In this document: one piece after another, positions 1 to 64,000 of the stretch
Layout of the letters: each line of letters opens with the position of its first letter
Position numbering within the stretch: position 1 is the first letter of the stretch
Virus record (IMG/VR): IMGVR_UViG_3300044557_000185
Coordinates: 44,379-108,378 of that record
Source of the DNA: a virus
Lineage: Duplodnaviria; Caudoviricetes
Length of the DNA: 64,000 bases
Reading direction: 5' to 3' (one strand)
Notes under the pieces: model-generated
Database searches by the model: none
What the model was told of the DNA's origin: nothing
Seen by the model: the letters and a program-made list of their open reading frames with translations, nothing else
Translations under genes and position numbers: made by a program

Positions 1-420
1 TGCTTTTGCTTTCAATATGCAGAACCATGAATCGTAGTCAGCGCTATTAGCATCAGAATGTGCAAAAGCTGCATAATTCGATACGCTTGGATTTCTTATG
101 CCTGCGTAAAGATTCATGACTTTGTCATTCTGATCTTTAGGGCAAGCTGCTGTCAAGACTACGTAGAGATCATCTCCAGAATTGACGCCATTTTCAACGC
201 CCAAAGATATTCTCGGAGGTATTTCTGCTATGACGTCAACAGATTTGTCTGCAAAAGTGTCTTTGAATTTTGGCGTATATGATATGTCTATAGCAAACTG
301 ATTGTCGTTGACATTATTGTCTACAGCGTTAAAAAGATAAAGATTACTATTTATAGAGCAATTGACTGCTTTCAATCTATCTGATTTTGGAAGTATGACA
401 TGCATATTTTTTGCGTCCAT
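1..420 (-). CDS. hypothetical protein, runs off the window edge
   Basis: Open frame from ATG at 420 (MDAKNMHVILPKSDRLK...) to position 1 with no stop; not in the ORF track. Confidence 0.7.
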   Translation of the reverse strand, partial: MDAKNMHVILPKSDRLKAVNCSINSNLYLFNAVDNNVNDNQFAIDISYTPKFKDTFADKSVDVIAEIPPRISLGVENGVNSGDDLYVVLTAACPKDQNDKVMNLYAGIRNPSVSNYAAFAHSDANSADYDSWFCILKAKA

Positions 421-601
421 TTCTATATGTATATATCTTAATATCGATTATATCATGCAAGTGCTACTAGCAATCACAATGTATAATCTGCATATACAAG
501 AAGTACACGGCTTCATACACCTGCATAAACTACATGCAGCGTGATAATGCAAAGTACGTGCTTGTAGCTGACTACTTGCATGTACTACATGCCATTCATA
601 T

Positions 602-1065
602 CTACGCTGGCGCATCACTCGATTGAAACGCGTACATTGGCCTTTGATGATATATACTCATGAATAAAATACTTTGTTGTATGTTTGCTTCAGGGATACC
701 GTTTTGATTGCAGACGTTAGCATAGTTATTGTAGTCGCCGTCCCATGTGGCTTGCTGGAACTGGTGGTTTTCGTCGCGCTGTGACCACGCGGCCCAAGCG
801 TTAGCGTCTACGTCTGTTACGTAGCATCCGTTCCAGGCGTACGAATTGTTTTCCACTGCCGTCGCCAGCGAGGGCGTGGCGGCTTTGAATGCCGCCCACC
901 CTGTTGGGTCGCTGGTTCTGCCGAGATTAAGTAGGTTGTATGCTAGTGTGCCGTACAATTGCATCATGCCAAGCGTAATTAGGCGCCGCGATTGACAGCA
1001 GACCAATTATGGTTAGATTCGACTTGTCCAATAACGTACATGGCGTAGAGCGATCGATTAGGAAT
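602..1065 (-). pseudogene. decayed, truncated podovirus-type tail-associated lysin gene
   Basis: ATT-CCT-AAT start remnant, NRSLYAMYVIGQVESNHNWSAVN, stop/frameshift near 980, continues ITLGMMQLYG...MSIYHQRP in another frame; locally higher GC. Confidence 0.65.
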
Positions 1066-1182
1066 GATTGACTAGAGCGCCACTCCGTCTTTTGTCGTCA
1101 CTGCAACGTTGTCCGTCGTGGGCGGCGGCTCAGGCCAAGCAGAAATCGGTACGACTAAGCACAGTTAGTCGGCGTGCAATCT

Positions 1183-2835
1183 TTAATATATGTTTATTTC
1201 TGATCCTGGAACGTATGAATCTGTGTATAGTGATGGCAGAGTTAAAACTGTAGATGTTGACATTGAATCTATAATTTTCATTCCAACTGTACTATAACTG
1301 AAATCAGTATCGCTTGTATTTTTTATATACATGTAATGCCTTTTATTCTTTAAAAATGTGCCAATTTTCATTCCTGTTACACCATTTATAACATTGACAC
1401 TTTTTATAATGTCACTTACAATTGCAGTAAAAGTCAGGTTGCTTAATACAATTTTTAGTGTTGCTTCTCCAGCATATGCTTCTGTATGCCCGATTACATA
1501 AGTTGATCCAGCATTTATGTTATTGGCTACGCTAGATATTATGCTTGAATCGCCTATAATTGATTGCTGTAGATTTGAAACATCATCATAATTTGTTTTG
1601 TTATTGATATAATCAATTATTAATTTGTTTGGCTCCAAAAATCCACTTGCGGGTATTATTGTATCAGCTACAACATAATTAATTTTTGTACTATCAGTGC
1701 AATTAAGCTGGTATCCTATGTTTCCTACTGATTTTAGTTTGCTATTTGCGCCAATATTATATATTACTGTTGCCATGTTGTTAGGCGCTTGCGAGTATAT
1801 CCAATTACCTGTAACTGATATTTCAGCTGCGTTATTCGCATTAGTGTGAATAAGTGTGTTCCATGAGTCGAAATAATTTCCGCTGGCCGAAACTATGGCA
1901 GTCCAAGTCATGCTACCGCATTCTATTGCAGTATATATGACATTATCTTTCCGCGTACCACTCCATAGATAATTACCATACATTAATATGGCACCATTAG
2001 CTAGTACACCTGTGCTAGCTTGGAAAATTTTATTACCAATAATTTGCGAATCCGCACCAATAGAAATTGCTGTCCTAGGCGTGTCCGGATTGTAGGACGT
2101 TTGCAAAATGTAATTACCAGCAATATATGAAGAATGCGATGATGGTACATTTATGCCAATAGTGAGATAATCGTATATACTAGTATTTATAACTCGCGTA
2201 GTGCCATTAATAGTTGTTATTGCGCTATTTGCAAGATTATTGCAATTGTATAATCCGCCATTAAATTCTAATTTTTGTGCGTGCCAGTCTGCGGGAGTAC
2301 CTATTTCGGTGAATATGCTAGACATAGCAGAGTTTGCTATAAATTCAGCGCCAATGTCAGCATTTATTGAAAACTTTGTACGTTTTGTGGAATCTATTGT
2401 TATTGATTCTGATATTATATATTTCCTAGCCGGGAAATACAATCCGTTTACATTCGTATCATTTATTGCTGTCTGGATTATATCAGTAACATCTATAGTG
2501 TCATCATTATTAACAATGTAATGCATTATGTTTCCAAGTAATCCATTATTTGCTATTTCACCCAAATCTGTTACGTTATCTTTCAGACTTGAAACCGAAT
2601 CAGCATACCGTTGCACATCATTGCGGTACTGCTCAATTTGCGCGTTGTAATTCCCGGTTTCCGCCCAATAAGCGGCGCTATTGATATCAATTCCAGCTGG
2701 CACTGCTTGCTTTGACGTATACGAATTGCCCTGATTAGTCACGATTGTCAAAGCTTCGTACGCTTTTGTATTGTCCCATTCTGCAGGATCAGCGAACTTT
2801 GGAACGTATCTGTCGCCAATGTATTCTACAGCCAT
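1183..2835 (-). CDS. tail spike / receptor-binding protein (beta-helix depolymerase-like)
   Basis: N-terminal YIGDRYVPKFADPAEWD...WAETGNYNAQIEQYR anchor, then DVTDIIQTAIN...LYFPARKYII pectate-lyase-3-like start and Asn/Ile-rich beta-helix. Confidence 0.8.
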   Translation of the reverse strand: MAVEYIGDRYVPKFADPAEWDNTKAYEALTIVTNQGNSYTSKQAVPAGIDINSAAYWAETGNYNAQIEQYRNDVQRYADSVSSLKDNVTDLGEIANNGLLGNIMHYIVNNDDTIDVTDIIQTAINDTNVNGLYFPARKYIISESITIDSTKRTKFSINADIGAEFIANSAMSSIFTEIGTPADWHAQKLEFNGGLYNCNNLANSAITTINGTTRVINTSIYDYLTIGINVPSSHSSYIAGNYILQTSYNPDTPRTAISIGADSQIIGNKIFQASTGVLANGAILMYGNYLWSGTRKDNVIYTAIECGSMTWTAIVSASGNYFDSWNTLIHTNANNAAEISVTGNWIYSQAPNNMATVIYNIGANSKLKSVGNIGYQLNCTDSTKINYVVADTIIPASGFLEPNKLIIDYINNKTNYDDVSNLQQSIIGDSSIISSVANNINAGSTYVIGHTEAYAGEATLKIVLSNLTFTAIVSDIIKSVNVINGVTGMKIGTFLKNKRHYMYIKNTSDTDFSYSTVGMKIIDSMSTSTVLTLPSLYTDSYVPGSEINIY

Positions 2836-2836
2836 T

Positions 2837-5422
2837 TCATTCTCCTATCTTATTGATTGTAAGCTTGCCAAAGTCTTGACTAGAGCTGTCAGATACTGTG
2901 CTGAAATCATATCCGTCATATCCAGTTATTTCGAATTGCATTCTGCCATCATCATTTATCTTAGCTCTTACATATCCTATTTCATTGAATTGATACGGAT
3001 TGCTTTGTACTAATTCAGCATATACTTCATCTCCATCAAAACCTGCTATGCTGCTATCAAGAGCTTCTGAAACTCTAGAGCTAGAAGACAGAAACAGCTC
3101 TTTGACATATACCATGCAGCTTGCAGATGAATCATTCTGCAAGAAGTCGAAGTCGATCTTCACCCATCCATCATTTGAGACATTTCCAGAAAGATCTACA
3201 AGCTTACAGTTCGTATTCAAGCTAATGCTGTCTGTCTTGATAGTATTAGCATTAGAATCATTTCCAGCTTGAATAGACACAGTTCCCGTACATGGAGAAG
3301 TAGACATGATACTGCATAGCAATCTGATCGAATCATTTGCATTGACTGGCATTATGCGAGATATAGCATCAAAATTCGTAGCAGAAAGACTTCCTCCATA
3401 TGAGAATCCAAAGCTTTTAGTCTTGTTCGTTGGCATTACTACTACACTGTTCGATACTGATACTGACGAATTAGCATGTGATTTCAGGAACTGTATCGTC
3501 TTAGGCTTAGGAGATGGTATAAGATTGATCAGGTCTTCACTGTTAGCTTTCACTGTCACTTTGACTTGAGATGACCACGGACTGAAGTTGTCATTCAATG
3601 ACTTAGTCTGAATTCTGATATAGTTGTCACCCACTGAATGAAACGCATACATGAAGCTGCTGACAGACGCATAGTCTTCATTGAACTGCAATGCATATAC
3701 TTTGCTACCATCAGTGACTTCTATTTTGCTTACTTCATTGTTTGTGCCGTCTGTGATGTTTGGCGTCCATGATATTGTGACTATGTCTCCAAAATTGACA
3801 GTACTATTGCTTATTGCTACAGTTGGAGCTGCTGGAGGCGTGCTTGTGACTGCTATATTAGATATCGTATAGTCTGAAGTCATGACAGATGAAAGACTGT
3901 CATCTACTACTGGCCTTACAGCAGCTGCTCTGTATCGTATGCTGCCAATCAGGTGAGATGTGTCAACCCAAGAGCCAGATATGTTAGACGCTACTCTAGA
4001 CCAGTTATCGCCATCTATTGTTCTGTCGATATTGATCAAACTTGCATTTGACGACGAAATGTTAGCAGAGACAGTCGCATTCTTGCTAGCATCTATGCTT
4101 GCTGTGACAGCTATTGGTTTCGCAGGAAAGTTAGATATGATGCTAGAAACAGTATCGGAACTAGTTCCAGCGTCATTCGATACATTCAGCTTGTACTGAT
4201 ATCTAGCATTCGGATCATGACTAGAATCTGTGAATGAAGTATTTGATGCTGATGCAGAGTAGATAAGCTTCCAATCAGAAAATGACGACTTGCCTATCGA
4301 CTCTTTGCTATAAAGACTAACGTTATCCCATGGAGCAGACACTGAGCTAGATGAAGACCATGATATCGTAATAGAGTCTTCATCGTTCTTGACTGCTTTG
4401 AAGCTAGCAGGAGGATTTGGTGGCAGTATAGCCTGAATCTCTTCAGTTGAAGACCACGGTGAATAAAGCGCTGGACCAGCATCTGAGTATGTATTCCTGA
4501 AGCATCTGACTTGATACTGTACTTTGCCTGCTGGAGCGCTAGAGTCTGTATACGACGAGCCCGAGATATTGCTGCTTACAGATGACCAGTCTCCACCATT
4601 CAGTCGTCTTTGCAGCTGCCATTGCGAGCAGTACGTGTTTGAAAGATCGACAGATACCTTTACTGAATTGTAAGAAAGCTTAGTAGCAGAAACTGACGCT
4701 GGAGCATATGGTGTAGTATAGACTTCTCTTGTATTGACATGAGTAGACGCTCCAGCTTGATTGACAGCGTATATAGAGAACTGAGACTTCTGATTAGCTC
4801 TGAAGCCATTGAATTTGTACGATGTAGCAGACCATGTCAATGTCTGCTCTGGATAGCCAGGTCTGCTGTTCCAAGCTCCGTAGTCATTTCCATCAGAGCC
4901 AGCCCTAGAGCCTACTCTTATGCTTTTCCATGGTTTGAGAGCATTATTGTCATAATTGAGAGACCATGTAAGCGTAGATGCAGAATCATCATTCCTATTG
5001 ATATGAACATTTGTTGGCGGATTTGGTGTCTTGTAGTTTATGCCACCAAGCGTGAAGAAAGCGTGATTGCCAGAAAATCCGTTTGCATAGCCTCCGTTCA
5101 TCCTTACGAAAGCATCTACCATTATGCTTCTAGAATTGTCAGTCTTCTTTATGTAGAAATCATGCGAAAGCATTGTAAGCGTGCCACCATTGCCGCCTAC
5201 TTGTATCGAGCCGACACCTACTTCTCCAGTATCTTGGCCATCGCATGATACATGAGCAGAATTGCCATACGATACTGAAAACGAGTATGAAGCCTGCCAC
5301 AAAGCTTGCACTCTAACCCACATGCCAGTGTCAGATTCTGATAGCGTCTGAGCATGCACACCAGCGCGCCAAGCGCTATATCCACTAGAAGTATATCCAC
5401 CCCATACGCCTACCTCAGCCAT
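2837..5422 (-). CDS. minor tail protein with multiple fibronectin type III repeats
   Basis: Repeated PxPP...LTW/ISW...Y.F/Y.V FN3 patterns; Ser/Thr rich; tail-fibre region. Confidence 0.75.
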   Translation of the reverse strand: MAEVGVWGGYTSSGYSAWRAGVHAQTLSESDTGMWVRVQALWQASYSFSVSYGNSAHVSCDGQDTGEVGVGSIQVGGNGGTLTMLSHDFYIKKTDNSRSIMVDAFVRMNGGYANGFSGNHAFFTLGGINYKTPNPPTNVHINRNDDSASTLTWSLNYDNNALKPWKSIRVGSRAGSDGNDYGAWNSRPGYPEQTLTWSATSYKFNGFRANQKSQFSIYAVNQAGASTHVNTREVYTTPYAPASVSATKLSYNSVKVSVDLSNTYCSQWQLQRRLNGGDWSSVSSNISGSSYTDSSAPAGKVQYQVRCFRNTYSDAGPALYSPWSSTEEIQAILPPNPPASFKAVKNDEDSITISWSSSSSVSAPWDNVSLYSKESIGKSSFSDWKLIYSASASNTSFTDSSHDPNARYQYKLNVSNDAGTSSDTVSSIISNFPAKPIAVTASIDASKNATVSANISSSNASLINIDRTIDGDNWSRVASNISGSWVDTSHLIGSIRYRAAAVRPVVDDSLSSVMTSDYTISNIAVTSTPPAAPTVAISNSTVNFGDIVTISWTPNITDGTNNEVSKIEVTDGSKVYALQFNEDYASVSSFMYAFHSVGDNYIRIQTKSLNDNFSPWSSQVKVTVKANSEDLINLIPSPKPKTIQFLKSHANSSVSVSNSVVVMPTNKTKSFGFSYGGSLSATNFDAISRIMPVNANDSIRLLCSIMSTSPCTGTVSIQAGNDSNANTIKTDSISLNTNCKLVDLSGNVSNDGWVKIDFDFLQNDSSASCMVYVKELFLSSSSRVSEALDSSIAGFDGDEVYAELVQSNPYQFNEIGYVRAKINDDGRMQFEITGYDGYDFSTVSDSSSQDFGKLTINKIGE

Positions 5423-5437
5423 GATTTTGCCTCTATT

Positions 5438-5914
5438 CTATGCAACGGTAGGTACAGCTTCAGGAGCTCTATCAAGTTCATATCTATTGCCATTGATGTA
5501 CGTCACATATAATGCTTTCAGATCTTGCCAGTCTGCTTGAGTGCACAATATGATATCTGTAAACTCTACAGCATCGCCTGCTGTATTACCAGACTTGATT
5601 GAGATTCTATCAACATTGCCTGTAAAATCGATATCGAACTCTCCTCCTGCGAAAGTATTTGATATACCAAATTTGTCTGACCAAATATATAGATCTGGTT
5701 TTGTAGTGACTTTGACGAAATTGACATTACAATGGAAATGATAGCTTGCACTTGGAAGATTCAAAGTTATGTTGTTGTCAGGAGACGAAGTATTCGTGAC
5801 TAGCGTGTCTATATGATAGCCACGATCTATATCTGAAACTTTCGTATTAGAAGTAGACGATACAGATGCTGCAAGTGGATTAGTGAATAGATTAGTGTAA
5901 GTCTTCTGCATCAT
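5438..5914 (-). CDS. tail-fibre accessory protein (beta-sandwich-like)
   Basis: 158-aa ORF coupled to the fibre gene; TNLFTNP start. Confidence 0.55.
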   Translation of the reverse strand: MMQKTYTNLFTNPLAASVSSTSNTKVSDIDRGYHIDTLVTNTSSPDNNITLNLPSASYHFHCNVNFVKVTTKPDLYIWSDKFGISNTFAGGEFDIDFTGNVDRISIKSGNTAGDAVEFTDIILCTQADWQDLKALYVTYINGNRYELDRAPEAVPTVA

Positions 5915-7863
5915 ATCACCTGATACTGAACTGTAAGAGTGCTTGCAGATGCATTAGCTGCACCTGTCCATGCTGTAGCAAATGGAGTTGTAGCATCGAC
6001 TTCATATGATTCCAATCCTCTGCCTATTGACAGCTCGTTCTCTTTCATAGCTATAGAGTCATCACCAAGAGCTATGGAATGCTTGTATCCTGAATATCCA
6101 CCAATAGAGCTTGTCTTGGCGACATGACGTTCATTGCCATCTTCATCCTGGACGATGTCATATTCTATGAAGCCAGGCGCTTTTTCTGTCAGCTCTATTC
6201 TACCCCATATGCATTGTGCAGATTCTGCATTCAAGAACTGATTAGTATCGTTCTCAGGAGTATTCAAGTATATCGTGTAGACGTAATGAGCATCGTATTC
6301 CGTAGAAAGCTTATTGTCTATGAAACCTTGAGATTGCGATGCATTTTCTATGCCAAGCCATGAAGTGTAGATTGTCTGACCAGATTCAGTACGTACCTCT
6401 CTGACTTTGAATGGAGATCTAGCTAATACGAATGTTCCTACAGATGTGCCTATGATAGATCGTATTGGATCATTAGCTTTTCCAGAACCTTTTATAGTGA
6501 CGCCATCGACAGCAATAGCCATATTGCCAGAAAGAGTGTCAATGTAGTGCTTGTTGACAGCATCGAAGTCATCTGACGGATCATTGACATTTGACAAGCG
6601 ACGTCTCAATGACGTGGAAGCATCACCAAATGACACTTGAAGAGGATCTGTCGTCTTTGATTCATTGCCAATAGCTACTGAATTCTGACTTGCTGCAGCG
6701 TCTTTTCCTATAGCTACTGAATCAGTTGCAGATGCATTGTCTCCTATTGCTGTTCCATTGCTAGCATTGACTCCAGATCCGAAAGCTACTGAGCCAGAAG
6801 CTGTTATGTTCGAGCCTACAGCTGTAGAGTTAGAAGTATTTGAGTCTGTTCCTGCCAGTATGTTGACGAACTGCTTGTTAGCTGCAGCTAATGCAGATTC
6901 TTTAGCTAAAGCATAAGTAGTCATTGCTATGCCGCTAGCAGACAATGGCGAGTTAGTTATAGACGTCTCGTCTACAGCTTTCCAGTCTACTTTTCTATTA
7001 GCGTAGTCTGTAAGATTTGCATTCAGAGTCTCTATGTCTGAAGCGTTCTTAGATACAGATGTGTTCAGATCGCTAAGCTTCTGATTTGATGATACTGTCT
7101 GTCCATTGCTGAATACAGCAAGATCACCATCAGCTGCAGAAGAGTCTTTGTCTTGCTTCTTAGCGTAGTTAGTCTGAAGCACAGACACTGCTTTATTCAG
7201 AGTATCTAAGTCTGTCTGCTTAGCAAGAGTAGATATGGCGATCATCGTCTGATTGCCGTTGTCGTCTGTAGCATACATTGAATTCTGAGAGCTAGACAGA
7301 TGCAGCACTTCGCTGTCTTTAGCTATGTTGGCAAGATTGACTACGCCATCAGATATCGGCACAGCAATGCCACCAACTTGTATCTGCTGCACTCCCTTTA
7401 GTGAAGCTATGTCATATACAGTTTGCTTGCCATTAGCATCTGTGCCGTAGATCATGTTAGCCATGTCAGTAGTGACAAGCATAGAAGTCATGTTTATGAC
7501 AGCCACATTGTTCTTGACTACAGAAGCGCCATTGACTACTACATCTGCTACAGCATTAGCATTGCCGTACTGGAATACGATAGCATTAGAAGCTTGACCG
7601 CCATCTGTAGATGGATTGACTACAAATACGCTGAATGGCGGAGTGAATGTTATAGGGTCTGCTACGATTATGTCAGATGCTTCTCTAGTCACTGACCTTA
7701 CTGCAAGTTGCTCTAGCTTGTCATCGACTGAAACGAATACTTGCGCATCGTCATCAAATCCTGAGCCTACAAGAGAGCACACTTCTGCGCCAAGTATGAC
7801 AGACATTAGTCTCAGACCATTGTCATACTGCAATGGTCTTATGTATGTCGTATCACTAGCCAT
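5911..7863 (-). CDS. tail fibre with YadA-like head and neck motifs
   Basis: Repeats STAVGS/SVAFGS/GTAIGD/SVAIGK/SVAIGN, then VSFG...RRLSNV...DAVN; coiled coil. Confidence 0.7.
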   Translation of the reverse strand: MASDTTYIRPLQYDNGLRLMSVILGAEVCSLVGSGFDDDAQVFVSVDDKLEQLAVRSVTREASDIIVADPITFTPPFSVFVVNPSTDGGQASNAIVFQYGNANAVADVVVNGASVVKNNVAVINMTSMLVTTDMANMIYGTDANGKQTVYDIASLKGVQQIQVGGIAVPISDGVVNLANIAKDSEVLHLSSSQNSMYATDDNGNQTMIAISTLAKQTDLDTLNKAVSVLQTNYAKKQDKDSSAADGDLAVFSNGQTVSSNQKLSDLNTSVSKNASDIETLNANLTDYANRKVDWKAVDETSITNSPLSASGIAMTTYALAKESALAAANKQFVNILAGTDSNTSNSTAVGSNITASGSVAFGSGVNASNGTAIGDNASATDSVAIGKDAAASQNSVAIGNESKTTDPLQVSFGDASTSLRRRLSNVNDPSDDFDAVNKHYIDTLSGNMAIAVDGVTIKGSGKANDPIRSIIGTSVGTFVLARSPFKVREVRTESGQTIYTSWLGIENASQSQGFIDNKLSTEYDAHYVYTIYLNTPENDTNQFLNAESAQCIWGRIELTEKAPGFIEYDIVQDEDGNERHVAKTSSIGGYSGYKHSIALGDDSIAMKENELSIGRGLESYEVDATTPFATAWTGAANASASTLTVQYQVI

Positions 7864-7943
7864 TTGATTCTGTCACCTTTTTGTGTTTGCCATCTTTATA
7901 TGATTATATCAAAGATATGTTTTGATTGCAGTAGTAGTCGATA

Positions 7944-8067
7944 TTAATGACGTTGTTCTCTGTTGATACAAAATTTTAGTATATATAATTATATACATTC
8001 TATACTAGATGTTCACAGAGATAAACGTGATGATTCTGATGATATACTGAATGACATTCTAATATCA
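7944..8067 (+). repeat. dispersed intergenic palindrome, copy 1
   Basis: GACGTTGTTCTCT...TATATAATTATATA...AGAGATAAACGTG plus ATTCTGATGATATACTGAATG tail. Confidence 0.9.
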
Positions 8068-8337
8068 TTATCTATCATTCTCTACTTCTTTTAGTCTAGA
8101 GTCTATTCTGTCTATAGACTTAGACATAGAATCGATCTTGCCATTCATTAGTATAAGCATGTCTGTCATAAGACTAACTTGCTTCTCTTCATCAATATCA
8201 GAATCGTCTTTTTCATGCCATTTGTAGCTATGCTTCGGAACGTCTCTGTTTTGCTTGCTAGACCATACTGAAAGAAAAGAGAATATTGCTGTTACTAAAG
8301 CTGTCAGCAAAGAAGATGACAATATAGTCTGCATCAT
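8068..8337 (-). CDS. small membrane protein, holin-like
   Basis: N-terminal TM helix and C-terminal coiled coil. Confidence 0.5.
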   Translation of the reverse strand: MMQTILSSSLLTALVTAIFSFLSVWSSKQNRDVPKHSYKWHEKDDSDIDEEKQVSLMTDMLILMNGKIDSMSKSIDRIDSRLKEVENDR

Positions 8338-8774
8338 TTTTGTCTTGCTTTCTTTATAGCTATAGCTTCATTTACTTTCTTGACATCGCACAATCTATCA
8401 AAGCCAAGAGAAGCAAAATTAGCTGAAACAACAAGATAGTAAGATGCACGTATCAATTCATCTTGACTAGTCAAAGTAAGACATGCTAGAACGAAATCTA
8501 TAGCTGTAAGAATAGAAAGAGATATCAGAAATATAGCTTCGACATTCTTGATCTGTGTAAGCTCTGAAAATAGCACGCATATACACAAAACTACTAAAGC
8601 AAGTGATACTATATTTCTGTGAGTGTATGTTTCATATGGCTGAAGCAATCTCTCAGTAGTGATAACTCCAAAGAATACGACTGTGAAGTATGTGAAGAAC
8701 TTTCTGAAGAACAGCAAAAGCGATACTTTCTCTTTTTCTGTCTTATCTTTATTAGTACGAGATGCTCGTTTCAT
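8334..8774 (-). CDS. multi-pass membrane protein (possible holin)
   Basis: About 4 hydrophobic helices; likely start MKRASR at 8774. Confidence 0.55.
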   Translation of the reverse strand: MKRASRTNKDKTEKEKVSLLLFFRKFFTYFTVVFFGVITTERLLQPYETYTHRNIVSLALVVLCICVLFSELTQIKNVEAIFLISLSILTAIDFVLACLTLTSQDELIRASYYLVVSANFASLGFDRLCDVKKVNEAIAIKKARQK

Positions 8775-8784
8775 AGCATCAACT

Positions 8785-9390
8785 CTATTCTGAATCTGGT
8801 CTGATGTCAATGTCATCAATTGTGAAGAAGTCTGATGTGTCAATTCTTGCTGCAAAATTGATGATGCTGTTGAAGGAGATGTAGTTTGTGTATACATAAG
8901 TATCACTGTCCCAAGGTATGCCTTTTGATACTGAATCTGAACCGATTTGCAAGCTAGTCGTATCGATGTCTATCTTAGCGCCTGAAGCTTTATGCAAATA
9001 TGACATAAGCACTGAGCTATTAGGTCTAAGATGAGAGAACATTATGATATTGATGTAAGCATCAATAAGTCTGTTTCTTTGCTGAGACGATAATGCGTAG
9101 ACATAGACCGAGCATGAAGCTTTGCATTTTCCATCTTGAACAGGCATGCCATTGTAGTCTTCATGCCATCTGCCTACATTGGCCTGTTGTATCTCTGATA
9201 TGTTTGCTGCGACTCTTACGAATGGGAACTCGGTCTTGACTTGAGGGAATTCCGGATACGTGTTCTTGTCTTCGTCAAGCTGGTCTAAAGCAGGATCTAG
9301 CTCATGCCACAGAGATGGCTTGATCGATTCTCTCAGACCAAGCACGAAAGCGTTCTTGATTGAAGTCGTCAAGCCATCTGTCATATTCAT
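8785..9390 (-). CDS. tail terminator / head-tail completion protein
   Basis: YPEFP...FPFVRV and VYALSSQQRNRLID patterns; adjacent to sheath. Confidence 0.55.
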   Translation of the reverse strand: MNMTDGLTTSIKNAFVLGLRESIKPSLWHELDPALDQLDEDKNTYPEFPQVKTEFPFVRVAANISEIQQANVGRWHEDYNGMPVQDGKCKASCSVYVYALSSQQRNRLIDAYINIIMFSHLRPNSSVLMSYLHKASGAKIDIDTTSLQIGSDSVSKGIPWDSDTYVYTNYISFNSIINFAARIDTSDFFTIDDIDIRPDSE

Positions 9391-9513
9391 ATCCTATCTT
9401 TATACTCAGTATATACTCAGAATTATCACGTTTATCTCTGTGAACATAGCATATCATGTCTATATAATTATATATACTCAAAAATCTAAGTTAACAGAGA
9501 ACAACGTCGTAAT
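9391..9513 (-). repeat. dispersed intergenic palindrome, copy 2 (inverted)
   Basis: CACGTTTATCTCTG...TATATAATTATATA (9461-9474)...CAGAGAACAACGTC; fills the intergenic gap. Confidence 0.9.
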
Positions 9514-10833
9514 TCACTCAGAATCTACTGAGAATGTGACATATATCCAGTCGATAGATGCAAGCCACTTGTACTTGAATTCTACGTCTATCGTGCCAGG
9601 AGAGCCTGCTCTGTTAGTCACAGACACGTCTGAGAAGTCTGCTATTATCTGCTGAGACTGCTGCTGAGTAAGAATCATGTCCACTTTAGCAGACATTTCA
9701 GACAGAATGACTGCTGTAGACGGCAATCCTACGTATATGTCTAGAGCAGTTCTCATTATTCTGATGATAGACTGCCTTACAGCGCCATAAGACCATTCTA
9801 CGATGCTGGACTGAGTAGTAGCTATGCCATGGCGTATTCTCATCGACGAATTCGACTTCTCGATGACTGTGCAGCCGGATGCTGCAAGAGTGTTCTTCTC
9901 TTCATACAGGAAGTTCTGGACTCCATAGAAGCCATACACATTGCTTCTTGTCAGAGACTCCCATACTTGAGACTGCATGATAAGGCCGCATACTGCTGCT
10001 GAGAACAACCAGCCTGGAGCATTTACTGGATTGCTGGAAGACGATGGCAGAATGCTTGCGATATTGTTCGGTATGAACATTATGTCATCGTTGTTCAGAT
10101 TCCTTGCGAAATTGCATAGCTGGTCTACGGAATATGTAGAAGATGTGCCGTCTAAAGCGAACACTCCTCGTCTTTCAAGAGCGTTAGAATTGCACCAAGC
10201 TACATGAGCAGCTACAAGAGACATCTCGTCAGCAGAAAGACCAGCGAAAGTGACAAGAGTCACGTCTTCCTGTATCTTTAGGCTTTCAAGAGCGCTCTGC
10301 AAAGTATTGCCTGGATTGTTGTCTGCAGCGGCGATGACTGGTACTATGCATATAGAAGTAGCGCCATTGTCAAAAGCGAAGTCTGCTGCAGCTGAAGCTG
10401 CAGACACTACATTGCCATTGTCATCGAAGCCAGTGCCATAGAATGCTTCCACAGACTGTTTAGAGAACCATCTCAATGGCTCGAAGAAGTTGTCTGGCAG
10501 CCATGCGTAGCTTATCGATATCGGCTGAGTTGATATGTCTGCATTAGTTATCGTTATAGAGAAGTTCGACAGATCTTCTGACTGAGCTACAGTGTAGTCA
10601 GTGTCTTTGACTAGAGCTGTGCCATCTTGAGAAGCAAGAGATACTTTGCTAAGAATAAGATTCTTGGCGTAGATAGTGACTGTGGAGCCATTCGAAAGCA
10701 GTCTTGTAGTAGTAGTAGACGGATAGTCTGCAAGCTTTGCGATCAATGCCATAGTGCTTGGCTGCACAAAAGCTGTAGAGCCATTAGATACTGCAGGTGC
10801 ATTGACTATTACTGAAGGTGGTATGTATGCCAT
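9514..10833 (-). CDS. tail sheath protein
   Basis: MAYIPPSV start, AFDNGA, IRHGIATT, C-terminal IDVEFKYKWLASIDWIYVTF. Confidence 0.85.
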   Translation of the reverse strand: MAYIPPSVIVNAPAVSNGSTAFVQPSTMALIAKLADYPSTTTTRLLSNGSTVTIYAKNLILSKVSLASQDGTALVKDTDYTVAQSEDLSNFSITITNADISTQPISISYAWLPDNFFEPLRWFSKQSVEAFYGTGFDDNGNVVSAASAAADFAFDNGATSICIVPVIAAADNNPGNTLQSALESLKIQEDVTLVTFAGLSADEMSLVAAHVAWCNSNALERRGVFALDGTSSTYSVDQLCNFARNLNNDDIMFIPNNIASILPSSSSNPVNAPGWLFSAAVCGLIMQSQVWESLTRSNVYGFYGVQNFLYEEKNTLAASGCTVIEKSNSSMRIRHGIATTQSSIVEWSYGAVRQSIIRIMRTALDIYVGLPSTAVILSEMSAKVDMILTQQQSQQIIADFSDVSVTNRAGSPGTIDVEFKYKWLASIDWIYVTFSVDSE

Positions 10834-10853
10834 TAGTAATTAGCCCCTTCTTT

Positions 10854-11354
10854 CTAGAGCTCAGAAGCTCTTGTGTATTTAGCTGTGAAATTGTAGGTAG
10901 CTTGCCTGGCGCCAGTGTTGTTGACCTGTATGCCATTAGTCACATTCGTTATGATGACGCCCTGATAGCCCAAAGCTTTAGTCGGGGCGCCATCTTCATC
11001 TATAGTGACCCATACAAGCTGCATCGCACCAAGCTTGATCTGTTGCTTGAACAGATCTACTAGATCCTTAGCGCCCTTGAACTTGCCATTGAATATGGAG
11101 CTGAACAAGCCTTGAGCTCTTAAAGCATACATCGAGAAGTTAAGCGTGCCAGAGCTGACTGCCATCGGCGGTATAATAGCTCTTGGTCTCTGATCGCCTA
11201 TAGCCATGACATCCATAGCTGAACCAAGTGCAGGCTGGCCTGAATCGTTGAATGACACTATCAGATCAAGTGCTTTGCCTTCGAACTGCAGCACTCCATA
11301 CCCTGCTCCATAAATCGAATAGTCGCGAGCGTTATATCCTAAATTTTCAGCCAT
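10854..11354 (-). CDS. tail tube protein
   Basis: 166 aa, beta-rich; DSGQPALG..VMAIGDQRPRAI; adjacent to sheath. Confidence 0.7.
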   Translation of the reverse strand: MAENLGYNARDYSIYGAGYGVLQFEGKALDLIVSFNDSGQPALGSAMDVMAIGDQRPRAIIPPMAVSSGTLNFSMYALRAQGLFSSIFNGKFKGAKDLVDLFKQQIKLGAMQLVWVTIDEDGAPTKALGYQGVIITNVTNGIQVNNTGARQATYNFTAKYTRASEL

Positions 11355-11358
11355 TTAC

Positions 11359-12282
11359 TTATCTTTCTTTAGTAAGAGCATTTCTATAATTGTCAATTTC
11401 TTGCTCCTTAAAGAGCTTGAAAGTCATATCGTGTTCTTTGCAATATTCCTTTGCAGCTTGAACTTTAATCTGAACATTTGCAAAGGTGACAGTATATGCA
11501 GACTTAATTTCGACTAAGTCTTTGTGACCATCTTTGAAGGTGACAAGAAAGTCTGGAAAATAACGATGCCCCGTTGGAAGCTGTATCGTAAAGTTAGGTC
11601 TATCAAAATCTTGAATGCTGTCATCCTTCAACATAAGCTCGCAGAAAGTCTGTTCGTAAGTCGAATCTGTAGGAATAGTCTTACCAGACTTTGTGATAGC
11701 TTTACCACGTATACCATTCCATTTTTCAATCATAGCTATTCTTTCTTCATCAGAAAGATTCGCCCAACGCTCTTTTACTATTTCACTCATTAGAGCTCTA
11801 TGTTCTGGTGATCTGGCTATAGCTCGTTTCTTTGCAAAGCATTCAGGAGTATGAAGCTTATAATTGTCTTTATGCAAACGATACTGTTCTTTAGCTAGTT
11901 CTCTAAGCTTTTTATTAGCTTCTGGCGTGCTTAGTGCTTCATGAATGTGTTGACAACGAACAGCTTTCTTTTCAGGATCTTCCCAAGATCGCTTGATATT
12001 CTTTGCATATCTAGCTTTGTATTCTGGATCGTTATTGCGCTTAGATATGCTTTCAGACAAACGCTTCCTATAATCTTCATTCTGCCAGTTTCGCTTTGAC
12101 AGTTCCGAAAGCTTTTCTCTTACTTCTGGCGTATTCAGTGCCTTTTTAGTATTTTGAGAGATCTTTCTAGAAACATCTGGATTATGCTTGTTTGCTTTAT
12201 GATTGTGATAGCCTCGTATGTTCTTGCATTCTTTATTGCATATTTCGCAAATTACCACGACATCCTCCGTTCCCACTCTCAA
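11359..12282 (-). CDS. free-standing homing endonuclease (C2H2 finger, basic helical repeats, TnsA-N-like PD-(D/E)XK domain)
   Basis: CEICNKEC..H...H; repeated REKLS/KRLS motifs; YFPDF...LVEIKS; likely start GTG at 12258 after GGAGG. Confidence 0.75.
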   Translation of the reverse strand: MRVGTEDVVVICEICNKECKNIRGYHNHKANKHNPDVSRKISQNTKKALNTPEVREKLSELSKRNWQNEDYRKRLSESISKRNNDPEYKARYAKNIKRSWEDPEKKAVRCQHIHEALSTPEANKKLRELAKEQYRLHKDNYKLHTPECFAKKRAIARSPEHRALMSEIVKERWANLSDEERIAMIEKWNGIRGKAITKSGKTIPTDSTYEQTFCELMLKDDSIQDFDRPNFTIQLPTGHRYFPDFLVTFKDGHKDLVEIKSAYTVTFANVQIKVQAAKEYCKEHDMTFKLFKEQEIDNYRNALTKER

Positions 12283-12343
12283 TTACAGCCATCTTTCAAA
12301 GCCTTCCTTAATGAATCCTATATTGTATATTGTATCCGGTAGA

Positions 12344-14566
12344 TTATGAATTGTAGGAATTTGCGCCCTCTCTTACTATGTCTACCGAATTGATGTACGG
12401 TATCATAGAATCCCATAGTCTGAAGTCTTTGTCATAGCTGCTTGCTAGATAGTGCCTGTACTTCTCAGTAATGCCAATGCCAGAGCCTATCTTCTTGCCA
12501 GCATTAGTACCGAATGATACGATCTTGCTAGCATCTGCAGGCGTAGCTACCCTGCAAGCGTCTATGAATGAAGACGTGGAGTTGCGCACAGCAGCTTCTA
12601 TGTCTGAGAACTGTATCCATGAGCCATATGTGAGAGTAGATGCCCACTCTTTCAGAATAGACTGGACTTGCAGCAATACAGCGTCGTTGGATGCACCAAG
12701 CACATTCTGTATGACCAGCCTTATGTCAAGACCGACAGAAATAGCTTGTCTAGAAATGACATCCGTAGAGATCTGTCTGTTCGCATCAAGAAGAGCGTCT
12801 GTTATTGCTACAGTGCGATTGTATGAGTAGCTGAAGTTCATGACAGACGAGTCTGATGGGACAGATGAGCCTGGGACCCATGCTATCGCATCTATCTCGC
12901 GCTGAGTTCCAGCATTCAGATTCTGCTGCTTCAGAAGCCTGTAGTTCGTACCCATAACATACATTGCGCCAGATATGTTCAGTGACTCTGGGATAGTCAG
13001 CACTGGAGAGAACCCAAGGACCTGCATCTTAGTGCCATTCTGAGGATGCGTTCCGTCTTCGTAGTAGTAGTCGTTCATGTTCCATATCGAGCCAGCAACA
13101 TTGTCGATAGTCTTGGAATTGACTTGAGCGCATTCTGTCATGTCATAAGACTCTACGCCATCTACGAACACATCCACTTTGTTGACTAGCGGAGGATTTG
13201 CTGCAGGGTCATTTCTTGACTCTATAGAGCAGTATTCATGCTTGAAGAACAAGAAGTCTCCGACATTGAAATTGACGCTAGCATTGAAAGCGTCTGCAAG
13301 CTTTGCTCTGTAGACAGCGTCTGTCCATATTTCTTGTCCTCCAGATATAGGAGCAGATACTTCGCATTTGAAGCCAGATCTGTCTGGCAAAGTCAGCATA
13401 GCGCCTGATGCTACAGATCTTGGAGCTAAGTCTTCAGACTCCACTGGTACCGCTGCAGATGCTATAGCTCCCGAATAGATAGTGGCATCCGACTTAGTCG
13501 AATACACATTGCCGCTAGAGTCCTGAAGTCTTGTGCCTGCCTTAAGGACATAATTAGACTTCTGAGCTACATCGAAGCCGAATGAGACTGTTCCAGTAGC
13601 AGATGAGCCAGAGAATCTGCCTAGACCGATCTTAGTGCCAAGTGCATCCAGGTCAGCTCCGTACATGTTGTCAAGGTTCAAGTCTGCAGAAGACTTGTAC
13701 AGCTTAACGACTGGCTGAGCGCCATATGATGTGTCTACGAAGTAGTCTTTGCCTTCTACATATGCATGCTCATTAGCTGTTCCTGGCTCCTTGACAAGAT
13801 ATGTCTGTCTTGGCCATGTGAACTTTGAGCATGGTATCATAGACTGGAAGCCGATGCCACCGCCTAGAGATTGCGGAAGATTGACGACTTCAAGCTGCTC
13901 TTCCCATCTCTCGATAGGGCCTATGACATTGACTCTGCTGTTGCCGACTACATTCATAGCAGTGCCCATGTATGCATCTTCAGTGCCAGCTACGTTTCTC
14001 AGGAATGTAGCTCGTATTCTAGCTCTAAGTTCTGCGTCAGTCTCTACATCATAGCCGCCAGTGAAGTTGTATCTGTTCTCGACTTTCAGGTCTTTTATGT
14101 AGAAGTTGCTTGCTATCTGATTGATCGAATAAGCATTAGCATTTCCCTGAACGCCTGGAGTAGTGCATGTTGCATTGACGAATACTTCATATTGAGCTAC
14201 AGGTATGATTGCTGCATCATTAGTGCTGTATATCAGCGAGCCGTCTGTTATCTGGAAGTCAGAAGGTATGTCTACTTCTACAGTAGCTGGCGTGTCAAGA
14301 TAGAATCTGACTTGACCTGTAGCTTTCAATCCGCTCTGTCTGCCAAAGCCAAGCCATGATGCTAGAGCATCAAGATCTGCGCCGCTTTTTGAGTCTATGT
14401 CGAAGAATGACATGTTGACTTGAGCATTGATGTCTATGCCAGATGCTACAGAAGCCGCGGCATCCAGTATCTTTCGTATCGGGTCTCCGACATCTGTGCT
14501 TATGTTCGGGTCGATAGTGTTCAGCGCTTTGACAAGCTGGTCAGACCATTCAGCAGGAGTCTTCAC
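12344..14566 (-). CDS. baseplate J-like wedge protein
   Basis: GADLDAL...G.GR...ATG.V.F and FTGGYDVETDAELRARI motifs. Confidence 0.9.
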   Translation of the reverse strand: MKTPAEWSDQLVKALNTIDPNISTDVGDPIRKILDAAASVASGIDINAQVNMSFFDIDSKSGADLDALASWLGFGRQSGLKATGQVRFYLDTPATVEVDIPSDFQITDGSLIYSTNDAAIIPVAQYEVFVNATCTTPGVQGNANAYSINQIASNFYIKDLKVENRYNFTGGYDVETDAELRARIRATFLRNVAGTEDAYMGTAMNVVGNSRVNVIGPIERWEEQLEVVNLPQSLGGGIGFQSMIPCSKFTWPRQTYLVKEPGTANEHAYVEGKDYFVDTSYGAQPVVKLYKSSADLNLDNMYGADLDALGTKIGLGRFSGSSATGTVSFGFDVAQKSNYVLKAGTRLQDSSGNVYSTKSDATIYSGAIASAAVPVESEDLAPRSVASGAMLTLPDRSGFKCEVSAPISGGQEIWTDAVYRAKLADAFNASVNFNVGDFLFFKHEYCSIESRNDPAANPPLVNKVDVFVDGVESYDMTECAQVNSKTIDNVAGSIWNMNDYYYEDGTHPQNGTKMQVLGFSPVLTIPESLNISGAMYVMGTNYRLLKQQNLNAGTQREIDAIAWVPGSSVPSDSSVMNFSYSYNRTVAITDALLDANRQISTDVISRQAISVGLDIRLVIQNVLGASNDAVLLQVQSILKEWASTLTYGSWIQFSDIEAAVRNSTSSFIDACRVATPADASKIVSFGTNAGKKIGSGIGITEKYRHYLASSYDKDFRLWDSMIPYINSVDIVREGANSYNS

Positions 14567-14580
14567 TATGTTCTCCTTTC

Positions 14581-15903
14581 CTACTTGCTCTTCTCAGGCA
14601 TCATCGAAAGAGTGCCATCAGAATTGTTGACAGACATGAGCGACATCTCTGGAAGATATGTTATGTCAGACGATGACGAGAATGACTTCATTCTGTACTG
14701 ATGCCCGCTTACTTGCCCTCCAGATGCTATTATGCTCTTAGACTGCTCTAGCTCGTACTCATTCTGGCTGTCGTACTGGAAAGTGTATGACGACCCGTCT
14801 TTGTTCAGAGCTGGAGCACTCAATGGAGTCTTTCCGTACTTGCCACCAGGGAAGTTGTCAGGAGAGTCTATCCTGTCGAACTGCTTCCAGTCAGACCACT
14901 GTATCGACGAAGTCTTCTCGGAGAAGCTAGTCTCGTCTTTTGTCGTAGACTCGTATTCCGACTGGTATGAGATGTTCTTTATCTGAGTGTTGTTTGACTT
15001 GTCGTACACATAGTACTCAGAATACTCTTGCGTCCTGTTCTCTATGTTCTTACGTACTTCTGCTTGATCACCAAGATTAAGATTGAAGTTTGCATCGTAG
15101 CCATAAGCTATCTCATCAAACAAGTATTCTGGAGGTGGCAGCTTAGATGAGTCTACTGCATTAGTCAGAGTCTTGACTATCTCGAAGTATGACGAAGATG
15201 CAGATATGTCTCTTAGATCGTCCTCTTTGTATGATGCAAGTCCGTTTGTGTCTATAGTGACGATGACATCTGCAGGCTTGATCCTGTCTAAGACTCTCAG
15301 AAGCAGGTCTTTCTGCTGAGGAGTTATGTCTTTGTTGTCTGGGACTATGACTACTTCATTTCTGAGAAGATACTGCATTCTGCCGACAGTCTCATCGCGC
15401 TTCTCATAGCGCCAAGTCTCGTACATCTCACAGTCATCGAATGTGACAGACCTCACTGCTTCCTTGAAGCCTTTGACAGTACCGCCATCATTCATAGCGC
15501 GCATCATGTCGACGAAGCGCTCTTTGTACCATGACTCCTTGACTAGAGCTTCATTAGCTTCATCTACTGTAAGCAACGCTGCATCAGTATCGAACGAAGT
15601 CTTTTCTGAGTATACTCTTGGAAGCCCGTATATGGAAGCAAAAAGCTGGTCTACAAATCCAAGCCAAGCTGTTTCTACACCACCATTTAGCCAGTCTTTT
15701 ACAGAAGCTGCTAGAAGCTGTCCAAAGCCTGCTTGTCCACATACTACTTCTACAATGTGCCTTAGATGGCTTGAAGCTGTCTTGTCATATACGTCATCAT
15801 CAAAATGAGCCATTATGCTGTCTATGTCAATAGATGACAGCACTGGCAGCGTAGAGGGCATGAAGACCATGTCCTGGCCAAGAGAGCTTTCTTGCTCAGT
15901 CAT
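14581..15903 (-). CDS. baseplate wedge subunit (gpI-like)
   Basis: GGTVKGFKEAV, LDRIKPADV motifs; next to baseplate J. Confidence 0.65.
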   Translation of the reverse strand: MTEQESSLGQDMVFMPSTLPVLSSIDIDSIMAHFDDDVYDKTASSHLRHIVEVVCGQAGFGQLLAASVKDWLNGGVETAWLGFVDQLFASIYGLPRVYSEKTSFDTDAALLTVDEANEALVKESWYKERFVDMMRAMNDGGTVKGFKEAVRSVTFDDCEMYETWRYEKRDETVGRMQYLLRNEVVIVPDNKDITPQQKDLLLRVLDRIKPADVIVTIDTNGLASYKEDDLRDISASSSYFEIVKTLTNAVDSSKLPPPEYLFDEIAYGYDANFNLNLGDQAEVRKNIENRTQEYSEYYVYDKSNNTQIKNISYQSEYESTTKDETSFSEKTSSIQWSDWKQFDRIDSPDNFPGGKYGKTPLSAPALNKDGSSYTFQYDSQNEYELEQSKSIIASGGQVSGHQYRMKSFSSSSDITYLPEMSLMSVNNSDGTLSMMPEKSK

Positions 15904-16134
15904 GACTTTCTTGCTACTTCTTCTCTATCTTAGACAGAATGACTGATATGATCGCTACTATTGCTAGTATAGAAAGCATTATGAAATTCAAGATAGCTGC
16001 TCCTATAGCTTGTATTTGATGATGAGACCTATATCTCTATATAATCTATTATATCAAACAAGCTACGGTTTGCGATGTTTTCGCTGCTCTCTTTTGCATG
16101 AACATCATTGTCCATAGCAACATACAGCAAAAAG

Positions 16135-16659
16135 CTACATCAGATTTTTGATGGCACGCATTGAATACTGTTGTGCTAGCATGTCGATTACATCTTCTTT
16201 TGTTATGCTAGACACTATGCTGCTGACTTTGCTGCGCAATGCTTTATTGTCGCTGATGTCATGTTTCAGATTCGATATGACAGCATCAGAGAAGTTGTCT
16301 AGATCGTCTTCTATTGCATTAGAATCAGCATCATGCATTATGCCATGTATGACATTCTTGTCTTCGTATAGTTTGTTCAATACGAACATTCTAGCTGCTT
16401 TGCTAATGACATTTGCTGTATTGCGTCTTTTGACTGATTCGTCTGCATAATCGAAATCGTTTTCTGAATCTATGCTCTTGAATGATTGCTTGTCATAGCT
16501 ATGCACAGTTCTGATTAAGCGTTCAGATTCGCAATTGCGATACTTGATGGGATTGGAAGACCTTCTAGACTTCTTTCTCTTCTTGAATGCTTTAGCACCT
16601 ATGACTATCATATCTGAATCATCTAGCATATCGTCTCTTTCTGCATTACTGCAATTCAT
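16135..16659 (-). CDS. hypothetical protein
   Basis: 174-aa ORF. Confidence 0.55.
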   Translation of the reverse strand: MNCSNAERDDMLDDSDMIVIGAKAFKKRKKSRRSSNPIKYRNCESERLIRTVHSYDKQSFKSIDSENDFDYADESVKRRNTANVISKAARMFVLNKLYEDKNVIHGIMHDADSNAIEDDLDNFSDAVISNLKHDISDNKALRSKVSSIVSSITKEDVIDMLAQQYSMRAIKNLM

Positions 16660-16771
16660 TTCAGATTCTCGTATTTTTTCGCAAGCATTACTGCCAAGCT
16701 AGATATTGGTTTGAAGACCAATATGACTATCGTAGTCTATTTGAAAAATCACTCTATTTTAGAATCAGAAA

Positions 16772-17086
16772 TCAGATGCTTTCAAGTTCTGAACGTCTTC
16801 TATCCATTACATGAAGTCTGTTATTGATAGATTCATACAAATCGAATGTCTTCTTGTCTTTTACTGGAACATTTGGCAAAGTCATTTCTGTATAAGCATA
16901 TAGAACATCTAGCTCTTTGATCAAATTAGCATTCAAGTCTTCATAATGATTAAGCAAAGCATACGAAATCTTTGAGTCAAGCTTAAGCCATTGCTCTTGA
17001 TTGAATGCAAGTCTGTTCATTTTAGATTTCGTGAATAGTGAATGATATGATTCATCTGCAAATTCATTTTCATTTTCAATGCTCAT
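16772..17086 (-). CDS. hypothetical protein
   Basis: 104-aa ORF. Confidence 0.55.
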   Translation of the reverse strand: MSIENENEFADESYHSLFTKSKMNRLAFNQEQWLKLDSKISYALLNHYEDLNANLIKELDVLYAYTEMTLPNVPVKDKKTFDLYESINNRLHVMDRRRSELESI

Positions 17087-17598
17087 GTTAGATTCTTCTT
17101 TCTATGATAAGATATTTAGATGTTGATGTGTATTCTAAGCATACTTGTCCTATTTCAGGGAAATAGCCCTGAACTGCTGTCTATAAAACAAGCTTCGGAT
17201 ATAGAGTATTCTATGCTGTGCAGACATTGAGGATATTGTGGTCCTCAGACTTGCATTTGCTCTGAGCATTAGATGGAACTCGTAGGCTATGCCTCTTAAG
17301 CAGACCATGAATTTCAGCATTTCTGAAGTTGCTGATCCCATCTTGCATCAGATGCAAGCACGAACAAAGATGCCAGGCTATTTCAGTACCTGCACATATG
17401 GTTGAATTGCTTCTGGATGTGAAAGCTACTGCCATCCAAAGTACTGCATGATCATCAAGCATATCGAAATCGTATGATGTCAGTAATCAACTCAATCGAT
17501 ATTAGCTCATGCAGCAAAAGACCATATGCTAGACACAATGTCCATGTCTGTATTGCTCAACACAATCTTATCATAGATTGTCACCAACCTATATGAAT

Positions 17599-17627
17599 AT
17601 TATATAACACTTTTTAGCAAATGTAAA
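17599..17627 (-). promoter_or_regulatory. conserved sigma70-type phage promoter
   Basis: TTTACA-N17-TATAAT. Confidence 0.75.
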
Positions 17628-17717
17628 ATAGTGGATTTACTAGTCTATATAATTATATGGATACTAAACAACGATTTCAATCTGGATAAACCTGACAACA
17701 ACTGGAATGCTTCAGAT

Positions 17718-17746
17718 TTTACTTTTATACAATTATGCTATATAAT
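17718..17746 (+). promoter_or_regulatory. conserved sigma70-type phage promoter
   Basis: TTTACT-N17-TATAAT. Confidence 0.75.
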
Positions 17747-17972
17747 ACAACTACAAAAACAAAATCAGAAAGTAACTTCAAAAGCAAGTAATTTTGCTAT
17801 ACTAACTTCCACTTTTTCGCAATAGCTTTAGATGTCAATAAAAGACGAAGTACATAGCTTCGTAGACGATTTTGCATTTAATGTATTGACGGGCAATTTC
17901 TATTATTGCACTTTTTGCATGCAGAGCAATAATTATATTTTTAAAGAATATAATTATTTGTATGCTTGTGAT

Positions 17973-18001
17973 TTTACTTTGATAAAAATATGGTATATAA
18001 T
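17973..18001 (+). promoter_or_regulatory. conserved sigma70-type phage promoter
   Basis: TTTACT-N17-TATAAT upstream of 18047. Confidence 0.8.
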
Positions 18002-18046
18002 ATAATTATAAACCAATAAAGGTTTATACAAAAAGAAGGAATCAAA

Positions 18047-18520
18047 ATGCAAGACTACGATTATTCGATGACTAAAAGCACTTATAAAGGTGTTAGCTAT
18101 TATGAAGCTGAAGGTCAGACTGAAGCTTATGATCTTGGAAAGACCACTATTGACATTCTTAATGACAATAAAGATCGACTTCTTAGCAATGGTAATGAAA
18201 CAGTAATCTTCAATGGTTATTCTGAATCTGGCTATTATTGCAAGAGCATTAAAATGTCAAATGCAATTGTCTATTCTCCAATTGAGAAGAATATCAAGTC
18301 TGTTCTTTATGCTAAAGACGAATTCTTGTCAAGTGACAATTATGATTCAGAAAACGATTATGCAATGGCTCTGCAATCATATCTAATCGAACGAAAGAAG
18401 CAAATTGTAGCTCGTGGTGGATATGCAAAGATTGGGCTTTCATTCTATATGGAGTCTATGACATTAGACTCTGATATCGTAGATGAGATTGTGCATATGA
18501 ATGATAGCCTATTGATGTGA
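18047..18520 (+). CDS. hypothetical protein
   Basis: AAGGA RBS and promoter upstream. Confidence 0.75.
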   Translation: MQDYDYSMTKSTYKGVSYYEAEGQTEAYDLGKTTIDILNDNKDRLLSNGNETVIFNGYSESGYYCKSIKMSNAIVYSPIEKNIKSVLYAKDEFLSSDNYDSENDYAMALQSYLIERKKQIVARGGYAKIGLSFYMESMTLDSDIVDEIVHMNDSLLM

Positions 18521-18549
18521 TTTTAAGAAAGACAGAAAGAATTGGAAAA

Positions 18550-18930
18550 ATGAGCGTTTCTGCTCAGCAGATACACTGGCTTGACATAGCTACAGAACTT
18601 GCTAAGCTCAGTTCATGCAAGAAGAAACACGGTGCTTTAGTCGTAAGAAGCAACAATGTTCTGTCTGTCGGAATCAACAAGATGCGAAACAATCCTGCAT
18701 ACATGCTAGACAGACCATCAGGCATATCTGTTCATGCTGAAGAGCAAGCTTTGAAGGCATGCAGAGGTGATGCAGGCAATTCTACTATCTACGTAGCTAG
18801 AGTCTATTCTGATGGCACAGCCACGATGTCTAAGCCATGCAAGAGATGCCAGAAGCTGATGAAAGCAGCTAACGTAAAGAATGCAGTGTATACAGACTGG
18901 CATGGCAATGCTTGCATCATGCATGTATGA
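18550..18930 (+). CDS. cytidine/dCMP deaminase family protein
   Basis: HAEEQAL and PCKRC zinc motifs; KHGALVV. Confidence 0.85.
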   Translation: MSVSAQQIHWLDIATELAKLSSCKKKHGALVVRSNNVLSVGINKMRNNPAYMLDRPSGISVHAEEQALKACRGDAGNSTIYVARVYSDGTATMSKPCKRCQKLMKAANVKNAVYTDWHGNACIMHV

Positions 18931-19052
18931 TTTACGACGTTGTTCTATGTGAACTTGAAGTATTAGGTCTATATAATTTATAATACCTATTACTGAAGTA
19001 TCACACGATTAAACGTCGTTATTATGATGATATACTGAATGCAAATGTAGAA
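18931..19052 (+). repeat. dispersed intergenic palindrome, copy 3 (between convergent genes)
   Basis: ACGACGTTGTTCT...TATATAATTTATAA...AAACGTCGT plus GATGATATACTGAATG tail. Confidence 0.85.
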
Positions 19053-21554
19053 TCATAATCCAACTTTTCCAGTATTCGTCTCAACTGGAGAAGATATCTG
19101 CACATTTGTAGCTCCGCCATTAGTAGCGGACCAAGAATGAGTTACAGACTCTACGAATACAGTAACGCCTGCACCTTCTAGCCTGAGTCTTATGCCTGGC
19201 AGTATCTCTGGTCTGAATGTTATCTTCAAAGTATTCGAGAAGCAAGCTGCCCATCTCTCCATGAAGATCAGCAAAGCTTTGACAGCTGTCATAGTCGAGT
19301 CTATTATGTAGTTGTCAGTAGTATCGTATACTGAGACCCCGAATCTTTGCAATAGCTGAGATGCTGTCTTGCATCCTGTTATCGATATGTCTACAAGCTT
19401 GAGAAGACTGTCACCCTGCTTCTCCAATGATATAGTGCCATTTGATTGCAGAAGTCTTTGCACTTCATCGAATGTGCCTAGAGTTACTCCATACTGAGTG
19501 TCCATATGCTCTCTAGTAAGCAAGTAGACATGAGAAGTGTACATTGACTTGTTGAAGTCTGCAGAGTAGTCTACTATCTCGTACTGAGGTATCGATATCT
19601 CGTTGTTAAGAATGCCAGATGCATGAAGCTTGCCGAAGTAGTCTGGAACGAATGCTGCAAACGATCCATCTGGCAAAGTCATGAACTCTCTCATAGACCC
19701 TTTGCAAAGCGATTGCACGAATTCAAGCGCAGGCTTGTCATTGTACAGAGCTAATGGGCCAGTAAGAGCTTCAGACTCATAGCTTGGTGTCTGCCCTACA
19801 TAAGTGACATACTTGAACAGCTTGTATGCTAGGTCTTCAGCAGTAGCAGTAGCAGAGTCAGACGAACTGCCATCTGATGAGCCAGAGTCGTCAGAAGACC
19901 CAGTCACTCCAGTAGGTCTAAGATACCCTGCAAGCGAATAGCCACCAGAGTTCTTTGGCATCGTCATTCTGAAGACAGTTGGTATTGACCCTCCCTGCGA
20001 CAAGCAGTCCACGCCTGATCCCTTGTCAGAAAGCACTATAGCGACATGCCCATATCCTCCATCACCAGGACTGCTTCTCCACAGCACTATGTCGCCTTTC
20101 TGGCATGTTTCGCTTGGAGGTATCTTCTTCAGCACATTTCCGCTAGATCCTTTCGGCATAGCATTGTAGAAAGCGCCATTTCCTCCAGCATCTTGCATCA
20201 TCTCTGGACTGCCCATGCTGAAGCCCAAGACTTCCTTGCCGTAAGACAGGTACAGATCCCAGCACTGATGCCCGAAAGCTCCATCTACATCAAGAGATGG
20301 AGTGCCATCAGCATGCTTCTTCAGGAATGCATCTAGCTTTCTATCCATAGCTGTCGATCCAGTAGCTGAATTTGATGTATGCGAACTAGACGAGCCAGAC
20401 GAAGAAGAGCTGTTAGTCTTACCAATCTGCTTGTCTATGAAAGCTTTCCACTTGTCAAGAGTCTTGTAAGTAGTATTGCCAATCTTAAGATAGGCATTGC
20501 TTGGAAGCTTCAGATCAGCTTTGCCTTTTTTGTCTTTGATATTGAGACCAGTGAAATAGTAGAATATGATGCAAGCAGCATCTTCACTTCCTGTGCCTTT
20601 TGATATGTCTAAGCATATAGCTTTCATAGCTTTGTCCTGAGCAGATGCTGAGCAGTCTTTAGCTGCTTTGTCGATCTTAGCCCATTTCTTCATCTGCTCT
20701 TGAGTCAGACCATACTTGCCAGTATGACCTTCTCCATCCATATGCGTCCAGTCATAAGTGGTATTGCTGTTTGCATTGACGAATCCAACTTTTTTGCCCA
20801 CATCATTCATGTTAGATTTAGCATCAAGATTCAGCATTTTCTTGATGACGCCTTGATAAGAATCTACATCTCCAGCTGCAGCAGATCCATTTTTGCTAGA
20901 AGAAGCATCAGACATGTTAGTTGGACCGAACAGCTGCTGGAATATAGACAGAGCCATGTCATCAGACTGAGCTTTGCCGTCAGTTATCGATCCTATTATG
21001 TCTTCTACGAACTTATTCTGATTAGGGAACTTAGCTATCTTTATCATGCTAGACGGAAAGCCGCAGACATCTTGCAAGAACTGCACTAGCTGAGACCCTG
21101 ATTCTGCGTCATTGCTTGACTTGCTATCATTGCTAAGTACAGACATTGTGCCGTTCCAGTACTTCTCTATAGCTTTAGTGGAATACGGATCCCAGTAGAT
21201 GTAGTGCAAGTCGCCTATAGCATCTTCACAATCGAATGAGTAGCTTATATTGTAGAAGCCGAAAGCTGGGCATTTCGATATCTTGCCAGTGAAAGCTTCT
21301 ATAGTCTTGTCGTTCTTTAGGAAGCTTATGTGCACAGCATCGCCAGGGTGCAGCTTCCATTTACCAGCGCTGTACTTGCCCTGAGAATACGATCCTGCAT
21401 TGTTCAGAGTGACTGAGGCTGTAGATATAGCAGACTTTCGTCTTGATACAGTGACAGACTCAACATCATCAGACACGTCTATTATGGAGTTGTTTGCAAG
21501 ACGCACCATGACTTCCACTCCAGAATAGAAAGCTTCTGTTACTTGATTGCTCAT
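19053..21554 (-). CDS. baseplate hub / tail-associated lysin with CHAP-like amidase domain
   Basis: Hub N- and C-termini (RPEILPGIRL, VESVTHSW); internal DVDGAFGHQCWDL...GDIVLW...YGHVAIV. Confidence 0.8.
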   Translation of the reverse strand: MSNQVTEAFYSGVEVMVRLANNSIIDVSDDVESVTVSRRKSAISTASVTLNNAGSYSQGKYSAGKWKLHPGDAVHISFLKNDKTIEAFTGKISKCPAFGFYNISYSFDCEDAIGDLHYIYWDPYSTKAIEKYWNGTMSVLSNDSKSSNDAESGSQLVQFLQDVCGFPSSMIKIAKFPNQNKFVEDIIGSITDGKAQSDDMALSIFQQLFGPTNMSDASSSKNGSAAAGDVDSYQGVIKKMLNLDAKSNMNDVGKKVGFVNANSNTTYDWTHMDGEGHTGKYGLTQEQMKKWAKIDKAAKDCSASAQDKAMKAICLDISKGTGSEDAACIIFYYFTGLNIKDKKGKADLKLPSNAYLKIGNTTYKTLDKWKAFIDKQIGKTNSSSSSGSSSSHTSNSATGSTAMDRKLDAFLKKHADGTPSLDVDGAFGHQCWDLYLSYGKEVLGFSMGSPEMMQDAGGNGAFYNAMPKGSSGNVLKKIPPSETCQKGDIVLWRSSPGDGGYGHVAIVLSDKGSGVDCLSQGGSIPTVFRMTMPKNSGGYSLAGYLRPTGVTGSSDDSGSSDGSSSDSATATAEDLAYKLFKYVTYVGQTPSYESEALTGPLALYNDKPALEFVQSLCKGSMREFMTLPDGSFAAFVPDYFGKLHASGILNNEISIPQYEIVDYSADFNKSMYTSHVYLLTREHMDTQYGVTLGTFDEVQRLLQSNGTISLEKQGDSLLKLVDISITGCKTASQLLQRFGVSVYDTTDNYIIDSTMTAVKALLIFMERWAACFSNTLKITFRPEILPGIRLRLEGAGVTVFVESVTHSWSATNGGATNVQISSPVETNTGKVGL

Positions 21555-21575
21555 TCTTGTCTTCCTGCCGTATTC

Positions 21576-22283
21576 CTATTTGCCAGACAGATGCTGAAGA
21601 TACGAATACACATCGCTATTGCTAGCTAATGTCTCAGCTAGATCCTGACTGAATGGCACTGTGAATGATGCTGACTGCATGCTACTGCTCAATGGCTTAG
21701 TGTAGTCTATTGGCTTAGTGCATGATATTCTGACATTGCCATCGCCAAGATATGCTATCGTCATGCCAGCAATCTGCTTGTTCTCTTTAGACCACTTGTC
21801 ATACAAGTTCTTGTTGTTGTCTTTAGCTATGCCTCCAAGCTTGTCATCTATGCTTTCATTCTCAAGCATTGACTCTACTATCTTTATGACGTCTGTCGAT
21901 ACTATCATGTCTGTCATAGATGTCTGGAACATGTTAGTCAGAAGCAAGAATGATGCAGTCAAGTCTTTAGTCGGCGCTCCAGCTGTCTCTTGCCATGAGA
22001 AGCTAGCTATTGTGACTTTGTAGTTCATATGCTGCTCAGGCCAAGACAGAGTCAGTATCGCATTTCCTCTCTGCCATCTTTGGAAGCACATAGCTGTCTG
22101 CTCTTGCACTTCTTGCGGACCATTTCTGAATGTGACTGTCATGCTGTCTTGTCGTGGATGCTTAGCTTGGAACCATGCATTTCTTTGAGCTACAGAAGTG
22201 CTAGCATCAGATTGCATAGTCCAAGACATTCGTATTGGAAGCACTTCTACCATAGTATCAGAAGAATATAGTGTCATAGACAT
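21576..22283 (-). CDS. tail/baseplate structural protein
   Basis: Between tube initiator and hub. Confidence 0.55.
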   Translation of the reverse strand: MSMTLYSSDTMVEVLPIRMSWTMQSDASTSVAQRNAWFQAKHPRQDSMTVTFRNGPQEVQEQTAMCFQRWQRGNAILTLSWPEQHMNYKVTIASFSWQETAGAPTKDLTASFLLLTNMFQTSMTDMIVSTDVIKIVESMLENESIDDKLGGIAKDNNKNLYDKWSKENKQIAGMTIAYLGDGNVRISCTKPIDYTKPLSSSMQSASFTVPFSQDLAETLASNSDVYSYLQHLSGK

Positions 22284-22315
22284 GATATGTTACCCTTATT
22301 GACAATCATTATCAT

Positions 22316-23203
22316 TTAATACCATCCGACGGACAACTCGTGTTGCCAGCTTTGTGACGGACTTCCATACCTGTCCTTTATGTACTTAAGCCCCCACTCT
22401 ATCTGAGTCTTCGGATTGGTCTTCCAGTCAGCACCAGCAGATGCCATCTTCTCGGGTGGCAGAGACTGCACGATACCATATGCGCCAGAAGATTGATTAG
22501 TAGCTTTGTAGTTCCAGCCTGACTCCTGATTCCATAGCTTGACAAGAGCAGCGAAGTCTGCTTCAGTCCACCCCATGTCAAGCACTCTCTGATGAGCATA
22601 CTTCTGGCAATCGACAGGAGAATTAGAAGCGAGATCTGCAGATGTGCCTACTGTCTGACCCTTGACTTCTACTCCATTTGGCGTAAGTCCAGTGATCGGC
22701 TGCAAAGTGTAGTCTCCAGTCCCTCCATGCCAGCCTTCATCTCCAGATGTGAAGCCTATGTCTTGTCTGATAGCATTGAACAGAGAGGACATGTCGCTTT
22801 TTGTCATGGGAGATGAATTTCTGACTACATCGAATGATATAGCGTATGGGATAGACTTCGTGTCAAGGCTCTTAGAGTAAGCATAGTCTCCCAAAGCGCA
22901 TATGACATCTATGCCCTTGTCTGGGAACTGAAGTCTTGTGGGTATGTTGTTCTGTTGGTTCTGAAGGACAGACTTGTAGAATGAAGCGAATACATATGCT
23001 ATGGAGTCAAGATCAGATGGAGATGCTGGTCTTGCGCATAGATCGCCACTGAAAGCTCCAGACTCTGTCTTGCCAAGAAGCTGTATGACTCTGCCTTGCA
23101 ATGTGTCAGATATAGTGTACTTAGGCTTGACAGTGTAAGACCAGTCTGTAGGGTTAGTCGCAAATGAATATGCAGCTGTGCCTGATGTGATAGATATGAC
23201 CAT
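22316..23203 (-). CDS. tail tube initiator-like protein with C-terminal lytic transglycosylase
   Basis: LWNQESGWN...GAYGIVQSLP...TNPKTQIEWGLKYIKDRYGSP. Confidence 0.85.
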   Translation of the reverse strand: MVISITSGTAAYSFATNPTDWSYTVKPKYTISDTLQGRVIQLLGKTESGAFSGDLCARPASPSDLDSIAYVFASFYKSVLQNQQNNIPTRLQFPDKGIDVICALGDYAYSKSLDTKSIPYAISFDVVRNSSPMTKSDMSSLFNAIRQDIGFTSGDEGWHGGTGDYTLQPITGLTPNGVEVKGQTVGTSADLASNSPVDCQKYAHQRVLDMGWTEADFAALVKLWNQESGWNYKATNQSSGAYGIVQSLPPEKMASAGADWKTNPKTQIEWGLKYIKDRYGSPSQSWQHELSVGWY

Positions 23204-23205
23204 GA

Positions 23206-25170
23206 CTACTTGCCTATTCTCATAGAGTCAGAGCCAGAATAGATTCTCTGTAGCGTCTCGTCTTTCTTAGCCATCTTAGCATACAGACCATCATCTGCGC
23301 TTATCTTTATGTTGATGTCTGATGAAGACTTAGTATCGCTATTGCTTCTTGACTTTCTAGATGTGCTCTTAGATTCGCCGTAATCAGATTCTCCTACTGC
23401 TACTTTTCTAGCTCTGTCTACAGAGCCTATGACAGCGCCAAGGCCAGCTCTGTCCAGATTGTTCTCGTTCATATACTGTTCGCTAGTGCTTGTTCCAGGA
23501 AGAGTATTGAATCTCAACATATTTCGCATAGCTCTTGAAGCGTCTTCAGGATGGTCATTCAGGTATCTTGTAGCCGTGACAGAGCTTTGAGAAGCTGCAA
23601 GAGCATCTCCGCCAAGAGAGCCAAGACCCTGCAAGAATGCCTTGTTGCTTACTAGCGCCTGAGCGTCTTTTACGCCTATGGTAGCGCCAGTAGTGTCTTT
23701 GACAGTTTTCTCAAGATTCGCTTGCACATCTGCAGCAATCTCCTCACCATCACTGCCGCCAGTTCCCTGATTTATCTTATTGCCTATTCCAGCAGCAGAC
23801 TTAGTTATGTCATCTAGGCTTTGGCCTGTCGTCTTGGCTGTATCTTTCAAAGCATCCATTGAAGACTTGACAGCATCTGTTGAAGCGCCAGTCTTAAGCA
23901 TCTGATCAGCCATAGACATCATTGAATCAGGAAGCCCTGAGTCTTTGATGCTCTTCTTCAATTCAATGGAAGCATTGAAAGCTTCTGACCCATATGACAA
24001 ACCAGTATCTGATGCACTTGCTCTGAAGTTAGCCAAGTCTTTGCCAGACACCTCTGTAAGACCAAGGAACTTCTGAGCATCTTGCCATCCGCCAGATGCC
24101 ATCATCTTGGCACCTTCATCTGCACCTAAGCCATAGACATTGCCTTGTCTTTGTGCATCTCTATAGCCTTCCATGCCAGCTTTAGCAAGAGCCCCTACTG
24201 CTGTAACGCCTGCTAGAACAGGATTGACTTTAGTAAGAAGATTTCCAGCAAGCGACATCAATCCACCACCAGCAGCAGCACCAGCTGCAGCATCTCCAGC
24301 TGCACCCGCTATGCCAGCGCCTGTTGCGCCTGTTGCAGCTTTTTCAGCGCCATCAGCTAAAGCACTTGAAGCTGCAGTACCTATCTTAGAAGTGGGCGCA
24401 GAGTCCAATGCTTCTGATACTATTCCAGGTGTCTTAGTGACAGACTTGCCAGCTTGCAAAGCTTTTGAGATAGCAGTGCTGACAGACTTCATAGCTTCGT
24501 CAGAGTTAGCACCAGCTGATGAGCCAGTCTGTGGAATAGACGATATAGCATTTTCGCCCAATGCTTGCTTTGAGTCTATGACTGTCTTCATGTCAGACGA
24601 TATCTCAGAAGCTTTAGCTCGCATAGCAGTCTGGTCTATGTTTTCAGAAGCTGCTTTAGTCGCAAGTCTTGAATGCAAGCTGTCATAGAAAGAAGTGCCC
24701 ATAGACATTACAGTATGCATTCCGTCAATGTACTTGTTGATTGACGAAGTGTACATGTCAAGATTCTTGACGACTTGATTCATGTTGAGAGTAGCGAATG
24801 CTTTTCGTATTTCGTCAGCATTAACTTTGCTGAATTGAGCTATCTTCCTGTCGTCGCTAGCATTAGATGTGCGACTTACTGCTGCTTTCTTCTCTTCATT
24901 CTGCTGTCGCTTGACTCTGTCATTGTCATGCTTAGCACTGTCGACTTTCTGTCTTTCATTGCTCTCTTTGACAGCTTTAGCGATAGCTGCTATGTTGCTT
25001 TCGTAATCGCTCGGCTCATCGCTAGAACGAGATTCGGCATTAGCAGCACGCTCTTTCTCCCGCTTCTCGTCTTCTTCAGCATATCTGCTCTTTATCAGAT
25101 CTATCAGATCACCTATAGATCTGCTGTCTTCGTCTTCGTCAAACGAGAAAGACACTGTGTCGTCTATCAT
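23206..25170 (-). CDS. tape measure protein
   Basis: 654 aa, Ala/Gly-rich helical; follows the chaperone pair. Confidence 0.75.
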   Translation of the reverse strand: MIDDTVSFSFDEDEDSRSIGDLIDLIKSRYAEEDEKREKERAANAESRSSDEPSDYESNIAAIAKAVKESNERQKVDSAKHDNDRVKRQQNEEKKAAVSRTSNASDDRKIAQFSKVNADEIRKAFATLNMNQVVKNLDMYTSSINKYIDGMHTVMSMGTSFYDSLHSRLATKAASENIDQTAMRAKASEISSDMKTVIDSKQALGENAISSIPQTGSSAGANSDEAMKSVSTAISKALQAGKSVTKTPGIVSEALDSAPTSKIGTAASSALADGAEKAATGATGAGIAGAAGDAAAGAAAGGGLMSLAGNLLTKVNPVLAGVTAVGALAKAGMEGYRDAQRQGNVYGLGADEGAKMMASGGWQDAQKFLGLTEVSGKDLANFRASASDTGLSYGSEAFNASIELKKSIKDSGLPDSMMSMADQMLKTGASTDAVKSSMDALKDTAKTTGQSLDDITKSAAGIGNKINQGTGGSDGEEIAADVQANLEKTVKDTTGATIGVKDAQALVSNKAFLQGLGSLGGDALAASQSSVTATRYLNDHPEDASRAMRNMLRFNTLPGTSTSEQYMNENNLDRAGLGAVIGSVDRARKVAVGESDYGESKSTSRKSRSNSDTKSSSDINIKISADDGLYAKMAKKDETLQRIYSGSDSMRIGK

Positions 25171-25478
25171 GCTTTACCACCAAGATTGTGAGCTGACAGG
25201 AACTCCGATATCTTGCTCATGTCTACTTCTCCATTGATAGAATGTCTTTGGTTGACAGAGTCGTCTTCAGATGGGAATGCTGCTTCATGCATTTTCGGAT
25301 TGATGAATGCTGTCAGCATCTTAGCCATATTGACATAGAACTCTTTGTCGTTCTTAGCATCGATCTCATCAAGATACTGCTTAATGTGCACATTGAGTCT
25401 AGATTCAGGCAGAGAATTGCTTCTGCAAAGCCATCTCAAACGAGATGCTGTCTTGTCAGACAGTCCCTGCCGAATCAT
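25167..25478 (-). CDS. tail assembly chaperone, frameshift extension (T-like)
   Basis: In the -1 frame after G GGA AAA. Confidence 0.7.
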   Translation of the reverse strand: MIRQGLSDKTASRLRWLCRSNSLPESRLNVHIKQYLDEIDAKNDKEFYVNMAKMLTAFINPKMHEAAFPSEDDSVNQRHSINGEVDMSKISEFLSAHNLGGKA

Positions 25479-25951
25479 TTTCCCAGTGCTTCAAGCTCTT
25501 TGTCTGATTCGTTCTTCATGTCTCTGTAAGCTAAGCAGTACTTCTCTATGAATTTAGAATAGTAGTCTTTAGCTTTTTCATATCTAGCTTCTGGAGTGTC
25601 GTCTCTTTTAGATATCGAAGGTATGAAAGGCTCACCATCTATTCTAATCACAGACATAGCAAATATTGCTGTATTGTATGCAAGCGGATATGCTAAAGAA
25701 TTCTCATACTGAGATACGAGAGTGAAAGCTTCCATCTCTTCTCTAGCATTCAGCACTTTCATTTCTACAGTATGCTTGAGAATAGACAAAGTCTGTCGTT
25801 TTTCACCTTGTCTAGCAGCTTCTATGATAGCAAACTCATCAGCCCGATCATGCGTCTCAGCTTCGTCATGCATTTCGACTTCATCTTCTGCATGCTGCTC
25901 TGCAGCTCTTGCTCTTTCTAGAGCTCTGTCTTGCTGTCGTCTTGATACCAT
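25475..25951 (-). CDS. tail assembly chaperone (G-like)
   Basis: Upstream of tape measure; ends ...CTG GGA AAA TGA. Confidence 0.75.
   Translation of the reverse strand: MVSRRQQDRALERARAAEQHAEDEVEMHDEAETHDRADEFAIIEAARQGEKRQTLSILKHTVEMKVLNAREEMEAFTLVSQYENSLAYPLAYNTAIFAMSVIRIDGEPFIPSISKRDDTPEARYEKAKDYYSKFIEKYCLAYRDMKNESDKELEALGK
25478..25484 (-). other. programmed -1 frameshift slippery site GGGAAAA
   Basis: X XXY YYZ heptamer; the -1 frame reads into 25167..25478. Confidence 0.75.
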
Positions 25952-25988
25952 ATGGCTGCTCGTTTCGTAGTAATGTTGCTTATATTTA

Positions 25989-26110
25989 TGAACTACTTCT
26001 GAGTTAAAGATTCAGAAGCTTCCAGTTTCATCGAGTCCTGCGTATTCGAAAAAGATTCGAATGCGTCTAGTAGACTCTCCACTGGCTTAAAGTCCCTACA
26101 TTCCATAGGT
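25989..26110 (-). ncRNA. putative TnpB omega/reRNA scaffold and right end
   Basis: Hairpins overlapping the tnpB 3' end (CCTATGGAATGTAGG; ATTCGAATCTTTTTCGAAT; CTTCTGA...TCAGAAG) ending GTAGTTCA. Confidence 0.6.
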
Positions 26111-27288
26111 ATTTGATTTGATTGTTCAGCAAATCTAATCATGTTCCTTGCAGCATGGACATCTCTATCGCAATGATATCCGCAGTCACAGGAATACGTT
26201 CTTGCTGACAATGGCATGCCATTCTTCTTGCCACATATGCACATCTTAGTGGTTGGTTGCCATTTGTCTAGAACAATAGTTCTCTGGTTTGCGATTAGCT
26301 TTGCTTTGACTCTTCCAAGAATCGATTGCCGAATTCCCTTTGAGCCACGAGCAATAGACTTTCTCATTCTCCAAGAACTGATGTTCTCATCCTGCATGCA
26401 GACATGCTCATGCTGCAACAGATAGTGAACTACCTGATTTGCTATGTTGTTCTTTTTGTTTGTCAGCTTTCGATATTCACTATGAATGCAATCAAGATTC
26501 TTCCTATAGCCGTTAGAGCCTTTTGTCTGACGCGACAATTTCTTGTGCAACCGTCTCAAGTGCTCGGTTTCTCCGACTACAGTCTTGATCTTGATTCCAT
26601 TGGATAGAGTGATGTGGGTCTTTACTCCCATATCTATACCAATTGCTGAACCATCTACAAAATCTTCTTTTTGCTTGTCTCTGAAACAGGTGACAGCAAG
26701 ATAGTATCCATCAGGCTTATTCAGAAGATGAGCATTTGCAAGTTCATATCCATGAATCTGCTCAGCTCCGTTGACATGAACCCATCCACCGACTTTCTGA
26801 ATTCTAGCTTTATTGTTTTTAATCTTATATGTACGATTTGCCTGTTGAAGATTGATTGATGAGACGTTGGAAACAAATCTGAGCTTGCCAACTTTACCAC
26901 CATGCTTCTTTTTTGTTGATAAAGCTTTGATGTTCTGCTTGACTTCTGCAACGACTGATTGCTTCATCTGAGCACTAAGATATCTGAATTTTCTGGACAC
27001 CGTTTTATCAGGAAGCTTTACATCGACTTCATTCTGAATTCTATATCCGTCAAGACCTTTGGCTATCACATCGTTTCTCAACCATTTTGCCTCAACGAAC
27101 ATCATCTTTAGCTGTTCTTTCTGAGTCTTATTCAGTTTGTTTGTCTGAATCTTCAGATTGAACACATTGCAAGTCTGATGTCTTCTTCGTTCTCGAGTCA
27201 TCTTCATTGATCTGGCAATTGAAGCGTTCTTGGATAGACGCTTGTAGTCATCCATGCTTCTCTTAATGTCAGTCAATGTTTTATTCAT
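25993..27288 (-). mobile_element. tnpB: RNA-guided endonuclease TnpB (IS200/IS605 family), no TnpA
   Basis: AIGIDMGVK RuvC-I, QDENI RuvC-II variant, CICG...CDCG zinc ribbon, DRDVHAARN RuvC-III. Confidence 0.9.
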
Positions 27289-27330
27289 ATTTTAATTATA
27301 TCAAACGGGCTTGATGCAACTAGATTGTCT

Positions 27331-27450
27331 CAAGATTGATCTCTAGTGAACTTAGAATCTGATGCATATATAATTATATATACTTGATACTGGAAGTCCA
27401 CAGAGAACAACGTCGTTATTCTGGTGATATAGCCAGTGCAATGTATGGAA
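27331..27450 (+). repeat. dispersed intergenic palindrome, copy 4
   Basis: GATCTCTAG...TATATAATTATATA...AGAGAACAACGTCGTTATTCTGGTGATAT. Confidence 0.85.
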
Positions 27451-28497
27451 TCAAAACATTCCAGCATATGGAGACTTGAACTTAGACGGCTTAGCATATG
27501 CATCTATGTCAGACACAGCTGAATTTAGCGAATCAGACGGGCTAGACACTACATTATTCAGATATCTGTCTGCTCTAGCATTAGTCTGGTCTGAAAGAAG
27601 TCTGTACGCTAGCACCATCAAGCAGTCGACAAGATCTGAGTGCCCAAGATTACCTATTCTTGGCTTGACTACTTTCCCATTCACTATCTGCAAAGCTTCC
27701 AGTTCTGCTTGAAGCATGCACCTAGCTGTCTCCCAAGTGTTCATGTCATCGAAGTACGAATGAACCCAATGCTCATTTATGCACATCTTCAATATCTCGT
27801 ACATCTTAGTGTTCTTGCTTCCAGTGAATGTCTCTTCAAACACTTTGCAAGCTATGTTGTTATCATGGCAGTATGCCATCAGATCCTGTATCGGCATTAC
27901 TGAATTGAACTGATCGAATGATATCGTCTTAAGTCTGAACAGAGCTATTAGCTGCTTTATGTCATTCAGTATGGGTCTGTATTCTATCTGACCTGATTCG
28001 AACTGACTTGACTTGTAGACTGAATACCAGTCGACTATCATGTGCTTGTAGCTTATGCCGAACTCATCTGGCTCATTCAGTTCAGAATGGCATATCATGA
28101 CAGCAAAGTCGTCGTTGACTTTAGCTGGATCGCAATGCATATGGTACTCTTTGGAGTATTCACCCTGATTTCGCTTCTCAAGATGCATGTGAATGCCATT
28201 GATGTCGAAGTCATCGAATATCTTAGCTACTGCTTGAGGAGACAGATAGACGTTCAAGCCCTCGACGAACTGAGCTCTGTTCTCAACTCTAGCATTTATC
28301 GGATCAGCTGCTTCTTCAGCTGCCATAGCTTGCTCTTCAATTGAGCCATTTGCATCAGGCTTGAACTGTATTGGCCTGGAGAATGCAAGACGCTTGTAAG
28401 CTTTAGCTTTATGAAAAGCATCTAGCTCAATATTGCTCATATCTGAAGTATCAATTGCTTCAGAATCCAACACTTTTACGAAATGTCCCATTTTCAC
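27451..28497 (-). CDS. terL: terminase large subunit, C-terminal nuclease half
   Basis: HCDPAKVNDDFA, ISFDQFNS, HSDLVDCL RNase-H-type acidic residues. Confidence 0.85.
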   Translation of the reverse strand: MKMGHFVKVLDSEAIDTSDMSNIELDAFHKAKAYKRLAFSRPIQFKPDANGSIEEQAMAAEEAADPINARVENRAQFVEGLNVYLSPQAVAKIFDDFDINGIHMHLEKRNQGEYSKEYHMHCDPAKVNDDFAVMICHSELNEPDEFGISYKHMIVDWYSVYKSSQFESGQIEYRPILNDIKQLIALFRLKTISFDQFNSVMPIQDLMAYCHDNNIACKVFEETFTGSKNTKMYEILKMCINEHWVHSYFDDMNTWETARCMLQAELEALQIVNGKVVKPRIGNLGHSDLVDCLMVLAYRLLSDQTNARADRYLNNVVSSPSDSLNSAVSDIDAYAKPSKFKSPYAGMF

Positions 28498-28566
28498 CAG
28501 ATTAACTGTAGTAATTGAAGCTTGTATATATAATTATATACTAACAGTTTACTGCAATTAATCTGA
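28498..28566. repeat. divergent palindrome, copy 5, abutting the TerL C-half start
   Basis: CAGATTAACTGTAGTAA...TATATAATTATATA...TTACTGCAATTAATCTG. Confidence 0.7.
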
Positions 28567-28607
28567 GTGATTCATGAGAACATGCTAAATTGCATTTTTG
28601 CATAATG

Positions 28608-29081
28608 CTACTTAAGAGGCACATCGAATTGCTTGTAACGACTCATTCCTCCAGGTAAGCCATAGGAGTCAATGCATTGCGTAGCATATTTGACAGTCAC
28701 ATTGCCACGATTCCCATGAAGAAGAATCGGTCGCTTATCTCTGCTCAAGAACCAGATAGAGCCATCTTCCTTCCTGAACAGAGTAAGCACATCTTTTCTA
28801 GATAGCTCTTCATTTGGCAAGCGTTCGCTGTCTTCTTTTCTGGCAGCATACATGAATTCTGCATATGCTCCTGCTTTGGGAGCATGGTTCTGATCATACA
28901 GAGAGTCTATCGATATGCTGTCGCAGATCTTGATTCCATCAGCATCAGCAACTGCTTCATAGACAGCATAGCCTTCTACACCTTTACATAGTCTAAAGTA
29001 GGTGTCAAGATCATGAAGACGAACATGCACTTCATCTCCTGCTTTGACATTGTCTTTCATGTTGATTCTTCTAGCATTCAT
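28608..29081 (-). CDS. hypothetical protein
   Basis: 157-aa ORF. Confidence 0.65.
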   Translation of the reverse strand: MNARRINMKDNVKAGDEVHVRLHDLDTYFRLCKGVEGYAVYEAVADADGIKICDSISIDSLYDQNHAPKAGAYAEFMYAARKEDSERLPNEELSRKDVLTLFRKEDGSIWFLSRDKRPILLHGNRGNVTVKYATQCIDSYGLPGGMSRYKQFDVPLK

Positions 29082-29127
29082 CTCATTCTAGCTTTCCGTT
29101 TTTTCTATTGCTAGATTGCTATCGCAA

Positions 29128-29559
29128 TCAGATTCCTGTTGATCCGAAGCCAGATGCATCTCTTCCGTCTTCAGACTTGCCCAAGCTTTCTGCTTCTTCC
29201 CAATCTGATGAATCTATCGACATGACAAGAAGCTGAGCAATTCTGTCGCCAGTCTTGATTTCGAAAGCTTTGTCGCTGTGATTGACAAGATTGACTAGAA
29301 TCTCTCCTCTGTATCCAGAATCTACAATTCCTGGAGAGTTCATTACTGTAATTCCATCATGTATAGCTAGACCAGATCGTGGAACTACCATTGCTACTTT
29401 GTTCTGATCTAGTCTAATAGCAATGCCTGTATGTACGAGCTTGTACTGTCCAGGTTCAATTGTCGTGTCTTCAGAAGAATGCAGATCAGAACCAGCATCA
29501 AATGCATGCTTTCTAGTCTGTTCTTGAGCATTCTCTGCAATCTTATGCCATGCAGTCAT
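29128..29559 (-). CDS. dut: trimeric dUTPase
   Basis: DAGSDL, PRSGLA, GIVDSGYRGEI, GDRIAQL, RDASGFGSTG. Confidence 0.95.
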   Translation of the reverse strand: MTAWHKIAENAQEQTRKHAFDAGSDLHSSEDTTIEPGQYKLVHTGIAIRLDQNKVAMVVPRSGLAIHDGITVMNSPGIVDSGYRGEILVNLVNHSDKAFEIKTGDRIAQLLVMSIDSSDWEEAESLGKSEDGRDASGFGSTGI

Positions 29560-29735
29560 TCTATTCCAAGCCTCTTTCTCAATCGTACGTTGTCTTTAGC
29601 TAGCTCCAGTATAGTGTCATGCACATCGTCTAGAAAGTCATCTACTTGGTCTGCATCATACCAGTCCCTTTTGAATTTAGTCTTGAAGTCGAATACTTTA
29701 GCTTCTACATCTTGTGGCTTGACAAGTGCAACCAT
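29556..29735 (-). CDS. DivIVA-domain mini-protein (59 aa)
   Basis: MVALVKPQDVEAKVF...WYDADQVDDFLDDV plus coiled coil; not in the ORF track. Confidence 0.75.
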   Translation of the reverse strand: MVALVKPQDVEAKVFDFKTKFKRDWYDADQVDDFLDDVHDTILELAKDNVRLRKRLGIE

Positions 29736-29795
29736 CTTTAACCCTTTCGTTTATGTTTCTATCTTGCTTTCAATCAGCATGTTCATGTCATATTA

Positions 29796-29922
29796 ATATC
29801 CTATCTTTATACTCTGTATATTCTCAGAATGACGACGTTTATACGTGTGAACCTCTAGTATTCAGTATATATAATTATATATGCTTACAATTCTAAGTCA
29901 TTAGAGAACAACGTCGTAAATC
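29796..29922 (-). repeat. dispersed intergenic palindrome, copy 6 (inverted)
   Basis: GACGACGTTTATAC...TATATAATTATATA...AGAGAACAACGTCGT. Confidence 0.9.
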
Positions 29923-30080
29923 TACTCATCTAGAACGTTTTTGCAATATGACTTGTCAAAGTCTTCAAAGATACGAGTAGCTTCTTCATAGCTAATTCCG
30001 AACTCTCTGAACAAGTAGTCTATGCTGAAGCCTGATTGTATGTATCTATAGAATGGAATATCGTCGCAGCTAGTCATATG

Positions 30081-30482
30081 TCAATCTTTATCTAGTACGT
30101 AGACGCATACGTTCAATCTTGGATTGACGCCAGCATATCTATATCGTTCCGAACCATCAGACGTATATTGAATCTGATCTAATGACTTGCTATAGATTGT
30201 ATCGAGTTCAAGAGAATTGACAAGAGACTTACACGGAATATACTTCATGAAAAGTACGAATATCAAACTATGTGCTACACAGTCGACTTTCACCTGTATG
30301 TCGTCTTCTGTCACATTGCATTCATTGTGACGAAGTCGCCATACGAAGTCTTCTTTGTATGAATCGATGATTTCATCTTTTATTTGCAAGTCGACTGCAA
30401 GAGTCAATTTGTAGCAGTACGTATCTTTAGACAATCCATTTGAATCTACTTTGATTTTGGCTATTGTGTACGGATCTATCAT
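30081..30482 (-). CDS. hypothetical protein
   Basis: 133-aa ORF, coupled to the upstream gene. Confidence 0.6.
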   Translation of the reverse strand: MIDPYTIAKIKVDSNGLSKDTYCYKLTLAVDLQIKDEIIDSYKEDFVWRLRHNECNVTEDDIQVKVDCVAHSLIFVLFMKYIPCKSLVNSLELDTIYSKSLDQIQYTSDGSERYRYAGVNPRLNVCVYVLDKD

Positions 30483-30826
30483 TTGGCGTCCTTAAGACTT
30501 TCTTGATACTTTCCAGGCCATGTATGAACAAATGCATTCTCAATCTGAGCATAACGATTGATTACAATTGGAGTAGATGGGAACGGAATGTAGCTGTATA
30601 TCTTCTTTCCATTTTCATTCTTTACTGTTATCTTAAGCAGCACACGATCTGGAATAGTAGACGTCTCATATTGGAAAGCAAATTCTGTTCCTACTACATC
30701 TAGCATAGCAGTTCTAGCTTCTTCATATGAATCTGCTTCTACAAGAACTACTTCATCTGCACTGATATTGCCTAGCACCGGATGAGGCTCATAGTCGTAC
30801 TTGCTTCCGAATGTGAAATAGTACAT
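30479..30826 (-). CDS. hypothetical early protein
   Basis: AAGGAG RBS, promoter upstream; YYFTFG start. Confidence 0.7.
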   Translation of the reverse strand: MYYFTFGSKYDYEPHPVLGNISADEVVLVEADSYEEARTAMLDVVGTEFAFQYETSTIPDRVLLKITVKNENGKKIYSYIPFPSTPIVINRYAQIENAFVHTWPGKYQESLKDAK

Positions 30827-30872
30827 CGTGTTTAACTCCTTTCTTTTTTGATTGTTTTTAATCTATAGTTAT

Positions 30873-30901
30873 ATTATATAACACTTTTGAATAGATGTAA
30901 A
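30873..30901 (-). promoter_or_regulatory. conserved phage promoter
   Basis: TTTACA-N17-TATAAT-ATAACTAT. Confidence 0.8.
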
Positions 30902-30922
30902 ATCGACATGAAAAGAATATAG

Positions 30923-30950
30923 AAAAAGCCCAGCTTATCGGGCTGGGCTT
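30923..30950 (-). terminator. rho-independent terminator
   Basis: AAGCCCAGC-CCGATAA-GCTGGGCTTTTT. Confidence 0.85.
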
Positions 30951-31026
30951 AGACTAGACTTCATGACATAGTCATGTCAAGTGTAAATGCTATATTCGAA
31001 CATCAAAAAGATGTCAATTCAGCAGA

Positions 31027-32178
31027 TTATTTCTTTGCAGATTCAGTTATCGGAACATTCTCACCATGGGCTTCAATTTCATCTTCAACAGTCTCTTCTG
31101 CTTCACCGTTTCTGTATTCGACTAGATCTGCAAGCATATCTGCTAGCTCATTGTCAGGATCAAGCGCTAATTGATCAGACAGTGCTGAAATAGCTGCATC
31201 TAGATTAGATACGTCATGCGCTTTCTTTACAGAAGCTTTATGCTTCGAGGCATTGACATTGGAAGCTACCCATGCATCAGCAGCACGTTTTGCTTCAGAA
31301 AATGTATAGTAATCAGCATCAGCATCAAAGTACACGGTTTCACCAGTTTCAGCGTCTACGATTTCAAAATTGACATTGTAGTCGTCACCGTTTGCTTCGA
31401 AAAGTCTAACTGTAGCTGCGTAGCCATTGCCATAGTCTTTATACTCTGAACCATTAAGCTGAACTATAGACGCGTAGCCATCGCTATAGTCGTCATACTC
31501 TGAGCCATATGGTTCGACGCCTGTATCAATCCAGCCTTCAGAAGCTTTCTTTGCAGATGCTTCAGTAGCGAATGGATCGTCTGCTTCCTTATCATCATCA
31601 AGATCTGCAGCGTTGTAGCAAGCATTCTCAGCTTCCTCGAACGAGTCGAATCCATAGAAGGTGTCATTAAGAAGACCATTGACTGACGATGTAGCATCAA
31701 AATGCTCAATGCCATCCTCATCTACATACGACTGAATCGTGAACTCGTCTTTTCCAGTGTCGTATGTCCATTCTTTGATCTTTCCATAGTCTGGGTCGTC
31801 ATATGACTCCAAAGACCAGTCGAAGTCGTCAGCAGCTGTCTTCTTAGCAGCCATAGTAATTCCTCCATTTTCAGCTGATTCGCTTGCAGCATCTTCAGCA
31901 GACATTTTCGTGTACCATCTAATTGCATTATCATACAAAGCTAGAAGATCGCCTCCATCTCCTACAGCAGTGAATGCATAATTGAATCCGTCTTCGCCAT
32001 CGTATTGCAGAACTACATTGTAGCTCTTAGCAGAAGACTTCAGACTAGAATAGAGATCTTGCACATCTGAAACATCCCAGATTCCCAAGTCGTCAGAAGC
32101 TATCTCAAACTTCATGGTATTGCTCAATGCATTCAGCCTTTCTCGGTAGAATAGATGCGATTCATATGGAAGAATCAT
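31027..32178 (-). CDS. acidic protein with basic KxA linkers, possible internal head protein
   Basis: Acidic domains separated by AKKTA/AKKAS/VKKAH. Confidence 0.55.
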   Translation of the reverse strand: MILPYESHLFYRERLNALSNTMKFEIASDDLGIWDVSDVQDLYSSLKSSAKSYNVVLQYDGEDGFNYAFTAVGDGGDLLALYDNAIRWYTKMSAEDAASESAENGGITMAAKKTAADDFDWSLESYDDPDYGKIKEWTYDTGKDEFTIQSYVDEDGIEHFDATSSVNGLLNDTFYGFDSFEEAENACYNAADLDDDKEADDPFATEASAKKASEGWIDTGVEPYGSEYDDYSDGYASIVQLNGSEYKDYGNGYAATVRLFEANGDDYNVNFEIVDAETGETVYFDADADYYTFSEAKRAADAWVASNVNASKHKASVKKAHDVSNLDAAISALSDQLALDPDNELADMLADLVEYRNGEAEETVEDEIEAHGENVPITESAKK

Positions 32179-32251
32179 GATGTGATGACAAGATCCATAT
32201 AGTTATATTATATCATCAACGCTATTCTATTCGCATCAATCTCGATCAATG

Positions 32252-33211
32252 CTAGTTCAGATTGACTTGCACTGCAGTAGAGTCCTGAGTGTCTCCATCT
32301 TGGATTTCTATGATTCCACGAGCTCCATAGAACATCAACGGTGCTTGACGATTATGAATGTCCATAAGCTGAGACCAAGTCACATCTGCATCTGTCGAAT
32401 GAATCAGATTCTTAGTGCAGTTGATAGCATCTGCGCCATTAGCTACCATTTCTGTAGAGTCATTCCATACAAGCTCATTGTCATTGATGAAGCCAAGCTT
32501 CGCATATTGCGACGTAGTCACATCAGCAAAGCAAGTGTCCATGATCTGCTGTTTTAGCTGCGATGAAGAGGGAGTTGCATCACTGTCACTAGAATCTGAC
32601 TGAGAATCATCTTGCTGGTCATTATCGCTAGAACTGCTATCTGAATCAGACGAAGAATCAGACGATGGTTCAGGCTTGAAGTAAGTATCATACGTAGCTT
32701 CTGTCATAGCTGCGAATTGATACTTGCCATATTCGTTCTTGAACAAGAAGAACCAATAGTCTCCATTCTGTTTTGCTTTAATGCCAGCAGTGGCTACAGT
32801 CTCATCACTGCCCTTGTCAGCGTCATGCTTGACTATCGAATTAAGATTGCCCTTGTCTACTCCAAGATTAGTCGCAATGCAGTCGAAGTACTTCGTATTG
32901 CTGTATGGAGACATTGATGAAGTTGATGCCATGTAGTCATCAGCACTGAAACCGTCATCTTTAAAAGAGGAGTTCATTTCATTGTCGCATCTACTGAAAG
33001 CAGCATTGAGACCTACTGCATTAGCCTTCTGAACGTATGAATTAATCGCTAAGCATGTTGCCGCTACAGCAACTGCTACGCCAACTCCAATTGCAATTTT
33101 CTTGATCGTGTCACGCTTCTTGCTGTCTGGATCAGGAGCTTGTGCAGATGGGTGCGATATGTGAGCGCTGTCATACTGCCAATTCGGGTTGTTCTGATTT
33201 TGAATGTTCAT
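32252..33211 (-). CDS. membrane-anchored exported protein
   Basis: TM segment IAIGVGVAVAVAATCLAI, Ser/Asp linker, paired Cys. Confidence 0.7.
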   Translation of the reverse strand: MNIQNQNNPNWQYDSAHISHPSAQAPDPDSKKRDTIKKIAIGVGVAVAVAATCLAINSYVQKANAVGLNAAFSRCDNEMNSSFKDDGFSADDYMASTSSMSPYSNTKYFDCIATNLGVDKGNLNSIVKHDADKGSDETVATAGIKAKQNGDYWFFLFKNEYGKYQFAAMTEATYDTYFKPEPSSDSSSDSDSSSSDNDQQDDSQSDSSDSDATPSSSQLKQQIMDTCFADVTTSQYAKLGFINDNELVWNDSTEMVANGADAINCTKNLIHSTDADVTWSQLMDIHNRQAPLMFYGARGIIEIQDGDTQDSTAVQVNLN

Positions 33212-33273
33212 GATTCAAGCCTTTCATTCCTTTCATGTCATCGATGTAAGCTATTTGTTTAGCTTATAGTTAT

Positions 33274-33302
33274 ATTATATACCATAAGGCAAGCAAAGTA
33301 AA
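33274..33302 (-). promoter_or_regulatory. conserved phage promoter
   Basis: TTTACT-N17-TATAAT-ATAACTAT. Confidence 0.8.
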
Positions 33303-33315
33303 ATCGACAGCTAAA

Positions 33316-33440
33316 GTTATGACGTTGTTCTCTAGTAACATAGAATATGAAGCATATATAATTATATAGACATGATACTGTAAGTTAGCAGAGATAAACC
33401 TCGTTAATCTGGTGACATGCCAGTGTCATATGTATGATTG
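33316..33440 (+). repeat. dispersed intergenic palindrome, copy 7
   Basis: ATGACGTTGTTCTCT...TATATAATTATATA...AGAGATAAACCTCGTTAATCTGGTGAC. Confidence 0.9.
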
Positions 33441-33445
33441 AAAAA

Positions 33446-33592
33446 TCAAATGCTTGTAGTATTGCTAGTTCGATATTGCGTTTCGATGACGAATGGTGAC
33501 TTGCAATATGGACAGACTTCTATGAATCGACCATAGTGTAGAGGCTGCCATTCAGGCTTTACGAATATGTGGCAATGGGTGCAGTATTGCAT
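33446..33592 (-). CDS. small zinc-ribbon protein (48 aa)
   Basis: MQYCTHC...VCPYCK; not in the ORF track. Confidence 0.55.
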   Translation of the reverse strand: MQYCTHCHIFVKPEWQPLHYGRFIEVCPYCKSPFVIETQYRTSNTTSI

Positions 33593-33594
33593 GT

Positions 33595-33894
33595 CTATTC
33601 CTTGCTATGCTTGATGATTCGTGACATTGGCGTTTTTCTGTCTGCTGCTTTGCCAATCAGAATGTCTATATGACATCCAAGTGCATTTGCATATGCAGCT
33701 AAAGCTTCAAGTTCATTATCTATTACTTTGTACAAGTCAAAGTCTGAATCGACATTCATAAGCATCTTGATCGTCTCGACGTTCTTACTATTCTCTATGC
33801 TCAAGTCATGCAGAGCTTTGATGATGTCAGGATGCTTGAATCTGGAATAGTCTGTGAAGGCTTCTGCTTGTCTGTCGTCACTCATCAGAATCAA
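33595..33894 (-). CDS. hypothetical protein, possible degenerate HTH
   Basis: LAAYANALGCHIDILIG resembles an XRE C-terminus. Confidence 0.5.
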   Translation of the reverse strand: MILMSDDRQAEAFTDYSRFKHPDIIKALHDLSIENSKNVETIKMLMNVDSDFDLYKVIDNELEALAAYANALGCHIDILIGKAADRKTPMSRIIKHSKE

Positions 33895-34504
33895 CCATTG
33901 TAGCTGTCATTCCATCGATCTTGTATTTGCTGATCTTGTGCTTTCTTTCAGAAGCTGAAGTATCGAATGCATAAGCTGGATGAGTCTGCTTCATAGTCTT
34001 GACTACAGCTCGTTCTGTCATGACAGCATTGTACATCTTGATGATTTCATCTTCATCTAATTCGATGAAAGTAGTCTCAAGACCATCGAACAGTCGATAC
34101 AATCTCCAATCGTTTTCAGTCTTGACTAGTTCAGTCCATTCACCTATTGCGTAGCTATGGACTTTGCTGTCATGCTTGAATGGATCGTATTCGTCTTCAT
34201 CAATTGGCATCAGGAAAATAGCAATATCGTGTCTGTCAAGCAGTTCAATGAAATTAGACCATGTATTACGGATGCCATAGTCGTCATCATAAATGCAATC
34301 GTCTTCGAATAGAAGCTGCCAAAACGTTATGAATGCGTTGGCATCATGAAACAGAATCGATACTTCTTTCTCGTCTGGCATGACTTCATCATTGAATTCG
34401 AATGTGCCATTGCTGCCAGACAGCAAGAACTTATGATGGATGTACTTCTCAGACAGAACTGTCTCCATGACTTTGCGATTCGATTCTTTTCTTTGCTCAT
34501 TCAT
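33878..34504 (-). CDS. hypothetical protein
   Basis: 208-aa ORF. Confidence 0.65.
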   Translation of the reverse strand: MNEQRKESNRKVMETVLSEKYIHHKFLLSGSNGTFEFNDEVMPDEKEVSILFHDANAFITFWQLLFEDDCIYDDDYGIRNTWSNFIELLDRHDIAIFLMPIDEDEYDPFKHDSKVHSYAIGEWTELVKTENDWRLYRLFDGLETTFIELDEDEIIKMYNAVMTERAVVKTMKQTHPAYAFDTSASERKHKISKYKIDGMTATMVDSDE

Positions 34505-34630
34505 ATTTCATATCCTAAATCTATATCCAGTATATCCTACGATTAACGACGTTTAATTGTGTGAACTTCTAAGCATAAGTATTATAAATTATATATACTT
34601 AAGCTTTCGTATCAATCTAGATCAATCTGA
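34505..34630 (-). repeat. dispersed intergenic palindrome, copy 8 (inverted, degenerate)
   Basis: AACGACGTTTAATTGTGTGAACTT...TTATAAATTATATA...TAGATCAATCT. Confidence 0.75.
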
Positions 34631-34651
34631 TACTTTCATTACTAACTACTT

Positions 34652-34843
34652 TCATGTAAGCGCCATTACTAAGACAACGATCAGATTGATTGCAGTCAGC
34701 AAAGACAATAGCATTAAAGCCATTGACAAATCCACTTTCAATTGCTCATGCTTGTCTTTTGCAGCTAGAATCAGAATAGTTACGGACAGAATGCTTGATA
34801 TGCATGTGAATACAGCTGACAGAATAAGCAGAAATTCAATCAT
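34652..34843 (-). CDS. small two-TM membrane protein
   Basis: Hydrophobic 63 aa; overlaps the GT stop. Confidence 0.55.
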   Translation of the reverse strand: MIEFLLILSAVFTCISSILSVTILILAAKDKHEQLKVDLSMALMLLSLLTAINLIVVLVMALT

Positions 34844-36231
34844 GGTCTCATCTCTTTGAATCGTCTTACAATCCTAAGTATCAAGAATGTCATTGACAAT
34901 GAAGACAGAATTGTCATAAAAGCTAGTGAGCGCCATCCCACAGTCATCACCATACTACCTACTGCTGGTGCATATCGCAATAGGAAGATAAGTCCTATCA
35001 TCGGTAGTGAGAATGACACAGTGAGCACCATCCAGCCGGAAACATTGACATGCTTGCTCGAAGACTCAGCTTTGTACTGCTTCTTCCATCCATCAGAACG
35101 AAGATTCAGCAAAAGCGATACTAAAGACTCTATCCAGACAGATAGCGTTCGTAGATAGTAGATCTCACCTGGAATGAAGACCAAAGCACGAAAGACTTCT
35201 CCAAAAGACCTGTCTGGTATTCTTACTGCAATCAATGTCGATTGAATGATAGCAAGAACGATTGGTGTAAGCCACCACAGCGACAAAGAAAGATTGCCAG
35301 TCAAAATGTCTGCTCCAGCAAGCGAGACAAACAGCACTCGAAGAATGACATTCCACCCAAGAACCAATTGGTCACGCCATCTTCTTCTATCCTGATATGG
35401 ATGGAATTCACGAGTGAGGTCGTCAAAATGACCATCCTGCCATTTTCGTCTTTGACTGTGCCATTGGTATGAGTGAAGCATCAAACCAGTCCAAGCTCTT
35501 GCTTGTAACGATACTCGTGCCTCCAGTCCCAAACGAGACCCGATTCTTGTAAGCTGTGCATCCTCAACCTTGCTTGATGCATCCCATGGAAGTCGATTGG
35601 GCATTGTCTTCGCTATCGAATCAAGAGCTTTCATGCTGAACAATGTAGCTTGACCACCAAGAATAGATGTATGCTGACCTCTGAGTTGTGCACGAACCTC
35701 AGTCATTGCGAATTCGACACGTTGACCAGAGACAAGAGAACGAGAAAAGTTTGAATTCGTATCTGGTTTGCGGAATGCATAGCGTGCACGAACTCCAAGT
35801 GCAAGAGGCCATTGCTTCATGTCATGCTCAAGATGCTCTACCATATGAGAGTCAGCCTCTACATCAGCGTCACATCCAAGAATCATCATAGTGTTTGGAA
35901 AGTCATGACGAATGCATGAATACCCTTCATTAAGCGCATTAGCTTTTCCTGGAACATGAAGTCTGATGACATGAATATTGGGAAAGCAACCGGCGTATGT
36001 CTGCGCCATCTTTGCTGAGACATCGCTGATTCCGCTTCCGTTTATGACAATCAGTATGTTGTTGATTCTACGTGTCTGTCGCAAAAGAGAATCAAGAGTA
36101 ACATCGAGCGATTCTTCTTTCTCATATGTCGGAATCAAAGCTGTAATCTCATTGTCTGTTTGCTGTTGCACGTCAATGAATCTGTGCAGACGACCTATCT
36201 GTCGTTCAATGAAATCAAGTGTCGCCCACAT
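34840..36231 (-). CDS. processive membrane GT2 glycosyltransferase (PgaC/HAS/cellulose-synthase-like)
   Basis: IPTYEKE, GKANALN, DAD, VED, QRRKW, C-terminal TM helices. Confidence 0.85.
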   Translation of the reverse strand: MWATLDFIERQIGRLHRFIDVQQQTDNEITALIPTYEKEESLDVTLDSLLRQTRRINNILIVINGSGISDVSAKMAQTYAGCFPNIHVIRLHVPGKANALNEGYSCIRHDFPNTMMILGCDADVEADSHMVEHLEHDMKQWPLALGVRARYAFRKPDTNSNFSRSLVSGQRVEFAMTEVRAQLRGQHTSILGGQATLFSMKALDSIAKTMPNRLPWDASSKVEDAQLTRIGSRLGLEARVSLQARAWTGLMLHSYQWHSQRRKWQDGHFDDLTREFHPYQDRRRWRDQLVLGWNVILRVLFVSLAGADILTGNLSLSLWWLTPIVLAIIQSTLIAVRIPDRSFGEVFRALVFIPGEIYYLRTLSVWIESLVSLLLNLRSDGWKKQYKAESSSKHVNVSGWMVLTVSFSLPMIGLIFLLRYAPAVGSMVMTVGWRSLAFMTILSSLSMTFLILRIVRRFKEMRP

Positions 36232-36545
36232 GAATGGTTTTTTGTCGTACTGCTATGTCGGTGTTCATGATTGCTCATTCTTTCATGTCTAGTCCTTGAC
36301 TAGTCGATAGTCTCTACGCTGCTGGTCATGCACAGTCTTGTCTACTTCATTGTCAAGAGCGAACACGTTGCTTGCTCTTACTACAGTTCCATTGACTTCG
36401 CACCAGAAGCCATTGTCATCTTCATGAACTTCTACTATTTGCTTCTTCATTCTGATTTCGATTCCTTGTCTTGATATTGCTTAAGTTTACGCTTCAGCGT
36501 GATTCGTTCTTTGTAAAGACTATCAATCAGTTTATTGAGTCGATT

Positions 36546-37217
36546 TCATTCTGATGCTGTCTTAAGAGCGTTTTCGATTGTGCAGCTGTCTATATTCATT
36601 TTAGCATCACCAACATAAAGCTTATAACTGCCATTATGCCTTTTGATGCTGACAGTAATGCCTCCTTTTGTCTTAGCATATAGCCCCTTAAGCAAATAGA
36701 CTGGAATCACCCAAATCTTATCGAAGTTAATGCTTACGAAAACGAAGTAGTCTACATAGTCAAGAAGCCTCTTATTCAATATGCCAAACACATTCCTGCT
36801 GTATTTGCTTGAATTGCTTGAATACAGTCTAATTGAAAAGCTTGATTCGTCAGCTTTGAATACTGTGCAAATCTCAGAATTCCAATTAGTAGAAAGACCG
36901 ATATCGCACATCTTATCATTGAACATGCTAATAGCTTTTTCTCTACTAGAAGTTCTTGGTTCGTCTTGAATCTTAGCTTCTTTGAATCCATCAAGTGCAT
37001 TATACTGCTTGACTTTGTCAAAGAAGTCATTATTGAATGAACGTTCTAGAGACTTCCATTTTTCGTCTTGATCGTCAGAATCGCATTCAGTAGATTTTCT
37101 GATGAAGTCTAGCAAATCATTCAATTTGCTTGAATCAAGATAAGATTCAATCGTGACATGCCCATAGATATTGTCTTCGCATTCGATATTGAGCTTCAAC
37201 TTCTTGTCGTTTGCCAT
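36546..37217 (-). CDS. hypothetical protein
   Basis: Likely start MANDKK at 37217, downstream of a promoter. Confidence 0.65.
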   Translation of the reverse strand: MANDKKLKLNIECEDNIYGHVTIESYLDSSKLNDLLDFIRKSTECDSDDQDEKWKSLERSFNNDFFDKVKQYNALDGFKEAKIQDEPRTSSREKAISMFNDKMCDIGLSTNWNSEICTVFKADESSFSIRLYSSNSSKYSRNVFGILNKRLLDYVDYFVFVSINFDKIWVIPVYLLKGLYAKTKGGITVSIKRHNGSYKLYVGDAKMNIDSCTIENALKTASE

Positions 37218-37256
37218 CGTGCATTCACTTTCTTGTTTGTTTTGATTTATAGTTAT

Positions 37257-37285
37257 ATTATATAACATAATCTATAGAATGTAAA
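37257..37285 (-). promoter_or_regulatory. conserved phage promoter
   Basis: TTTACA-N17-TATAAT-ATAACTAT. Confidence 0.8.
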
Positions 37286-37377
37286 ATCGATATCGCAATC
37301 ATATACGCAATCATCGTCTGAACTGCATTTTGCTGTCATATCGCTTTTTCAATGATAGCACATCATCAGTCTATGTC

Positions 37378-37584
37378 TTATTGTCTATAGCAATCATAAT
37401 CATGTGGATTGTCTGGAACTTGATCAGTCACATCAATCCAAGTCTTTCCTGCAAGCTTCCAGTACTTTGGGTCAACGCAGTCATCTTTGACTTTTGGAAG
37501 CTCGCCAATGTATTCGAATTCGCCATCTGGAAGACATCCGCAAGTGTGCTTGTATTTTGGATGCCGAAGCTTTCTCATCTTCAT
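37378..37584 (-). CDS. hypothetical protein
   Basis: 68-aa ORF with RBS. Confidence 0.6.
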   Translation of the reverse strand: MKMRKLRHPKYKHTCGCLPDGEFEYIGELPKVKDDCVDPKYWKLAGKTWIDVTDQVPDNPHDYDCYRQ

Positions 37585-37602
37585 GATCGTCTTTTCTTTC
37601 TT

Positions 37603-37827
37603 TCAATTGTCGAACTTCTCAATGATCAATGCCACTATGCCTGTCACGATCGTAATAACAAACACAACTACGAATACTGCTAACACAATCAAAAACGGTG
37701 CATACAACGGCAATGTAACAAGCCACCAAGACCAGTCTATGTAATGCATCAGTTTCAGAACTATGAACGCTACACCAAGCAGTTCTAGGAATGATATTCC
37801 AGAATAGTATGTTTTGCTATCTCGCAT
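37603..37827 (-). CDS. small transmembrane protein (IDWSWW..LP family)
   Basis: LGVAFIVLKL...IDWSWWLVTLPL. Confidence 0.75.
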   Translation of the reverse strand: MRDSKTYYSGISFLELLGVAFIVLKLMHYIDWSWWLVTLPLYAPFLIVLAVFVVVFVITIVTGIVALIIEKFDN

Positions 37828-37901
37828 TTTTGCTTTCCGTACAGATCTAAGTATTTTTGCTTATAGTCATATCGCATAGCAACTTATTGCAAATGTAAGA
37901 T

Positions 37902-38183
37902 TCACATAGAACCATGCATGAATTTGTCTTTCAGCATAGTCGTAAAGCATTCTATGATTTCAAACGTATCTAGACCATCTTCAGTCTTTTCTGCAATCAT
38001 CTTTCTGATTTCTGCTTCTTCTTGATTGTCTAATTCGACTAGACTTACTGCATAGTCACGCAATGCATCTGAAGCTTTTCTGAGTCCATCAACGTATCCA
38101 TCGTCAGTCTTGATTGAATTGACTATAGCAAAAGCTTCCATCATGTCATTAATGCCATGCTTTGTCAATGCTTTTTCAGTCAT
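37902..38183 (-). CDS. hypothetical protein
   Basis: 93-aa ORF. Confidence 0.6.
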   Translation of the reverse strand: MTEKALTKHGINDMMEAFAIVNSIKTDDGYVDGLRKASDALRDYAVSLVELDNQEEAEIRKMIAEKTEDGLDTFEIIECFTTMLKDKFMHGSM

Positions 38184-38195
38184 TTAAGTTCTTCT

Positions 38196-38330
38196 TTCTA
38201 TTTCATATATTAGATATGAATCTAATGTATCCTCAGTGTTACGACGTTTATCTCTATGAACTTCAAGAATACAGTCTATATAATTATATATACATGCTAT
38301 TCTAAGTCATCAGAGAACAATCTAGTTAAT
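38196..38330 (-). repeat. dispersed intergenic palindrome, copy 9 (inverted)
   Basis: ACGACGTTTATCTCT...TATATAATTATATA...AGAGAACAATCT. Confidence 0.9.
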
Positions 38331-38345
38331 GCTAAATGCTGCATA

Positions 38346-38663
38346 TTAGAAGATTGAGCTAGACTTCCATTCATCAATAAGAGCTAGTATCATCTTAGCA
38401 TCAGAATCTTCATCTGTCCAAGGCAGTGTTGCATGTCTGCGTGTAAGAGAACGCAAGTACTCTTCTACAAGCAGAGTGTCAGAATTAGTGAACATGTCGT
38501 AGAATGAAATGCAGTATGACATGTTGAAGCAATCGAATGTGACGCTGTATTCATATAGTCGAATGTTCAGTACAGAATCAGACTGTCTTAGCTTGAAAGC
38601 AATCTTTGCTATCTTCTCAGAGCACTCTGTAGCAATGTCGTAGTCTAGCTTCATTCTGTCCAT
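38346..38663 (-). CDS. hypothetical protein
   Basis: Coupled early-gene run. Confidence 0.6.
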   Translation of the reverse strand: MDRMKLDYDIATECSEKIAKIAFKLRQSDSVLNIRLYEYSVTFDCFNMSYCISFYDMFTNSDTLLVEEYLRSLTRRHATLPWTDEDSDAKMILALIDEWKSSSIF

Positions 38664-38941
38664 CCTGACTCTGTAGCTTTCTCAATGACAGCATCTACTG
38701 TGTCATATGCTTTGCATCCTACAAGCTTTGACATGAACGGTCTGTCAAGAAGCATGCTATCTGCTGAGTAGCATTCAAGCTTGAACCATGTGTCATTTGC
38801 TTTGTCTATGACGAACAAGACGCCATCTTTCTGAAATGACAGAATGCAGCTCTTGACTTCGCAGCTTGCTTTGAATCTGCTTTCGATATGCTGCTTCATC
38901 TCATTCAGATTCTGCTTCAATGTCTTTCGTTTGCTAGTCAT
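38651..38941 (-). CDS. hypothetical protein
   Basis: Coupled early-gene run. Confidence 0.6.
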   Translation of the reverse strand: MTSKRKTLKQNLNEMKQHIESRFKASCEVKSCILSFQKDGVLFVIDKANDTWFKLECYSADSMLLDRPFMSKLVGCKAYDTVDAVIEKATESGWTE

Positions 38942-39183
38942 TCTGACGTCTCGCTTTCAATGTCATTCTTATCGCTTTTGTTCTCATTGTTATCATTCTG
39001 AACATTCTCGTCTTCACAATCAGCTATGCAAGAATTCACTACACCTTCTATTCGCAGCATGCTGTCGTCTATGCATGCAAGATCGTCTGCATCAATCAAG
39101 TCTGCAATGTATGAATGCAGCTGTCGCTTGAAGTTGTCTACTTGCTTCTTGATGTTTAGCAGTCCTTCATAGTCTTGAGTCAT
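38938..39183 (-). CDS. hypothetical protein
   Basis: Coupled early-gene run. Confidence 0.6.
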   Translation of the reverse strand: MTQDYEGLLNIKKQVDNFKRQLHSYIADLIDADDLACIDDSMLRIEGVVNSCIADCEDENVQNDNNENKSDKNDIESETSE

Positions 39184-39198
39184 GTCATGCTCTTTCTT

Positions 39199-39567
39199 CT
39201 AGAAGAACCATGGATTTTCTGTATTGCCACGAGTAATGAAGCGGATATGTGGCTCTTGCAATCCGTACTTGCCTTTGCAAAGCTGAGAGACATACCTTCG
39301 AATAGTTCTTTGATGACATTCGCCATCTTTGCTTTTGTATGAGTGAGATTCTCGTATGTACTTCTCACCATTGAGCGGGTCTGAATACGTCTTCTTGACA
39401 GAAACTTTACCATAAGCAATCTTTATGATGTTCATAGACCAGTCGCAGTAGTAGTTGTTGTCGCCATTGCATTTCACCCATTGACGATTGTCATAGTAGA
39501 TGCAGTCGTCTTCATTAGCTTCGTTGCTTTGAGTCATAGCATTCATCAGTCTTCGTTTCCTTTCCAA
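39199..39567 (-). CDS. hypothetical protein
   Basis: Early-gene run; start uncertain. Confidence 0.55.
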   Translation of the reverse strand: MERKRRLMNAMTQSNEANEDDCIYYDNRQWVKCNGDNNYYCDWSMNIIKIAYGKVSVKKTYSDPLNGEKYIRESHSYKSKDGECHQRTIRRYVSQLCKGKYGLQEPHIRFITRGNTENPWFF

Positions 39568-39768
39568 GCAGCTAAGAACAAGAAAACGCCTAACAATGCG
39601 AAAGCATTGACTTCACCTTTAGAATCAGATAGTGATGGGATAGCATTGACTGCAAGAACAAGCATAGATGCTACAAAAGCAAGAATGATTAGCTTGATTC
39701 TAGTCTTGTTGAGTTTCATGATGTATTCTCCTGATTCACTTTCTTGTTTGTTTTTGATTTATAGTTAT

Positions 39769-39797
39769 ATTATATAACACAATGACAAGAAAGTAAA
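39769..39797 (-). promoter_or_regulatory. conserved phage promoter
   Basis: TTTACT-N17-TATAAT-ATAACTAT. Confidence 0.8.
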
Positions 39798-39818
39798 ATC
39801 AAGATAGCATTATTTGTG

Positions 39819-40055
39819 CTAGATTCTTCCTAATTCCACACGATTAGATATGCATTCTAACATCATGTCATTCCAATGCTTTTCAGCTTCTGCTTTAGTC
39901 AAGTAGAAGCAGGTCTTGAAGCCTGATGGATGAGAGCATCTCAGCTGATGCTCATTATGCATCTTGTCGCCTTCAGTCACTTCTTCTGTGACGAAGATTG
40001 GGTGAGCTTTGCAGAATTGACATTCGATTGCATTGCGATCTTCTACGCTAGTCAT
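39819..40055 (-). CDS. Lar-like (restriction alleviation) zinc-binding protein
   Basis: CQFC...C...AEKHWN pattern. Confidence 0.5.
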   Translation of the reverse strand: MTSVEDRNAIECQFCKAHPIFVTEEVTEGDKMHNEHQLRCSHPSGFKTCFYLTKAEAEKHWNDMMLECISNRVELGRI

Positions 40056-40236
40056 CTAAATCATTCAATTCTTTGACACTGATCAGAACAGGATTGTAGA
40101 TGAACTTCGAAGCTTTATTGTATGCTTCTTGAAGTCTTTCTGCTTTGACAGTCACTTTAGTCTTGACATCGTTTTCGAATGTCCAGCTTTTCATCTTATG
40201 CAAGTCTAGTCTCCTTTTTGCTAATTCGTGACAGAT

Positions 40237-40476
40237 TCAGAATTGCTGACTCTTTCGCATATTTCTGTTCTTGATGAACAAGCTTGAAGCCCTTGAATAG
40301 CTGTCTTCTAAGACGTCTTTCGTATCTTTCGGAGCTGCCTTGTAGCTTTCGCAGTTCTTGTGCTTGTAGCCTTTGACAAAGCCATTCTCAAAGACTTTCA
40401 GCATAGCTAACTTAGGTCCGATATGACCGCATTCTGTGCATTTTGCAGATGTCAAAGCAGACATTGGTCTAGTCAT
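40237..40476 (-). CDS. hypothetical zinc-binding protein
   Basis: CTECG...HKNC. Confidence 0.55.
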   Translation of the reverse strand: MTRPMSALTSAKCTECGHIGPKLAMLKVFENGFVKGYKHKNCESYKAAPKDTKDVLEDSYSRASSLFIKNRNMRKSQQF

Positions 40477-40638
40477 CTTCTTTCAATAGTATCATTTACA
40501 TTATGCTATCTCTATGAAAAAATGCATTTCAATATGATAGTAGCAGATCATTCTGGCTAAGTGCAATACTAGCCAATATAATAATATTAATCCGTTGTTT
40601 CTCTATTTCATGCAAGTAATCATGAGACATTCGCGGAG

Positions 40639-41085
40639 CTACAACTGACTTCCCAATGCTGCATATCCAGCAATATCAAGCCAGCTGTCTCTTTTGTAGT
40701 CGCCATTATTGCATCTAGCAATCTTCAAAGCTATCATGCACAATGCTACATCTTTGCTTGAGACGTCTTGATGCAGAATGACAGACCACAGTCTAGCAAT
40801 GTCATTGAAGGAGTCTTCAGCTTCTCCATAGTCTTCTTTCCTGTCGACAGCGACAGTATCGATAGCGTCTGACAGCAATTGCTTTGCAGAATCTGTATCT
40901 TTGTCAGTAGTGTCAGCAGTGTCAGAGCTAACAGAATCTTCATCATGTTGATTCAAGCACTTAATGATGACAGGCTTAGCTTTGTCATACAGATATGAAG
41001 GCGAATATTCATGAGCAGGATCGAGTATGTCTGCTTGCTCTAAAGCCATGAATATCGAATAAGCAAGCTTCTCTTCATTTTTCAT
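40639..41085 (-). CDS. DUF6378-type domain protein
   Basis: DRKEDYG..EDSF..IARLWS...DVALCMIALKIAR...DSWLDIAGYAAL. Confidence 0.8.
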   Translation of the reverse strand: MKNEEKLAYSIFMALEQADILDPAHEYSPSYLYDKAKPVIIKCLNQHDEDSVSSDTADTTDKDTDSAKQLLSDAIDTVAVDRKEDYGEAEDSFNDIARLWSVILHQDVSSKDVALCMIALKIARCNNGDYKRDSWLDIAGYAALGSQL

Positions 41086-41526
41086 AGTCGATGTCTCTTT
41101 CTTTTTTGTAGATGTGAGCAGTTCGTTTGCAGTATGCTTTAGCTATATAAGTAAGCTGATCAGCTGCCTACGTCATCTATCATGCTATGAAGCTCACGAT
41201 ATCCTCTCTTAGTTTTTGGCTGTCTCATTCTCTGTATCAGCTTGTAGGTTACTGGATCGTAAATGTCTACCTTGACTGTCAAGCGTTCAGTCTCTTCTAG
41301 CTCCTCTAGTATCTTCTCTTCTCGTTTCTTTTGCCGGTATTTGCGCTGGTATTCGCGCTGGTATTCGGCCTCTTTTCTATAGTCTTTCAAAATTCCCGCC
41401 CTTTGTCGTTCGCAGTTTCGATGACTGCATTGACGACAGCTACAGGCTGCTTGAGCAGATGAGATGTCTCTTCTGGCGAGTAACCAGCATCATGCCATTT
41501 GAGTATCATGTCTATTGTCAGCTGCT

Positions 41527-41877
41527 TCATGATTTGTGCTCACGCATCTCTACTATTGCTTTGATTGCAGCATTCAGAATGTCTAATGTCGGAATTTCGA
41601 ACATCACTTCTTCGCCTGGCGAAGCGAAAAAGTCAGCAATAGCATCTGCCCCAGCATTAGCTTCAGCATCAGTGAGCGTCAATGCATCATGACGTATGCG
41701 CTTGTAATGCTCTGCAAGTGATTCAATGATGTTGGACGAATGCTGGTCATGGAGTTCCTTTACCTGTTCGCGATAGCAATCTGGTTCTTTGTTTTTAGTG
41801 AGGACGAATGGATCTCCATCAATGAAGAACAATGTATCTTCATGTTCCAGCATTTCATTGGTTGTAAGTTCACTCAT
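41527..41877 (-). CDS. hypothetical protein
   Basis: 116-aa ORF. Confidence 0.6.
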   Translation of the reverse strand: MSELTTNEMLEHEDTLFFIDGDPFVLTKNKEPDCYREQVKELHDQHSSNIIESLAEHYKRIRHDALTLTDAEANAGADAIADFFASPGEEVMFEIPTLDILNAAIKAIVEMREHKS

Positions 41878-42091
41878 AATTCACGCTCGCTATTGTTGTG
41901 TAGCCAAAATGCAATGAGAATATTCTTCATGTCTACTTTTTCGATTCATCCAGCTAATCAGAACTATTGCGGCTAGGATAGCCACCATAACGACAACATC
42001 TTGCCAATTCATAGAATGCCTTTCTCTATACATGTCAGCGATACGTCTTCAGATTCTGCTATGTCTTTTGTTGTCAGCTGCATATTCACTA

Positions 42092-42580
42092 TTATTCGAT
42101 TTCGTATGGATTTGGAGATATGTCAATGTTGCCTAGCAGCCTGTCGTATTCACCAGCAGAATGACCTTCACGCCATGCCTTGCTAGCTATATCACGATCA
42201 TGATCAACAAGTCTTGGCGCTTTAACAAAATCGCTCATAAATGAATCGAGAAGACTCCGTGACTTGTCCAACTCATCCTGTGTCAATGGTCCACGTGTAA
42301 TTGAATATCTACTTGCAATGTCTTGTGCAGTCTCATCACGAATACGCTCGTCATGCTCGGCAAGGGATTCAATGGTATAAGCAATATCAGATGGAAGCCA
42401 CTCGAAGAGGATGCCCTCCCAGTTATACATCCATGTGCTTCCGACCATCATCCAATGGAATTCCTTATCCAAGTCATCTGTACAACGTACAACTACAGTC
42501 GGCAGAACGGTTTCGCCTGCAATAAGATAGAGTCCCGGCTCTTTCGGTTCCGGCATGTTCTGGGTCATCAGCTCACTCAT
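42092..42580 (-). CDS. hypothetical protein
   Basis: 162-aa ORF, GGAG RBS. Confidence 0.65.
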   Translation of the reverse strand: MSELMTQNMPEPKEPGLYLIAGETVLPTVVVRCTDDLDKEFHWMMVGSTWMYNWEGILFEWLPSDIAYTIESLAEHDERIRDETAQDIASRYSITRGPLTQDELDKSRSLLDSFMSDFVKAPRLVDHDRDIASKAWREGHSAGEYDRLLGNIDISPNPYEIE

Positions 42581-42610
42581 GATTCACGCTCCCGGCTCTC
42601 AGCGAGGGCT

Positions 42611-42991
42611 TTAATGGCGATGCCCATTGCAAAACTCCAATACTTCGGCTGCCTGTTTAGCTAGTTTTTTTGTTTCTGCAATCACCATATCGAGTGTCCA
42701 ATGAACACCATGTATAAATATCTCTCCGGTTCTCGGATTGATAAGCTCATCGTCAGCATGGTTTGTGTCGAAACCGATCCAATTCTCTGCGTCTGGAGGA
42801 TAGGTTATGCCTCCATGCACATCGATAGACTCGTTGTCTTCAAGGTCTGATGACAGCCATGGGTGATCTTCTGGTAGTTTGACGTATCCGTTAATACTTT
42901 TCGTCGGCCCCTCGTATACCGTCCAGTCGATGCCCTGTTCTGTACCAGATGCGAGCGGCTTACGTTTCCCAAAACTACTTATTCGATTCAT
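42611..42991 (-). CDS. conserved phage hypothetical protein
   Basis: NGYV.LP.DHPW, VHGGITY, WIGFDTNH. Confidence 0.75.
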   Translation of the reverse strand: MNRISSFGKRKPLASGTEQGIDWTVYEGPTKSINGYVKLPEDHPWLSSDLEDNESIDVHGGITYPPDAENWIGFDTNHADDELINPRTGEIFIHGVHWTLDMVIAETKKLAKQAAEVLEFCNGHRH

Positions 42992-43260
42992 TTTATCGTC
43001 TCCTTGATACCCAATGCCTCGGCAATGTCAGACTTGACATCTTTGACCATCCATCCTATTTCTGTGTACTCATAGTCGTAAAGACTGCTGTTAGTCGTAT
43101 CCACAGCATCCAGTGCGATGAGATTGCTTATTCGTAGCTGCTCAGCGATGGCGATAAGAGCGATAGTCTTCGCATTCTCACGTTCAAAGTTGCTTGCATC
43201 ACTACTTTGAACATTGAATGACGCGGTAAGGTGCCTCTTTGCCTCTTCGATGTAGTTCAT
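42988..43260 (-). CDS. hypothetical protein
   Basis: ALIAIAEQLRISNLI motif. Confidence 0.65.
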   Translation of the reverse strand: MNYIEEAKRHLTASFNVQSSDASNFERENAKTIALIAIAEQLRISNLIALDAVDTTNSSLYDYEYTEIGWMVKDVKSDIAEALGIKETIK

Positions 43261-43925
43261 GATTCCTCTTTCAGGTCAACGTTCTCGATTCGAGCACGCT
43301 CAGCGAGAATCGACTCATACGCCTCCATGACACATAACTGGGCGCTCAGCAGGTCGAACGAACATGTAGGCTCGAAATCAAGCTGTCCTATCGTACAGTC
43401 GCGCAACATCGACCGCAGTTTTGATGTGCGGTCTTTCAACTCAAAATATTCGGTTACCATACGGTCTTTGTAATCACTCATGGTCGGGCTCCCAGTTGAT
43501 GCGCTCTTCGGGCGAAGCGCATACGCGAACTCAAAATCTGAAAGCCACATTTCGGAATCGCCAAGCTCGGAGGCGGTAACCTTCAGTTTGAAAGTGTCTG
43601 AAGCGCTTTCATTTCTAACTACCTTGTACCGGTTGCCGCTCTTTGCGACCTCGATATCACCCGGCTTCACTTTTTTGATATCAGTGATACGCTCCATGCC
43701 GTCGACGGTCTGAGGAGCTTCGCGCTCGAAATGATCGAATTTTCCTCTGTCGTGCCATCTGATATCGTTGCAGCCCTTCGCAATGCTATAGCGAAAGTAA
43801 CTATACAGATGATCGATCCCGTTAACCACGCCGATGAACTCCGGTTCTTCGCCCACGATCTCGTAGTATTTGTCTCCGATTTGACCGGCCATGTAATCGG
43901 TGATGATCATGTTGCTCATAGTCAT
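43257..43925 (-). CDS. hypothetical protein with C-terminal crAss001_48-like domain
   Basis: MSDYKDRMVTEYFEL...LLSAQLCVMEAYESILAERA. Confidence 0.65.
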   Translation of the reverse strand: MTMSNMIITDYMAGQIGDKYYEIVGEEPEFIGVVNGIDHLYSYFRYSIAKGCNDIRWHDRGKFDHFEREAPQTVDGMERITDIKKVKPGDIEVAKSGNRYKVVRNESASDTFKLKVTASELGDSEMWLSDFEFAYALRPKSASTGSPTMSDYKDRMVTEYFELKDRTSKLRSMLRDCTIGQLDFEPTCSFDLLSAQLCVMEAYESILAERARIENVDLKEES

Positions 43926-43959
43926 TCCTTTCGATAGATTTGTTTTTGTTTATAGTTAT

Positions 43960-43988
43960 ATTATATAACACTATTAAAGGAAAGTAAA
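43960..43988 (-). promoter_or_regulatory. conserved phage promoter
   Basis: TTTACT-N17-TATAAT-ATAACTAT. Confidence 0.8.
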
Positions 43989-44008
43989 ATTGAGATTAAG
44001 CAAAGCTA

Positions 44009-44329
44009 TCATACTTTTACATTGTCATTGTATTGCTTTTCAGATATCTTTATGAATGAATATCCAGACATAAGCAAGTCAAGAATAGACTTGTATTGCA
44101 TTCCGCCTACTCCATACTTGTCATTGTAATATAGCAATGCTGGAACAGGCATGATGACTCGTGAAACATCTGAATAGTATGCTATCTTGCCATAATAGCC
44201 ATTGCCATCAATATACGTATTGCGAGTAACATAGACGAAGTCATCAATAGCAGGCTTTGACGTAATGTTTGCATCGCTTTTCACATATTCAAAAGCGTAT
44301 AAGATAGAGTATTCTTGATCGTTTGCCAT
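44009..44329 (-). CDS. hypothetical protein
   Basis: 106-aa ORF. Confidence 0.6.
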   Translation of the reverse strand: MANDQEYSILYAFEYVKSDANITSKPAIDDFVYVTRNTYIDGNGYYGKIAYYSDVSRVIMPVPALLYYNDKYGVGGMQYKSILDLLMSGYSFIKISEKQYNDNVKV

Positions 44330-44343
44330 GATATCGTATCTTT

Positions 44344-44595
44344 CTAGTATTTGAAGCCTTCAATAGAAGCATATCTCTTGAAACTGTCTATAGCGTCTTC
44401 TCTTGTAGAATAGCCAACTCTTTTCTTGCCTATTCGTATGATTGTACCAACGAATACGAAAACAAAGTACCTGTATGCATAAACGATTTCGTCTTTGTCA
44501 AAATCAATGCTAATAGGAACTTTATCTTTCTTTATGTATCCATAAAGATTATTGTATTCTATTGATTCGAAACTTTCGTGTTTATCTGTAATCAA
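44344..44595 (-). CDS. hypothetical protein
   Basis: 83-aa ORF. Confidence 0.5.
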   Translation of the reverse strand: MITDKHESFESIEYNNLYGYIKKDKVPISIDFDKDEIVYAYRYFVFVFVGTIIRIGKKRVGYSTREDAIDSFKRYASIEGFKY

Positions 44596-44597
44596 AG

Positions 44598-44888
44598 CTA
44601 TTTCCTACTTTGCTTTCTGTATAGCACGTCATTAGCTTCATCTGCATACCCAATTGCGAACATCACTACTAGACAATGATGCTCTACCCAAGTCTTGCAG
44701 AACTTGATCTTGAATGGCTGACCATTGAAATGACTGCTGATGTTAGTGTAGTCATGTTGAACAGATGCTTGAATAAGCGGCTTGACTTTGCTGAAGTCTT
44801 CTTTGATGTCTGAAGATGTGCTTGCATCGAAGTAGATTCTCTTTGCTATGTCGCTTCGCAGCCTTTTTCGTCCAGAACTGATCTTCAA
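44598..44888 (-). CDS. hypothetical protein
   Basis: 96-aa ORF. Confidence 0.55.
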   Translation of the reverse strand: MKISSGRKRLRSDIAKRIYFDASTSSDIKEDFSKVKPLIQASVQHDYTNISSHFNGQPFKIKFCKTWVEHHCLVVMFAIGYADEANDVLYRKQSRK

Positions 44889-45361
44889 ATCTTATTCTCT
44901 TTCTTCTTGATGTCATATTTCTTAGACAAAGCTTCTAGCACTTTTGCAGCATCATCTGGACTGATGCCAATGCTGATTATGTCTCGAATGATTTCAAGAG
45001 CGTCTTCTTGCTCTTTAGACAGATACGATTTCGAAGCAAGTCTCTTAGCTTTCCTGTCGTCTTCTTTGACATCGTCAGACCATTCTTCTTCAGGTAGATC
45101 GAAGCTAAGATTTGCATTGATATGCACATTGTTAGACGTATCAGCATATACTGCTTTCCAATAGCTCTTGTCTACAAATACGCATGAATACACATCAAGC
45201 CCAAGATTGACTAGCTCTTGATTTATGTCATTAAGCGCTTTGTCATCTTTTTTGTCTTTAAAATACACTCTAAACGAAATATTCGGATTAGTGTCAGTTT
45301 CTGATATGTAATTGAGCATACTCGTAATTGCAAGCAATGCTTTCTTGTATTTCATTGTCAT
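44885..45361 (-). CDS. hypothetical protein
   Basis: AAGGA RBS; promoter upstream. Confidence 0.65.
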   Translation of the reverse strand: MTMKYKKALLAITSMLNYISETDTNPNISFRVYFKDKKDDKALNDINQELVNLGLDVYSCVFVDKSYWKAVYADTSNNVHINANLSFDLPEEEWSDDVKEDDRKAKRLASKSYLSKEQEDALEIIRDIISIGISPDDAAKVLEALSKKYDIKKKENKI

Positions 45362-45392
45362 TCCTTTGTCTTGTTTTTTATTTTGTAATTAT

Positions 45393-45421
45393 ATTATATA
45401 ACACTTTTTAAAGAAAGTAAA
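45393..45421 (-). promoter_or_regulatory. conserved phage promoter immediately after the TerL N-half stop
   Basis: TTTACT-N17-TATAAT. Confidence 0.8.
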
Positions 45422-45428
45422 ATCTATG

Positions 45429-47036
45429 TCATTCTACATAGACATAGTCTCCTTCAACAGCATTAGTATCGGCGACTATTTCAGTCTTATGGCCATTGTC
45501 ATCTATGACAAGCTTCTTTGCTTTGAAGCCAGAATAGTATGTCGGAACATATGCTTGACTGTCGAAGTCTTCATAAAGATTCCAAGACTCTAACTGAGCT
45601 ACGAATATAGTGGGATCTGTTATGATAGCTTTCTTCGTATGCTCAATGTCTTTGTCTAGAGCATCTTTCTCTTTCCTTGAGAGGCCGTATTTCTCAGTAT
45701 ACTCCTTGACATGCTCTCTACCTTGCAAGTACTTGTCATACACTACTCCATTTCTAGTCCATGGAGAAGATGGGAAAAGCATCAGCTTGTATTTGCCGAA
45801 CTGCTGCAAAGCTGGCTGCATTGCTTTCACACCTCTGTCGCCAGATCTTGATGACTGCCCAGAGTTAGCGAAGAATATCTCGTCATAAGCAAGCGAAACA
45901 CAGTTGTGAGATCTAATGTTGTTAGCAAGATATGTATGCGAAGAAGTAGTCATGTCTATCAGATCTTGCTCTCCTACATGTTCGACTTCCAGCACAGTCT
46001 TAGTGCTGTCAGCTGTACGAACTATGTCGCCTTTAGACAAAGCTCCTGCTTCTTTCCAAGACCAGTCGTTCATCTGAACTTTATGGTCTATAGAGCAGAC
46101 TAATGGCATATTGACATTCTTAGAGACATGCAGTCTTACGCATTCCTTCTTTGTCTTCCACATGTTCAGAACTACAGCTTCTGTCAATGAATACGGTTCA
46201 TGCTCATGAAAAGCAAGTATCCTGCTTCCAGGATGAATAGTGCGAAGCTGAACCCAATGTCTTTGATAGTCAAGCACATACGAATCTGGAGATACGCAAG
46301 CTCTACCACGTATAGAATCTGAATCTGATGACACAGGCCTTGCTACAAATGATGAGATTGGCTTCTCAAGCGGCATTCCCTGACTTACTAGATCGATAGA
46401 TTGCATTCTGTCATCGAACGTCTGGAATCTTATCTCGAATGGAGTAGCTCTTTCAATGTATTGCTTGAGCCATTTGCAATGCATTACTGAGTTATAGTGA
46501 GCTGCAAACGTAGTCTCTTTAGCTTGGCCTTGCGTCTTAGCCATTACGAACGAATATGTGGAGTCGTCTTTGTCTTCATCTTCGCCAGCATCGTCTACAG
46601 TAACAGATGGTATTCCATCCCACATCAGGGTAGCATCTTGAAGGCATAGCTGAGCACCAGACATCATAGTCTTGGATGCTCGTCTTCCAAGAATAGGAAT
46701 GATCGTATTGAACCACAAATAGCCATTCTTCTTCAAGATAGCTACTCTTTCATATATGTCCTCATTGACACCTATCGTATACTGATCGTTTGAGAAAGAA
46801 GCTCTCCATGAGTCTAACGTCTTCTTCTCGTAATCAGACAGGTCATCTAATTGCAGATTCCATAGCTTAAGCATCAGTCTCTGTCTTGGATACAGCTTCA
46901 TATTGCAGAACTTGTCTGATTCGAAGAACTCCATAGGGTCGTCATTCCATGGAGAAGTGCTTCTCTTGAATGAGTTAGCTATTATAGAATCTGGTGTGAC
47001 AGCATTCAGTAAAGAATCAAGCATCTTGCTTTTCAT
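45429..47036 (-). CDS. terL: terminase large subunit, N-terminal ATPase half, intein-containing
   Basis: LYPRQ adenine-binding motif, GRRASKT Walker A, YDE Walker B, FPSSP coupling motif. Confidence 0.9.
   Translation of the reverse strand: MKSKMLDSLLNAVTPDSIIANSFKRSTSPWNDDPMEFFESDKFCNMKLYPRQRLMLKLWNLQLDDLSDYEKKTLDSWRASFSNDQYTIGVNEDIYERVAILKKNGYLWFNTIIPILGRRASKTMMSGAQLCLQDATLMWDGIPSVTVDDAGEDEDKDDSTYSFVMAKTQGQAKETTFAAHYNSVMHCKWLKQYIERATPFEIRFQTFDDRMQSIDLVSQGMPLEKPISSFVARPVSSDSDSIRGRACVSPDSYVLDYQRHWVQLRTIHPGSRILAFHEHEPYSLTEAVVLNMWKTKKECVRLHVSKNVNMPLVCSIDHKVQMNDWSWKEAGALSKGDIVRTADSTKTVLEVEHVGEQDLIDMTTSSHTYLANNIRSHNCVSLAYDEIFFANSGQSSRSGDRGVKAMQPALQQFGKYKLMLFPSSPWTRNGVVYDKYLQGREHVKEYTEKYGLSRKEKDALDKDIEHTKKAIITDPTIFVAQLESWNLYEDFDSQAYVPTYYSGFKAKKLVIDDNGHKTEIVADTNAVEGDYVYVE
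45903..46298 (-). other. cis mini-intein (132 aa, no endonuclease) in TerL
   Basis: RGRA|CVSPDSYV...CSIDHKV...HTYLANNIRSHN|C. Confidence 0.9.
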
Positions 47037-47245
47037 AGATTCGTATTTCTTTCTAAACGTGAAAGCCTAGCAATAAGAATGTCATTCTGCAACTTGTATG
47101 CTTGCAATTGCTCATATGCAACTGCTAAATCAGAAGTAAGATTGGCACATGCCTCTATAGCATCTCTTTTCAGAACGAATGGGCCATACGAATCGAAGCA
47201 CTGGAATTTCGGAGTAAGCTTCATGTCGCCAATCTCTACAAGCAC
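47033..47245 (-). CDS. hypothetical protein
   Basis: 70-aa coupled ORF. Confidence 0.55.
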   Translation of the reverse strand: MLVEIGDMKLTPKFQCFDSYGPFVLKRDAIEACANLTSDLAVAYEQLQAYKLQNDILIARLSRLERNTNL

Positions 47246-47637
47246 TACTTAATCACTTCTTTTATTAGATCGATCAGCCATTGCTTTGGCATCCTGCTAG
47301 TAGAGACTGTTCCATCAATCTCATCAAGCAGATCGCCATTGCTATCTTTCAGATCAAGCCTTTTAGCTTTTATGCTCATAATCTCTGGTGTAGATATGAG
47401 AGTGTCTCCTGCTTGAAGTATTCTGACATCTTCACTCATGTCTTTCGCAAATGGCGAATCGAATGAATACGAGCCATTGTCGTAGTCTAGCTTCCATAGC
47501 TCTCCAGGTTGTGGAATTCTGATGACGCTAGTATTGACAGCCATGAATGCTGTAACATAACCGCTAGCTACATTGACAGATCCAGACATGAGCTTAGTGT
47601 CAAACGACACTACTACTCCCCAAGACTTATTCATATA
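47245..47637 (-). CDS. putative baseplate spike (OB-fold) protein
   Basis: WGVVVSFD...RIPQPGELW OB-fold pattern plus short beta repeats; likely start MNKSWG. Confidence 0.5.
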   Translation of the reverse strand, partial: YMNKSWGVVVSFDTKLMSGSVNVASGYVTAFMAVNTSVIRIPQPGELWKLDYDNGSYSFDSPFAKDMSEDVRILQAGDTLISTPEIMSIKAKRLDLKDSNGDLLDEIDGTVSTSRMPKQWLIDLIKEVIK

Positions 47638-47848
47638 ACATAGCCTTTCTGCTCTTGAAGTCAGCATAAGCATCTTTCAGCACACAAGAGAATGCTAATA
47701 CGTCTTCAGGATATGAGAATCGCATGTCATTGACTTCGCCATTAGAATCTGCTACTACAAGGACATCGTTCCCATTGCTGTCTTCTTCAAAATGATAAGA
47801 AAGAAGCGATGGCTTGCTTTCGTCTTCAAATACTATCTCTGTGCTCAT
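47627..47848 (-). CDS. hypothetical protein
   Basis: 73-aa ORF. Confidence 0.55.
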   Translation of the reverse strand: MSTEIVFEDESKPSLLSYHFEEDSNGNDVLVVADSNGEVNDMRFSYPEDVLAFSCVLKDAYADFKSRKAMLYE

Positions 47849-48306
47849 TTTCTGATGCCAAACTTATGAGAGTCTGTCATAGTCCTATACTCTGCTCCAG
47901 CAACAGGATCTACATACAGCAGAATGGCCAGATACTTGTAGATAGTTATTGCTGACACATTGAACGCTTTGCTAGCATCTGCAACAGTATGCCCTTCTTT
48001 CACAAATTCTGCGATTTCTGAAATCTTGTCAAGAAGCTCTTGCATGTCTTCTTTATGGTACTTACCGCCAATGCTCTTCATATTGTCTTCGAAGACATCG
48101 CTAGCAGATAGATCATGCTTGAAAAGATATGCTTTTATGAAGCGTCTTACATTGTATGGTGACTTGCCATACTGATTAGATGCGTCTTTGAAGCTCTTTC
48201 CATCATTGACATCTTTGATTACAGACTCTACCATCTCATCAATCTGAGATGCTTTAGCGTCTAGCACTTTCTTATTGAACTGAAGTCTACTTTTCAAATC
48301 TTGCAT
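47845..48306 (-). CDS. tandem helix-turn-helix protein
   Basis: GKSFKDASNQYGKSPYNVRR and GHTVADASKAFNVSAITIYKY. Confidence 0.65.
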   Translation of the reverse strand: MQDLKSRLQFNKKVLDAKASQIDEMVESVIKDVNDGKSFKDASNQYGKSPYNVRRFIKAYLFKHDLSASDVFEDNMKSIGGKYHKEDMQELLDKISEIAEFVKEGHTVADASKAFNVSAITIYKYLAILLYVDPVAGAEYRTMTDSHKFGIRK

Positions 48307-48832
48307 AATTGCTATCCAATTCTCTTAAATGCTTTGCAGCTAGCTCTACATCCTGCTTGTACATAGACATGACTATATCTGACTTGTTGCCAAGATTGAA
48401 CTCTTGCTTGCAGAACAGGACTACATCTAAACAATCGGCTGCTTTCACTAAATGCCACACTCTGCCATACTTGGATACTGAATAGTCGAACTTTTCTAGC
48501 TTGCTATTCAGTATCTTTTGCTCAGAATTATCATACGCTTCAGAAAAATGCGGATTGTCTACATGAGTATTGAATGGGATGTCAGCAAGCCATATCTCTG
48601 GCAAGTCATGCGTCAAAGCACGTTTCAAAGCATTCAATTGCTCGAATTCTGGAACGTCATAGACTTTGAATAGCAATAGCAGCAACTGAGCTACAGATCC
48701 ATGATGCTCATAGAGATTCTGCCTATGCAAAGTAGGCTTTCCATTGTATCTGATTACATATGCTTGTCCGCTAATCTCATTAGCAGAATCGATTACTGAA
48801 TCTACGATATCTTCGTCAGTCTGCATCAGCAA
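48287..48832 (-). CDS. HD-domain 5'-deoxynucleotidase (YfbR/DatZ-like)
   Basis: IRYN...QNLYEHH, LTHDLPE...DIP, VKAADCLD. Confidence 0.85.
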   Translation of the reverse strand: MLMQTDEDIVDSVIDSANEISGQAYVIRYNGKPTLHRQNLYEHHGSVAQLLLLLFKVYDVPEFEQLNALKRALTHDLPEIWLADIPFNTHVDNPHFSEAYDNSEQKILNSKLEKFDYSVSKYGRVWHLVKAADCLDVVLFCKQEFNLGNKSDIVMSMYKQDVELAAKHLRELDSNYARFEK

Positions 48833-49320
48833 GCCCCGATTCTTTCTGGTTCCTTACCATCTTTAAGATAAGAAGTAAGAGCTTCACTTGAAAGGAAGAT
48901 ATGCTTCATAGATTGTGCAAGCATTAGATTGAATGGCACACCTTCTGGAAGCAATGGTGCAAAACCAAATGTTGGAATTCCTAAAGCAGAACCATAGCCG
49001 CATTCCCAGATAGTGCCAGAATCAAGTCCTTCTGTAGAAGCAATAAGGACATCTGAACTTCGCATAGCAGAAAGATTTGCATCGAAATTAGCTTGTCGTT
49101 CAGCTTCTGTTGGATTCTTTCCAATCTGTGGAGAATCAAAACGCGGGTCAAAAAGCTCAAGTTCATCAAAAGAATGAAGAACATCCTCAAGCATATTCAA
49201 AGCTTTCATCTTATTTGGCGAAAACCATCCGGCGCACAAATAGGCCTTTATATTGCCTTCTGGCTTATCAATAGCTTGCCTGAATTCCTCTGAAACCTTC
49301 ATATTACTCTCCATATTCAT
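48826..49320 (-). CDS. nucleoside 2'-deoxyribosyltransferase / nucleotide N-glycosidase (DNPH1/MilB-like)
   Basis: AYLCAGWF, FDPR, DSGTIWECGY, FNLML. Confidence 0.85.
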   Translation of the reverse strand: MNMESNMKVSEEFRQAIDKPEGNIKAYLCAGWFSPNKMKALNMLEDVLHSFDELELFDPRFDSPQIGKNPTEAERQANFDANLSAMRSSDVLIASTEGLDSGTIWECGYGSALGIPTFGFAPLLPEGVPFNLMLAQSMKHIFLSSEALTSYLKDGKEPERIGAC

Positions 49321-49347
49321 AATAAAACTATTTAATATAATTATATA

Positions 49348-49896
49348 TTACTTATGCTGCTTTGTAAAACTAGATACATACCACGAACTAGTAGCTGAAA
49401 ACTGGTTCTGATAGTGTGACTTGCTAGTACTTCCATACGGTTCAGAGCTAGCTTCATCCATAGAGTAGAAGCATATTTGTCCTATCTTCATTCCGCAAGT
49501 AAGAAGTATAGGATACGATGCTTCATTCTTTATCTCAAGAGTGATGTTGCCTTCAAAACCTGGATCAATGAAGCCAGCAGTTATATGAGTAGCTAATCCA
49601 ATGCGACCAAGAGAAGATTTGCCCTCAAATCTTGCTCCGATGTTATTGGGAATTCTTACTTTCTCAATAGTAGAAGACAAGATGAATTCATTAGGCATAA
49701 GCTTGTACTGATGCGCTACTAGCTTAGTAGAATAGCATTTCCTTGTAAGACTCGTATCTCCAGGACATAGTATTTCTGCATCTGTAACAATGAATACGTT
49801 GCTTAATGTCAAATCATATGACGCTGCTTGCAAATTGTCTTCATTGAATGGCTCAATAGCATTGATTCTTTTGATAGAAGTATCTGACAGAAGCAA
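49348..49896 (-). CDS. dcd: dCTP deaminase
   Basis: QAASYDLTL, EGKSSLGRIGL.THITAGFIDPGFEG.ITLE, HYQNQ. Confidence 0.95.
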   Translation of the reverse strand: MLLSDTSIKRINAIEPFNEDNLQAASYDLTLSNVFIVTDAEILCPGDTSLTRKCYSTKLVAHQYKLMPNEFILSSTIEKVRIPNNIGARFEGKSSLGRIGLATHITAGFIDPGFEGNITLEIKNEASYPILLTCGMKIGQICFYSMDEASSEPYGSTSKSHYQNQFSATSSWYVSSFTKQHK

Positions 49897-49899
49897 GAC

Positions 49900-50532
49900 T
49901 TAATCCTTAAGCTCTCGAACCTGGAAACGCTTAGATCCGTACTTGATTGTTCTGTAATTAGCAATGTCTGGATCAGATTCTACAGCATTATCAAAAAGCT
50001 GCTCATTCACATAGACTTGATTGTTGGCATTGTCCTCAATAATCTTCTTATTGACTTCTTGAAGCTCTGCCTTCAATCTGCTAGCTTCATCATCAAGCTT
50101 TTTGCGATCTGCTTTAAGCATTGGCTTGCCATTCTTGAATGTGACTTTTCTGTATACATCTGGATGATCTTTCTTAAGAGCATCTAGATCGTATTCTCTA
50201 GCTTTTTCTTTGCCACCTTCAACTGAGAATTTCAGACTGTATTCATCAGATTCAAAAGTGCCAACTTGAATAGCGATATTCTTGATTTTGTCCAATGCTG
50301 CATTGAAATATGCTGCAAGCTTAGATGCATGAACATACGCATCAGAGTATGTCTTTACAGAAGCATCGCTTCTATCAGCTTTAGCTACAGCTTTTTCGAA
50401 TCTTTCTAGATTGTCATTGTATTCTGAAACTTCTTGAAGAACATCTTCTTTAGAAGCTTCTGATACCCAAGCTTTCATACTGCTGCTAGAAACCTCTGCA
50501 AATGGATGCCTTGGTACGATAGCTGTTTTCAT
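49900..50532 (-). CDS. hypothetical coiled-coil protein
   Basis: Likely start MKTAIV after AAGGA. Confidence 0.7.
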   Translation of the reverse strand: MKTAIVPRHPFAEVSSSSMKAWVSEASKEDVLQEVSEYNDNLERFEKAVAKADRSDASVKTYSDAYVHASKLAAYFNAALDKIKNIAIQVGTFESDEYSLKFSVEGGKEKAREYDLDALKKDHPDVYRKVTFKNGKPMLKADRKKLDDEASRLKAELQEVNKKIIEDNANNQVYVNEQLFDNAVESDPDIANYRTIKYGSKRFQVRELKD

Positions 50533-50571
50533 TGCTTTTCCTTTCATTGATTGATTTATCTTTATATTTAT

Positions 50572-50600
50572 ATTATATACCATTTGCTTAAGATTGTAAA
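50572..50600 (-). promoter_or_regulatory. conserved phage promoter
   Basis: TTTACA-N17-TATAAT. Confidence 0.8.
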
Positions 50601-50625
50601 ATGCAGATGATATAATATGAAACTA

Positions 50626-51105
50626 TTAAGAAAGAAGCTTATTAGCTTTGTTCATTTTTCGTTTTCCAATATGCTTTGTCTTCACATATTCTACATTGCA
50701 GTCTTTTACATCTGGCAATGATGCAACGATACTGTATTTAGATTCGCCTATCTTTCTAAGAACAGCTATAGCTACATCTATGTCATCGATGTCTTTGCAT
50801 AAAGACAAAGCATTGTCTACTATGTACTTGAAAGCAACAGCTTGATTATGTCTTCCTCTTATGTATGTCGTATCATTCTCGTATACTATGACACAACCAT
50901 ATGAAGAAGCAATCTTAGCTATTTCCATTCTTAGATCAGATGACATTGTAATGTCGAAAGCTATGTCTACTGATTTGTCTTCACTTACAATAGACAGTTT
51001 AGGAATAGTCTTAAGAAGTCTAGTCGCTAATGCTTTCTCTGTTTCAGATGCACCAGCATCGTTCTGAAATGCTTCTAAGACTTTTCTTAAAGACTGCTTA
51101 TCCAT
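50626..51105 (-). CDS. hypothetical protein
   Basis: 159-aa ORF. Confidence 0.6.
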   Translation of the reverse strand: MDKQSLRKVLEAFQNDAGASETEKALATRLLKTIPKLSIVSEDKSVDIAFDITMSSDLRMEIAKIASSYGCVIVYENDTTYIRGRHNQAVAFKYIVDNALSLCKDIDDIDVAIAVLRKIGESKYSIVASLPDVKDCNVEYVKTKHIGKRKMNKANKLLS

Positions 51106-52088
51106 TTGTCTATATTGCCGTTCTTATTGAAGTCGTCTAAAATAGCTATTTGCTCTGAAGATACATCGTCAAGAAGACTTCTGTCATTCTTGAAGACGCG
51201 CAATATGTTAGCAAATGATCTGTCATTCATGATGATGTATATGAAGTTCATGCATTGATAGATAGCGAATCTGTTGGTTTGATATTCAGAAAGCTTTCGT
51301 TTGTTGTAGAAGCAAAGATCTATCATTTTCAGAATTTGATGAATATAGCACCACAGAACTTCTACAGGAATATTGTCTATGCCTTCATCAAACAAAATCT
51401 TCTGAACATCTAGCAATCTTGCAAAGGGAGTAGATGCATCAAAAACATCTGATGAATTAATGACGTTATGCAATGTATATTTGTAGATTGGTGTTGCAAT
51501 TCTGTATATAGCGTCAGCATCTAGCAAAGTATCATAAGCAAAAGGTATGTCTACCCATCCAGCACCTTTAGCTTCTACAAAACGATGATTCTCTATAAAA
51601 GCAGAAGAGTAAAGAATAGACCAGATAGCATTATGATGATCTAGCATCATAGGAATGTCTTTGTTCTTCAGAAGACCATCTTCGTAGAAAGCTAATTCAG
51701 ATTCTGGAATGCAAAGCTCGCTTTCTGGTGTCTGTCTCTTGTAATACGAGCACTTGATCATGTCATAGTAGCATGGCAAGTTACTGACTTTTTGCAAGAC
51801 TTTGTTTAGATTGACATAGTCTATTCTGTCATCTGCTTCTGCAAACATGACATAATCGAAATCGTCATACTTTATGCAATCAAGCAGAAAGTTCATTTCT
51901 GCTCCATAGCCAATGTTCTTATCGTGTCTGAAAACTGCTAGCTTGCTATTGCCTTCTATAGAGATTGGGATTCTTGACCCGTCATCTACTACGAATGTCT
52001 TAGCGTTGTTGACATGCATAGCATCATTGACGATATTGACAAGCGATGCTTCTGAGTCTTTCTCTGTAATCAGTATTGCTAGCTTCAA
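51087..52088 (-). CDS. GT2 (GT-A) glycosyltransferase, soluble
   Basis: VVDDGS, NIGYGAEMN, DYVMFAEADD, AIWSILY. Confidence 0.85.
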   Translation of the reverse strand: MKLAILITEKDSEASLVNIVNDAMHVNNAKTFVVDDGSRIPISIEGNSKLAVFRHDKNIGYGAEMNFLLDCIKYDDFDYVMFAEADDRIDYVNLNKVLQKVSNLPCYYDMIKCSYYKRQTPESELCIPESELAFYEDGLLKNKDIPMMLDHHNAIWSILYSSAFIENHRFVEAKGAGWVDIPFAYDTLLDADAIYRIATPIYKYTLHNVINSSDVFDASTPFARLLDVQKILFDEGIDNIPVEVLWCYIHQILKMIDLCFYNKRKLSEYQTNRFAIYQCMNFIYIIMNDRSFANILRVFKNDRSLLDDVSSEQIAILDDFNKNGNIDKWISSL

Positions 52089-53023
52089 AGATTCACATCC
52101 TCAATGATCGGCTGTCCGCATTCAGAGCAGAATTTCGGGTTCTTGAATTCAGAATACTTTCCTATGAATGTAGCGATAGACTTGACATCTGAAAGCTTCT
52201 TCATTCTAGTCTCTGCAGACAATGAAGCTTTTATTGCATCAGATATAGTAGAAGCATCTGACAATTGCAATTCTTCTAGTACAGCTTTCTTAGCTTTAGA
52301 AGTCATACGAAAACCGGAAGACATGATATTGAAGAATACATTGATGTCTTCTATTCTATTTTCAGAAGCTAGATTAAGCGCATCAAAGACATTCTTGAAT
52401 AACATGACGTATTCAATTTTTTCTGTTATAGACGAATTGTCTACTTCATCATCGTCATCGACCAATACTTCAATAGCTGTTTCTTCAAGTGGATTGACAA
52501 GAATAGGATTGCAATACACAGAATCTTTCTTGTCTGTTCCAATATAAAGATTGTAGCCTTGATTGAATGTACCGAACTTAGAAGTAGCAACTTCGTCTGC
52601 AAAATAAATCCACATTGAGATGTGCTTGTTGTCAATCTCTGGTTGAATGACATTGACTTCATTTGCATCAAACACTTCTGAAAGCTCTGAAATGATGCTG
52701 TCGACAGGACGAATGTTATCTGATTCAATGACTTCTGAAATCGCATTGCCTGAGATAGAGAATGTAAGATTGCCTTCGAAACGCATCAGGAAATACATGA
52801 TGTTCATCGTACGCAAATCTGAAGGGATAGATTCTATATACTTGTTTGGCAAATGCAGAATAGCTGAAAGTTCTGATATTGCAACAGGCGAAATATCGTA
52901 CAGATTTTCATCGTCTTTGAATTGCAGCTTGTCGTCAGTATATTTGCAATCTATTCCTCTATGAATGACTTTATCAAGATTGTCGTCTATAAATGCTTGC
53001 AGATCTTTTAACGTAGTTGACAT
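52085..53023 (-). CDS. hypothetical protein, C-terminal zinc ribbon
   Basis: 312 aa ending FCSECGQP. Confidence 0.7.
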   Translation of the reverse strand: MSTTLKDLQAFIDDNLDKVIHRGIDCKYTDDKLQFKDDENLYDISPVAISELSAILHLPNKYIESIPSDLRTMNIMYFLMRFEGNLTFSISGNAISEVIESDNIRPVDSIISELSEVFDANEVNVIQPEIDNKHISMWIYFADEVATSKFGTFNQGYNLYIGTDKKDSVYCNPILVNPLEETAIEVLVDDDDEVDNSSITEKIEYVMLFKNVFDALNLASENRIEDINVFFNIMSSGFRMTSKAKKAVLEELQLSDASTISDAIKASLSAETRMKKLSDVKSIATFIGKYSEFKNPKFCSECGQPIIEDVNL

Positions 53024-53052
53024 TTGAGTCCTTTCTATTCAACTATATTTAT

Positions 53053-53081
53053 ATTATATATCATTATTGAACAATTGTAAA
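53053..53081 (-). promoter_or_regulatory. conserved phage promoter
   Basis: TTTACA-N17-TATAAT. Confidence 0.8.
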
Positions 53082-53090
53082 ATCGAGTAC

Positions 53091-53215
53091 AGATTAACGA
53101 CGTTGTTCTCTAATGATCTAGAATTTTTGGTATATATAATTATATATCTTTGATACTTGAAGTTCATAGAGATAAACGTCGTAATTCTGGTGATATACTG
53201 AATAGCTATCTAATG
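53091..53215 (+). repeat. dispersed intergenic palindrome, copy 10 (closest to consensus)
   Basis: ACGACGTTGTTCTCT...TATATAATTATATA...AGAGATAAACGTCGTAATTCTGGTGATATACTGAAT. Confidence 0.95.
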
Positions 53216-54133
53216 TCAAATATAATCAATAGCGTATTCTAAAGCAGTCTTAGCTGAGACTATCTTTACTATAGCTTCATTCTGACTTATGTCAGCTATG
53301 TCTTTAGTGCCAAGATCTTTTGAATCTACTATGCGTAGATCAGTAGATGATAGCTTCTTGATTGCCTGCTTTATTCCCCATTGACCAGCACCATCACCAT
53401 CGAACCATAGCAATACATCTCTGAATGCATTTATGAATGATGCTTGTGTACTTGATATCTTGCTTCCGAATGTCGCAATGCAATTAGTCATGCCATAGTC
53501 ATAAGCTCGCATTACAGACATTGGCGACTCGAATACGATCAATGGCATAGATTCGTCTAAAGCAGATATCGAATAGACATGCTCTGACTTGTCGAAGCCC
53601 TTGCTGTTCTTGTATCTTGGGAACTGAGAATCTCTTATTGCTCTGCTTTGATATCCTACGCACATTCCATCTTCATACACTGGTATGACTATTCTGTCAT
53701 TGATGTCATCATACCTTATGTCTGCTGCTTCTAACGTAGACTCAAGAAATCCTCTGTCTAGCATGTATTGATGATTGACTCGCTTGTATGGTCTTAGGTC
53801 TATGAGATGCTTGTCGTCATTCGATACTTTCGACTCCATAGCTTTCTTGAAGTCAGATGGCAGCTCTCTTCTTTCAGACTCGAAGTCATACTGCAGATGC
53901 ATTATCTGCTTCAGCTTGTTGAATGACAAAGCATGAGCAGAATATGCAAAGCAAAGATAAGCTCCAGATTGGCTGTTCAGACCTGCAGACGGATTTCTGT
54001 CACCATGATTGTGATGTGGATCTACTGTGTCTATTATGCAAGAATGTCGTATCCAGCTACCACTTACTATGATTCTGCTGTCTGGACGATATCTTCTGAT
54101 TATCTCTATAGCAGAAAGTCTTCCTAAGCTCAT
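53216..54133 (-). CDS. DNA primase (zinc finger plus TOPRIM)
   Basis: C...H..GDRNPS zinc finger, RIVIPV, VFES, FDGDGAG. Confidence 0.9.
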   Translation of the reverse strand: MSLGRLSAIEIIRRYRPDSRIIVSGSWIRHSCIIDTVDPHHNHGDRNPSAGLNSQSGAYLCFAYSAHALSFNKLKQIMHLQYDFESERRELPSDFKKAMESKVSNDDKHLIDLRPYKRVNHQYMLDRGFLESTLEAADIRYDDINDRIVIPVYEDGMCVGYQSRAIRDSQFPRYKNSKGFDKSEHVYSISALDESMPLIVFESPMSVMRAYDYGMTNCIATFGSKISSTQASFINAFRDVLLWFDGDGAGQWGIKQAIKKLSSTDLRIVDSKDLGTKDIADISQNEAIVKIVSAKTALEYAIDYI

Positions 54134-55176
54134 CGCAGAAGCTCTTTTACAGAATCTATCAGAGCTTGCTCTAGCTCTGCTCTTAAAGTCCGATATTCTC
54201 TATCTACACTTACATGCTGCTGATTAAGCATGTACGACTGCAATTCTGGATGCTCATCGAACAACTTAACGATAGCTATCAAGTCTTTGTCATTCTGATA
54301 TCGCACTTCTTTATCGAACAAGTCATGCAAACCATATTCTTCATCTGCTAGCATCAAGCAATTCGCAGAATCATCTTCGTATATTCTATTAGAGAAAAGA
54401 CCTTTGCAGAAGTCGTATCTTGGAAGAATCGAGTATCTAGCTTCAGACATGACATCAACTACTTTGTCAGCATCAACTTTGTCAAGCACTTCGAAATTAG
54501 CAGAATCTAGAATACTCGAAGACTCGTCTTCATTCATGTCGTAAGAGGCATTAGCTCCATAGAATCTGCAAGAGTATCCAGCTTCTGAAAGAGCATTGAA
54601 AGAGTCGACTACAAGCTTCAGTCTCTTGTTCCTCAGCATTCCGATATATGCGAAATCTACAGTCTTAACAGAATCATTGTAGCGTCTGTCAGACCTTAGC
54701 ATAGCAGACATGCCTTTGACTCTATTCAATGAGACTATGCTATGATATCCTGCTTCTTCCAATCTAGACTTGTTGGTGCTAATTCCAAGCACTGCCATCT
54801 TGTTGTCGAAAGAAGACATGTTCGTGGATGGAGAGTCTGCTATGGCCACGTCATCCATGAGAGCTAGAACAGGAGCTTCAGATTGCTTGATGAAGTCATT
54901 CATCATTCTGAAGCCAGCATGCGTTCTTTCCGAATCGTACTTCTTCTGAATGTTCATGACGATCAGGTCGTAACGTCTTCCAGATGCCTGCTTGAACGTA
55001 GTATTGAAATCTTTAGCGTCTGGCTTCATGCTTATGCCATCAACCACAGAGCCCTTGAATACTTGCTTCAAAAACTCTATCTCTTTCATCGAATTGAACC
55101 AAGTCAGACTTCCCTTCAGATTGCTTTTATGCGTGATGAAAGCTATTCTCAAGCTTCTACCTGCAATGTAGTGCAT
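54130..55176 (-). CDS. DNA glycosyltransferase resembling T4 beta-glucosyltransferase (GT-B)
   Basis: DFAYIG..R..R, RFYG, RIYE...LMLADEEY and MLNQQH match the recalled T4 BGT C-domain (RVWE...VMLIDEEF; MLSIQH). Confidence 0.7.
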   Translation of the reverse strand: MHYIAGRSLRIAFITHKSNLKGSLTWFNSMKEIEFLKQVFKGSVVDGISMKPDAKDFNTTFKQASGRRYDLIVMNIQKKYDSERTHAGFRMMNDFIKQSEAPVLALMDDVAIADSPSTNMSSFDNKMAVLGISTNKSRLEEAGYHSIVSLNRVKGMSAMLRSDRRYNDSVKTVDFAYIGMLRNKRLKLVVDSFNALSEAGYSCRFYGANASYDMNEDESSSILDSANFEVLDKVDADKVVDVMSEARYSILPRYDFCKGLFSNRIYEDDSANCLMLADEEYGLHDLFDKEVRYQNDKDLIAIVKLFDEHPELQSYMLNQQHVSVDREYRTLRAELEQALIDSVKELLR

Positions 55177-56465
55177 TATTCTCCCTCTTCGCTTGCATCT
55201 TCATCATCAGTCATTTCTTTTATGACATGAAAGTCTGTCTTATCTTGAAGATTTCGATATATTAGCCACGACCTCATGCTAGTTCTTCTTGAACCTAAGA
55301 TTTCTACGACCATAGTATTGTTGATTCTTTGCTCTTTTGTAGCACCAAGACCGACTATCAGATCAGAAGCGTTTTCTATATTTGATGTAAGAGCGATATT
55401 TGTAAGCTTTCCTCTTCCATTTTCAGTAAAAGATGCAGCTCTATTCATCTGAGAAAGCAAGTAGACTGGAATCATGCTGTCTTCGTCTTCAGATATCGAC
55501 ATCTTAAGCTCATCGATTATTCTAGATGCATTCTCTGTCTTTGATGTTCCAGGATTCGATGCTTCCATAAATGAAAGCTGATCTATGACTACTAACTCCG
55601 CATCAAAATCTCGTATTACTTTCATCATGTCTGGAACTGTTCTTTCACCTATTCGTGGCTTAGAAATCAGTACTTTTCCATACGAGTCATACGATTGCTG
55701 AGTCTTTGAAAGCTTTCCGACTTCTATAGATGACAATGTTCCAGTAGAAAGCCTTGCATATGATACTCCAGACAGAATAGCATCAAGTCTGTCTTCTATG
55801 TCTGCTACAGAAAGCTCAAGCGTGAAGAAGACTACTCTCTTCTTCGCTTTCATAGCTTCTGCAACAATCTTTAGGCCAATCCATGTCTTGCCAGTCTTAG
55901 TAGGCGCTGCTATCGTACATAATTCTCCCTTTGCAAGACCCATAGTTACTTGATCTATTTCAGGAAAACCAATAGATGCACCCATTAGACCATTCTTAGA
56001 CATTTCTGAACGCTTATGATACCTTTCTTTTCTGCTTTCTACAGTATCATATAGTTCTGAAACATTCTTTCTGTCTTTAGCTTGCTTCGAAATAGACCAC
56101 AGCTGATTAGACAGAATTTCTAGAGCTTCTTTTGGATGCTCTTTCAAAGAGTCTGCCGAATCTAGCAAAGCTCTTTTCATCCTGTTCGATATGAGTCGTT
56201 TCTTAAGAGCATCCACTATATATGTAGCAGACACGTCTGTCGACTTCACATGGAGACTTGGGACTTCCTTTTCAAGCAGACTGCAAGTAGGTGCTTTCTT
56301 AAGATTCGATCCTTGCCAATATTCTACAGAGAACGCAAATGCTTTCTTGTTTAGCAGATCGTCAAAGTAAGTCTCTCTAAGACCAAGAGAGTACATTCTT
56401 TTCAATGAAGGCAGATCTGTCATCAAGTAGACAGCCATGTCTTCTAATTTAGTTGCTTCTTCCAT
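55176..56465 (-). CDS. dnaB: replicative DnaB-like helicase
   Basis: APTKTGKT, FFTLE, VVIDQLS, LSQMNR. Confidence 0.9.
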   Translation of the reverse strand: MEEATKLEDMAVYLMTDLPSLKRMYSLGLRETYFDDLLNKKAFAFSVEYWQGSNLKKAPTCSLLEKEVPSLHVKSTDVSATYIVDALKKRLISNRMKRALLDSADSLKEHPKEALEILSNQLWSISKQAKDRKNVSELYDTVESRKERYHKRSEMSKNGLMGASIGFPEIDQVTMGLAKGELCTIAAPTKTGKTWIGLKIVAEAMKAKKRVVFFTLELSVADIEDRLDAILSGVSYARLSTGTLSSIEVGKLSKTQQSYDSYGKVLISKPRIGERTVPDMMKVIRDFDAELVVIDQLSFMEASNPGTSKTENASRIIDELKMSISEDEDSMIPVYLLSQMNRAASFTENGRGKLTNIALTSNIENASDLIVGLGATKEQRINNTMVVEILGSRRTSMRSWLIYRNLQDKTDFHVIKEMTDDEDASEEGE

Positions 56466-56484
56466 AAGCTGTTCTTACATTCTT

Positions 56485-57240
56485 TCAAATGATAGGATGA
56501 ATGATACCCTTAGCTGCATCTTCAAGCTTTCGCTTTCTTACATCTGGTCTGACATCGTATCCGTCAAAATCGAATGCATTAGAGGTCTCAGCTATCAGAC
56601 TGAAAGCAGATCTTCCATACTCATTCATTATCTGACCTCTAGTCATGTTCGATGTAAGGAAAGTAGGTCTAGAAGCTTGCACTCTTTGTCTAAGAACATT
56701 ATCGATAGCATTTACAGTCAACTTGTTAGCCATCTCTTTGCCTATGTCATCTATAGCTAAGAAAGTAGACTTGATAATCTTGTCAGCATAAAGTCTTCTC
56801 GCATCTTCATCATAAAACGAGCCACCAAGCATTTGAACTAGATTCGAATACGTTGTGAAGAAGCACTTAGCTCTTTGTCTTACCAAGTCTTTCAATAGCA
56901 AAGACATTACAGTCGTCTTGCCTGTTCCATTATTGCCAAGAAGCATTAGTCCGACATTGTTCTCTTTGAAAGCTTTAGACTGACTTGCATATATCTGACA
57001 GAATTTCTTCACATCTTCTGGCCCATTGTAGTCTTTCCATGAAAGTCGTTGATATGTAAGACCTATGCCTGCATTTGCATAATGCTTGAACAATTGCCTT
57101 TGCAATTCGTGATCGCAATTAGCGTCACTGCCATTGCAAGTCGGGCACCATGACTTCTTTTTAGATTCAGGATATACAGAATAGACATAAAGAACATCTC
57201 TGTCTGAAAGAAAGTCATATCGCATTTCTTCATCAGACAT
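56485..57240 (-). CDS. DnaC/IstB-like AAA+ helicase loader
   Basis: GNNGTGKT, LAIDDIGKE, RPTFLTSN; likely start MSDEEM. Confidence 0.9.
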   Translation of the reverse strand: MSDEEMRYDFLSDRDVLYVYSVYPESKKKSWCPTCNGSDANCDHELQRQLFKHYANAGIGLTYQRLSWKDYNGPEDVKKFCQIYASQSKAFKENNVGLMLLGNNGTGKTTVMSLLLKDLVRQRAKCFFTTYSNLVQMLGGSFYDEDARRLYADKIIKSTFLAIDDIGKEMANKLTVNAIDNVLRQRVQASRPTFLTSNMTRGQIMNEYGRSAFSLIAETSNAFDFDGYDVRPDVRKRKLEDAAKGIIHPII

Positions 57241-57247
57241 AGAAGGT

Positions 57248-57679
57248 TCAGATTGCATTACTATAGTCTGATCCATCGGAATCCTTAGAGTTGATATGCT
57301 CGCTGTAATTAGAAGAAATTCTGTCCCAATTCTTATTCTGCTTGGACTTGATTCTTTCAAATAGCTCTTCAGGCGACATTTTCATTATGAGCATAAGGTT
57401 GACAAAGAACTGGAAAGAGTCTCGTAATTCTTCTTTTACGCCATCTTCATCTATGTCATCGCTATCAGACCAGTCTCTCCATGAAACGCATTGCAACATT
57501 TCATGAAGTTCTGATTCACATGAGAAAGCCATGTCTTTTATCAGACGGCATTTGTCTTTGCCTTTAGCATTCAAATCTACATGATAAGCAGATTGCAATG
57601 CCATTTGCGAATTGAGGACATCTTCCCAATCAAATTTCGAAGCTTTCTTACTTAGGAAGTCTTTGCTATTTTTGTTCAA
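57248..57679 (-). CDS. all-alpha dCTP/dUTP pyrophosphatase (T4 gp56-like)
   Basis: Q.ALQ, ELHEML..SWRDW, EELRD.FQFFVNL, K...N.DR...Y; likely TTG start. Confidence 0.75.
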   Translation of the reverse strand: MNKNSKDFLSKKASKFDWEDVLNSQMALQSAYHVDLNAKGKDKCRLIKDMAFSCESELHEMLQCVSWRDWSDSDDIDEDGVKEELRDSFQFFVNLMLIMKMSPEELFERIKSKQNKNWDRISSNYSEHINSKDSDGSDYSNAI

Positions 57680-57760
57680 AACGAATCCTTTCTTTTTGTA
57701 TTTTATAGTATTTTTATTATATATCAAATGATTGACAATGTACAATCATATGACAAAAAA

Positions 57761-58066
57761 TTAAGCATATGGTTCCCTGTCGACGTCTAGGTCTCGTCTT
57801 TCAGCCCAGTGCTCTCTATATTCATTACCCCAAATGCCATAGGGCTCGTCTTTGCCTATCTCTCTGCATTCTTTTTTAAGAGGACAAGTATCGCAAACAT
57901 TCTTTACGACTCTTATGTCATCAACATCAGTAGGCGAAGACCATATCCAGTATCGTCTGTAGAAATAAGAAGATGGCAGATACTGACATGGAAGCAAAGC
58001 TTTTGTCTTTCTGAAATCATCGAACTTCTGCTCAGCTTCTTCTTTCGATATGGCAGACTCACTCAT
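57761..58066 (-). CDS. WhiB family transcription factor
   Basis: C...CDTCPLKKEC...YGIWG. Confidence 0.85.
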   Translation of the reverse strand: MSESAISKEEAEQKFDDFRKTKALLPCQYLPSSYFYRRYWIWSSPTDVDDIRVVKNVCDTCPLKKECREIGKDEPYGIWGNEYREHWAERRDLDVDREPYA

Positions 58067-58619
58067 CTTCTACAACTTTCAGTATCTTGTCTATCTGATC
58101 TTGAGAGCATACAGTCTTCATAGCACCAACCAATTGTCTGAACTTAGAAACCCAAAGCATGACATCTTCTTGAGAAGCTTTGTTCCCTTCGATATCTATC
58201 AAAGTCTTGGCAGCTTGCATCCCAACAAATGCATTAGTGCTTTTAGGATTGTCAATAAGCGTCTGAGCTGCGTCATTGAGAAGCATCTCTATATAAGCGA
58301 CTGGAGTAAGTCTGCTAGCAGTGTCATCTGGAGATATGCCAGCTTCTTTAGCTCGTCTCTCTATTATCTCCTTGTACATGAACAGCTTAGCAGGAAGATG
58401 ATCAATGTGCTTAGCTATGATAGAGCCATTGATCTCGATACTGAACATCTGACTTGCAATGTGTATGATTACAGTATTGGGCACTCCGCAAGCTATAAGC
58501 TGCTCTAAGACTCGCCTTTCAGATACTTCTAGAGAGCATATTCTACATATGCTAGACTTTGCAAGCCTCTCTTTGTTAGACTGCGCAACGGCAGATACAA
58601 GCTCTAATGAATCTGTCAC
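58059..58619 (-). CDS. hypothetical protein with N-terminal CxxC (possible small terminase or DNA-binding)
   Basis: CRIC...H..H zinc/HTH-like N-terminus. Confidence 0.5.
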   Translation of the reverse strand: MTDSLELVSAVAQSNKERLAKSSICRICSLEVSERRVLEQLIACGVPNTVIIHIASQMFSIEINGSIIAKHIDHLPAKLFMYKEIIERRAKEAGISPDDTASRLTPVAYIEMLLNDAAQTLIDNPKSTNAFVGMQAAKTLIDIEGNKASQEDVMLWVSKFRQLVGAMKTVCSQDQIDKILKVVEDE

Positions 58620-59158
58620 AGTTCATTCATGCCTTCATCGAGAGCATCGCAAGCTTTATAGATTATATTGAGCTCTTTTGAAGATAGCTTATTGTCTGCA
58701 GCCATATTGTAAAGTGACTCGATTACTGCTGATATCTTGTTCTTGAACGCAGCTTCTTTATTCTTGCGATTAGCATCTTTCTCTCGTATGCTTTTTACTT
58801 CATCTAGACCAGTGACGAATCTGAAATCATCCATTGACAGAACGATATAGTCGTATTTCTCATGCCTGTCTGGCGTAAGTTCGAAACGAACAGGAAGAAG
58901 AAAGATCTTGCCAGCCTTAACTGCACGAAGTCTGTTCTCTTCCATGAAATGCACATCAATAGAATACTTGCTGAAGTGAGTTGACTTTCCATCAGCTTGA
59001 AATTGCACTTCTCTATCTAACGGGTGCTCTCTTGTCGTCACATCTGTCTTGTCATACCATACTGAACCAGAAGCTGTGGTCTGATCAGCTTGAATCATGT
59101 CAGATATGTCTTTTTCATGCTGATGCCAGTCTGGGAAGCTTTCATGAGAATTAGCCAT
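58616..59158 (-). CDS. Holliday junction resolvase-like PD-(D/E)XK nuclease
   Basis: HEKDI, SGS...KTD, QADGKST. Confidence 0.65.
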   Translation of the reverse strand: MANSHESFPDWHQHEKDISDMIQADQTTASGSVWYDKTDVTTREHPLDREVQFQADGKSTHFSKYSIDVHFMEENRLRAVKAGKIFLLPVRFELTPDRHEKYDYIVLSMDDFRFVTGLDEVKSIREKDANRKNKEAAFKNKISAVIESLYNMAADNKLSSKELNIIYKACDALDEGMNEL

Positions 59159-59182
59159 TGTCATCTCCAAGTCTATAATTAT

Positions 59183-59211
59183 ATTATATACTATAGACAA
59201 TCAAAAGTAAA
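59183..59211 (-). promoter_or_regulatory. conserved phage promoter
   Basis: TTTACT-N17-TATAAT. Confidence 0.8.
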
Positions 59212-59217
59212 ATCGGA

Positions 59218-60501
59218 TTATTCTTCGTCAGCATCATCGAATTCTGTGACAGCATTTCGTATGTCGCCAGCAATCAATCTAGACTTCATGTCTTCATACA
59301 GCTGATTGTAGACGCCTTCATCGTTCTTTATGTAGTTGACCATCTTGTCATAGCCACGAATCTTGCCATCTGGGAAGTATCCTGATCGATACACTCCAGC
59401 AGCACCCTTTTCTACTTCTCCACACAGAGTCGCAAGATTGATGAGCTCTTCTATAGTGCCAAAGCCAGCTTTGCCATATCTGCAATCATTAGTGTAGAAC
59501 CAGAACTCACAAGCTTGCTTAGACATGCCAATAGAATTCTTATGCAGTCTTGCAGCCACTTTGTACCCGCATATGTATTGGGAGTCTACTGTACCTGGTT
59601 CGATATCATATACGACATCTTTGTTCTTGCGCTTCAGTTCGATTCTCAAAGAGCATGCGTGCTGCCATCCAAGACCACCAGGAGTTATGTACTGATGATA
59701 TCCGCTCATGTCTGCTCTGACCTGGTTGATTCCGATTGTCAGACATGTATACTTGTTTGACATGTTCTGAGCAAATTGTGAGAATCTAGTAATAGCTAAT
59801 GCATTGCCACCTACATTTCCAGATGTAGCTGACTTCCAGTATGTCCTTTGAGATGGAGCTCCGCCTATGGAATCGAATACTGCAACTGCTATAGTGCCAG
59901 TTCGCAAAGCTTCTACGTACATGTCAGTCGCTTGCTCTGCCGTATCAGGCCAGACAAGAATGAGCTTGTTGAAGAACTCTTCTTTGATGAAATGAGAGGC
60001 CCATTCCTTGTCGAATCTGCCTTCTACGTCTAGATAGATAGCGTTTCTCATGTCATTCTCTATGACAGACTGCTTCTCTTCGTCTGTCAATGTCTCTGCA
60101 TCTACAGCATCATTCTTCTCTTGCTCATTCCATACATGCAAGTCTGCTATCTGCTCATCATAGAATTTGTTGAACCAGTCTAATTCGCCTTTGTCGAATT
60201 TTCCTTGAGATACTAGCTTCTCTACTTTTCGCTTGAAGCAAGCTCTGTAGAATTCCAATTCAAGAACGTGCTCAACTATAGAAAATGAAAGAGAAGACTT
60301 TGATGAGCCTGGCATTCCACCAAGCTCTACTACAATGTTTCTTGGCACGCCCATGCCATGCTTAGAACCGACCATGTAGTCTATTCCTAATGAGCCTGTA
60401 GAAACAACACCCTTGTTTGGTATCTCACTTGGAGACATAGCAGACACATCTCCAAATTGTGACTTAAGACTAGCTTTAAGCTTATCGATAGCTGTTACCA
60501 T
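59218..60501 (-). CDS. recA: RecA-like recombinase
   Basis: STGSLGID, VELGGMPGSSKS, VFDSIG, INQVR, TPGG. Confidence 0.9.
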   Translation of the reverse strand: MVTAIDKLKASLKSQFGDVSAMSPSEIPNKGVVSTGSLGIDYMVGSKHGMGVPRNIVVELGGMPGSSKSSLSFSIVEHVLELEFYRACFKRKVEKLVSQGKFDKGELDWFNKFYDEQIADLHVWNEQEKNDAVDAETLTDEEKQSVIENDMRNAIYLDVEGRFDKEWASHFIKEEFFNKLILVWPDTAEQATDMYVEALRTGTIAVAVFDSIGGAPSQRTYWKSATSGNVGGNALAITRFSQFAQNMSNKYTCLTIGINQVRADMSGYHQYITPGGLGWQHACSLRIELKRKNKDVVYDIEPGTVDSQYICGYKVAARLHKNSIGMSKQACEFWFYTNDCRYGKAGFGTIEELINLATLCGEVEKGAAGVYRSGYFPDGKIRGYDKMVNYIKNDEGVYNQLYEDMKSRLIAGDIRNAVTEFDDADEE

Positions 60502-60554
60502 TTTTATGCTTTTGCCTTACAATGCGAATCTGAATAAGTGGAAAAATAATGAGA

Positions 60555-60634
60555 ATGCCAATCTCTGACCATAACGAATCAATTGTGCATATAACGCTAT
60601 ATACATGATATTCTTATGATGCAGAGATTGGCAT
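60555..60634. repeat. 13-bp inverted repeat / long hairpin
   Basis: ATGCCAATCTCTG...CAGAGATTGGCAT. Confidence 0.75.
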
Positions 60635-60698
60635 CAACTCATCTTATATGTTCGTGAATGAACCGAAATCTGAGAATGATCTAGATTCTACAGAACTT

Positions 60699-61523
60699 CT
60701 AGTCTTTCCACAAATCATTGATTGCTGCAGCGATATCTTGCTTGCTGTCTGTTTTAGATTCTGCATCGTCTTCATCTGCTTTCGAAGCAACAGACTCTTC
60801 TGATGCAGCTTTGCTTTCAGAGTCTTGATTCAGATTGAAGGCTTTGTTGTATCGCTTCTCAGATGCAAAGATATCGACATAGTCGTCGATAGTAGCAGAA
60901 GCAAGCACTGACGCTGCAAGCGTGTCTGCATCTAGCTTAGCTTCCCTAGCTGGAATGACGCTATATGAAGTCTCTAGCTTCTCACCTTTACGAGAGAAAG
61001 ACAATGGTGTAGATGTGATATCTCCAAATTCTTCAAGAATTCCTGCTACTTCATCGTCAACAGACTTACCAACATTGATGAAGCCAATGCGATACAGATT
61101 CTTGAATGTGACTTTGCCATTGTCATCTGAATGCTCGATATCTGGGAACTTGGAAAGCACCCTATCTGCTTTCTCTTGACTTGTAGTAATGTCTTCGATC
61201 ATTGGCTTCAAGTCTTTGCCGTCTCGATCAAGCTGGAGGACCCTGCCTACATAACGAGGCTTAGGATCTTCATGAAAATGATCGTGAATGAAATCTGGCT
61301 TGCCAAGGAATGAGCGAGCGATGAAGTCTCGTTTCTTGCCACCGTCGAACACTTCATGCCAGCGATAGAATGGAATGGCAAACAGACCATTCTGAAGAAT
61401 CTGAATGTAGATCTTAGGGTTGTCTTTCGTAACGCCAATGAAATTGACGCTATTGCCATAATTGTTTGAAGTAGACTCTACTTTTTTGCGATATTGCTCG
61501 AATAGATCTTGATAGTTAGACAT
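60699..61523 (-). CDS. single-stranded DNA-binding protein (gp32-like)
   Basis: SRKGEKLETSYSVIP motif, acidic tail, upstream of recA. Confidence 0.6.
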   Translation of the reverse strand: MSNYQDLFEQYRKKVESTSNNYGNSVNFIGVTKDNPKIYIQILQNGLFAIPFYRWHEVFDGGKKRDFIARSFLGKPDFIHDHFHEDPKPRYVGRVLQLDRDGKDLKPMIEDITTSQEKADRVLSKFPDIEHSDDNGKVTFKNLYRIGFINVGKSVDDEVAGILEEFGDITSTPLSFSRKGEKLETSYSVIPAREAKLDADTLAASVLASATIDDYVDIFASEKRYNKAFNLNQDSESKAASEESVASKADEDDAESKTDSKQDIAAAINDLWKD

Positions 61524-61641
61524 ATTGCTTTCTTTTCTTATTTTGTGCTTATTATTGCGTATAGCACGCTATTTATTGCATTATATATGTTCTATGATAT
61601 TGTCTTTGCTATTCTATTCCTTTCATTTTTTATGATAGAAG

Positions 61642-61718
61642 TAGCCCGCAAGAGACTTGAACTCTTATGTCACCAATTACCCTTTCAGCATATTATAAGT
61701 ATGAGGGGATAGCGGGCT
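61642..61718 (-). tRNA. atypical tRNA-like RNA, anticodon TAT, non-canonical D-arm
   Basis: Acceptor AGCCCGC/GCGGGCT, T-arm AAGAG-TTCAAGT-CTCTT, CATA-CTTATAA-TATG hairpin. Confidence 0.6.
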
Positions 61719-61749
61719 GTTCTTTTTTGATGATAGACCACGATCATCG

Positions 61750-61823
61750 TGTCTTTGGCGAGACTCGAACTCGCAACATCCCGTTTAGAGGACGGGAATT
61801 CTATCCAGTTGAATTACAAAGAC
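61750..61823 (-). tRNA. tRNA-Arg(TCT), C33 variant
   Basis: GTCTTTG acceptor, D-loop AACTGGATA (A20), stem CCCGT/ACGGG with loop CCTCTAA, T-loop TTCGAGT. Confidence 0.8.
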
Positions 61824-61935
61824 AATGTCTGGCATTGCACCAGACTGTATGCTATAGCATTCAGCTCGTTAGTGGTCACATATAACCATGATGACTTTCG
61901 TCATGCTGCTAACTCATAGCCTACTGAAACTGCGT

Positions 61936-62000
61936 AGGTAACTGATGAATCGAACATCAACAGCATGCAAAAATGCTCTGCATACAATACCATATTACCC
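61936..62000 (-). pseudogene. degenerate tRNA
   Basis: GGTAAT/GTTACC acceptor, GATG-TTCGATT-CATC T-arm, 6-nt anticodon loop. Confidence 0.5.
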
Positions 62001-62153
62001 AGAATGCAATATTTGAATTGCAAAGATTAAAGTTGCATGCACCATTAAGATGCATGCAACAGTTAACGAAATGATCAAGGTCTGAAAGGAATCTAACTAG
62101 CCTCAACCATTTCAAGGCAACCGCATTATGATTGGATTAAACCTTATAGTTTT

Positions 62154-62182
62154 ATTATAATACAAAATCTTACGTTTGTAAA
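62154..62182 (-). promoter_or_regulatory. conserved phage promoter driving the RNA cluster
   Basis: TTTACA-N17-TATAAT. Confidence 0.75.
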
Positions 62183-62200
62183 ATCGATAGTAAAAATAAG

Positions 62201-62896
62201 TCATACTTCTTTTAGAACAGGAAAGCCTTCATAGAGCTTCTCATGCTCTTTAGTCTTTAGCCACATATTGAGTGATTCTCTTTGTGCAATAGCTGCAAGC
62301 TTGCAATCTTTGCATATTTGCTCTTTGCTGTCTCCAAGCTTGTCATTATACGATTGCAATTGAGCTTGCATTACTTCAAATGTAGCTCTTACATCGTACT
62401 TAGCATCATGATTTGGCTTACTTAGCACTTCATAGAAGTCTGCAACATCTACAAGATGCCTTGACATTCCATTAGTATTGCGCCTGTATTCTTTGTCAAT
62501 GACATACGCATCATATACCAAAGCGATATTGAACAGCTTGCTTAGAGCTGTCTTATTGACGTTAAGCTCTCTTGCAGCATTGTTGAAAAGCATAGTAAAG
62601 TCAAACGACACATTGTATCCGCAAATCACATAATCGTTTGATATAGCAGAGACTATTACATTCAAAGCATTCTTGACAGCTTCGTTGTAGTCGTCGAATG
62701 GCGAATCTTTCTTCAAGCTATCAAGATCGAATCCAGTCTTCTCAATTGCGGCATCAGACAATTGCTTAGTTACTGGCAGCTTGAACTGGAATTCCCTTAT
62801 CTTGCCATCGCTAAAACGCATTGCAGCAAATTGAGTGATCTGGTCTGAATCGAAATCAAGGCCAGTAGTCTCCAAATCAAAAGTCAAAACATTCAT
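62201..62896 (-). CDS. DnaQ-like 3'-5' exonuclease
   Basis: FDLETTG, GYNVSFD, HDAKYD. Confidence 0.9.
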   Translation of the reverse strand: MNVLTFDLETTGLDFDSDQITQFAAMRFSDGKIREFQFKLPVTKQLSDAAIEKTGFDLDSLKKDSPFDDYNEAVKNALNVIVSAISNDYVICGYNVSFDFTMLFNNAARELNVNKTALSKLFNIALVYDAYVIDKEYRRNTNGMSRHLVDVADFYEVLSKPNHDAKYDVRATFEVMQAQLQSYNDKLGDSKEQICKDCKLAAIAQRESLNMWLKTKEHEKLYEGFPVLKEV

Positions 62897-63552
62897 GACA
62901 GCTCAGCTTCCTTTATCTTCTTGATGCTAGGCTTCCACATCTTGCCAGCAATGCTCAATCCAGAAGACTCTTCATAATGAAGGTTCTTGCCTTCTTCTGT
63001 AGAAAGAACACCTTTCTCTTCTATGTTCTTTTGCCAGTTACGTCTTTCATCAACGTCAGCATCCCATTCTAGAACATCTTCTCTTTTGAAGTACTTGTCA
63101 ATGTCATACTTGTCAAAACGATCGAATGGACCTCGTATATGCTCTACTTGCTGTATTCTAGGCGTATCATGCTCTATATCAGACCAGCTAGAAAACTTGT
63201 TGACATTCGCACCAGGTGTCCATGACTTAAGCCAGTACAGATCATCATTAAGCCATGGATCATACATCTTCATGCTAGGAAGAAGTTTGCTGACTTCAAA
63301 GCCCATGTTCTCAATGTAGATCTTGCCGTCTGATATGTCTTTAGCATTGTCAAGCCACCATTCAGAAATATTGACGACTATGCCATATTTGAATGCGAAC
63401 ATGATAGCATCTGAAAACATCGTTATGTCATTGGTCAGATGGTAGTCATTAAGACATTTGCTTCCATCGACGATCTGCATTCCAGTATCAAGATTCGTTG
63501 TGACAAATCCGTCTTCTTTGTATTTTGGATTGTCTTTTTTGCGTCTACCCAA
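62893..63552 (-). CDS. hypothetical protein
   Basis: 219 aa, GAAAGGA RBS, promoter upstream. Confidence 0.7.
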   Translation of the reverse strand: MGRRKKDNPKYKEDGFVTTNLDTGMQIVDGSKCLNDYHLTNDITMFSDAIMFAFKYGIVVNISEWWLDNAKDISDGKIYIENMGFEVSKLLPSMKMYDPWLNDDLYWLKSWTPGANVNKFSSWSDIEHDTPRIQQVEHIRGPFDRFDKYDIDKYFKREDVLEWDADVDERRNWQKNIEEKGVLSTEEGKNLHYEESSGLSIAGKMWKPSIKKIKEAELS

Positions 63553-63587
63553 AACATATCCTTTCGTTTTTCATTTTTTATGATTTA

Positions 63588-63616
63588 ATTATATAACATC
63601 AATTGCAGAAAGTAAA
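63588..63616 (-). promoter_or_regulatory. conserved phage promoter
   Basis: TTTACT-N17-TATAAT. Confidence 0.75.
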
Positions 63617-63617
63617 A

Positions 63618-64000
63618 TCAGATAAGCTTTGGAAGATTGCAGAGCTTGCTACTTTCTGCGCTGCATAGCTTCTTTCTTCTTCCTTCTTCTACTACGGCAA
63701 GCGGATGATATCTTGCAAGCTCTTTGCATGCTCCCTTGTATCTGTCTTTGAACTTCTTAGTAGCATAAGTAGCATCCCAACCATTTTGCGTTCTTGAGCA
63801 TTCTAGCAGATACGATTCAGCTATCTTCTTGAAGACTCTTCCATGGCTGAACTTCTTAGTCACAACTCTTCCGCTGTTCATGTACTCTATATGAGCAGCT
63901 GTATGCGCTAAAGAAGCAGCTTTAGCATAAGGGTCAAGCATCTTCCATTGATAGCTGAAAGACAGAAGATCGTACATAAGCCCTGTTCGCAAGTCTTTGC
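63618..64000 (-). CDS. thymidylate synthase-family C-terminal part, probable dCMP hydroxymethylase (5' end outside window)
   Basis: xKDLRTGLMYD matches the spacing of the RSxD...G...N/D motif, with Asp at the specificity position. Confidence 0.55.
   Translation of the reverse strand, partial: KDLRTGLMYDLLSFSYQWKMLDPYAKAASLAHTAAHIEYMNSGRVVTKKFSHGRVFKKIAESYLLECSRTQNGWDATYATKKFKDRYKGACKELARYHPLAVVEEGRRKKLCSAESSKLCNLPKLI

Follow-up and report, generated by a model that had tools for sequence, protein, structure and literature searches.

A palindrome of fixed form recurs between the genes of an uncultured phage (genome of 108,378 bp, host probably an actinobacterium), which raises the question of what it does there, and whether it is read as DNA or as RNA. 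The non-coding punctuation of phages is poorly known beyond a few model phages, and their genomes are mostly read gene by gene. We analyzed a window of 64,000 nucleotides, which is part of this genome, and followed the element into the rest of the genome and four relatives that were fetched whole.

Anatomy and copies of the element

The element is an 86-bp mirror-symmetric dyad with a tail of about 40 nt on one side. Two 21-nt inverted arms, with the consensus TACGACGTT[G/T][T/A]TCTCTGTGAAC, are placed exactly 43 bp either side of a central core, TATATAAT|TATATA. The dyad is AT-rich, and a poly-G/poly-C stem is absent. The five genomes together provide 68 copies for counts of position, 55 measurable for span and 45 directional ones. 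Of the 55, 53 have an outer span of exactly 86 bp (43+43), whereas the spacers are constant in length but near random in sequence, with an identity of only 0.44–0.49. This strongly confirms the proposal of an earlier, sequence-only reading of the locus that spacing is conserved more than sequence. The arms are conserved at 0.77 between lineages whose proteins are 25–60% identical, against 0.80 between copies within one genome, and the core is likewise equally conserved in both comparisons. A fixed size of 86 bp, three conserved boxes, and spacers free to vary define the element unusually sharply.

Isolated arms are absent apart from one half copy. In one stably inherited copy (five relatives), the outer box is missing from one arm. 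The outer box was also considered as a mini-palindrome (GATWAACGWCGTTWATC), which was dropped because nothing beyond ACGNCGT is conserved in the distant lineage. The tail folds with weak energies on both strands; some copies carry small tail stems with compensating changes, and others a direct repeat instead.

The core TATATAATTATATA, with at most one mismatch, occurs at 10 sites in the window, where shuffled sequence would give 0.02. By profile search, the window holds nine full copies and one decayed copy. The ten palindromes reported earlier are thus a genuine family, except that the one at 28498 is a decayed remnant. The members placed at 27331, 34505 and 38196 are true ones (27333, 34506 and 38199), each with a variant or degenerate arm, while the two bare cores listed near 17645 and 49335 lie outside the family and are the -10 regions of ordinary near-consensus promoters. 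The sites are as follows, with + denoting a tail on the right.

7935..8072 (+): copy 1, dyad 7947–8031 (85 bp, the one short copy), core 7982–7995; the tail, 8032–8072, meets the stop codon of gene 8068–8337 (−), and the 71-nt gap towards gene 5911–7863 (−) has a promoter of its own
9381..9520 (−): copy 2, dyad 9425–9510, core 9461–9474, tail 9381–9424; it begins 3–6 nt past the stop of the tail-sheath gene 9514–10833 (−), and its tail extends into the RBS and ATG of gene 8785–9390 (−)
17646..17659 (−): not a family member; -10 region of a TTGAAA-17-TATAAT promoter (17680–17652, minus strand)
18922..19063 (+): copy 3, dyad 18934–19019, variant core CTATATAATTTATAAT; between the convergent genes of dCMP deaminase, 18517–18930 (+), and an 833-aa tail/lysin protein, 19053–21554 (−), overlapping both stop codons
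27333..27445 (+): copy 4, core 27367–27380, good arm 27402–27416, other arm degenerate
28498..28607 (no strand assigned): decayed (nhmmer E = 0.1), read as a shortened copy; the retained core, 28527–28540, is the promoter -10 region of gene 27451–28497 (−)
29788..29925 (−): copy 5, dyad 29832–29917, core 29868–29881, tail 29788–29831 with RBS-ATG extension
33308..33444 (+): copy 6, dyad 33319–33404, core 33355–33368, tail 33405–33444; followed, in the sense of transcription, by a D1-type promoter, 33250–33305, and gene 32252–33211 (−)
34506..34631 (−): copy 7, good arm 34546–34560, other arm variant or degenerate; the tail adjoins the ATG of gene 33878–34504 (−)
38199..38336 (−): copy 8, dyad 38241–38326, core 38277–38290, tail 38199–38240 ahead of gene 37902–38183 (−); one variant arm (38312–38326) without the outer ACGACGTT box
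49334..49347 (−): not a family member; -10 region of a TTTACA-17-TATAAT promoter, read directly, of gene 48826–49320 (−)
53087..53220 (+): copy 9, nearest to the consensus, dyad 53097–53182, core 53133–53146; the tail, 53183–53220, meets the stop codon of the primase gene 53216–54133 (−), and a D1-type promoter, 53029–53084, and gene 52085–53023 (−) follow

The tail extension with RBS and ATG is common to copies 2, 5, 7 and 8. In the relative G005, a full element lies upstream of the orthologue of gene 27451–28497. Beside copy 4 we notice a TnpB gene, 25993–27288 (−), overlooked in the earlier reading and inserted just behind the promoter adjoining the copy; at this site, the relative G002 has an intact element and lacks tnpB. 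TnpB is an RNA-guided nuclease, not a recombinase. Extending the profile scan to the genome and its relatives, as had been suggested, yielded 15 full copies and one half copy in the whole genome and 11–14 further copies in each of the four relatives.

Gene ends and the two-way core

As described earlier, the copies are intergenic, occur in both orientations, often fill the whole gap and include one at convergent genes in the window. Across the five genomes, a stop codon faces the element within 12 nt in 51 of the 68 copies, and only 3 are without any facing gene end. A start codon, on the other hand, lies within 12 nt in only 8 of the 68, and 13 copies have no facing gene start within 400 nt. 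Most reliable convergent junctions bear a copy (one junction in G004 has two in tandem); divergent junctions are too few for the absence of the element from them to be significant. Among the genes preceding elements are those of the DNA polymerase, primase, ligase, major head protein, tail sheath and giant tail protein. The copy after the DNA polymerase gene is present in 8/8 clade members recovered from IMG/VR via their DNA polymerase and in 0/72 more distant relatives. It is ancestral to the clade and predates the split of lineages whose polymerases are 52–56% identical. Members of the clade, with proteins now only 25–60% identical, still carry the element at gene ends.

The core consists of two consensus -10 hexamers back to back, each with a -35-like box, T(T/G)(G/A)AC, 16 nt upstream. 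It is the -10 motif of the phage itself, and the identical 14-mer occurs in the -10 region of two ordinary consensus promoters. A promoter scan detects the elements on both strands, and promoters are typically marked, as here, by a conserved box separated from TATAAT by a spacer that varies in sequence but keeps its length. The sense TATAAT is perfect in 40 of the 45 directional copies and the antisense one in 32. In the distant lineage, an asymmetric core, TATATAATTATCCATA, is aligned with transcription in almost every directional copy, G004_50334 being the clear exception. Some downstream genes leave no room for another promoter; the endolysin gene, for one, begins 19 nt past the copy at genome position 39470. 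Downstream of 'reverse' copies there is a separate D1 promoter, so that the embedded promoter appears redundant at these sites. We rejected an ECF-type promoter (GAAC ... CGT), of which the order and spacing are wrong. No sigma-70-family domain, including sigma-70 region 2, was detected in the phage genome. The phage encodes a WhiB-like factor, the only conserved regulator found; proteins of this type normally act through sigma-A.

Promoter boxes on both strands, together with sites at gene 3' ends and between convergent genes, would also suit a bidirectional promoter that mainly makes antisense RNA reading back into the upstream gene, serving temporal shut-off or polymerase collision, with the sense start being secondary. 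We consider this improbable from the sequences at hand, as elements stand after early (replication) and late (structural) genes alike and the sense -10 is the better kept one in the distant lineage.

A proposed stop at the dyad: hairpin or bound protein

Our best explanation, proposed tentatively from these comparisons, is that the element may be transcriptional punctuation at gene ends, a stop-and-restart cassette working from either side. RNA polymerase arriving from the upstream gene would be stopped or attenuated at the dyad, and host sigma-A polymerase would start anew at the embedded -10, reading into the next gene. Being symmetric, one unit would be usable in either orientation and at convergent genes. 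The stop could come from a long imperfect arm-arm hairpin in the read-through RNA, acting as a U-tract-less 'I-shaped' terminator or as a processing or stabilising hairpin. Alternatively, a protein, or the polymerase itself, may occupy the boxes. Between these two mechanisms, we lean slightly towards the hairpin.

Folded as RNA, dyads of 92 nt reach -17 to -29 kcal/mol; 6/8 folds have z-scores of -3.0 to -5.3, and the other two about -1. Base-pair covariation was not found: 69.6% of the cells are paired against 69.2% with shuffled partners (123/500), two-sided pair changes are fewer than in shuffles, and broken pairs such as C-C and G-G recur uncompensated. The sense strand has no excess of G-U (98, against 99 A-C), the transcribed strand is not favoured in folding energy, and RNAalifold gave no consensus structure for the 15 copies of the genome itself. 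The lack of covariation and of a sense-strand G-U excess indicates that the dyad is kept as sequence boxes and not as a selected helix. A U-tract after the stem is absent, UAAUYC or UUAUUC standing in its place, and a terminator scan misses the elements. In addition, conservation of the arm sequence across deep divergence is unlike the need of a plain terminator. In favour of the cassette, canonical terminators show no enrichment (the window has one clear case), and most D1 promoters directly follow an upstream stop codon with no terminator between, so that other punctuation would be needed.

The same tests bear on the main competing explanation, a pure DNA-level site. Here a clade-specific or host protein would bind both inverted 21-bp arms, whose phase to the AT-rich core is constant, forming a two-sided transcription roadblock or insulator, or an operator timing the embedded promoters. 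The 86-bp geometry that is invariant despite randomised spacers, the lack of both covariation and G-U bias, the arms as conserved between lineages as within a genome and never alone except in the half copy, and the confinement of the family to one isolated phage clade all point in this direction. However, the tandem-HTH protein at 47845–48306, which the sequence-only reading had offered as a binder, has no detectable homologue in the distant relatives that bear the element, and the sole conserved regulator found is WhiB-like. Moreover, the outer box is missing from one arm of a stably inherited copy, and palindromes at gene ends usually act through RNA. We regard the pure protein site as possible but doubtful. 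From the multi-subsite protein-binding element suggested earlier, the DNA-level, multi-subsite character with fixed geometry is retained, and the functions given as examples are not. Lsr2, RNase III and type II topoisomerase domains were not found in the phage genome.

A more novel version of the protein site has a clade-specific factor on the double-stranded DNA of the arms and polymerase on the back-to-back -10 core. These would form one complex of fixed geometry, terminating or insulating transcription from both directions, which we judge unlikely. If true, this would be a sequence-specific, protein-dependent bidirectional terminator-promoter, without a described counterpart in bacteria or phages. 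If the stop-and-restart reading holds, a large phage organises its transcription units with almost no canonical terminators, and the element would offer a small insulator module that works in either orientation. Reading of the arms by a protein would amount to a new mechanism of termination or insulation. Either way, the family lends itself well to testing how comparative analysis can separate dyads read as DNA from RNA hairpins.

Distribution, inheritance and known systems

The family is present in nine IMG/VR contigs, all belonging to one isolated clade, and no copies were found in about 185,000 prokaryote genomes. In the INPHARED phage collection, neither nucleotide nor protein search found close relatives, and the sole match was the tail sheath, 24–26% identical, in Mycobacterium, Gordonia and Rhodococcus phages. 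An Rfam search matched no family to the element, tRNA being the only match, and no relevant paper came up in a full-text literature search with motif strings. For this uncultured clade, the element offers a convenient marker.

Terminal inverted arms, dispersed copies in both orientations and two TnpB genes adjoining copies bring to mind a non-autonomous mobile element, either a MITE or a REP- or PATE-like derivative of IS200/IS605 ends tied to the resident TnpB genes. Such an element had been among the earlier suggestions, along with a check of presence and absence at orthologous sites. All copies are syntenic in the three close genomes G000, G001 and G002, with no solo presence or absence, and one site is conserved since before the split of the lineages with 52–56% identical polymerases. 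TnpA/RAYT is lacking, the Y1 transposase (PF01797) being absent from the complete genome, and the roughly 185,000 prokaryote genomes searched gave no copies. We also rejected TnpB as a partner: G004 and G005 have no TnpB homologue found and still carry elements, and the four insertion sites, including one without a full element, are explained by insertion behind promoter -10 boxes. The mobile-element reading is largely refuted, and we consider it very improbable. Checked for target duplication, the element flanks (TTA/TAA) extend the palindrome itself, with no empty site for comparison.

A role in recombination was weighed as well, with the elements as conserved homology 'linkers' for module shuffling between phages, or as initiation sites of recombination or replication. 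Half-element swaps between paralogous copies do occur, with the crossover in the core (e.g. L075 vs G005_56025), and close relatives differ by some replacements with an end point inside an element (G000 35156, 71724 and 82552). D1 promoters aside, non-coding nucleotide homology between the two lineages was found only in the elements, which account for 94 of 120 and 87 of 108 BLAST matches. However, coincidence with synteny breakpoints, which the sequence-only reading had proposed to examine, is not enriched: 7/28 indel breakpoints have an element within 60 bp, compared with an intergenic baseline of 28%. Gene conversion would homogenise the spacers too, yet these are near random. Recombination or resolution sites for gene shuffling are thus not supported. 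Nothing specific speaks for replication origins or packaging sites, and no specific feature of a replication origin was seen. Overall, we give the linker or initiation-site reading little probability.

On our best explanation, the element would be a stop-and-restart cassette similar in concept to the promoter-early stem-loops (PeSLs) of T4-type phages, and differently built. PeSLs are dispersed intergenic cassettes (Arbiol et al., 2010, PMC2839356; Comeau et al., 2014, PMC4122927). Both are dispersed, conserved and about 100 bp long, join a terminator-like stem-loop with a sigma-70-type promoter, partly include the SD and ATG of the next gene, and have copies that recombine with each other. 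The sigma-70-type promoter inside the repeat is recognised here by sequence, as TATAAT with the -35-like box 16 nt upstream on both strands. PeSLs place a G/C-rich stem-loop ahead of a promoter that faces one way, whereas here a two-way, promoter-like core is centred in an AT-rich 86-bp dyad. The element also differs in its arms conserved as sequence, its invariant spacing and its occurrence in both orientations. It follows core genes rather than ORFans, and a concentration of indel and replacement breakpoints between close relatives, as expected of PeSLs, is not seen at it (7/28). The phage lineage is actinophage-like, with a WhiB-like gene, and unrelated to the T4-type.

Among bacterial palindromes, REP/BIME, ERIC, Correia/CREE and RUP are reported to affect termination and mRNA stability, with promoter activity for Correia elements. 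Like the element, they are imperfect palindromes (about 35–150 bp) that follow genes in either orientation and lie in transcribed intergenic DNA. In contrast, they are chromosomal and linked to RAYT or IS transposases or polymorphic in insertion, whereas the element is phage-only and syntenic, with no transposase. To our knowledge, the central pair of consensus -10 hexamers and the exact 86-bp size have no counterpart.

Cluster A stoperators and Cluster K SAS/ESAS are dispersed repeats of actinophages. A further one is the 17-bp dyad TGTTCGGNNNCCGAACA of Cluster O (PMC4351075). As with the element, many short conserved copies are spread genome-wide, mostly between genes, with positions kept among relatives; their function is unknown or repressor-linked. 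These repeats are single sites of 13–17 bp, whereas the element is an 86-bp three-part unit plus tail, with no sequence similarity seen.

Warman et al. are said to have described, in 2021, bidirectional promoters that arise from -10 symmetry. In these as in the element, one short symmetric AT-rich stretch contains the -10 hexamers of both strands, with divergent starts a few bp apart, as predicted here. The hexamers of the element overlap by 2 bp, so that the predicted starts are about 15 bp apart, compared with 18 in the -10-symmetry promoters. The element is distinguished by its long conserved inverted arms and by its place at gene ends rather than at divergent gene starts.

Copies and geometry of the element

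Allowing one mismatch at most, the 14-mer TATATAATTATATA is present at 10 sites in the window, where 0.02 would be expected. By a profile built from seven copies, the full copies number 9 in the window and 15 in the whole genome, which also has one half copy. The sequence-only reading had proposed a family of ten, of which nine stand as full copies; the tenth, at 28498, is a remnant in which decay has spared only the core, and we read it as a shortened element copy. Three window copies (27333, 34506 and 38199) each carry one variant or degenerate arm. Two supposed bare cores drop out of the family, with 17646-17659 being the -10 region of a TTGAAA-17-TATAAT promoter and 49334-49347 that of a TTTACA-17-TATAAT promoter.

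Written with its tail on the right, the element opens with a left 21-nt arm, (T)TACGACGTT[G/T][T/A]TCTCT-GTGAAC. The core, (G)TATATATAA|TTATATATA(C), has ~13 variable nt on each side, and is followed by the right arm, GTTCAC-AGAGA[T/A][A/C]AACGTCGT(AA). Beyond the right arm lies a tail of ~40 nt, beginning ATTCTGRKGATATACTGART.... From the first base of ACGACGTT to the last base of AACGTCGT, the span is exactly 86 bp in 53 of the 55 measurable copies from five genomes, that is, 43 bp on each side of the AA|TT axis.

The mean arm identity is 0.80 among the paralogous copies of this genome and 0.77 between this genome and the distant lineage (G004 and G005), and the corresponding values for the 16-nt core are 0.84 and 0.75. 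Spacer identity, at 0.49 and 0.44, is near random for the composition. The earlier claim that spacing is conserved more than sequence is borne out by these spacer values together with the constant 86-bp span. The conservation of arms and core, while the spacers are near random, shows that purifying selection acts on the boxes and their geometry. We set aside a recent burst of copies, and likewise gene conversion on its own, since either would have homogenised the spacers too.

Relatives and comparison with known repeats

The source record, of which the window covers bases 44379-108378, is a single sequence of 108,378 bp with terminal repeats, estimated to be 100% complete. The window has ~41% G+C, and nearly every gene in it lies on the minus strand. 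We identified structural genes (tail sheath, baseplate wedge protein, major head protein and portal protein), replication and recombination genes (DnaE-type DNA polymerase, helicase, primase, NAD-ligase and a UvsX-like recombinase), two Holliday-junction resolvases and nucleotide-modification genes. Two further features are listed here.

57761-58066, minus strand: WhiB-like transcription regulator (PHROG matches; 45% identical to a G004 protein)
61750-61823, minus strand: the one tRNA gene (Rfam RF00005, 60 bits)

The WhiB-like protein is the only conserved transcription factor found, and the closest tail sheaths, 24-26% identical, come from Mycobacterium, Gordonia and Rhodococcus phages. Both suggest an actinobacterial host, despite the 41% G+C. 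The domain search of the phage genome revealed no sigma-70-family domain; Lsr2, RNase III and type II topoisomerase domains were likewise looked for there and not found. The phage collection searched (INPHARED) holds no close relative.

By an exact-pattern scan of IMG/VR, the element family is confined to nine contigs, and the same pattern has no match in prokaryotes (~185,000 species, one genome each). Four relatives were retrieved whole. G001 and G002 share 85-95% DNA identity with this genome and carry 13 and 14 copies; G004 and G005, whose proteins are only 25-60% identical to those of this genome, carry 14 and 11. Copy positions are identical across the three close genomes and partly so in the distant lineage. 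A DNA polymerase search recovers an isolated clade of eight contigs whose polymerases are 52-97% identical, the next relatives being at most 30% identical. An element directly follows the polymerase stop codon in all eight clade contigs and in none of 72 more distant loci. Most inter-lineage BLAST matches (94 of 120 and 87 of 108) run from element to element, and the others are coding matches at 65-78% identity plus matches to a second repeat family, the D1 promoters.

The polymerase gene of G002 contains an in-frame insertion of ~1.2 kb (G002 11389-12582; ORF of 1556 aa vs 1165 aa), which is likely an intein or homing element. The equivalent site here is genome ~2519-2539 (in the fetched stretch L001), within the DNA polymerase gene. 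The polymerase gene is similarly long in another relative, L075.

Copies do exchange sequence: in some paralogous pairs, one half is almost exact and the other half different (98% vs 63%; 100% vs 77%), which places the crossover in the core. The post-polymerase copy of L075 has the left half of another copy. Among described concepts, the PeSL of T4-type phages comes nearest; it is a ~100-bp cassette of a stem-loop terminator and a sigma-70 early promoter that mediates module shuffling (PMC2839356, PMC4122927). Composite logic and exchange between copies are common to both. Unlike PeSL, however, the element has no separate G/C-rich stem-loop upstream of a one-way promoter and shows no breakpoint enrichment, and the lineage is not T4-type. 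A recombination linker or origin would suit the exchange between copies but not the lack of breakpoint enrichment, and we consider such a role improbable.

In size and position, the element is like the chromosomal palindromic repeats REP/BIME, ERIC and Correia, but their transposase link and insertion polymorphism are absent from it; that it is a MITE seems very improbable. Actinophages have dispersed dyad repeats without assigned function, such as the 17-bp repeat of Cluster O (PMC4351075), but these are short single sites, unlike the element. The full-text literature search found no paper containing the element motifs, and no Rfam family matches.

Gene ends, promoter-like core and a possible stop-and-restart role

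Across five genomes, a gene 3' end faces the element within 400 nt in 65 of 68 copies and within 12 nt in 51, and a start codon lies within 12 nt in only 8, the copies of this genome, G001 and G002 being orthologous and not independent in these counts. In 13 copies there is no facing gene start within 400 nt, and 12 of these lie between convergent genes. Most reliable convergent junctions have a copy; divergent junctions have none, although they are too few for significance. We discounted small opposite-strand ORFs, since the ORF picker behind the gene calls is crude. The genes followed by an element are both early and late: DNA polymerase, primase, ligase, major head protein, tail sheath and the giant tail protein. 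At a convergent junction of G004 (62500-62737; fetched stretch L052:2500-2737), two complete elements stand in tandem, 19 nt apart.

Relative to transcription, this lineage uses the two orientations about equally. A forward copy has its dyad after the stop codon, and its tail enters the RBS and ATG of the gene that follows. A reverse copy has its tail at the stop codon; beyond the copy is a gap of 19-96 nt (44-96 in the window), which usually holds a separate promoter among those checked. The D1 family, with 13 copies in the window (17575-63619, minus strand; e.g. 30849-30904, 45369-45424 and 53029-53084), consists of near-consensus sigma-70-type promoters, GATTTTAC(A/T)-17-TATAAT, set in TATATAAT. 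Most are directly 3' of the preceding stop codon. G004 has D1 copies that are 84-88% identical, and also the arrangement of a reverse copy plus a D1 promoter.

By sequence, the element core is two of the phage's -10 motifs placed back to back. The promoter scan calls elements on both strands and places a -35-like hexamer (TGAACA, TTGATA, ATGACT, TTAACT) at 16 nt. TATAAT preceded by a conserved box, with a spacer between them that varies in sequence but not in length, is the ordinary signature of a promoter. TATAAT is perfect on the sense side in 40 of 45 directional copies and on the antisense side in 32. An antisense promoter would agree with the calls on both strands, yet there is little chance that this is the element's role: the core in G004 and G005 is asymmetric (TATATAATTATCCATA), and its intact hexamer points with transcription in almost all directional copies (one clear exception, G004_50334).

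In the terminator scan, canonical hairpin-plus-U terminators are no commoner than in shuffled sequence. The window has a single convincing one.

30950-30926, minus strand: the only convincing canonical intrinsic terminator, AAGCCCAGC...GCTGGGCTT then TTTTTC

This terminator is just upstream of a D1 promoter, an arrangement like that of PeSL.

As the best single account, though at somewhat less than even odds, we tentatively propose that the element is a punctuation cassette at gene ends for the stop and restart of transcription. The dyad would stop or attenuate transcription arriving from the upstream gene, and a new start by sigma-A polymerase could follow at the embedded -10. The stop might come from the read-through hairpin, acting as a terminator without a U-tract or as a processing or stabilising hairpin, or from a factor, or the polymerase itself, on the boxes. 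Terminators without a U-tract are reported for actinobacteria. Stop-and-restart would explain the tie to stop codons, the use of convergent junctions, the independence of orientation, the promoter-grade core with its directional bias in the distant lineage, and the lack of other terminators.

The 92-nt units can fold as RNA, at -17 to -29 kcal/mol; z-scores lie between -3.0 and -5.3 in 6 of 8 folds and are about -1 in 2. Across 52 aligned copies, selection on pairing is not seen: 69.6% of cells are paired vs 69.2% with shuffled partners, 123 of 500 shuffles reach the observed value, and pairs changed on both sides are rarer than in shuffles. The two variable positions of each arm vary independently between sides, and broken pairs (C-C, G-G, C-A) recur uncompensated. 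The transcribed strand has neither a G-U excess (98 G-U, 99 A-C mismatches) nor a folding energy advantage. Five relatives stably inherit a variant in which one arm lacks the outer 8-nt box. With no sign of selected pairing, what is maintained in the dyad is a pair of inverted sequence boxes and the fixed distance between them. This is consistent with recognition on double-stranded DNA; an RNA hairpin, though compatible with it, gains no support from it. The comparative tests favour a DNA-level reading of the boxes, whereas location and general precedent favour RNA. A purely protein-binding site, the second-ranked reading, is in our view rather unlikely.

TnpB genes beside elements

Two TnpB genes lie beside elements, one in the window and one in L002, a fetched stretch of this genome.

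Window 25993-27288, minus strand: TnpB gene, OrfB_IS605 and Cas12f1-like TNB domains
L002:1094-2380 = genome 19094-20380, plus strand: TnpB gene, OrfB_IS605 and Cas12f1-like TNB domains

The proteins, of 431 and 428 aa, are 64% identical, and the whole genome has no TnpA. The tnpB sites differ in close relatives. tnpB1, at genome 19052-20376 here, occupies in G002 the counterpart of window 7907-7974; G002 lacks tnpB2, and G001 has a tnpB at the decayed-copy site, window 28527. At three of the four sites, a promoter -10 TATAAT precedes the cassette's downstream end by ~12 nt or less; the fourth site, that of tnpB1 in this genome, adjoins an element tail and has a TATAAT promoter at its upstream end. 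These placements suggest a TAM or target in the TATAAT region and movement of tnpB between co-infecting phages.

We notice that tnpB1 is flanked by a perfect 36-bp inverted repeat, which is made of an element arm (genome 18906-18941 and 20392-20427; L001/L002, outside the window) and extends into spacer bases that vary among all the other copies. The right-hand repeat copy is a half element cut short at the stop codon of a 2418-aa tail gene, and its tail forms the sequence behind the tnpB1 3' end, the presumed guide. In G002, the empty tnpB1 site holds one ordinary element.

Follow-up and report, generated by a model that had tools for sequence, protein, structure and literature searches.

Detection, classification and dating of tailed phages rely on the large terminase subunit (TerL) as a hallmark gene, one presumed to encode a single protein. 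In cyanobacteria, dnaE encodes an essential enzyme on two distant genes of one replicon, and a canonical split intein ligates the halves; in herpesviruses, the gene for the terminase pUL15 is interrupted by other genes, and mRNA splicing gives one chain. A two-gene large terminase has been annotated in the Arthrobacter cluster AY phages, with adjacent genes such as genes 2 and 3 of BillyTP (PMC11920828). In the AY phages the two genes follow one another with a 17-nt overlap, beside terS and the portal gene; they place the ATPase and nuclease parts of TerL on two genes, presumably giving two chains, and the cut coincides with the domain border because the nuclease gene encodes only 198 aa. Fractured genes and atypically split terminase inteins, some with a very short N-terminal part, have also been described (Dassa et al. 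2009; PMC2677866). The nearest cultured homologues of the terminase studied here, those of Bxz1-type (cluster C) mycobacteriophages and Eggerthella phage LE2-3, share the same motifs with it and about 30% identity across both halves and are single polypeptides of 661–737 aa (1007 aa with an intein).

We analyzed a window of 64,000 nt, the whole stretch of DNA to which all coordinates refer, from the complete 108-kb genome of an uncultivated phage. The data for this phage and its relatives all come from metagenome assemblies. In the phage and a whole clade of relatives, the large terminase is encoded by two separate genes, both on the minus strand, and the split is a genuine, inherited two-gene terminase. 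The features of the locus are as follows.

47033–47673, minus strand: two small genes (70 and 142 aa) immediately preceding the N-half
45429–47036, minus strand: terL N-half gene, coding for the ATPase Rossmann core, with GRRASKT as Walker A, DE as Walker B and SSP as C-motif
45903–46298, minus strand: canonical 132-aa mini-intein (residues 247–378), inserted just before Walker B
45432–45548, minus strand: beta-rich N-half tail of 39 aa (residues 497–535), without counterpart in most contiguous TerLs
45393–45421, minus strand: promoter-like TTTACT-17-TATAAT element whose start lies 8 bp past the N-half stop, at the head of the block of small genes
28503–28555, no strand assigned: promoter-like cassette, AT-rich and palindromic, that precedes the C-half; the element at 27346–27401 is related to it
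27451–28497, minus strand: terL C-half gene, 348 aa from GTG or 346 aa from the ATG at 28491
28396–28497, minus strand: C-half head (residues 1–34), a conserved N-terminal beta-strand followed by P-x-D and a variable linker
28264–28395, minus strand: C-half segment that completes the ATPase fold with its last ~40–45 residues, comprising the C-terminal lid helices and the RVENRAQF motif
27568–28263, minus strand: RNase-H-like terminase nuclease domain
27346–27401, no strand assigned: palindromic cassette including TGGACT-16-TATAAT, between the C-half stop and tnpB

Both reading frames lie where the preliminary description had placed them and carry the end and start peptides that it quoted. The gap between them measures 16,931 bp and contains 36 ORFs of at least 50 aa, including those for a dUTPase, a GT2 glycosyltransferase and a crAss001_48-domain protein; the earlier figure of about 40 early genes agrees with this count, the label "early" being unproven. 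Each half is single-copy, and we found no second terL in the complete 108-kb genome. Together the two products add up to 403 + 346 aa, near the 737–745 aa of contiguous relatives. In comparison with cluster AY, the genes here are 17–70 kb apart rather than consecutive, the cut is placed about 40 residues into the ATPase fold rather than at the ATPase/nuclease border, conserved extensions are present at both ends, and the phages belong to a Bxz1-like lineage. Two-gene terminases being already known, the dispersed layout with an intra-ATPase cut is a variant of them and an unusual layout of a well-known enzyme. The locus resembles dnaE in its distant genes and pUL15 in its interrupted terminase ATPase/nuclease gene, but the ligation that joins the DnaE halves and the mRNA splicing that rejoins pUL15 are not expected here.

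The N-half encodes a precursor of 535 aa, or 403 aa once the intein is removed, with the Walker A, Walker B and C-motif of an ASCE ATPase all intact. In the 61-sequence alignment A5, G117, R118, R119, K122, D385, E386 and P425 were near-invariant, and the protein matched PHROG 2, "terminase large subunit" (E 2.5e-8); a search of the PDB by sequence found nothing. The structure model had pLDDT > 90 across the ATPase part, and its best, though weak, fold matches were the P74-26 and T4 TerL ATPase domains (4znk, E 8.9e-3). The mini-intein has all the hallmarks of its class: Cys first, an S-x-x-H block B, HN last and then a +1 Cys, the in-frame insert missing exactly there in the intein-less homologues P0017 and P0018. 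A phmmer search linked it with inteins occupying the corresponding site in other TerLs, and Pfam Hint gave only E 0.041, under its cut-off. The preliminary description had overlooked this complete mini-intein. The TerL of ScottMcG, one of the nearest cultured relatives, likewise has an intein in the ATPase domain.

In the C-half, the RNase-H-like nuclease retains its conserved acidic residues, D123, D195, D288 and D291 being invariant in alignment A2. For locating the cut, the reference was the model of a contiguous sister, P0022, which matches T4 gp17 (3cpe, E 9e-13) and through which the TerL fold was recognized. ATPase-only structures (P74-26, Z 19.8) aligned to its residues 26–480/487 and nuclease-only structures (G20c, Z 18.2) to residues 481–701; the nuclease domains of G20c, P74-26 and RB49 gave Z 15.6–18.2, and that of pUL15 was also a fold match. 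Residues 39–78 of P0002 correspond to residues 441–480 of this model, which places the cut about 40 residues inside the ATPase fold, away from the domain border. As the C-half carries these last ~40 residues of the modeled fold, neither chain has a complete ATPase domain. The position of the cut within the fold had gone unremarked in the earlier account.

The same layout was found in three other near-identical assemblies. Among relatives, we identified 13 stand-alone C-half homologues (274–346 aa, 42–96% identity) and about 10 stand-alone N-halves or tail-bearing N-half fragments, and both halves were present in every complete relative genome searched (G001, G002, G004 and G005). The halves are about 16 kb apart in the near-identical G005 and 45–70 kb apart, on the same strand, in G001, G002 and G004; this larger interval, taken either way round, includes structural genes. 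The distant relatives sharing the layout have 42–59% identity and GC contents of 41–59%. No close fused form was found in the "near" or "longer" length ranges. Both pieces match the contiguous TerLs of the Bxz1-type mycobacteriophages and LE2-3, and homology to these ends exactly at the tail and the head; at the position of the break, the contiguous proteins have no more than a short loop.

The tail and head thus flank the break, and they are conserved in split forms only. An alignment of 12 tails, from proteins 41–98% identical, gave the consensus PTY-x-G-[WF]-[ST]-P-K-x-L ... TNA-x-x-G-x-Y-V-x-V-D followed by the stop, and the single-chain model shows the tail as a low-confidence hairpin (506–511 and 517–522). 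The head strand reads HFVKVL here and W-[KR]-V-V in relatives, and in G001 a GGAG ribosome-binding site and an ATG lie exactly ahead of it. The positions of the stop and the start at the break are conserved, and both motifs are retained across GC contents of 41–59%; tail/head pairs whose two members come from the same genome number only 4–5. Between close relatives, the N-half has 54–62 synonymous and 8–9 nonsynonymous changes and the mini-intein 11 and 1; the tail has 2–3 synonymous and no nonsynonymous changes, and codons 1–20 of the C-half contain synonymous changes only, the nonsynonymous ones falling in codons 21–36. These substitution counts indicate purifying selection on both halves, tail and head strand included. 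The contiguous relative P0025 has neither tail nor head, so a one-chain enzyme does not need them. As P0025 is nested in the split clade, the history may involve one split and a re-fusion or, alternatively, several splits.

We consider it probable that the TerL of this clade consists of two polypeptides made from two unlinked genes and joined by fragment complementation without a covalent link. The first chain would contain the ATPase core, from which the mini-intein ahead of Walker B must leave first, and would end in the beta-rich tail. The second, expressed from a separate promoter cassette that lies 16.9 kb downstream, would begin with the beta-strand head and continue through the lid helices into the whole nuclease. 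Because the ATPase fold is cut internally, the chains would have to dock stably for an active motor, and their physical association is most likely. Lying on either side of the cut and conserved in split forms alone, the tail and head plausibly form a clasp, which could take the shape of an intermolecular beta-sheet. With its cut inside the fold, this packaging motor would be a naturally occurring example of fragment complementation, and it could be used to examine the communication of the ATPase core with the ATPase lid and the nuclease. A compact natural heterodimerization module could be provided by the two short conserved pieces, tail and head. The layout permits separate control of the expression of each half and, with the intein having to splice first, provides several possible packaging checkpoints. 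A clade with TerL on two distant genes would be mis-scored by marker-based pipelines.

A more specific origin of the clasp had been proposed in the preliminary description, which read the joined ends as a decayed, Hint-like intein. In the form considered here, the tail and head would derive from an atypically split intein whose splicing was lost while its fragments still associated, and which once allowed the gene to be broken and dispersed. The absence of splicing chemistry at the break, part of that proposal, was borne out: neither Cys nor His is conserved in the tail alignment, there is no conserved Cys/Ser at position 1 and no T-x-x-H block, the candidate Ser/Thr position of the tail is Lys-Ala in the window phage, and there is no C-terminal (His-)Asn followed by Cys/Ser/Thr, the heads ending in S, K, N, D, T or A and the extein resuming with Arg-Pro. 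For the resemblance itself, hhalign of the tail and head against an intein N-terminal alignment was borderline: the probability was 1.6%, and the score of 15.6 compared with 9.7 ± 1.9 in column shuffles, 3 of 150 shuffles scoring as well. The best local profile alignment set the tail in register with intein block A and the G-D-x-V strand. The terL lineage is rich in inteins: besides the mini-intein of the window, G001 and G004 have true split inteins with an endonuclease gene, and P0020 has inteins in tandem. Terminase inteins that are atypically split, with an N-part of very small size, provide a precedent (PMC2677866). Against this origin, Pfam Hint matched neither the tail, the head nor the joined ends, and the tail HMM matched none of the inteins that the set's numerous intein-bearing TerLs contain. 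With a tail of ~39 aa and a head of 20–34 aa, the two together span 50–72 aa, each shorter than half a Hint fold, which needs about 120 aa or more, and the flanking residues align to intein-less TerLs. The site g intein of ScottMcG lies at the C-motif, about 85 residues upstream of the break (PMC5050341). We regard a dead-intein origin as improbable; if true, a dead split intein that had lost more than half of its fold would serve as a natural heterodimerization clasp and would have let an essential motor gene be cut within a domain and scattered genome-wide.

Slightly less probable still is separate action, an ATPase-only translocase and a free nuclease that form no stable complex. Packaging ATPases without a nuclease, such as phi29 gp16, are a precedent, and the two genes differ in promoters and genomic contexts. 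The cut within the modeled ATPase fold argues against it, as do the constant co-occurrence of the halves and the conservation of tail and head in split forms alone.

Active protein trans-splicing, ligating the chains into a one-chain TerL, is very improbable. Split inteins join dispersed gene halves in cyanobacterial DnaE. They also join gene halves at terminase loci (PMC2677866), and G001 and G004 match that layout at their Walker B site, with an N-intein of ~95 aa, an endonuclease gene and a C-intein of ~35 aa. The break shares with those systems a terminase gene in pieces but differs in its non-adjacent pieces, in extensions far too short for a Hint fold and in lacking the conserved nucleophile, block B and C-terminal Asn with +1 Cys/Ser/Thr; the residue preceding the resumed extein is variable, and the extein starts with Arg. 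Rejoining at the DNA or RNA level, by block excision or transcript trans-splicing, has an even slighter chance. It was suggested earlier and is favored by the shared strand of the halves and by a faint likeness claimed for the junction DNAs, but that likeness was at the level of shuffled controls in four lineages and the junctions contain no repeats. The 45–70 kb interval of relatives, which includes structural genes whichever way round it is taken, the absence of an integrase or invertase among the large intervening ORFs and of any match to intron families in the window, the conserved stop and start with the ribosome-binding site of G001, and the protein-level selection on tail and head all speak against it. 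Misassembly and DNA excision are made very unlikely by the recurrence of the layout among assemblies and in relatives with halves 45–70 kb apart. An assembly artefact or a dying gene is just as implausible: although all the data are metagenome assemblies, four independent ones have the identical layout, and the two-gene form has been kept across deep divergence under strong purifying selection.

The surroundings of the halves agree with the preliminary description in two details, the promoter 8 bp past the N-half stop and the AT-rich palindromic cassettes on both flanks of the C-half. Searches of Pfam and PHROG gave no match for the 70- and 142-aa genes upstream of the N-half; by blastp, they are syntenic with the N-half in the distant relatives G002 and G004, in which the same promoter-like element directly follows the N-half stop.

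The terminase of the window phage is a real, conserved enzyme encoded by two dispersed genes. The IMG/VR genome record, of which the window spans bases 44379-108378, is complete at 108,378 bp, with a 127-bp end repeat marking a circular assembly, and our ORF survey of the window placed almost all genes on the minus strand. The two terL ORFs, including the end and start peptides quoted for them in the preliminary description, were recovered exactly; they are listed here with the block that separates them:

45429-47036, minus strand: terL N-half (ATPase), protein P0001, 535 aa
27451-28497, minus strand: terL C-half (nuclease), protein P0002, 348 aa
28608-45361, minus strand: block between the halves, with many small orphan ORFs
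29128-29559, minus strand: dUTPase, within this block
34840-36231, minus strand: GT2 glycosyltransferase, within this block
43257-43925, minus strand: crAss001_48-domain protein, within this block

Using tblastn, we found each half to match, at ~30% identity, terminases that Bxz1-type mycobacteriophages and Eggerthella phage LE2-3 encode as one gene, within which the stretches matching the N-half and the C-half adjoin. Alignment to these contiguous TerLs established the homology of both halves and confirmed the break: in a four-way alignment, the N-half homology runs to '...ESWNLYEDFDSQAYVP' and resumes in the C-half at 'KRLAFSRPIQFKPD', leaving ~39 aa at the end of the N-half (the tail) and ~34 aa at the start of the C-half (the head) unmatched. 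The genome holds no complete second terL; each half is single-copy, and a search of the genome with the Pfam families Terminase_6N, TerL_ATPase and Terminase_6C gave zero matches.

The split is inherited, real and conserved, and not an artefact. Both halves are present 16–17 kb apart in three further assemblies from different samples (97–99% identity), and the placement of terL in two distant genes recurs in three complete genomes of related phages, where the halves lie 45–70 kb apart in either direction round the circle, with structural genes between:

G002 (116 kb): N-half at 84.1-85.4 kb, C-half near 15 kb, same strand
G004 (103 kb): N-half at 25.6-28.4 kb, C-half at 73-74 kb, same strand
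G001 (137 kb, 59% GC): N-half at 68-70.8 kb, C-half at 5.7-6.7 kb, same strand

A search of 5.8 billion proteins returned 13 stand-alone C-halves of 274–346 aa (42–96% identity), which share a common start position wherever the sequence is not truncated. HMMER, run exhaustively with an intein-less N-half as query, returned stand-alone N-halves and fragments, all ending in the same tail. No close fused form was found in the protein searches. In the phage collection, megablast gave no match and tblastn only contiguous TerLs at no more than 32% identity, the split being absent from the cultured phages there.

We inferred trees for the N and C regions using quick maximum-likelihood searches. Both united all split forms in a single clade (SH-aLRT support 100%) whose sister was the contiguous 745-aa TerL P0022. 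Nested within the clade was P0025, a contiguous TerL of 588 aa carrying neither tail nor head, which the N tree paired with the split P0021. P0025 may be a re-fusion of the split gene, and these quick trees fit either one split, undone by re-fusion in the lineage of P0025, or repeated splitting.

To position the cut, we used an AlphaFold model of P0022 (mean pLDDT 85, and ≥ 90 for 513 of its 745 residues). ATPase-only crystal structures cover model residues 26 to 480–487 (P74-26, Z 19.8, 240 residues aligned) and nuclease-only structures residues 481–701 (G20c, Z 18.2); a PDB sequence search with either half gave no match. Homology to the N-half stops at model residue 361, and model residues 441–704 correspond to residues 39–304 of the C-half; the cut therefore lies ~40 residues inside the ATPase fold. 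According to the model, the C-half encodes the final lid helices of this fold, including the RVENRAQF motif, in addition to the nuclease. The two chains must therefore complement each other in the ATPase fold; their covalent joining is not expected.

The segments flanking the break are themselves conserved. Tails share the consensus P-T-Y-x-G-[WF]-[ST]-P-K-x-L ... T-N-A-x-x-G-x-Y-V-x-V-D, directly before the stop, and heads share M-x-x-W-[KR]-V-V-x-x-x-P-x-D, ahead of a variable linker; both are preserved across 41% to 59% GC, and in G001 a GGAG ribosome-binding site and ATG immediately precede the head strand. Among near-identical relatives, the tail showed two to three synonymous and no nonsynonymous changes, and head codons 1–20 only synonymous ones, the nonsynonymous changes being concentrated in linker codons 21–36. 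Modelled as a single chain, P0001 has its tail in a low-confidence, undocked hairpin, which would fit a segment awaiting its partner and proves nothing. We considered the ~80-aa insertion of P0022 at the break site as an unbroken tail plus head and rejected it, the HMM and hhalign scores being at chance; by eye, its stretch 'G-E-L-V-L-D-D-W-R-A-V-D-P-G-P' looks like the end of the tail running into the beginning of the head, and AlphaFold models the insertion as disordered. A SpyTag-style Lys–Asn isopeptide lock was also rejected, as the candidate Lys is not invariant (R in G001-type heads, R-H in one tail).

The preliminary description had read the tail and head as a decayed intein-like remnant. 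When we compared the joined tail-plus-head profile with the aligned N-terminal regions of 13 inteins using hhalign, the proposed register was reproduced, but with a probability of 1.6% and a score of 15.6; column-shuffled templates scored 9.7 ± 1.9, and 3 of 150 reached the observed score. Searched separately, tail and head matched no Pfam family at E ≤ 1, and an HMM of the tail found all other tails (E 1e-11 to 1e-26) and none of the inteins that many terminases in the set carry. The conserved nucleophile, the T-x-x-H block and a terminal Asn followed by Cys/Ser/Thr are all absent, and the two pieces total 50–72 aa, less than half of a Hint fold. The known intein of ScottMcG, among the nearest cultured relatives, occupies site g (PMC5050341); we asked whether this site coincides with the break and found that it lies elsewhere, at the C-motif. 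Given the low score, the missing splicing residues, the short pieces and the differently placed known intein, the resemblance is a weak lead and not evidence.

Rejoining of the halves by DNA excision or at the RNA level, proposed earlier as alternatives, is highly improbable: the junction DNAs, once thought to resemble each other weakly, align locally no better than shuffles in four lineages, there is no recombinase among the large intervening ORFs, comparison of the window with Rfam gave a tRNA alone and no intron family, and excision in the relatives would lose tens of kilobases of essential genes. Active protein trans-splicing is effectively excluded by the same lack of splicing residues at the break and the shortness of the two pieces.

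A canonical mini-intein, overlooked in the preliminary description, does occupy N-half residues 247–378, immediately ahead of Walker B. It has an initial Cys, an S-x-x-H block B and a terminal His-Asn followed by Cys, is exactly the segment missing from intein-less N-half homologues, and matches in phmmer inteins at the same site of other terminases; close relatives show 11 synonymous versus 1 nonsynonymous substitutions within it. The mature N chain is thus ~403 aa. In P0020, a relative's N-half protein of 493 aa, a complete mini-intein is directly followed by a split-intein N-part at the same Walker B site, making tandem inteins. In G004 (L023 1639-4427) and G001 (L024 1722-4291), the N-half itself is fractured at this site by a true split intein (N-part ~95 aa; C-part ~35 aa ending HN, then Cys), and terL is thus in three pieces; between the intein parts lies a free-standing endonuclease gene with C2H2 zinc fingers and a TnsA-like nuclease domain. 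A 307-aa ORF in the window (11359-12282, minus strand) shares 27% identity (E 8e-20) with the G004 endonuclease and may be a free-standing homing endonuclease. The C-intein ORF of G001 terminates '...HN-C-F-D-stop' (L024 3795-3830) and the extein (L-A-D-E-A-F-F...) resumes in a different frame, as if a single nucleotide had dropped out of a run of T, through assembly error or a real frameshift.

A two-gene TerL as a general idea has been published: in Arthrobacter cluster AY phages, TerL is likewise annotated as two genes, but these are consecutive, with a 17-nt overlap and a nuclease gene of only 198 aa (PMC11920828), whereas the halves described here are dispersed and cut inside the ATPase fold. 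What is new in the present case is its Bxz1-like lineage, a cut placed within a domain, the conservation of tail and head, and the presence of true inteins elsewhere in the same gene.

The gene surroundings agree with the earlier description in two respects. A promoter-like site, TTTACT-17-TATAAT, starts 8 bp past the N-half stop, and the same strong element directly follows this stop in G002 and G004; the stop is TGA in all four lineages examined (window 45429-45431; L015, L023 and L024 in relatives). The C-half is a single-gene unit flanked by two related AT-rich palindromic cassettes. Its late-gene context differs among lineages; in the window phage it lies upstream of tnpB, then tail genes. 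The 431-aa TnpB (25993-27288, minus strand), directly downstream of the C-half, has OrfB_IS605 and Cas12f1-like TNB domains and its own palindromic promoter cassette. Two small genes upstream of the N-half are retained in G002 and G004. Further upstream, at a distance of three to four genes from the N-half, lies the gene of a 153-aa protein (47845-48306, minus strand) with weak helix-turn-helix matches to transposase and DNA-invertase PHROGs, a candidate for the small terminase or for a regulator.
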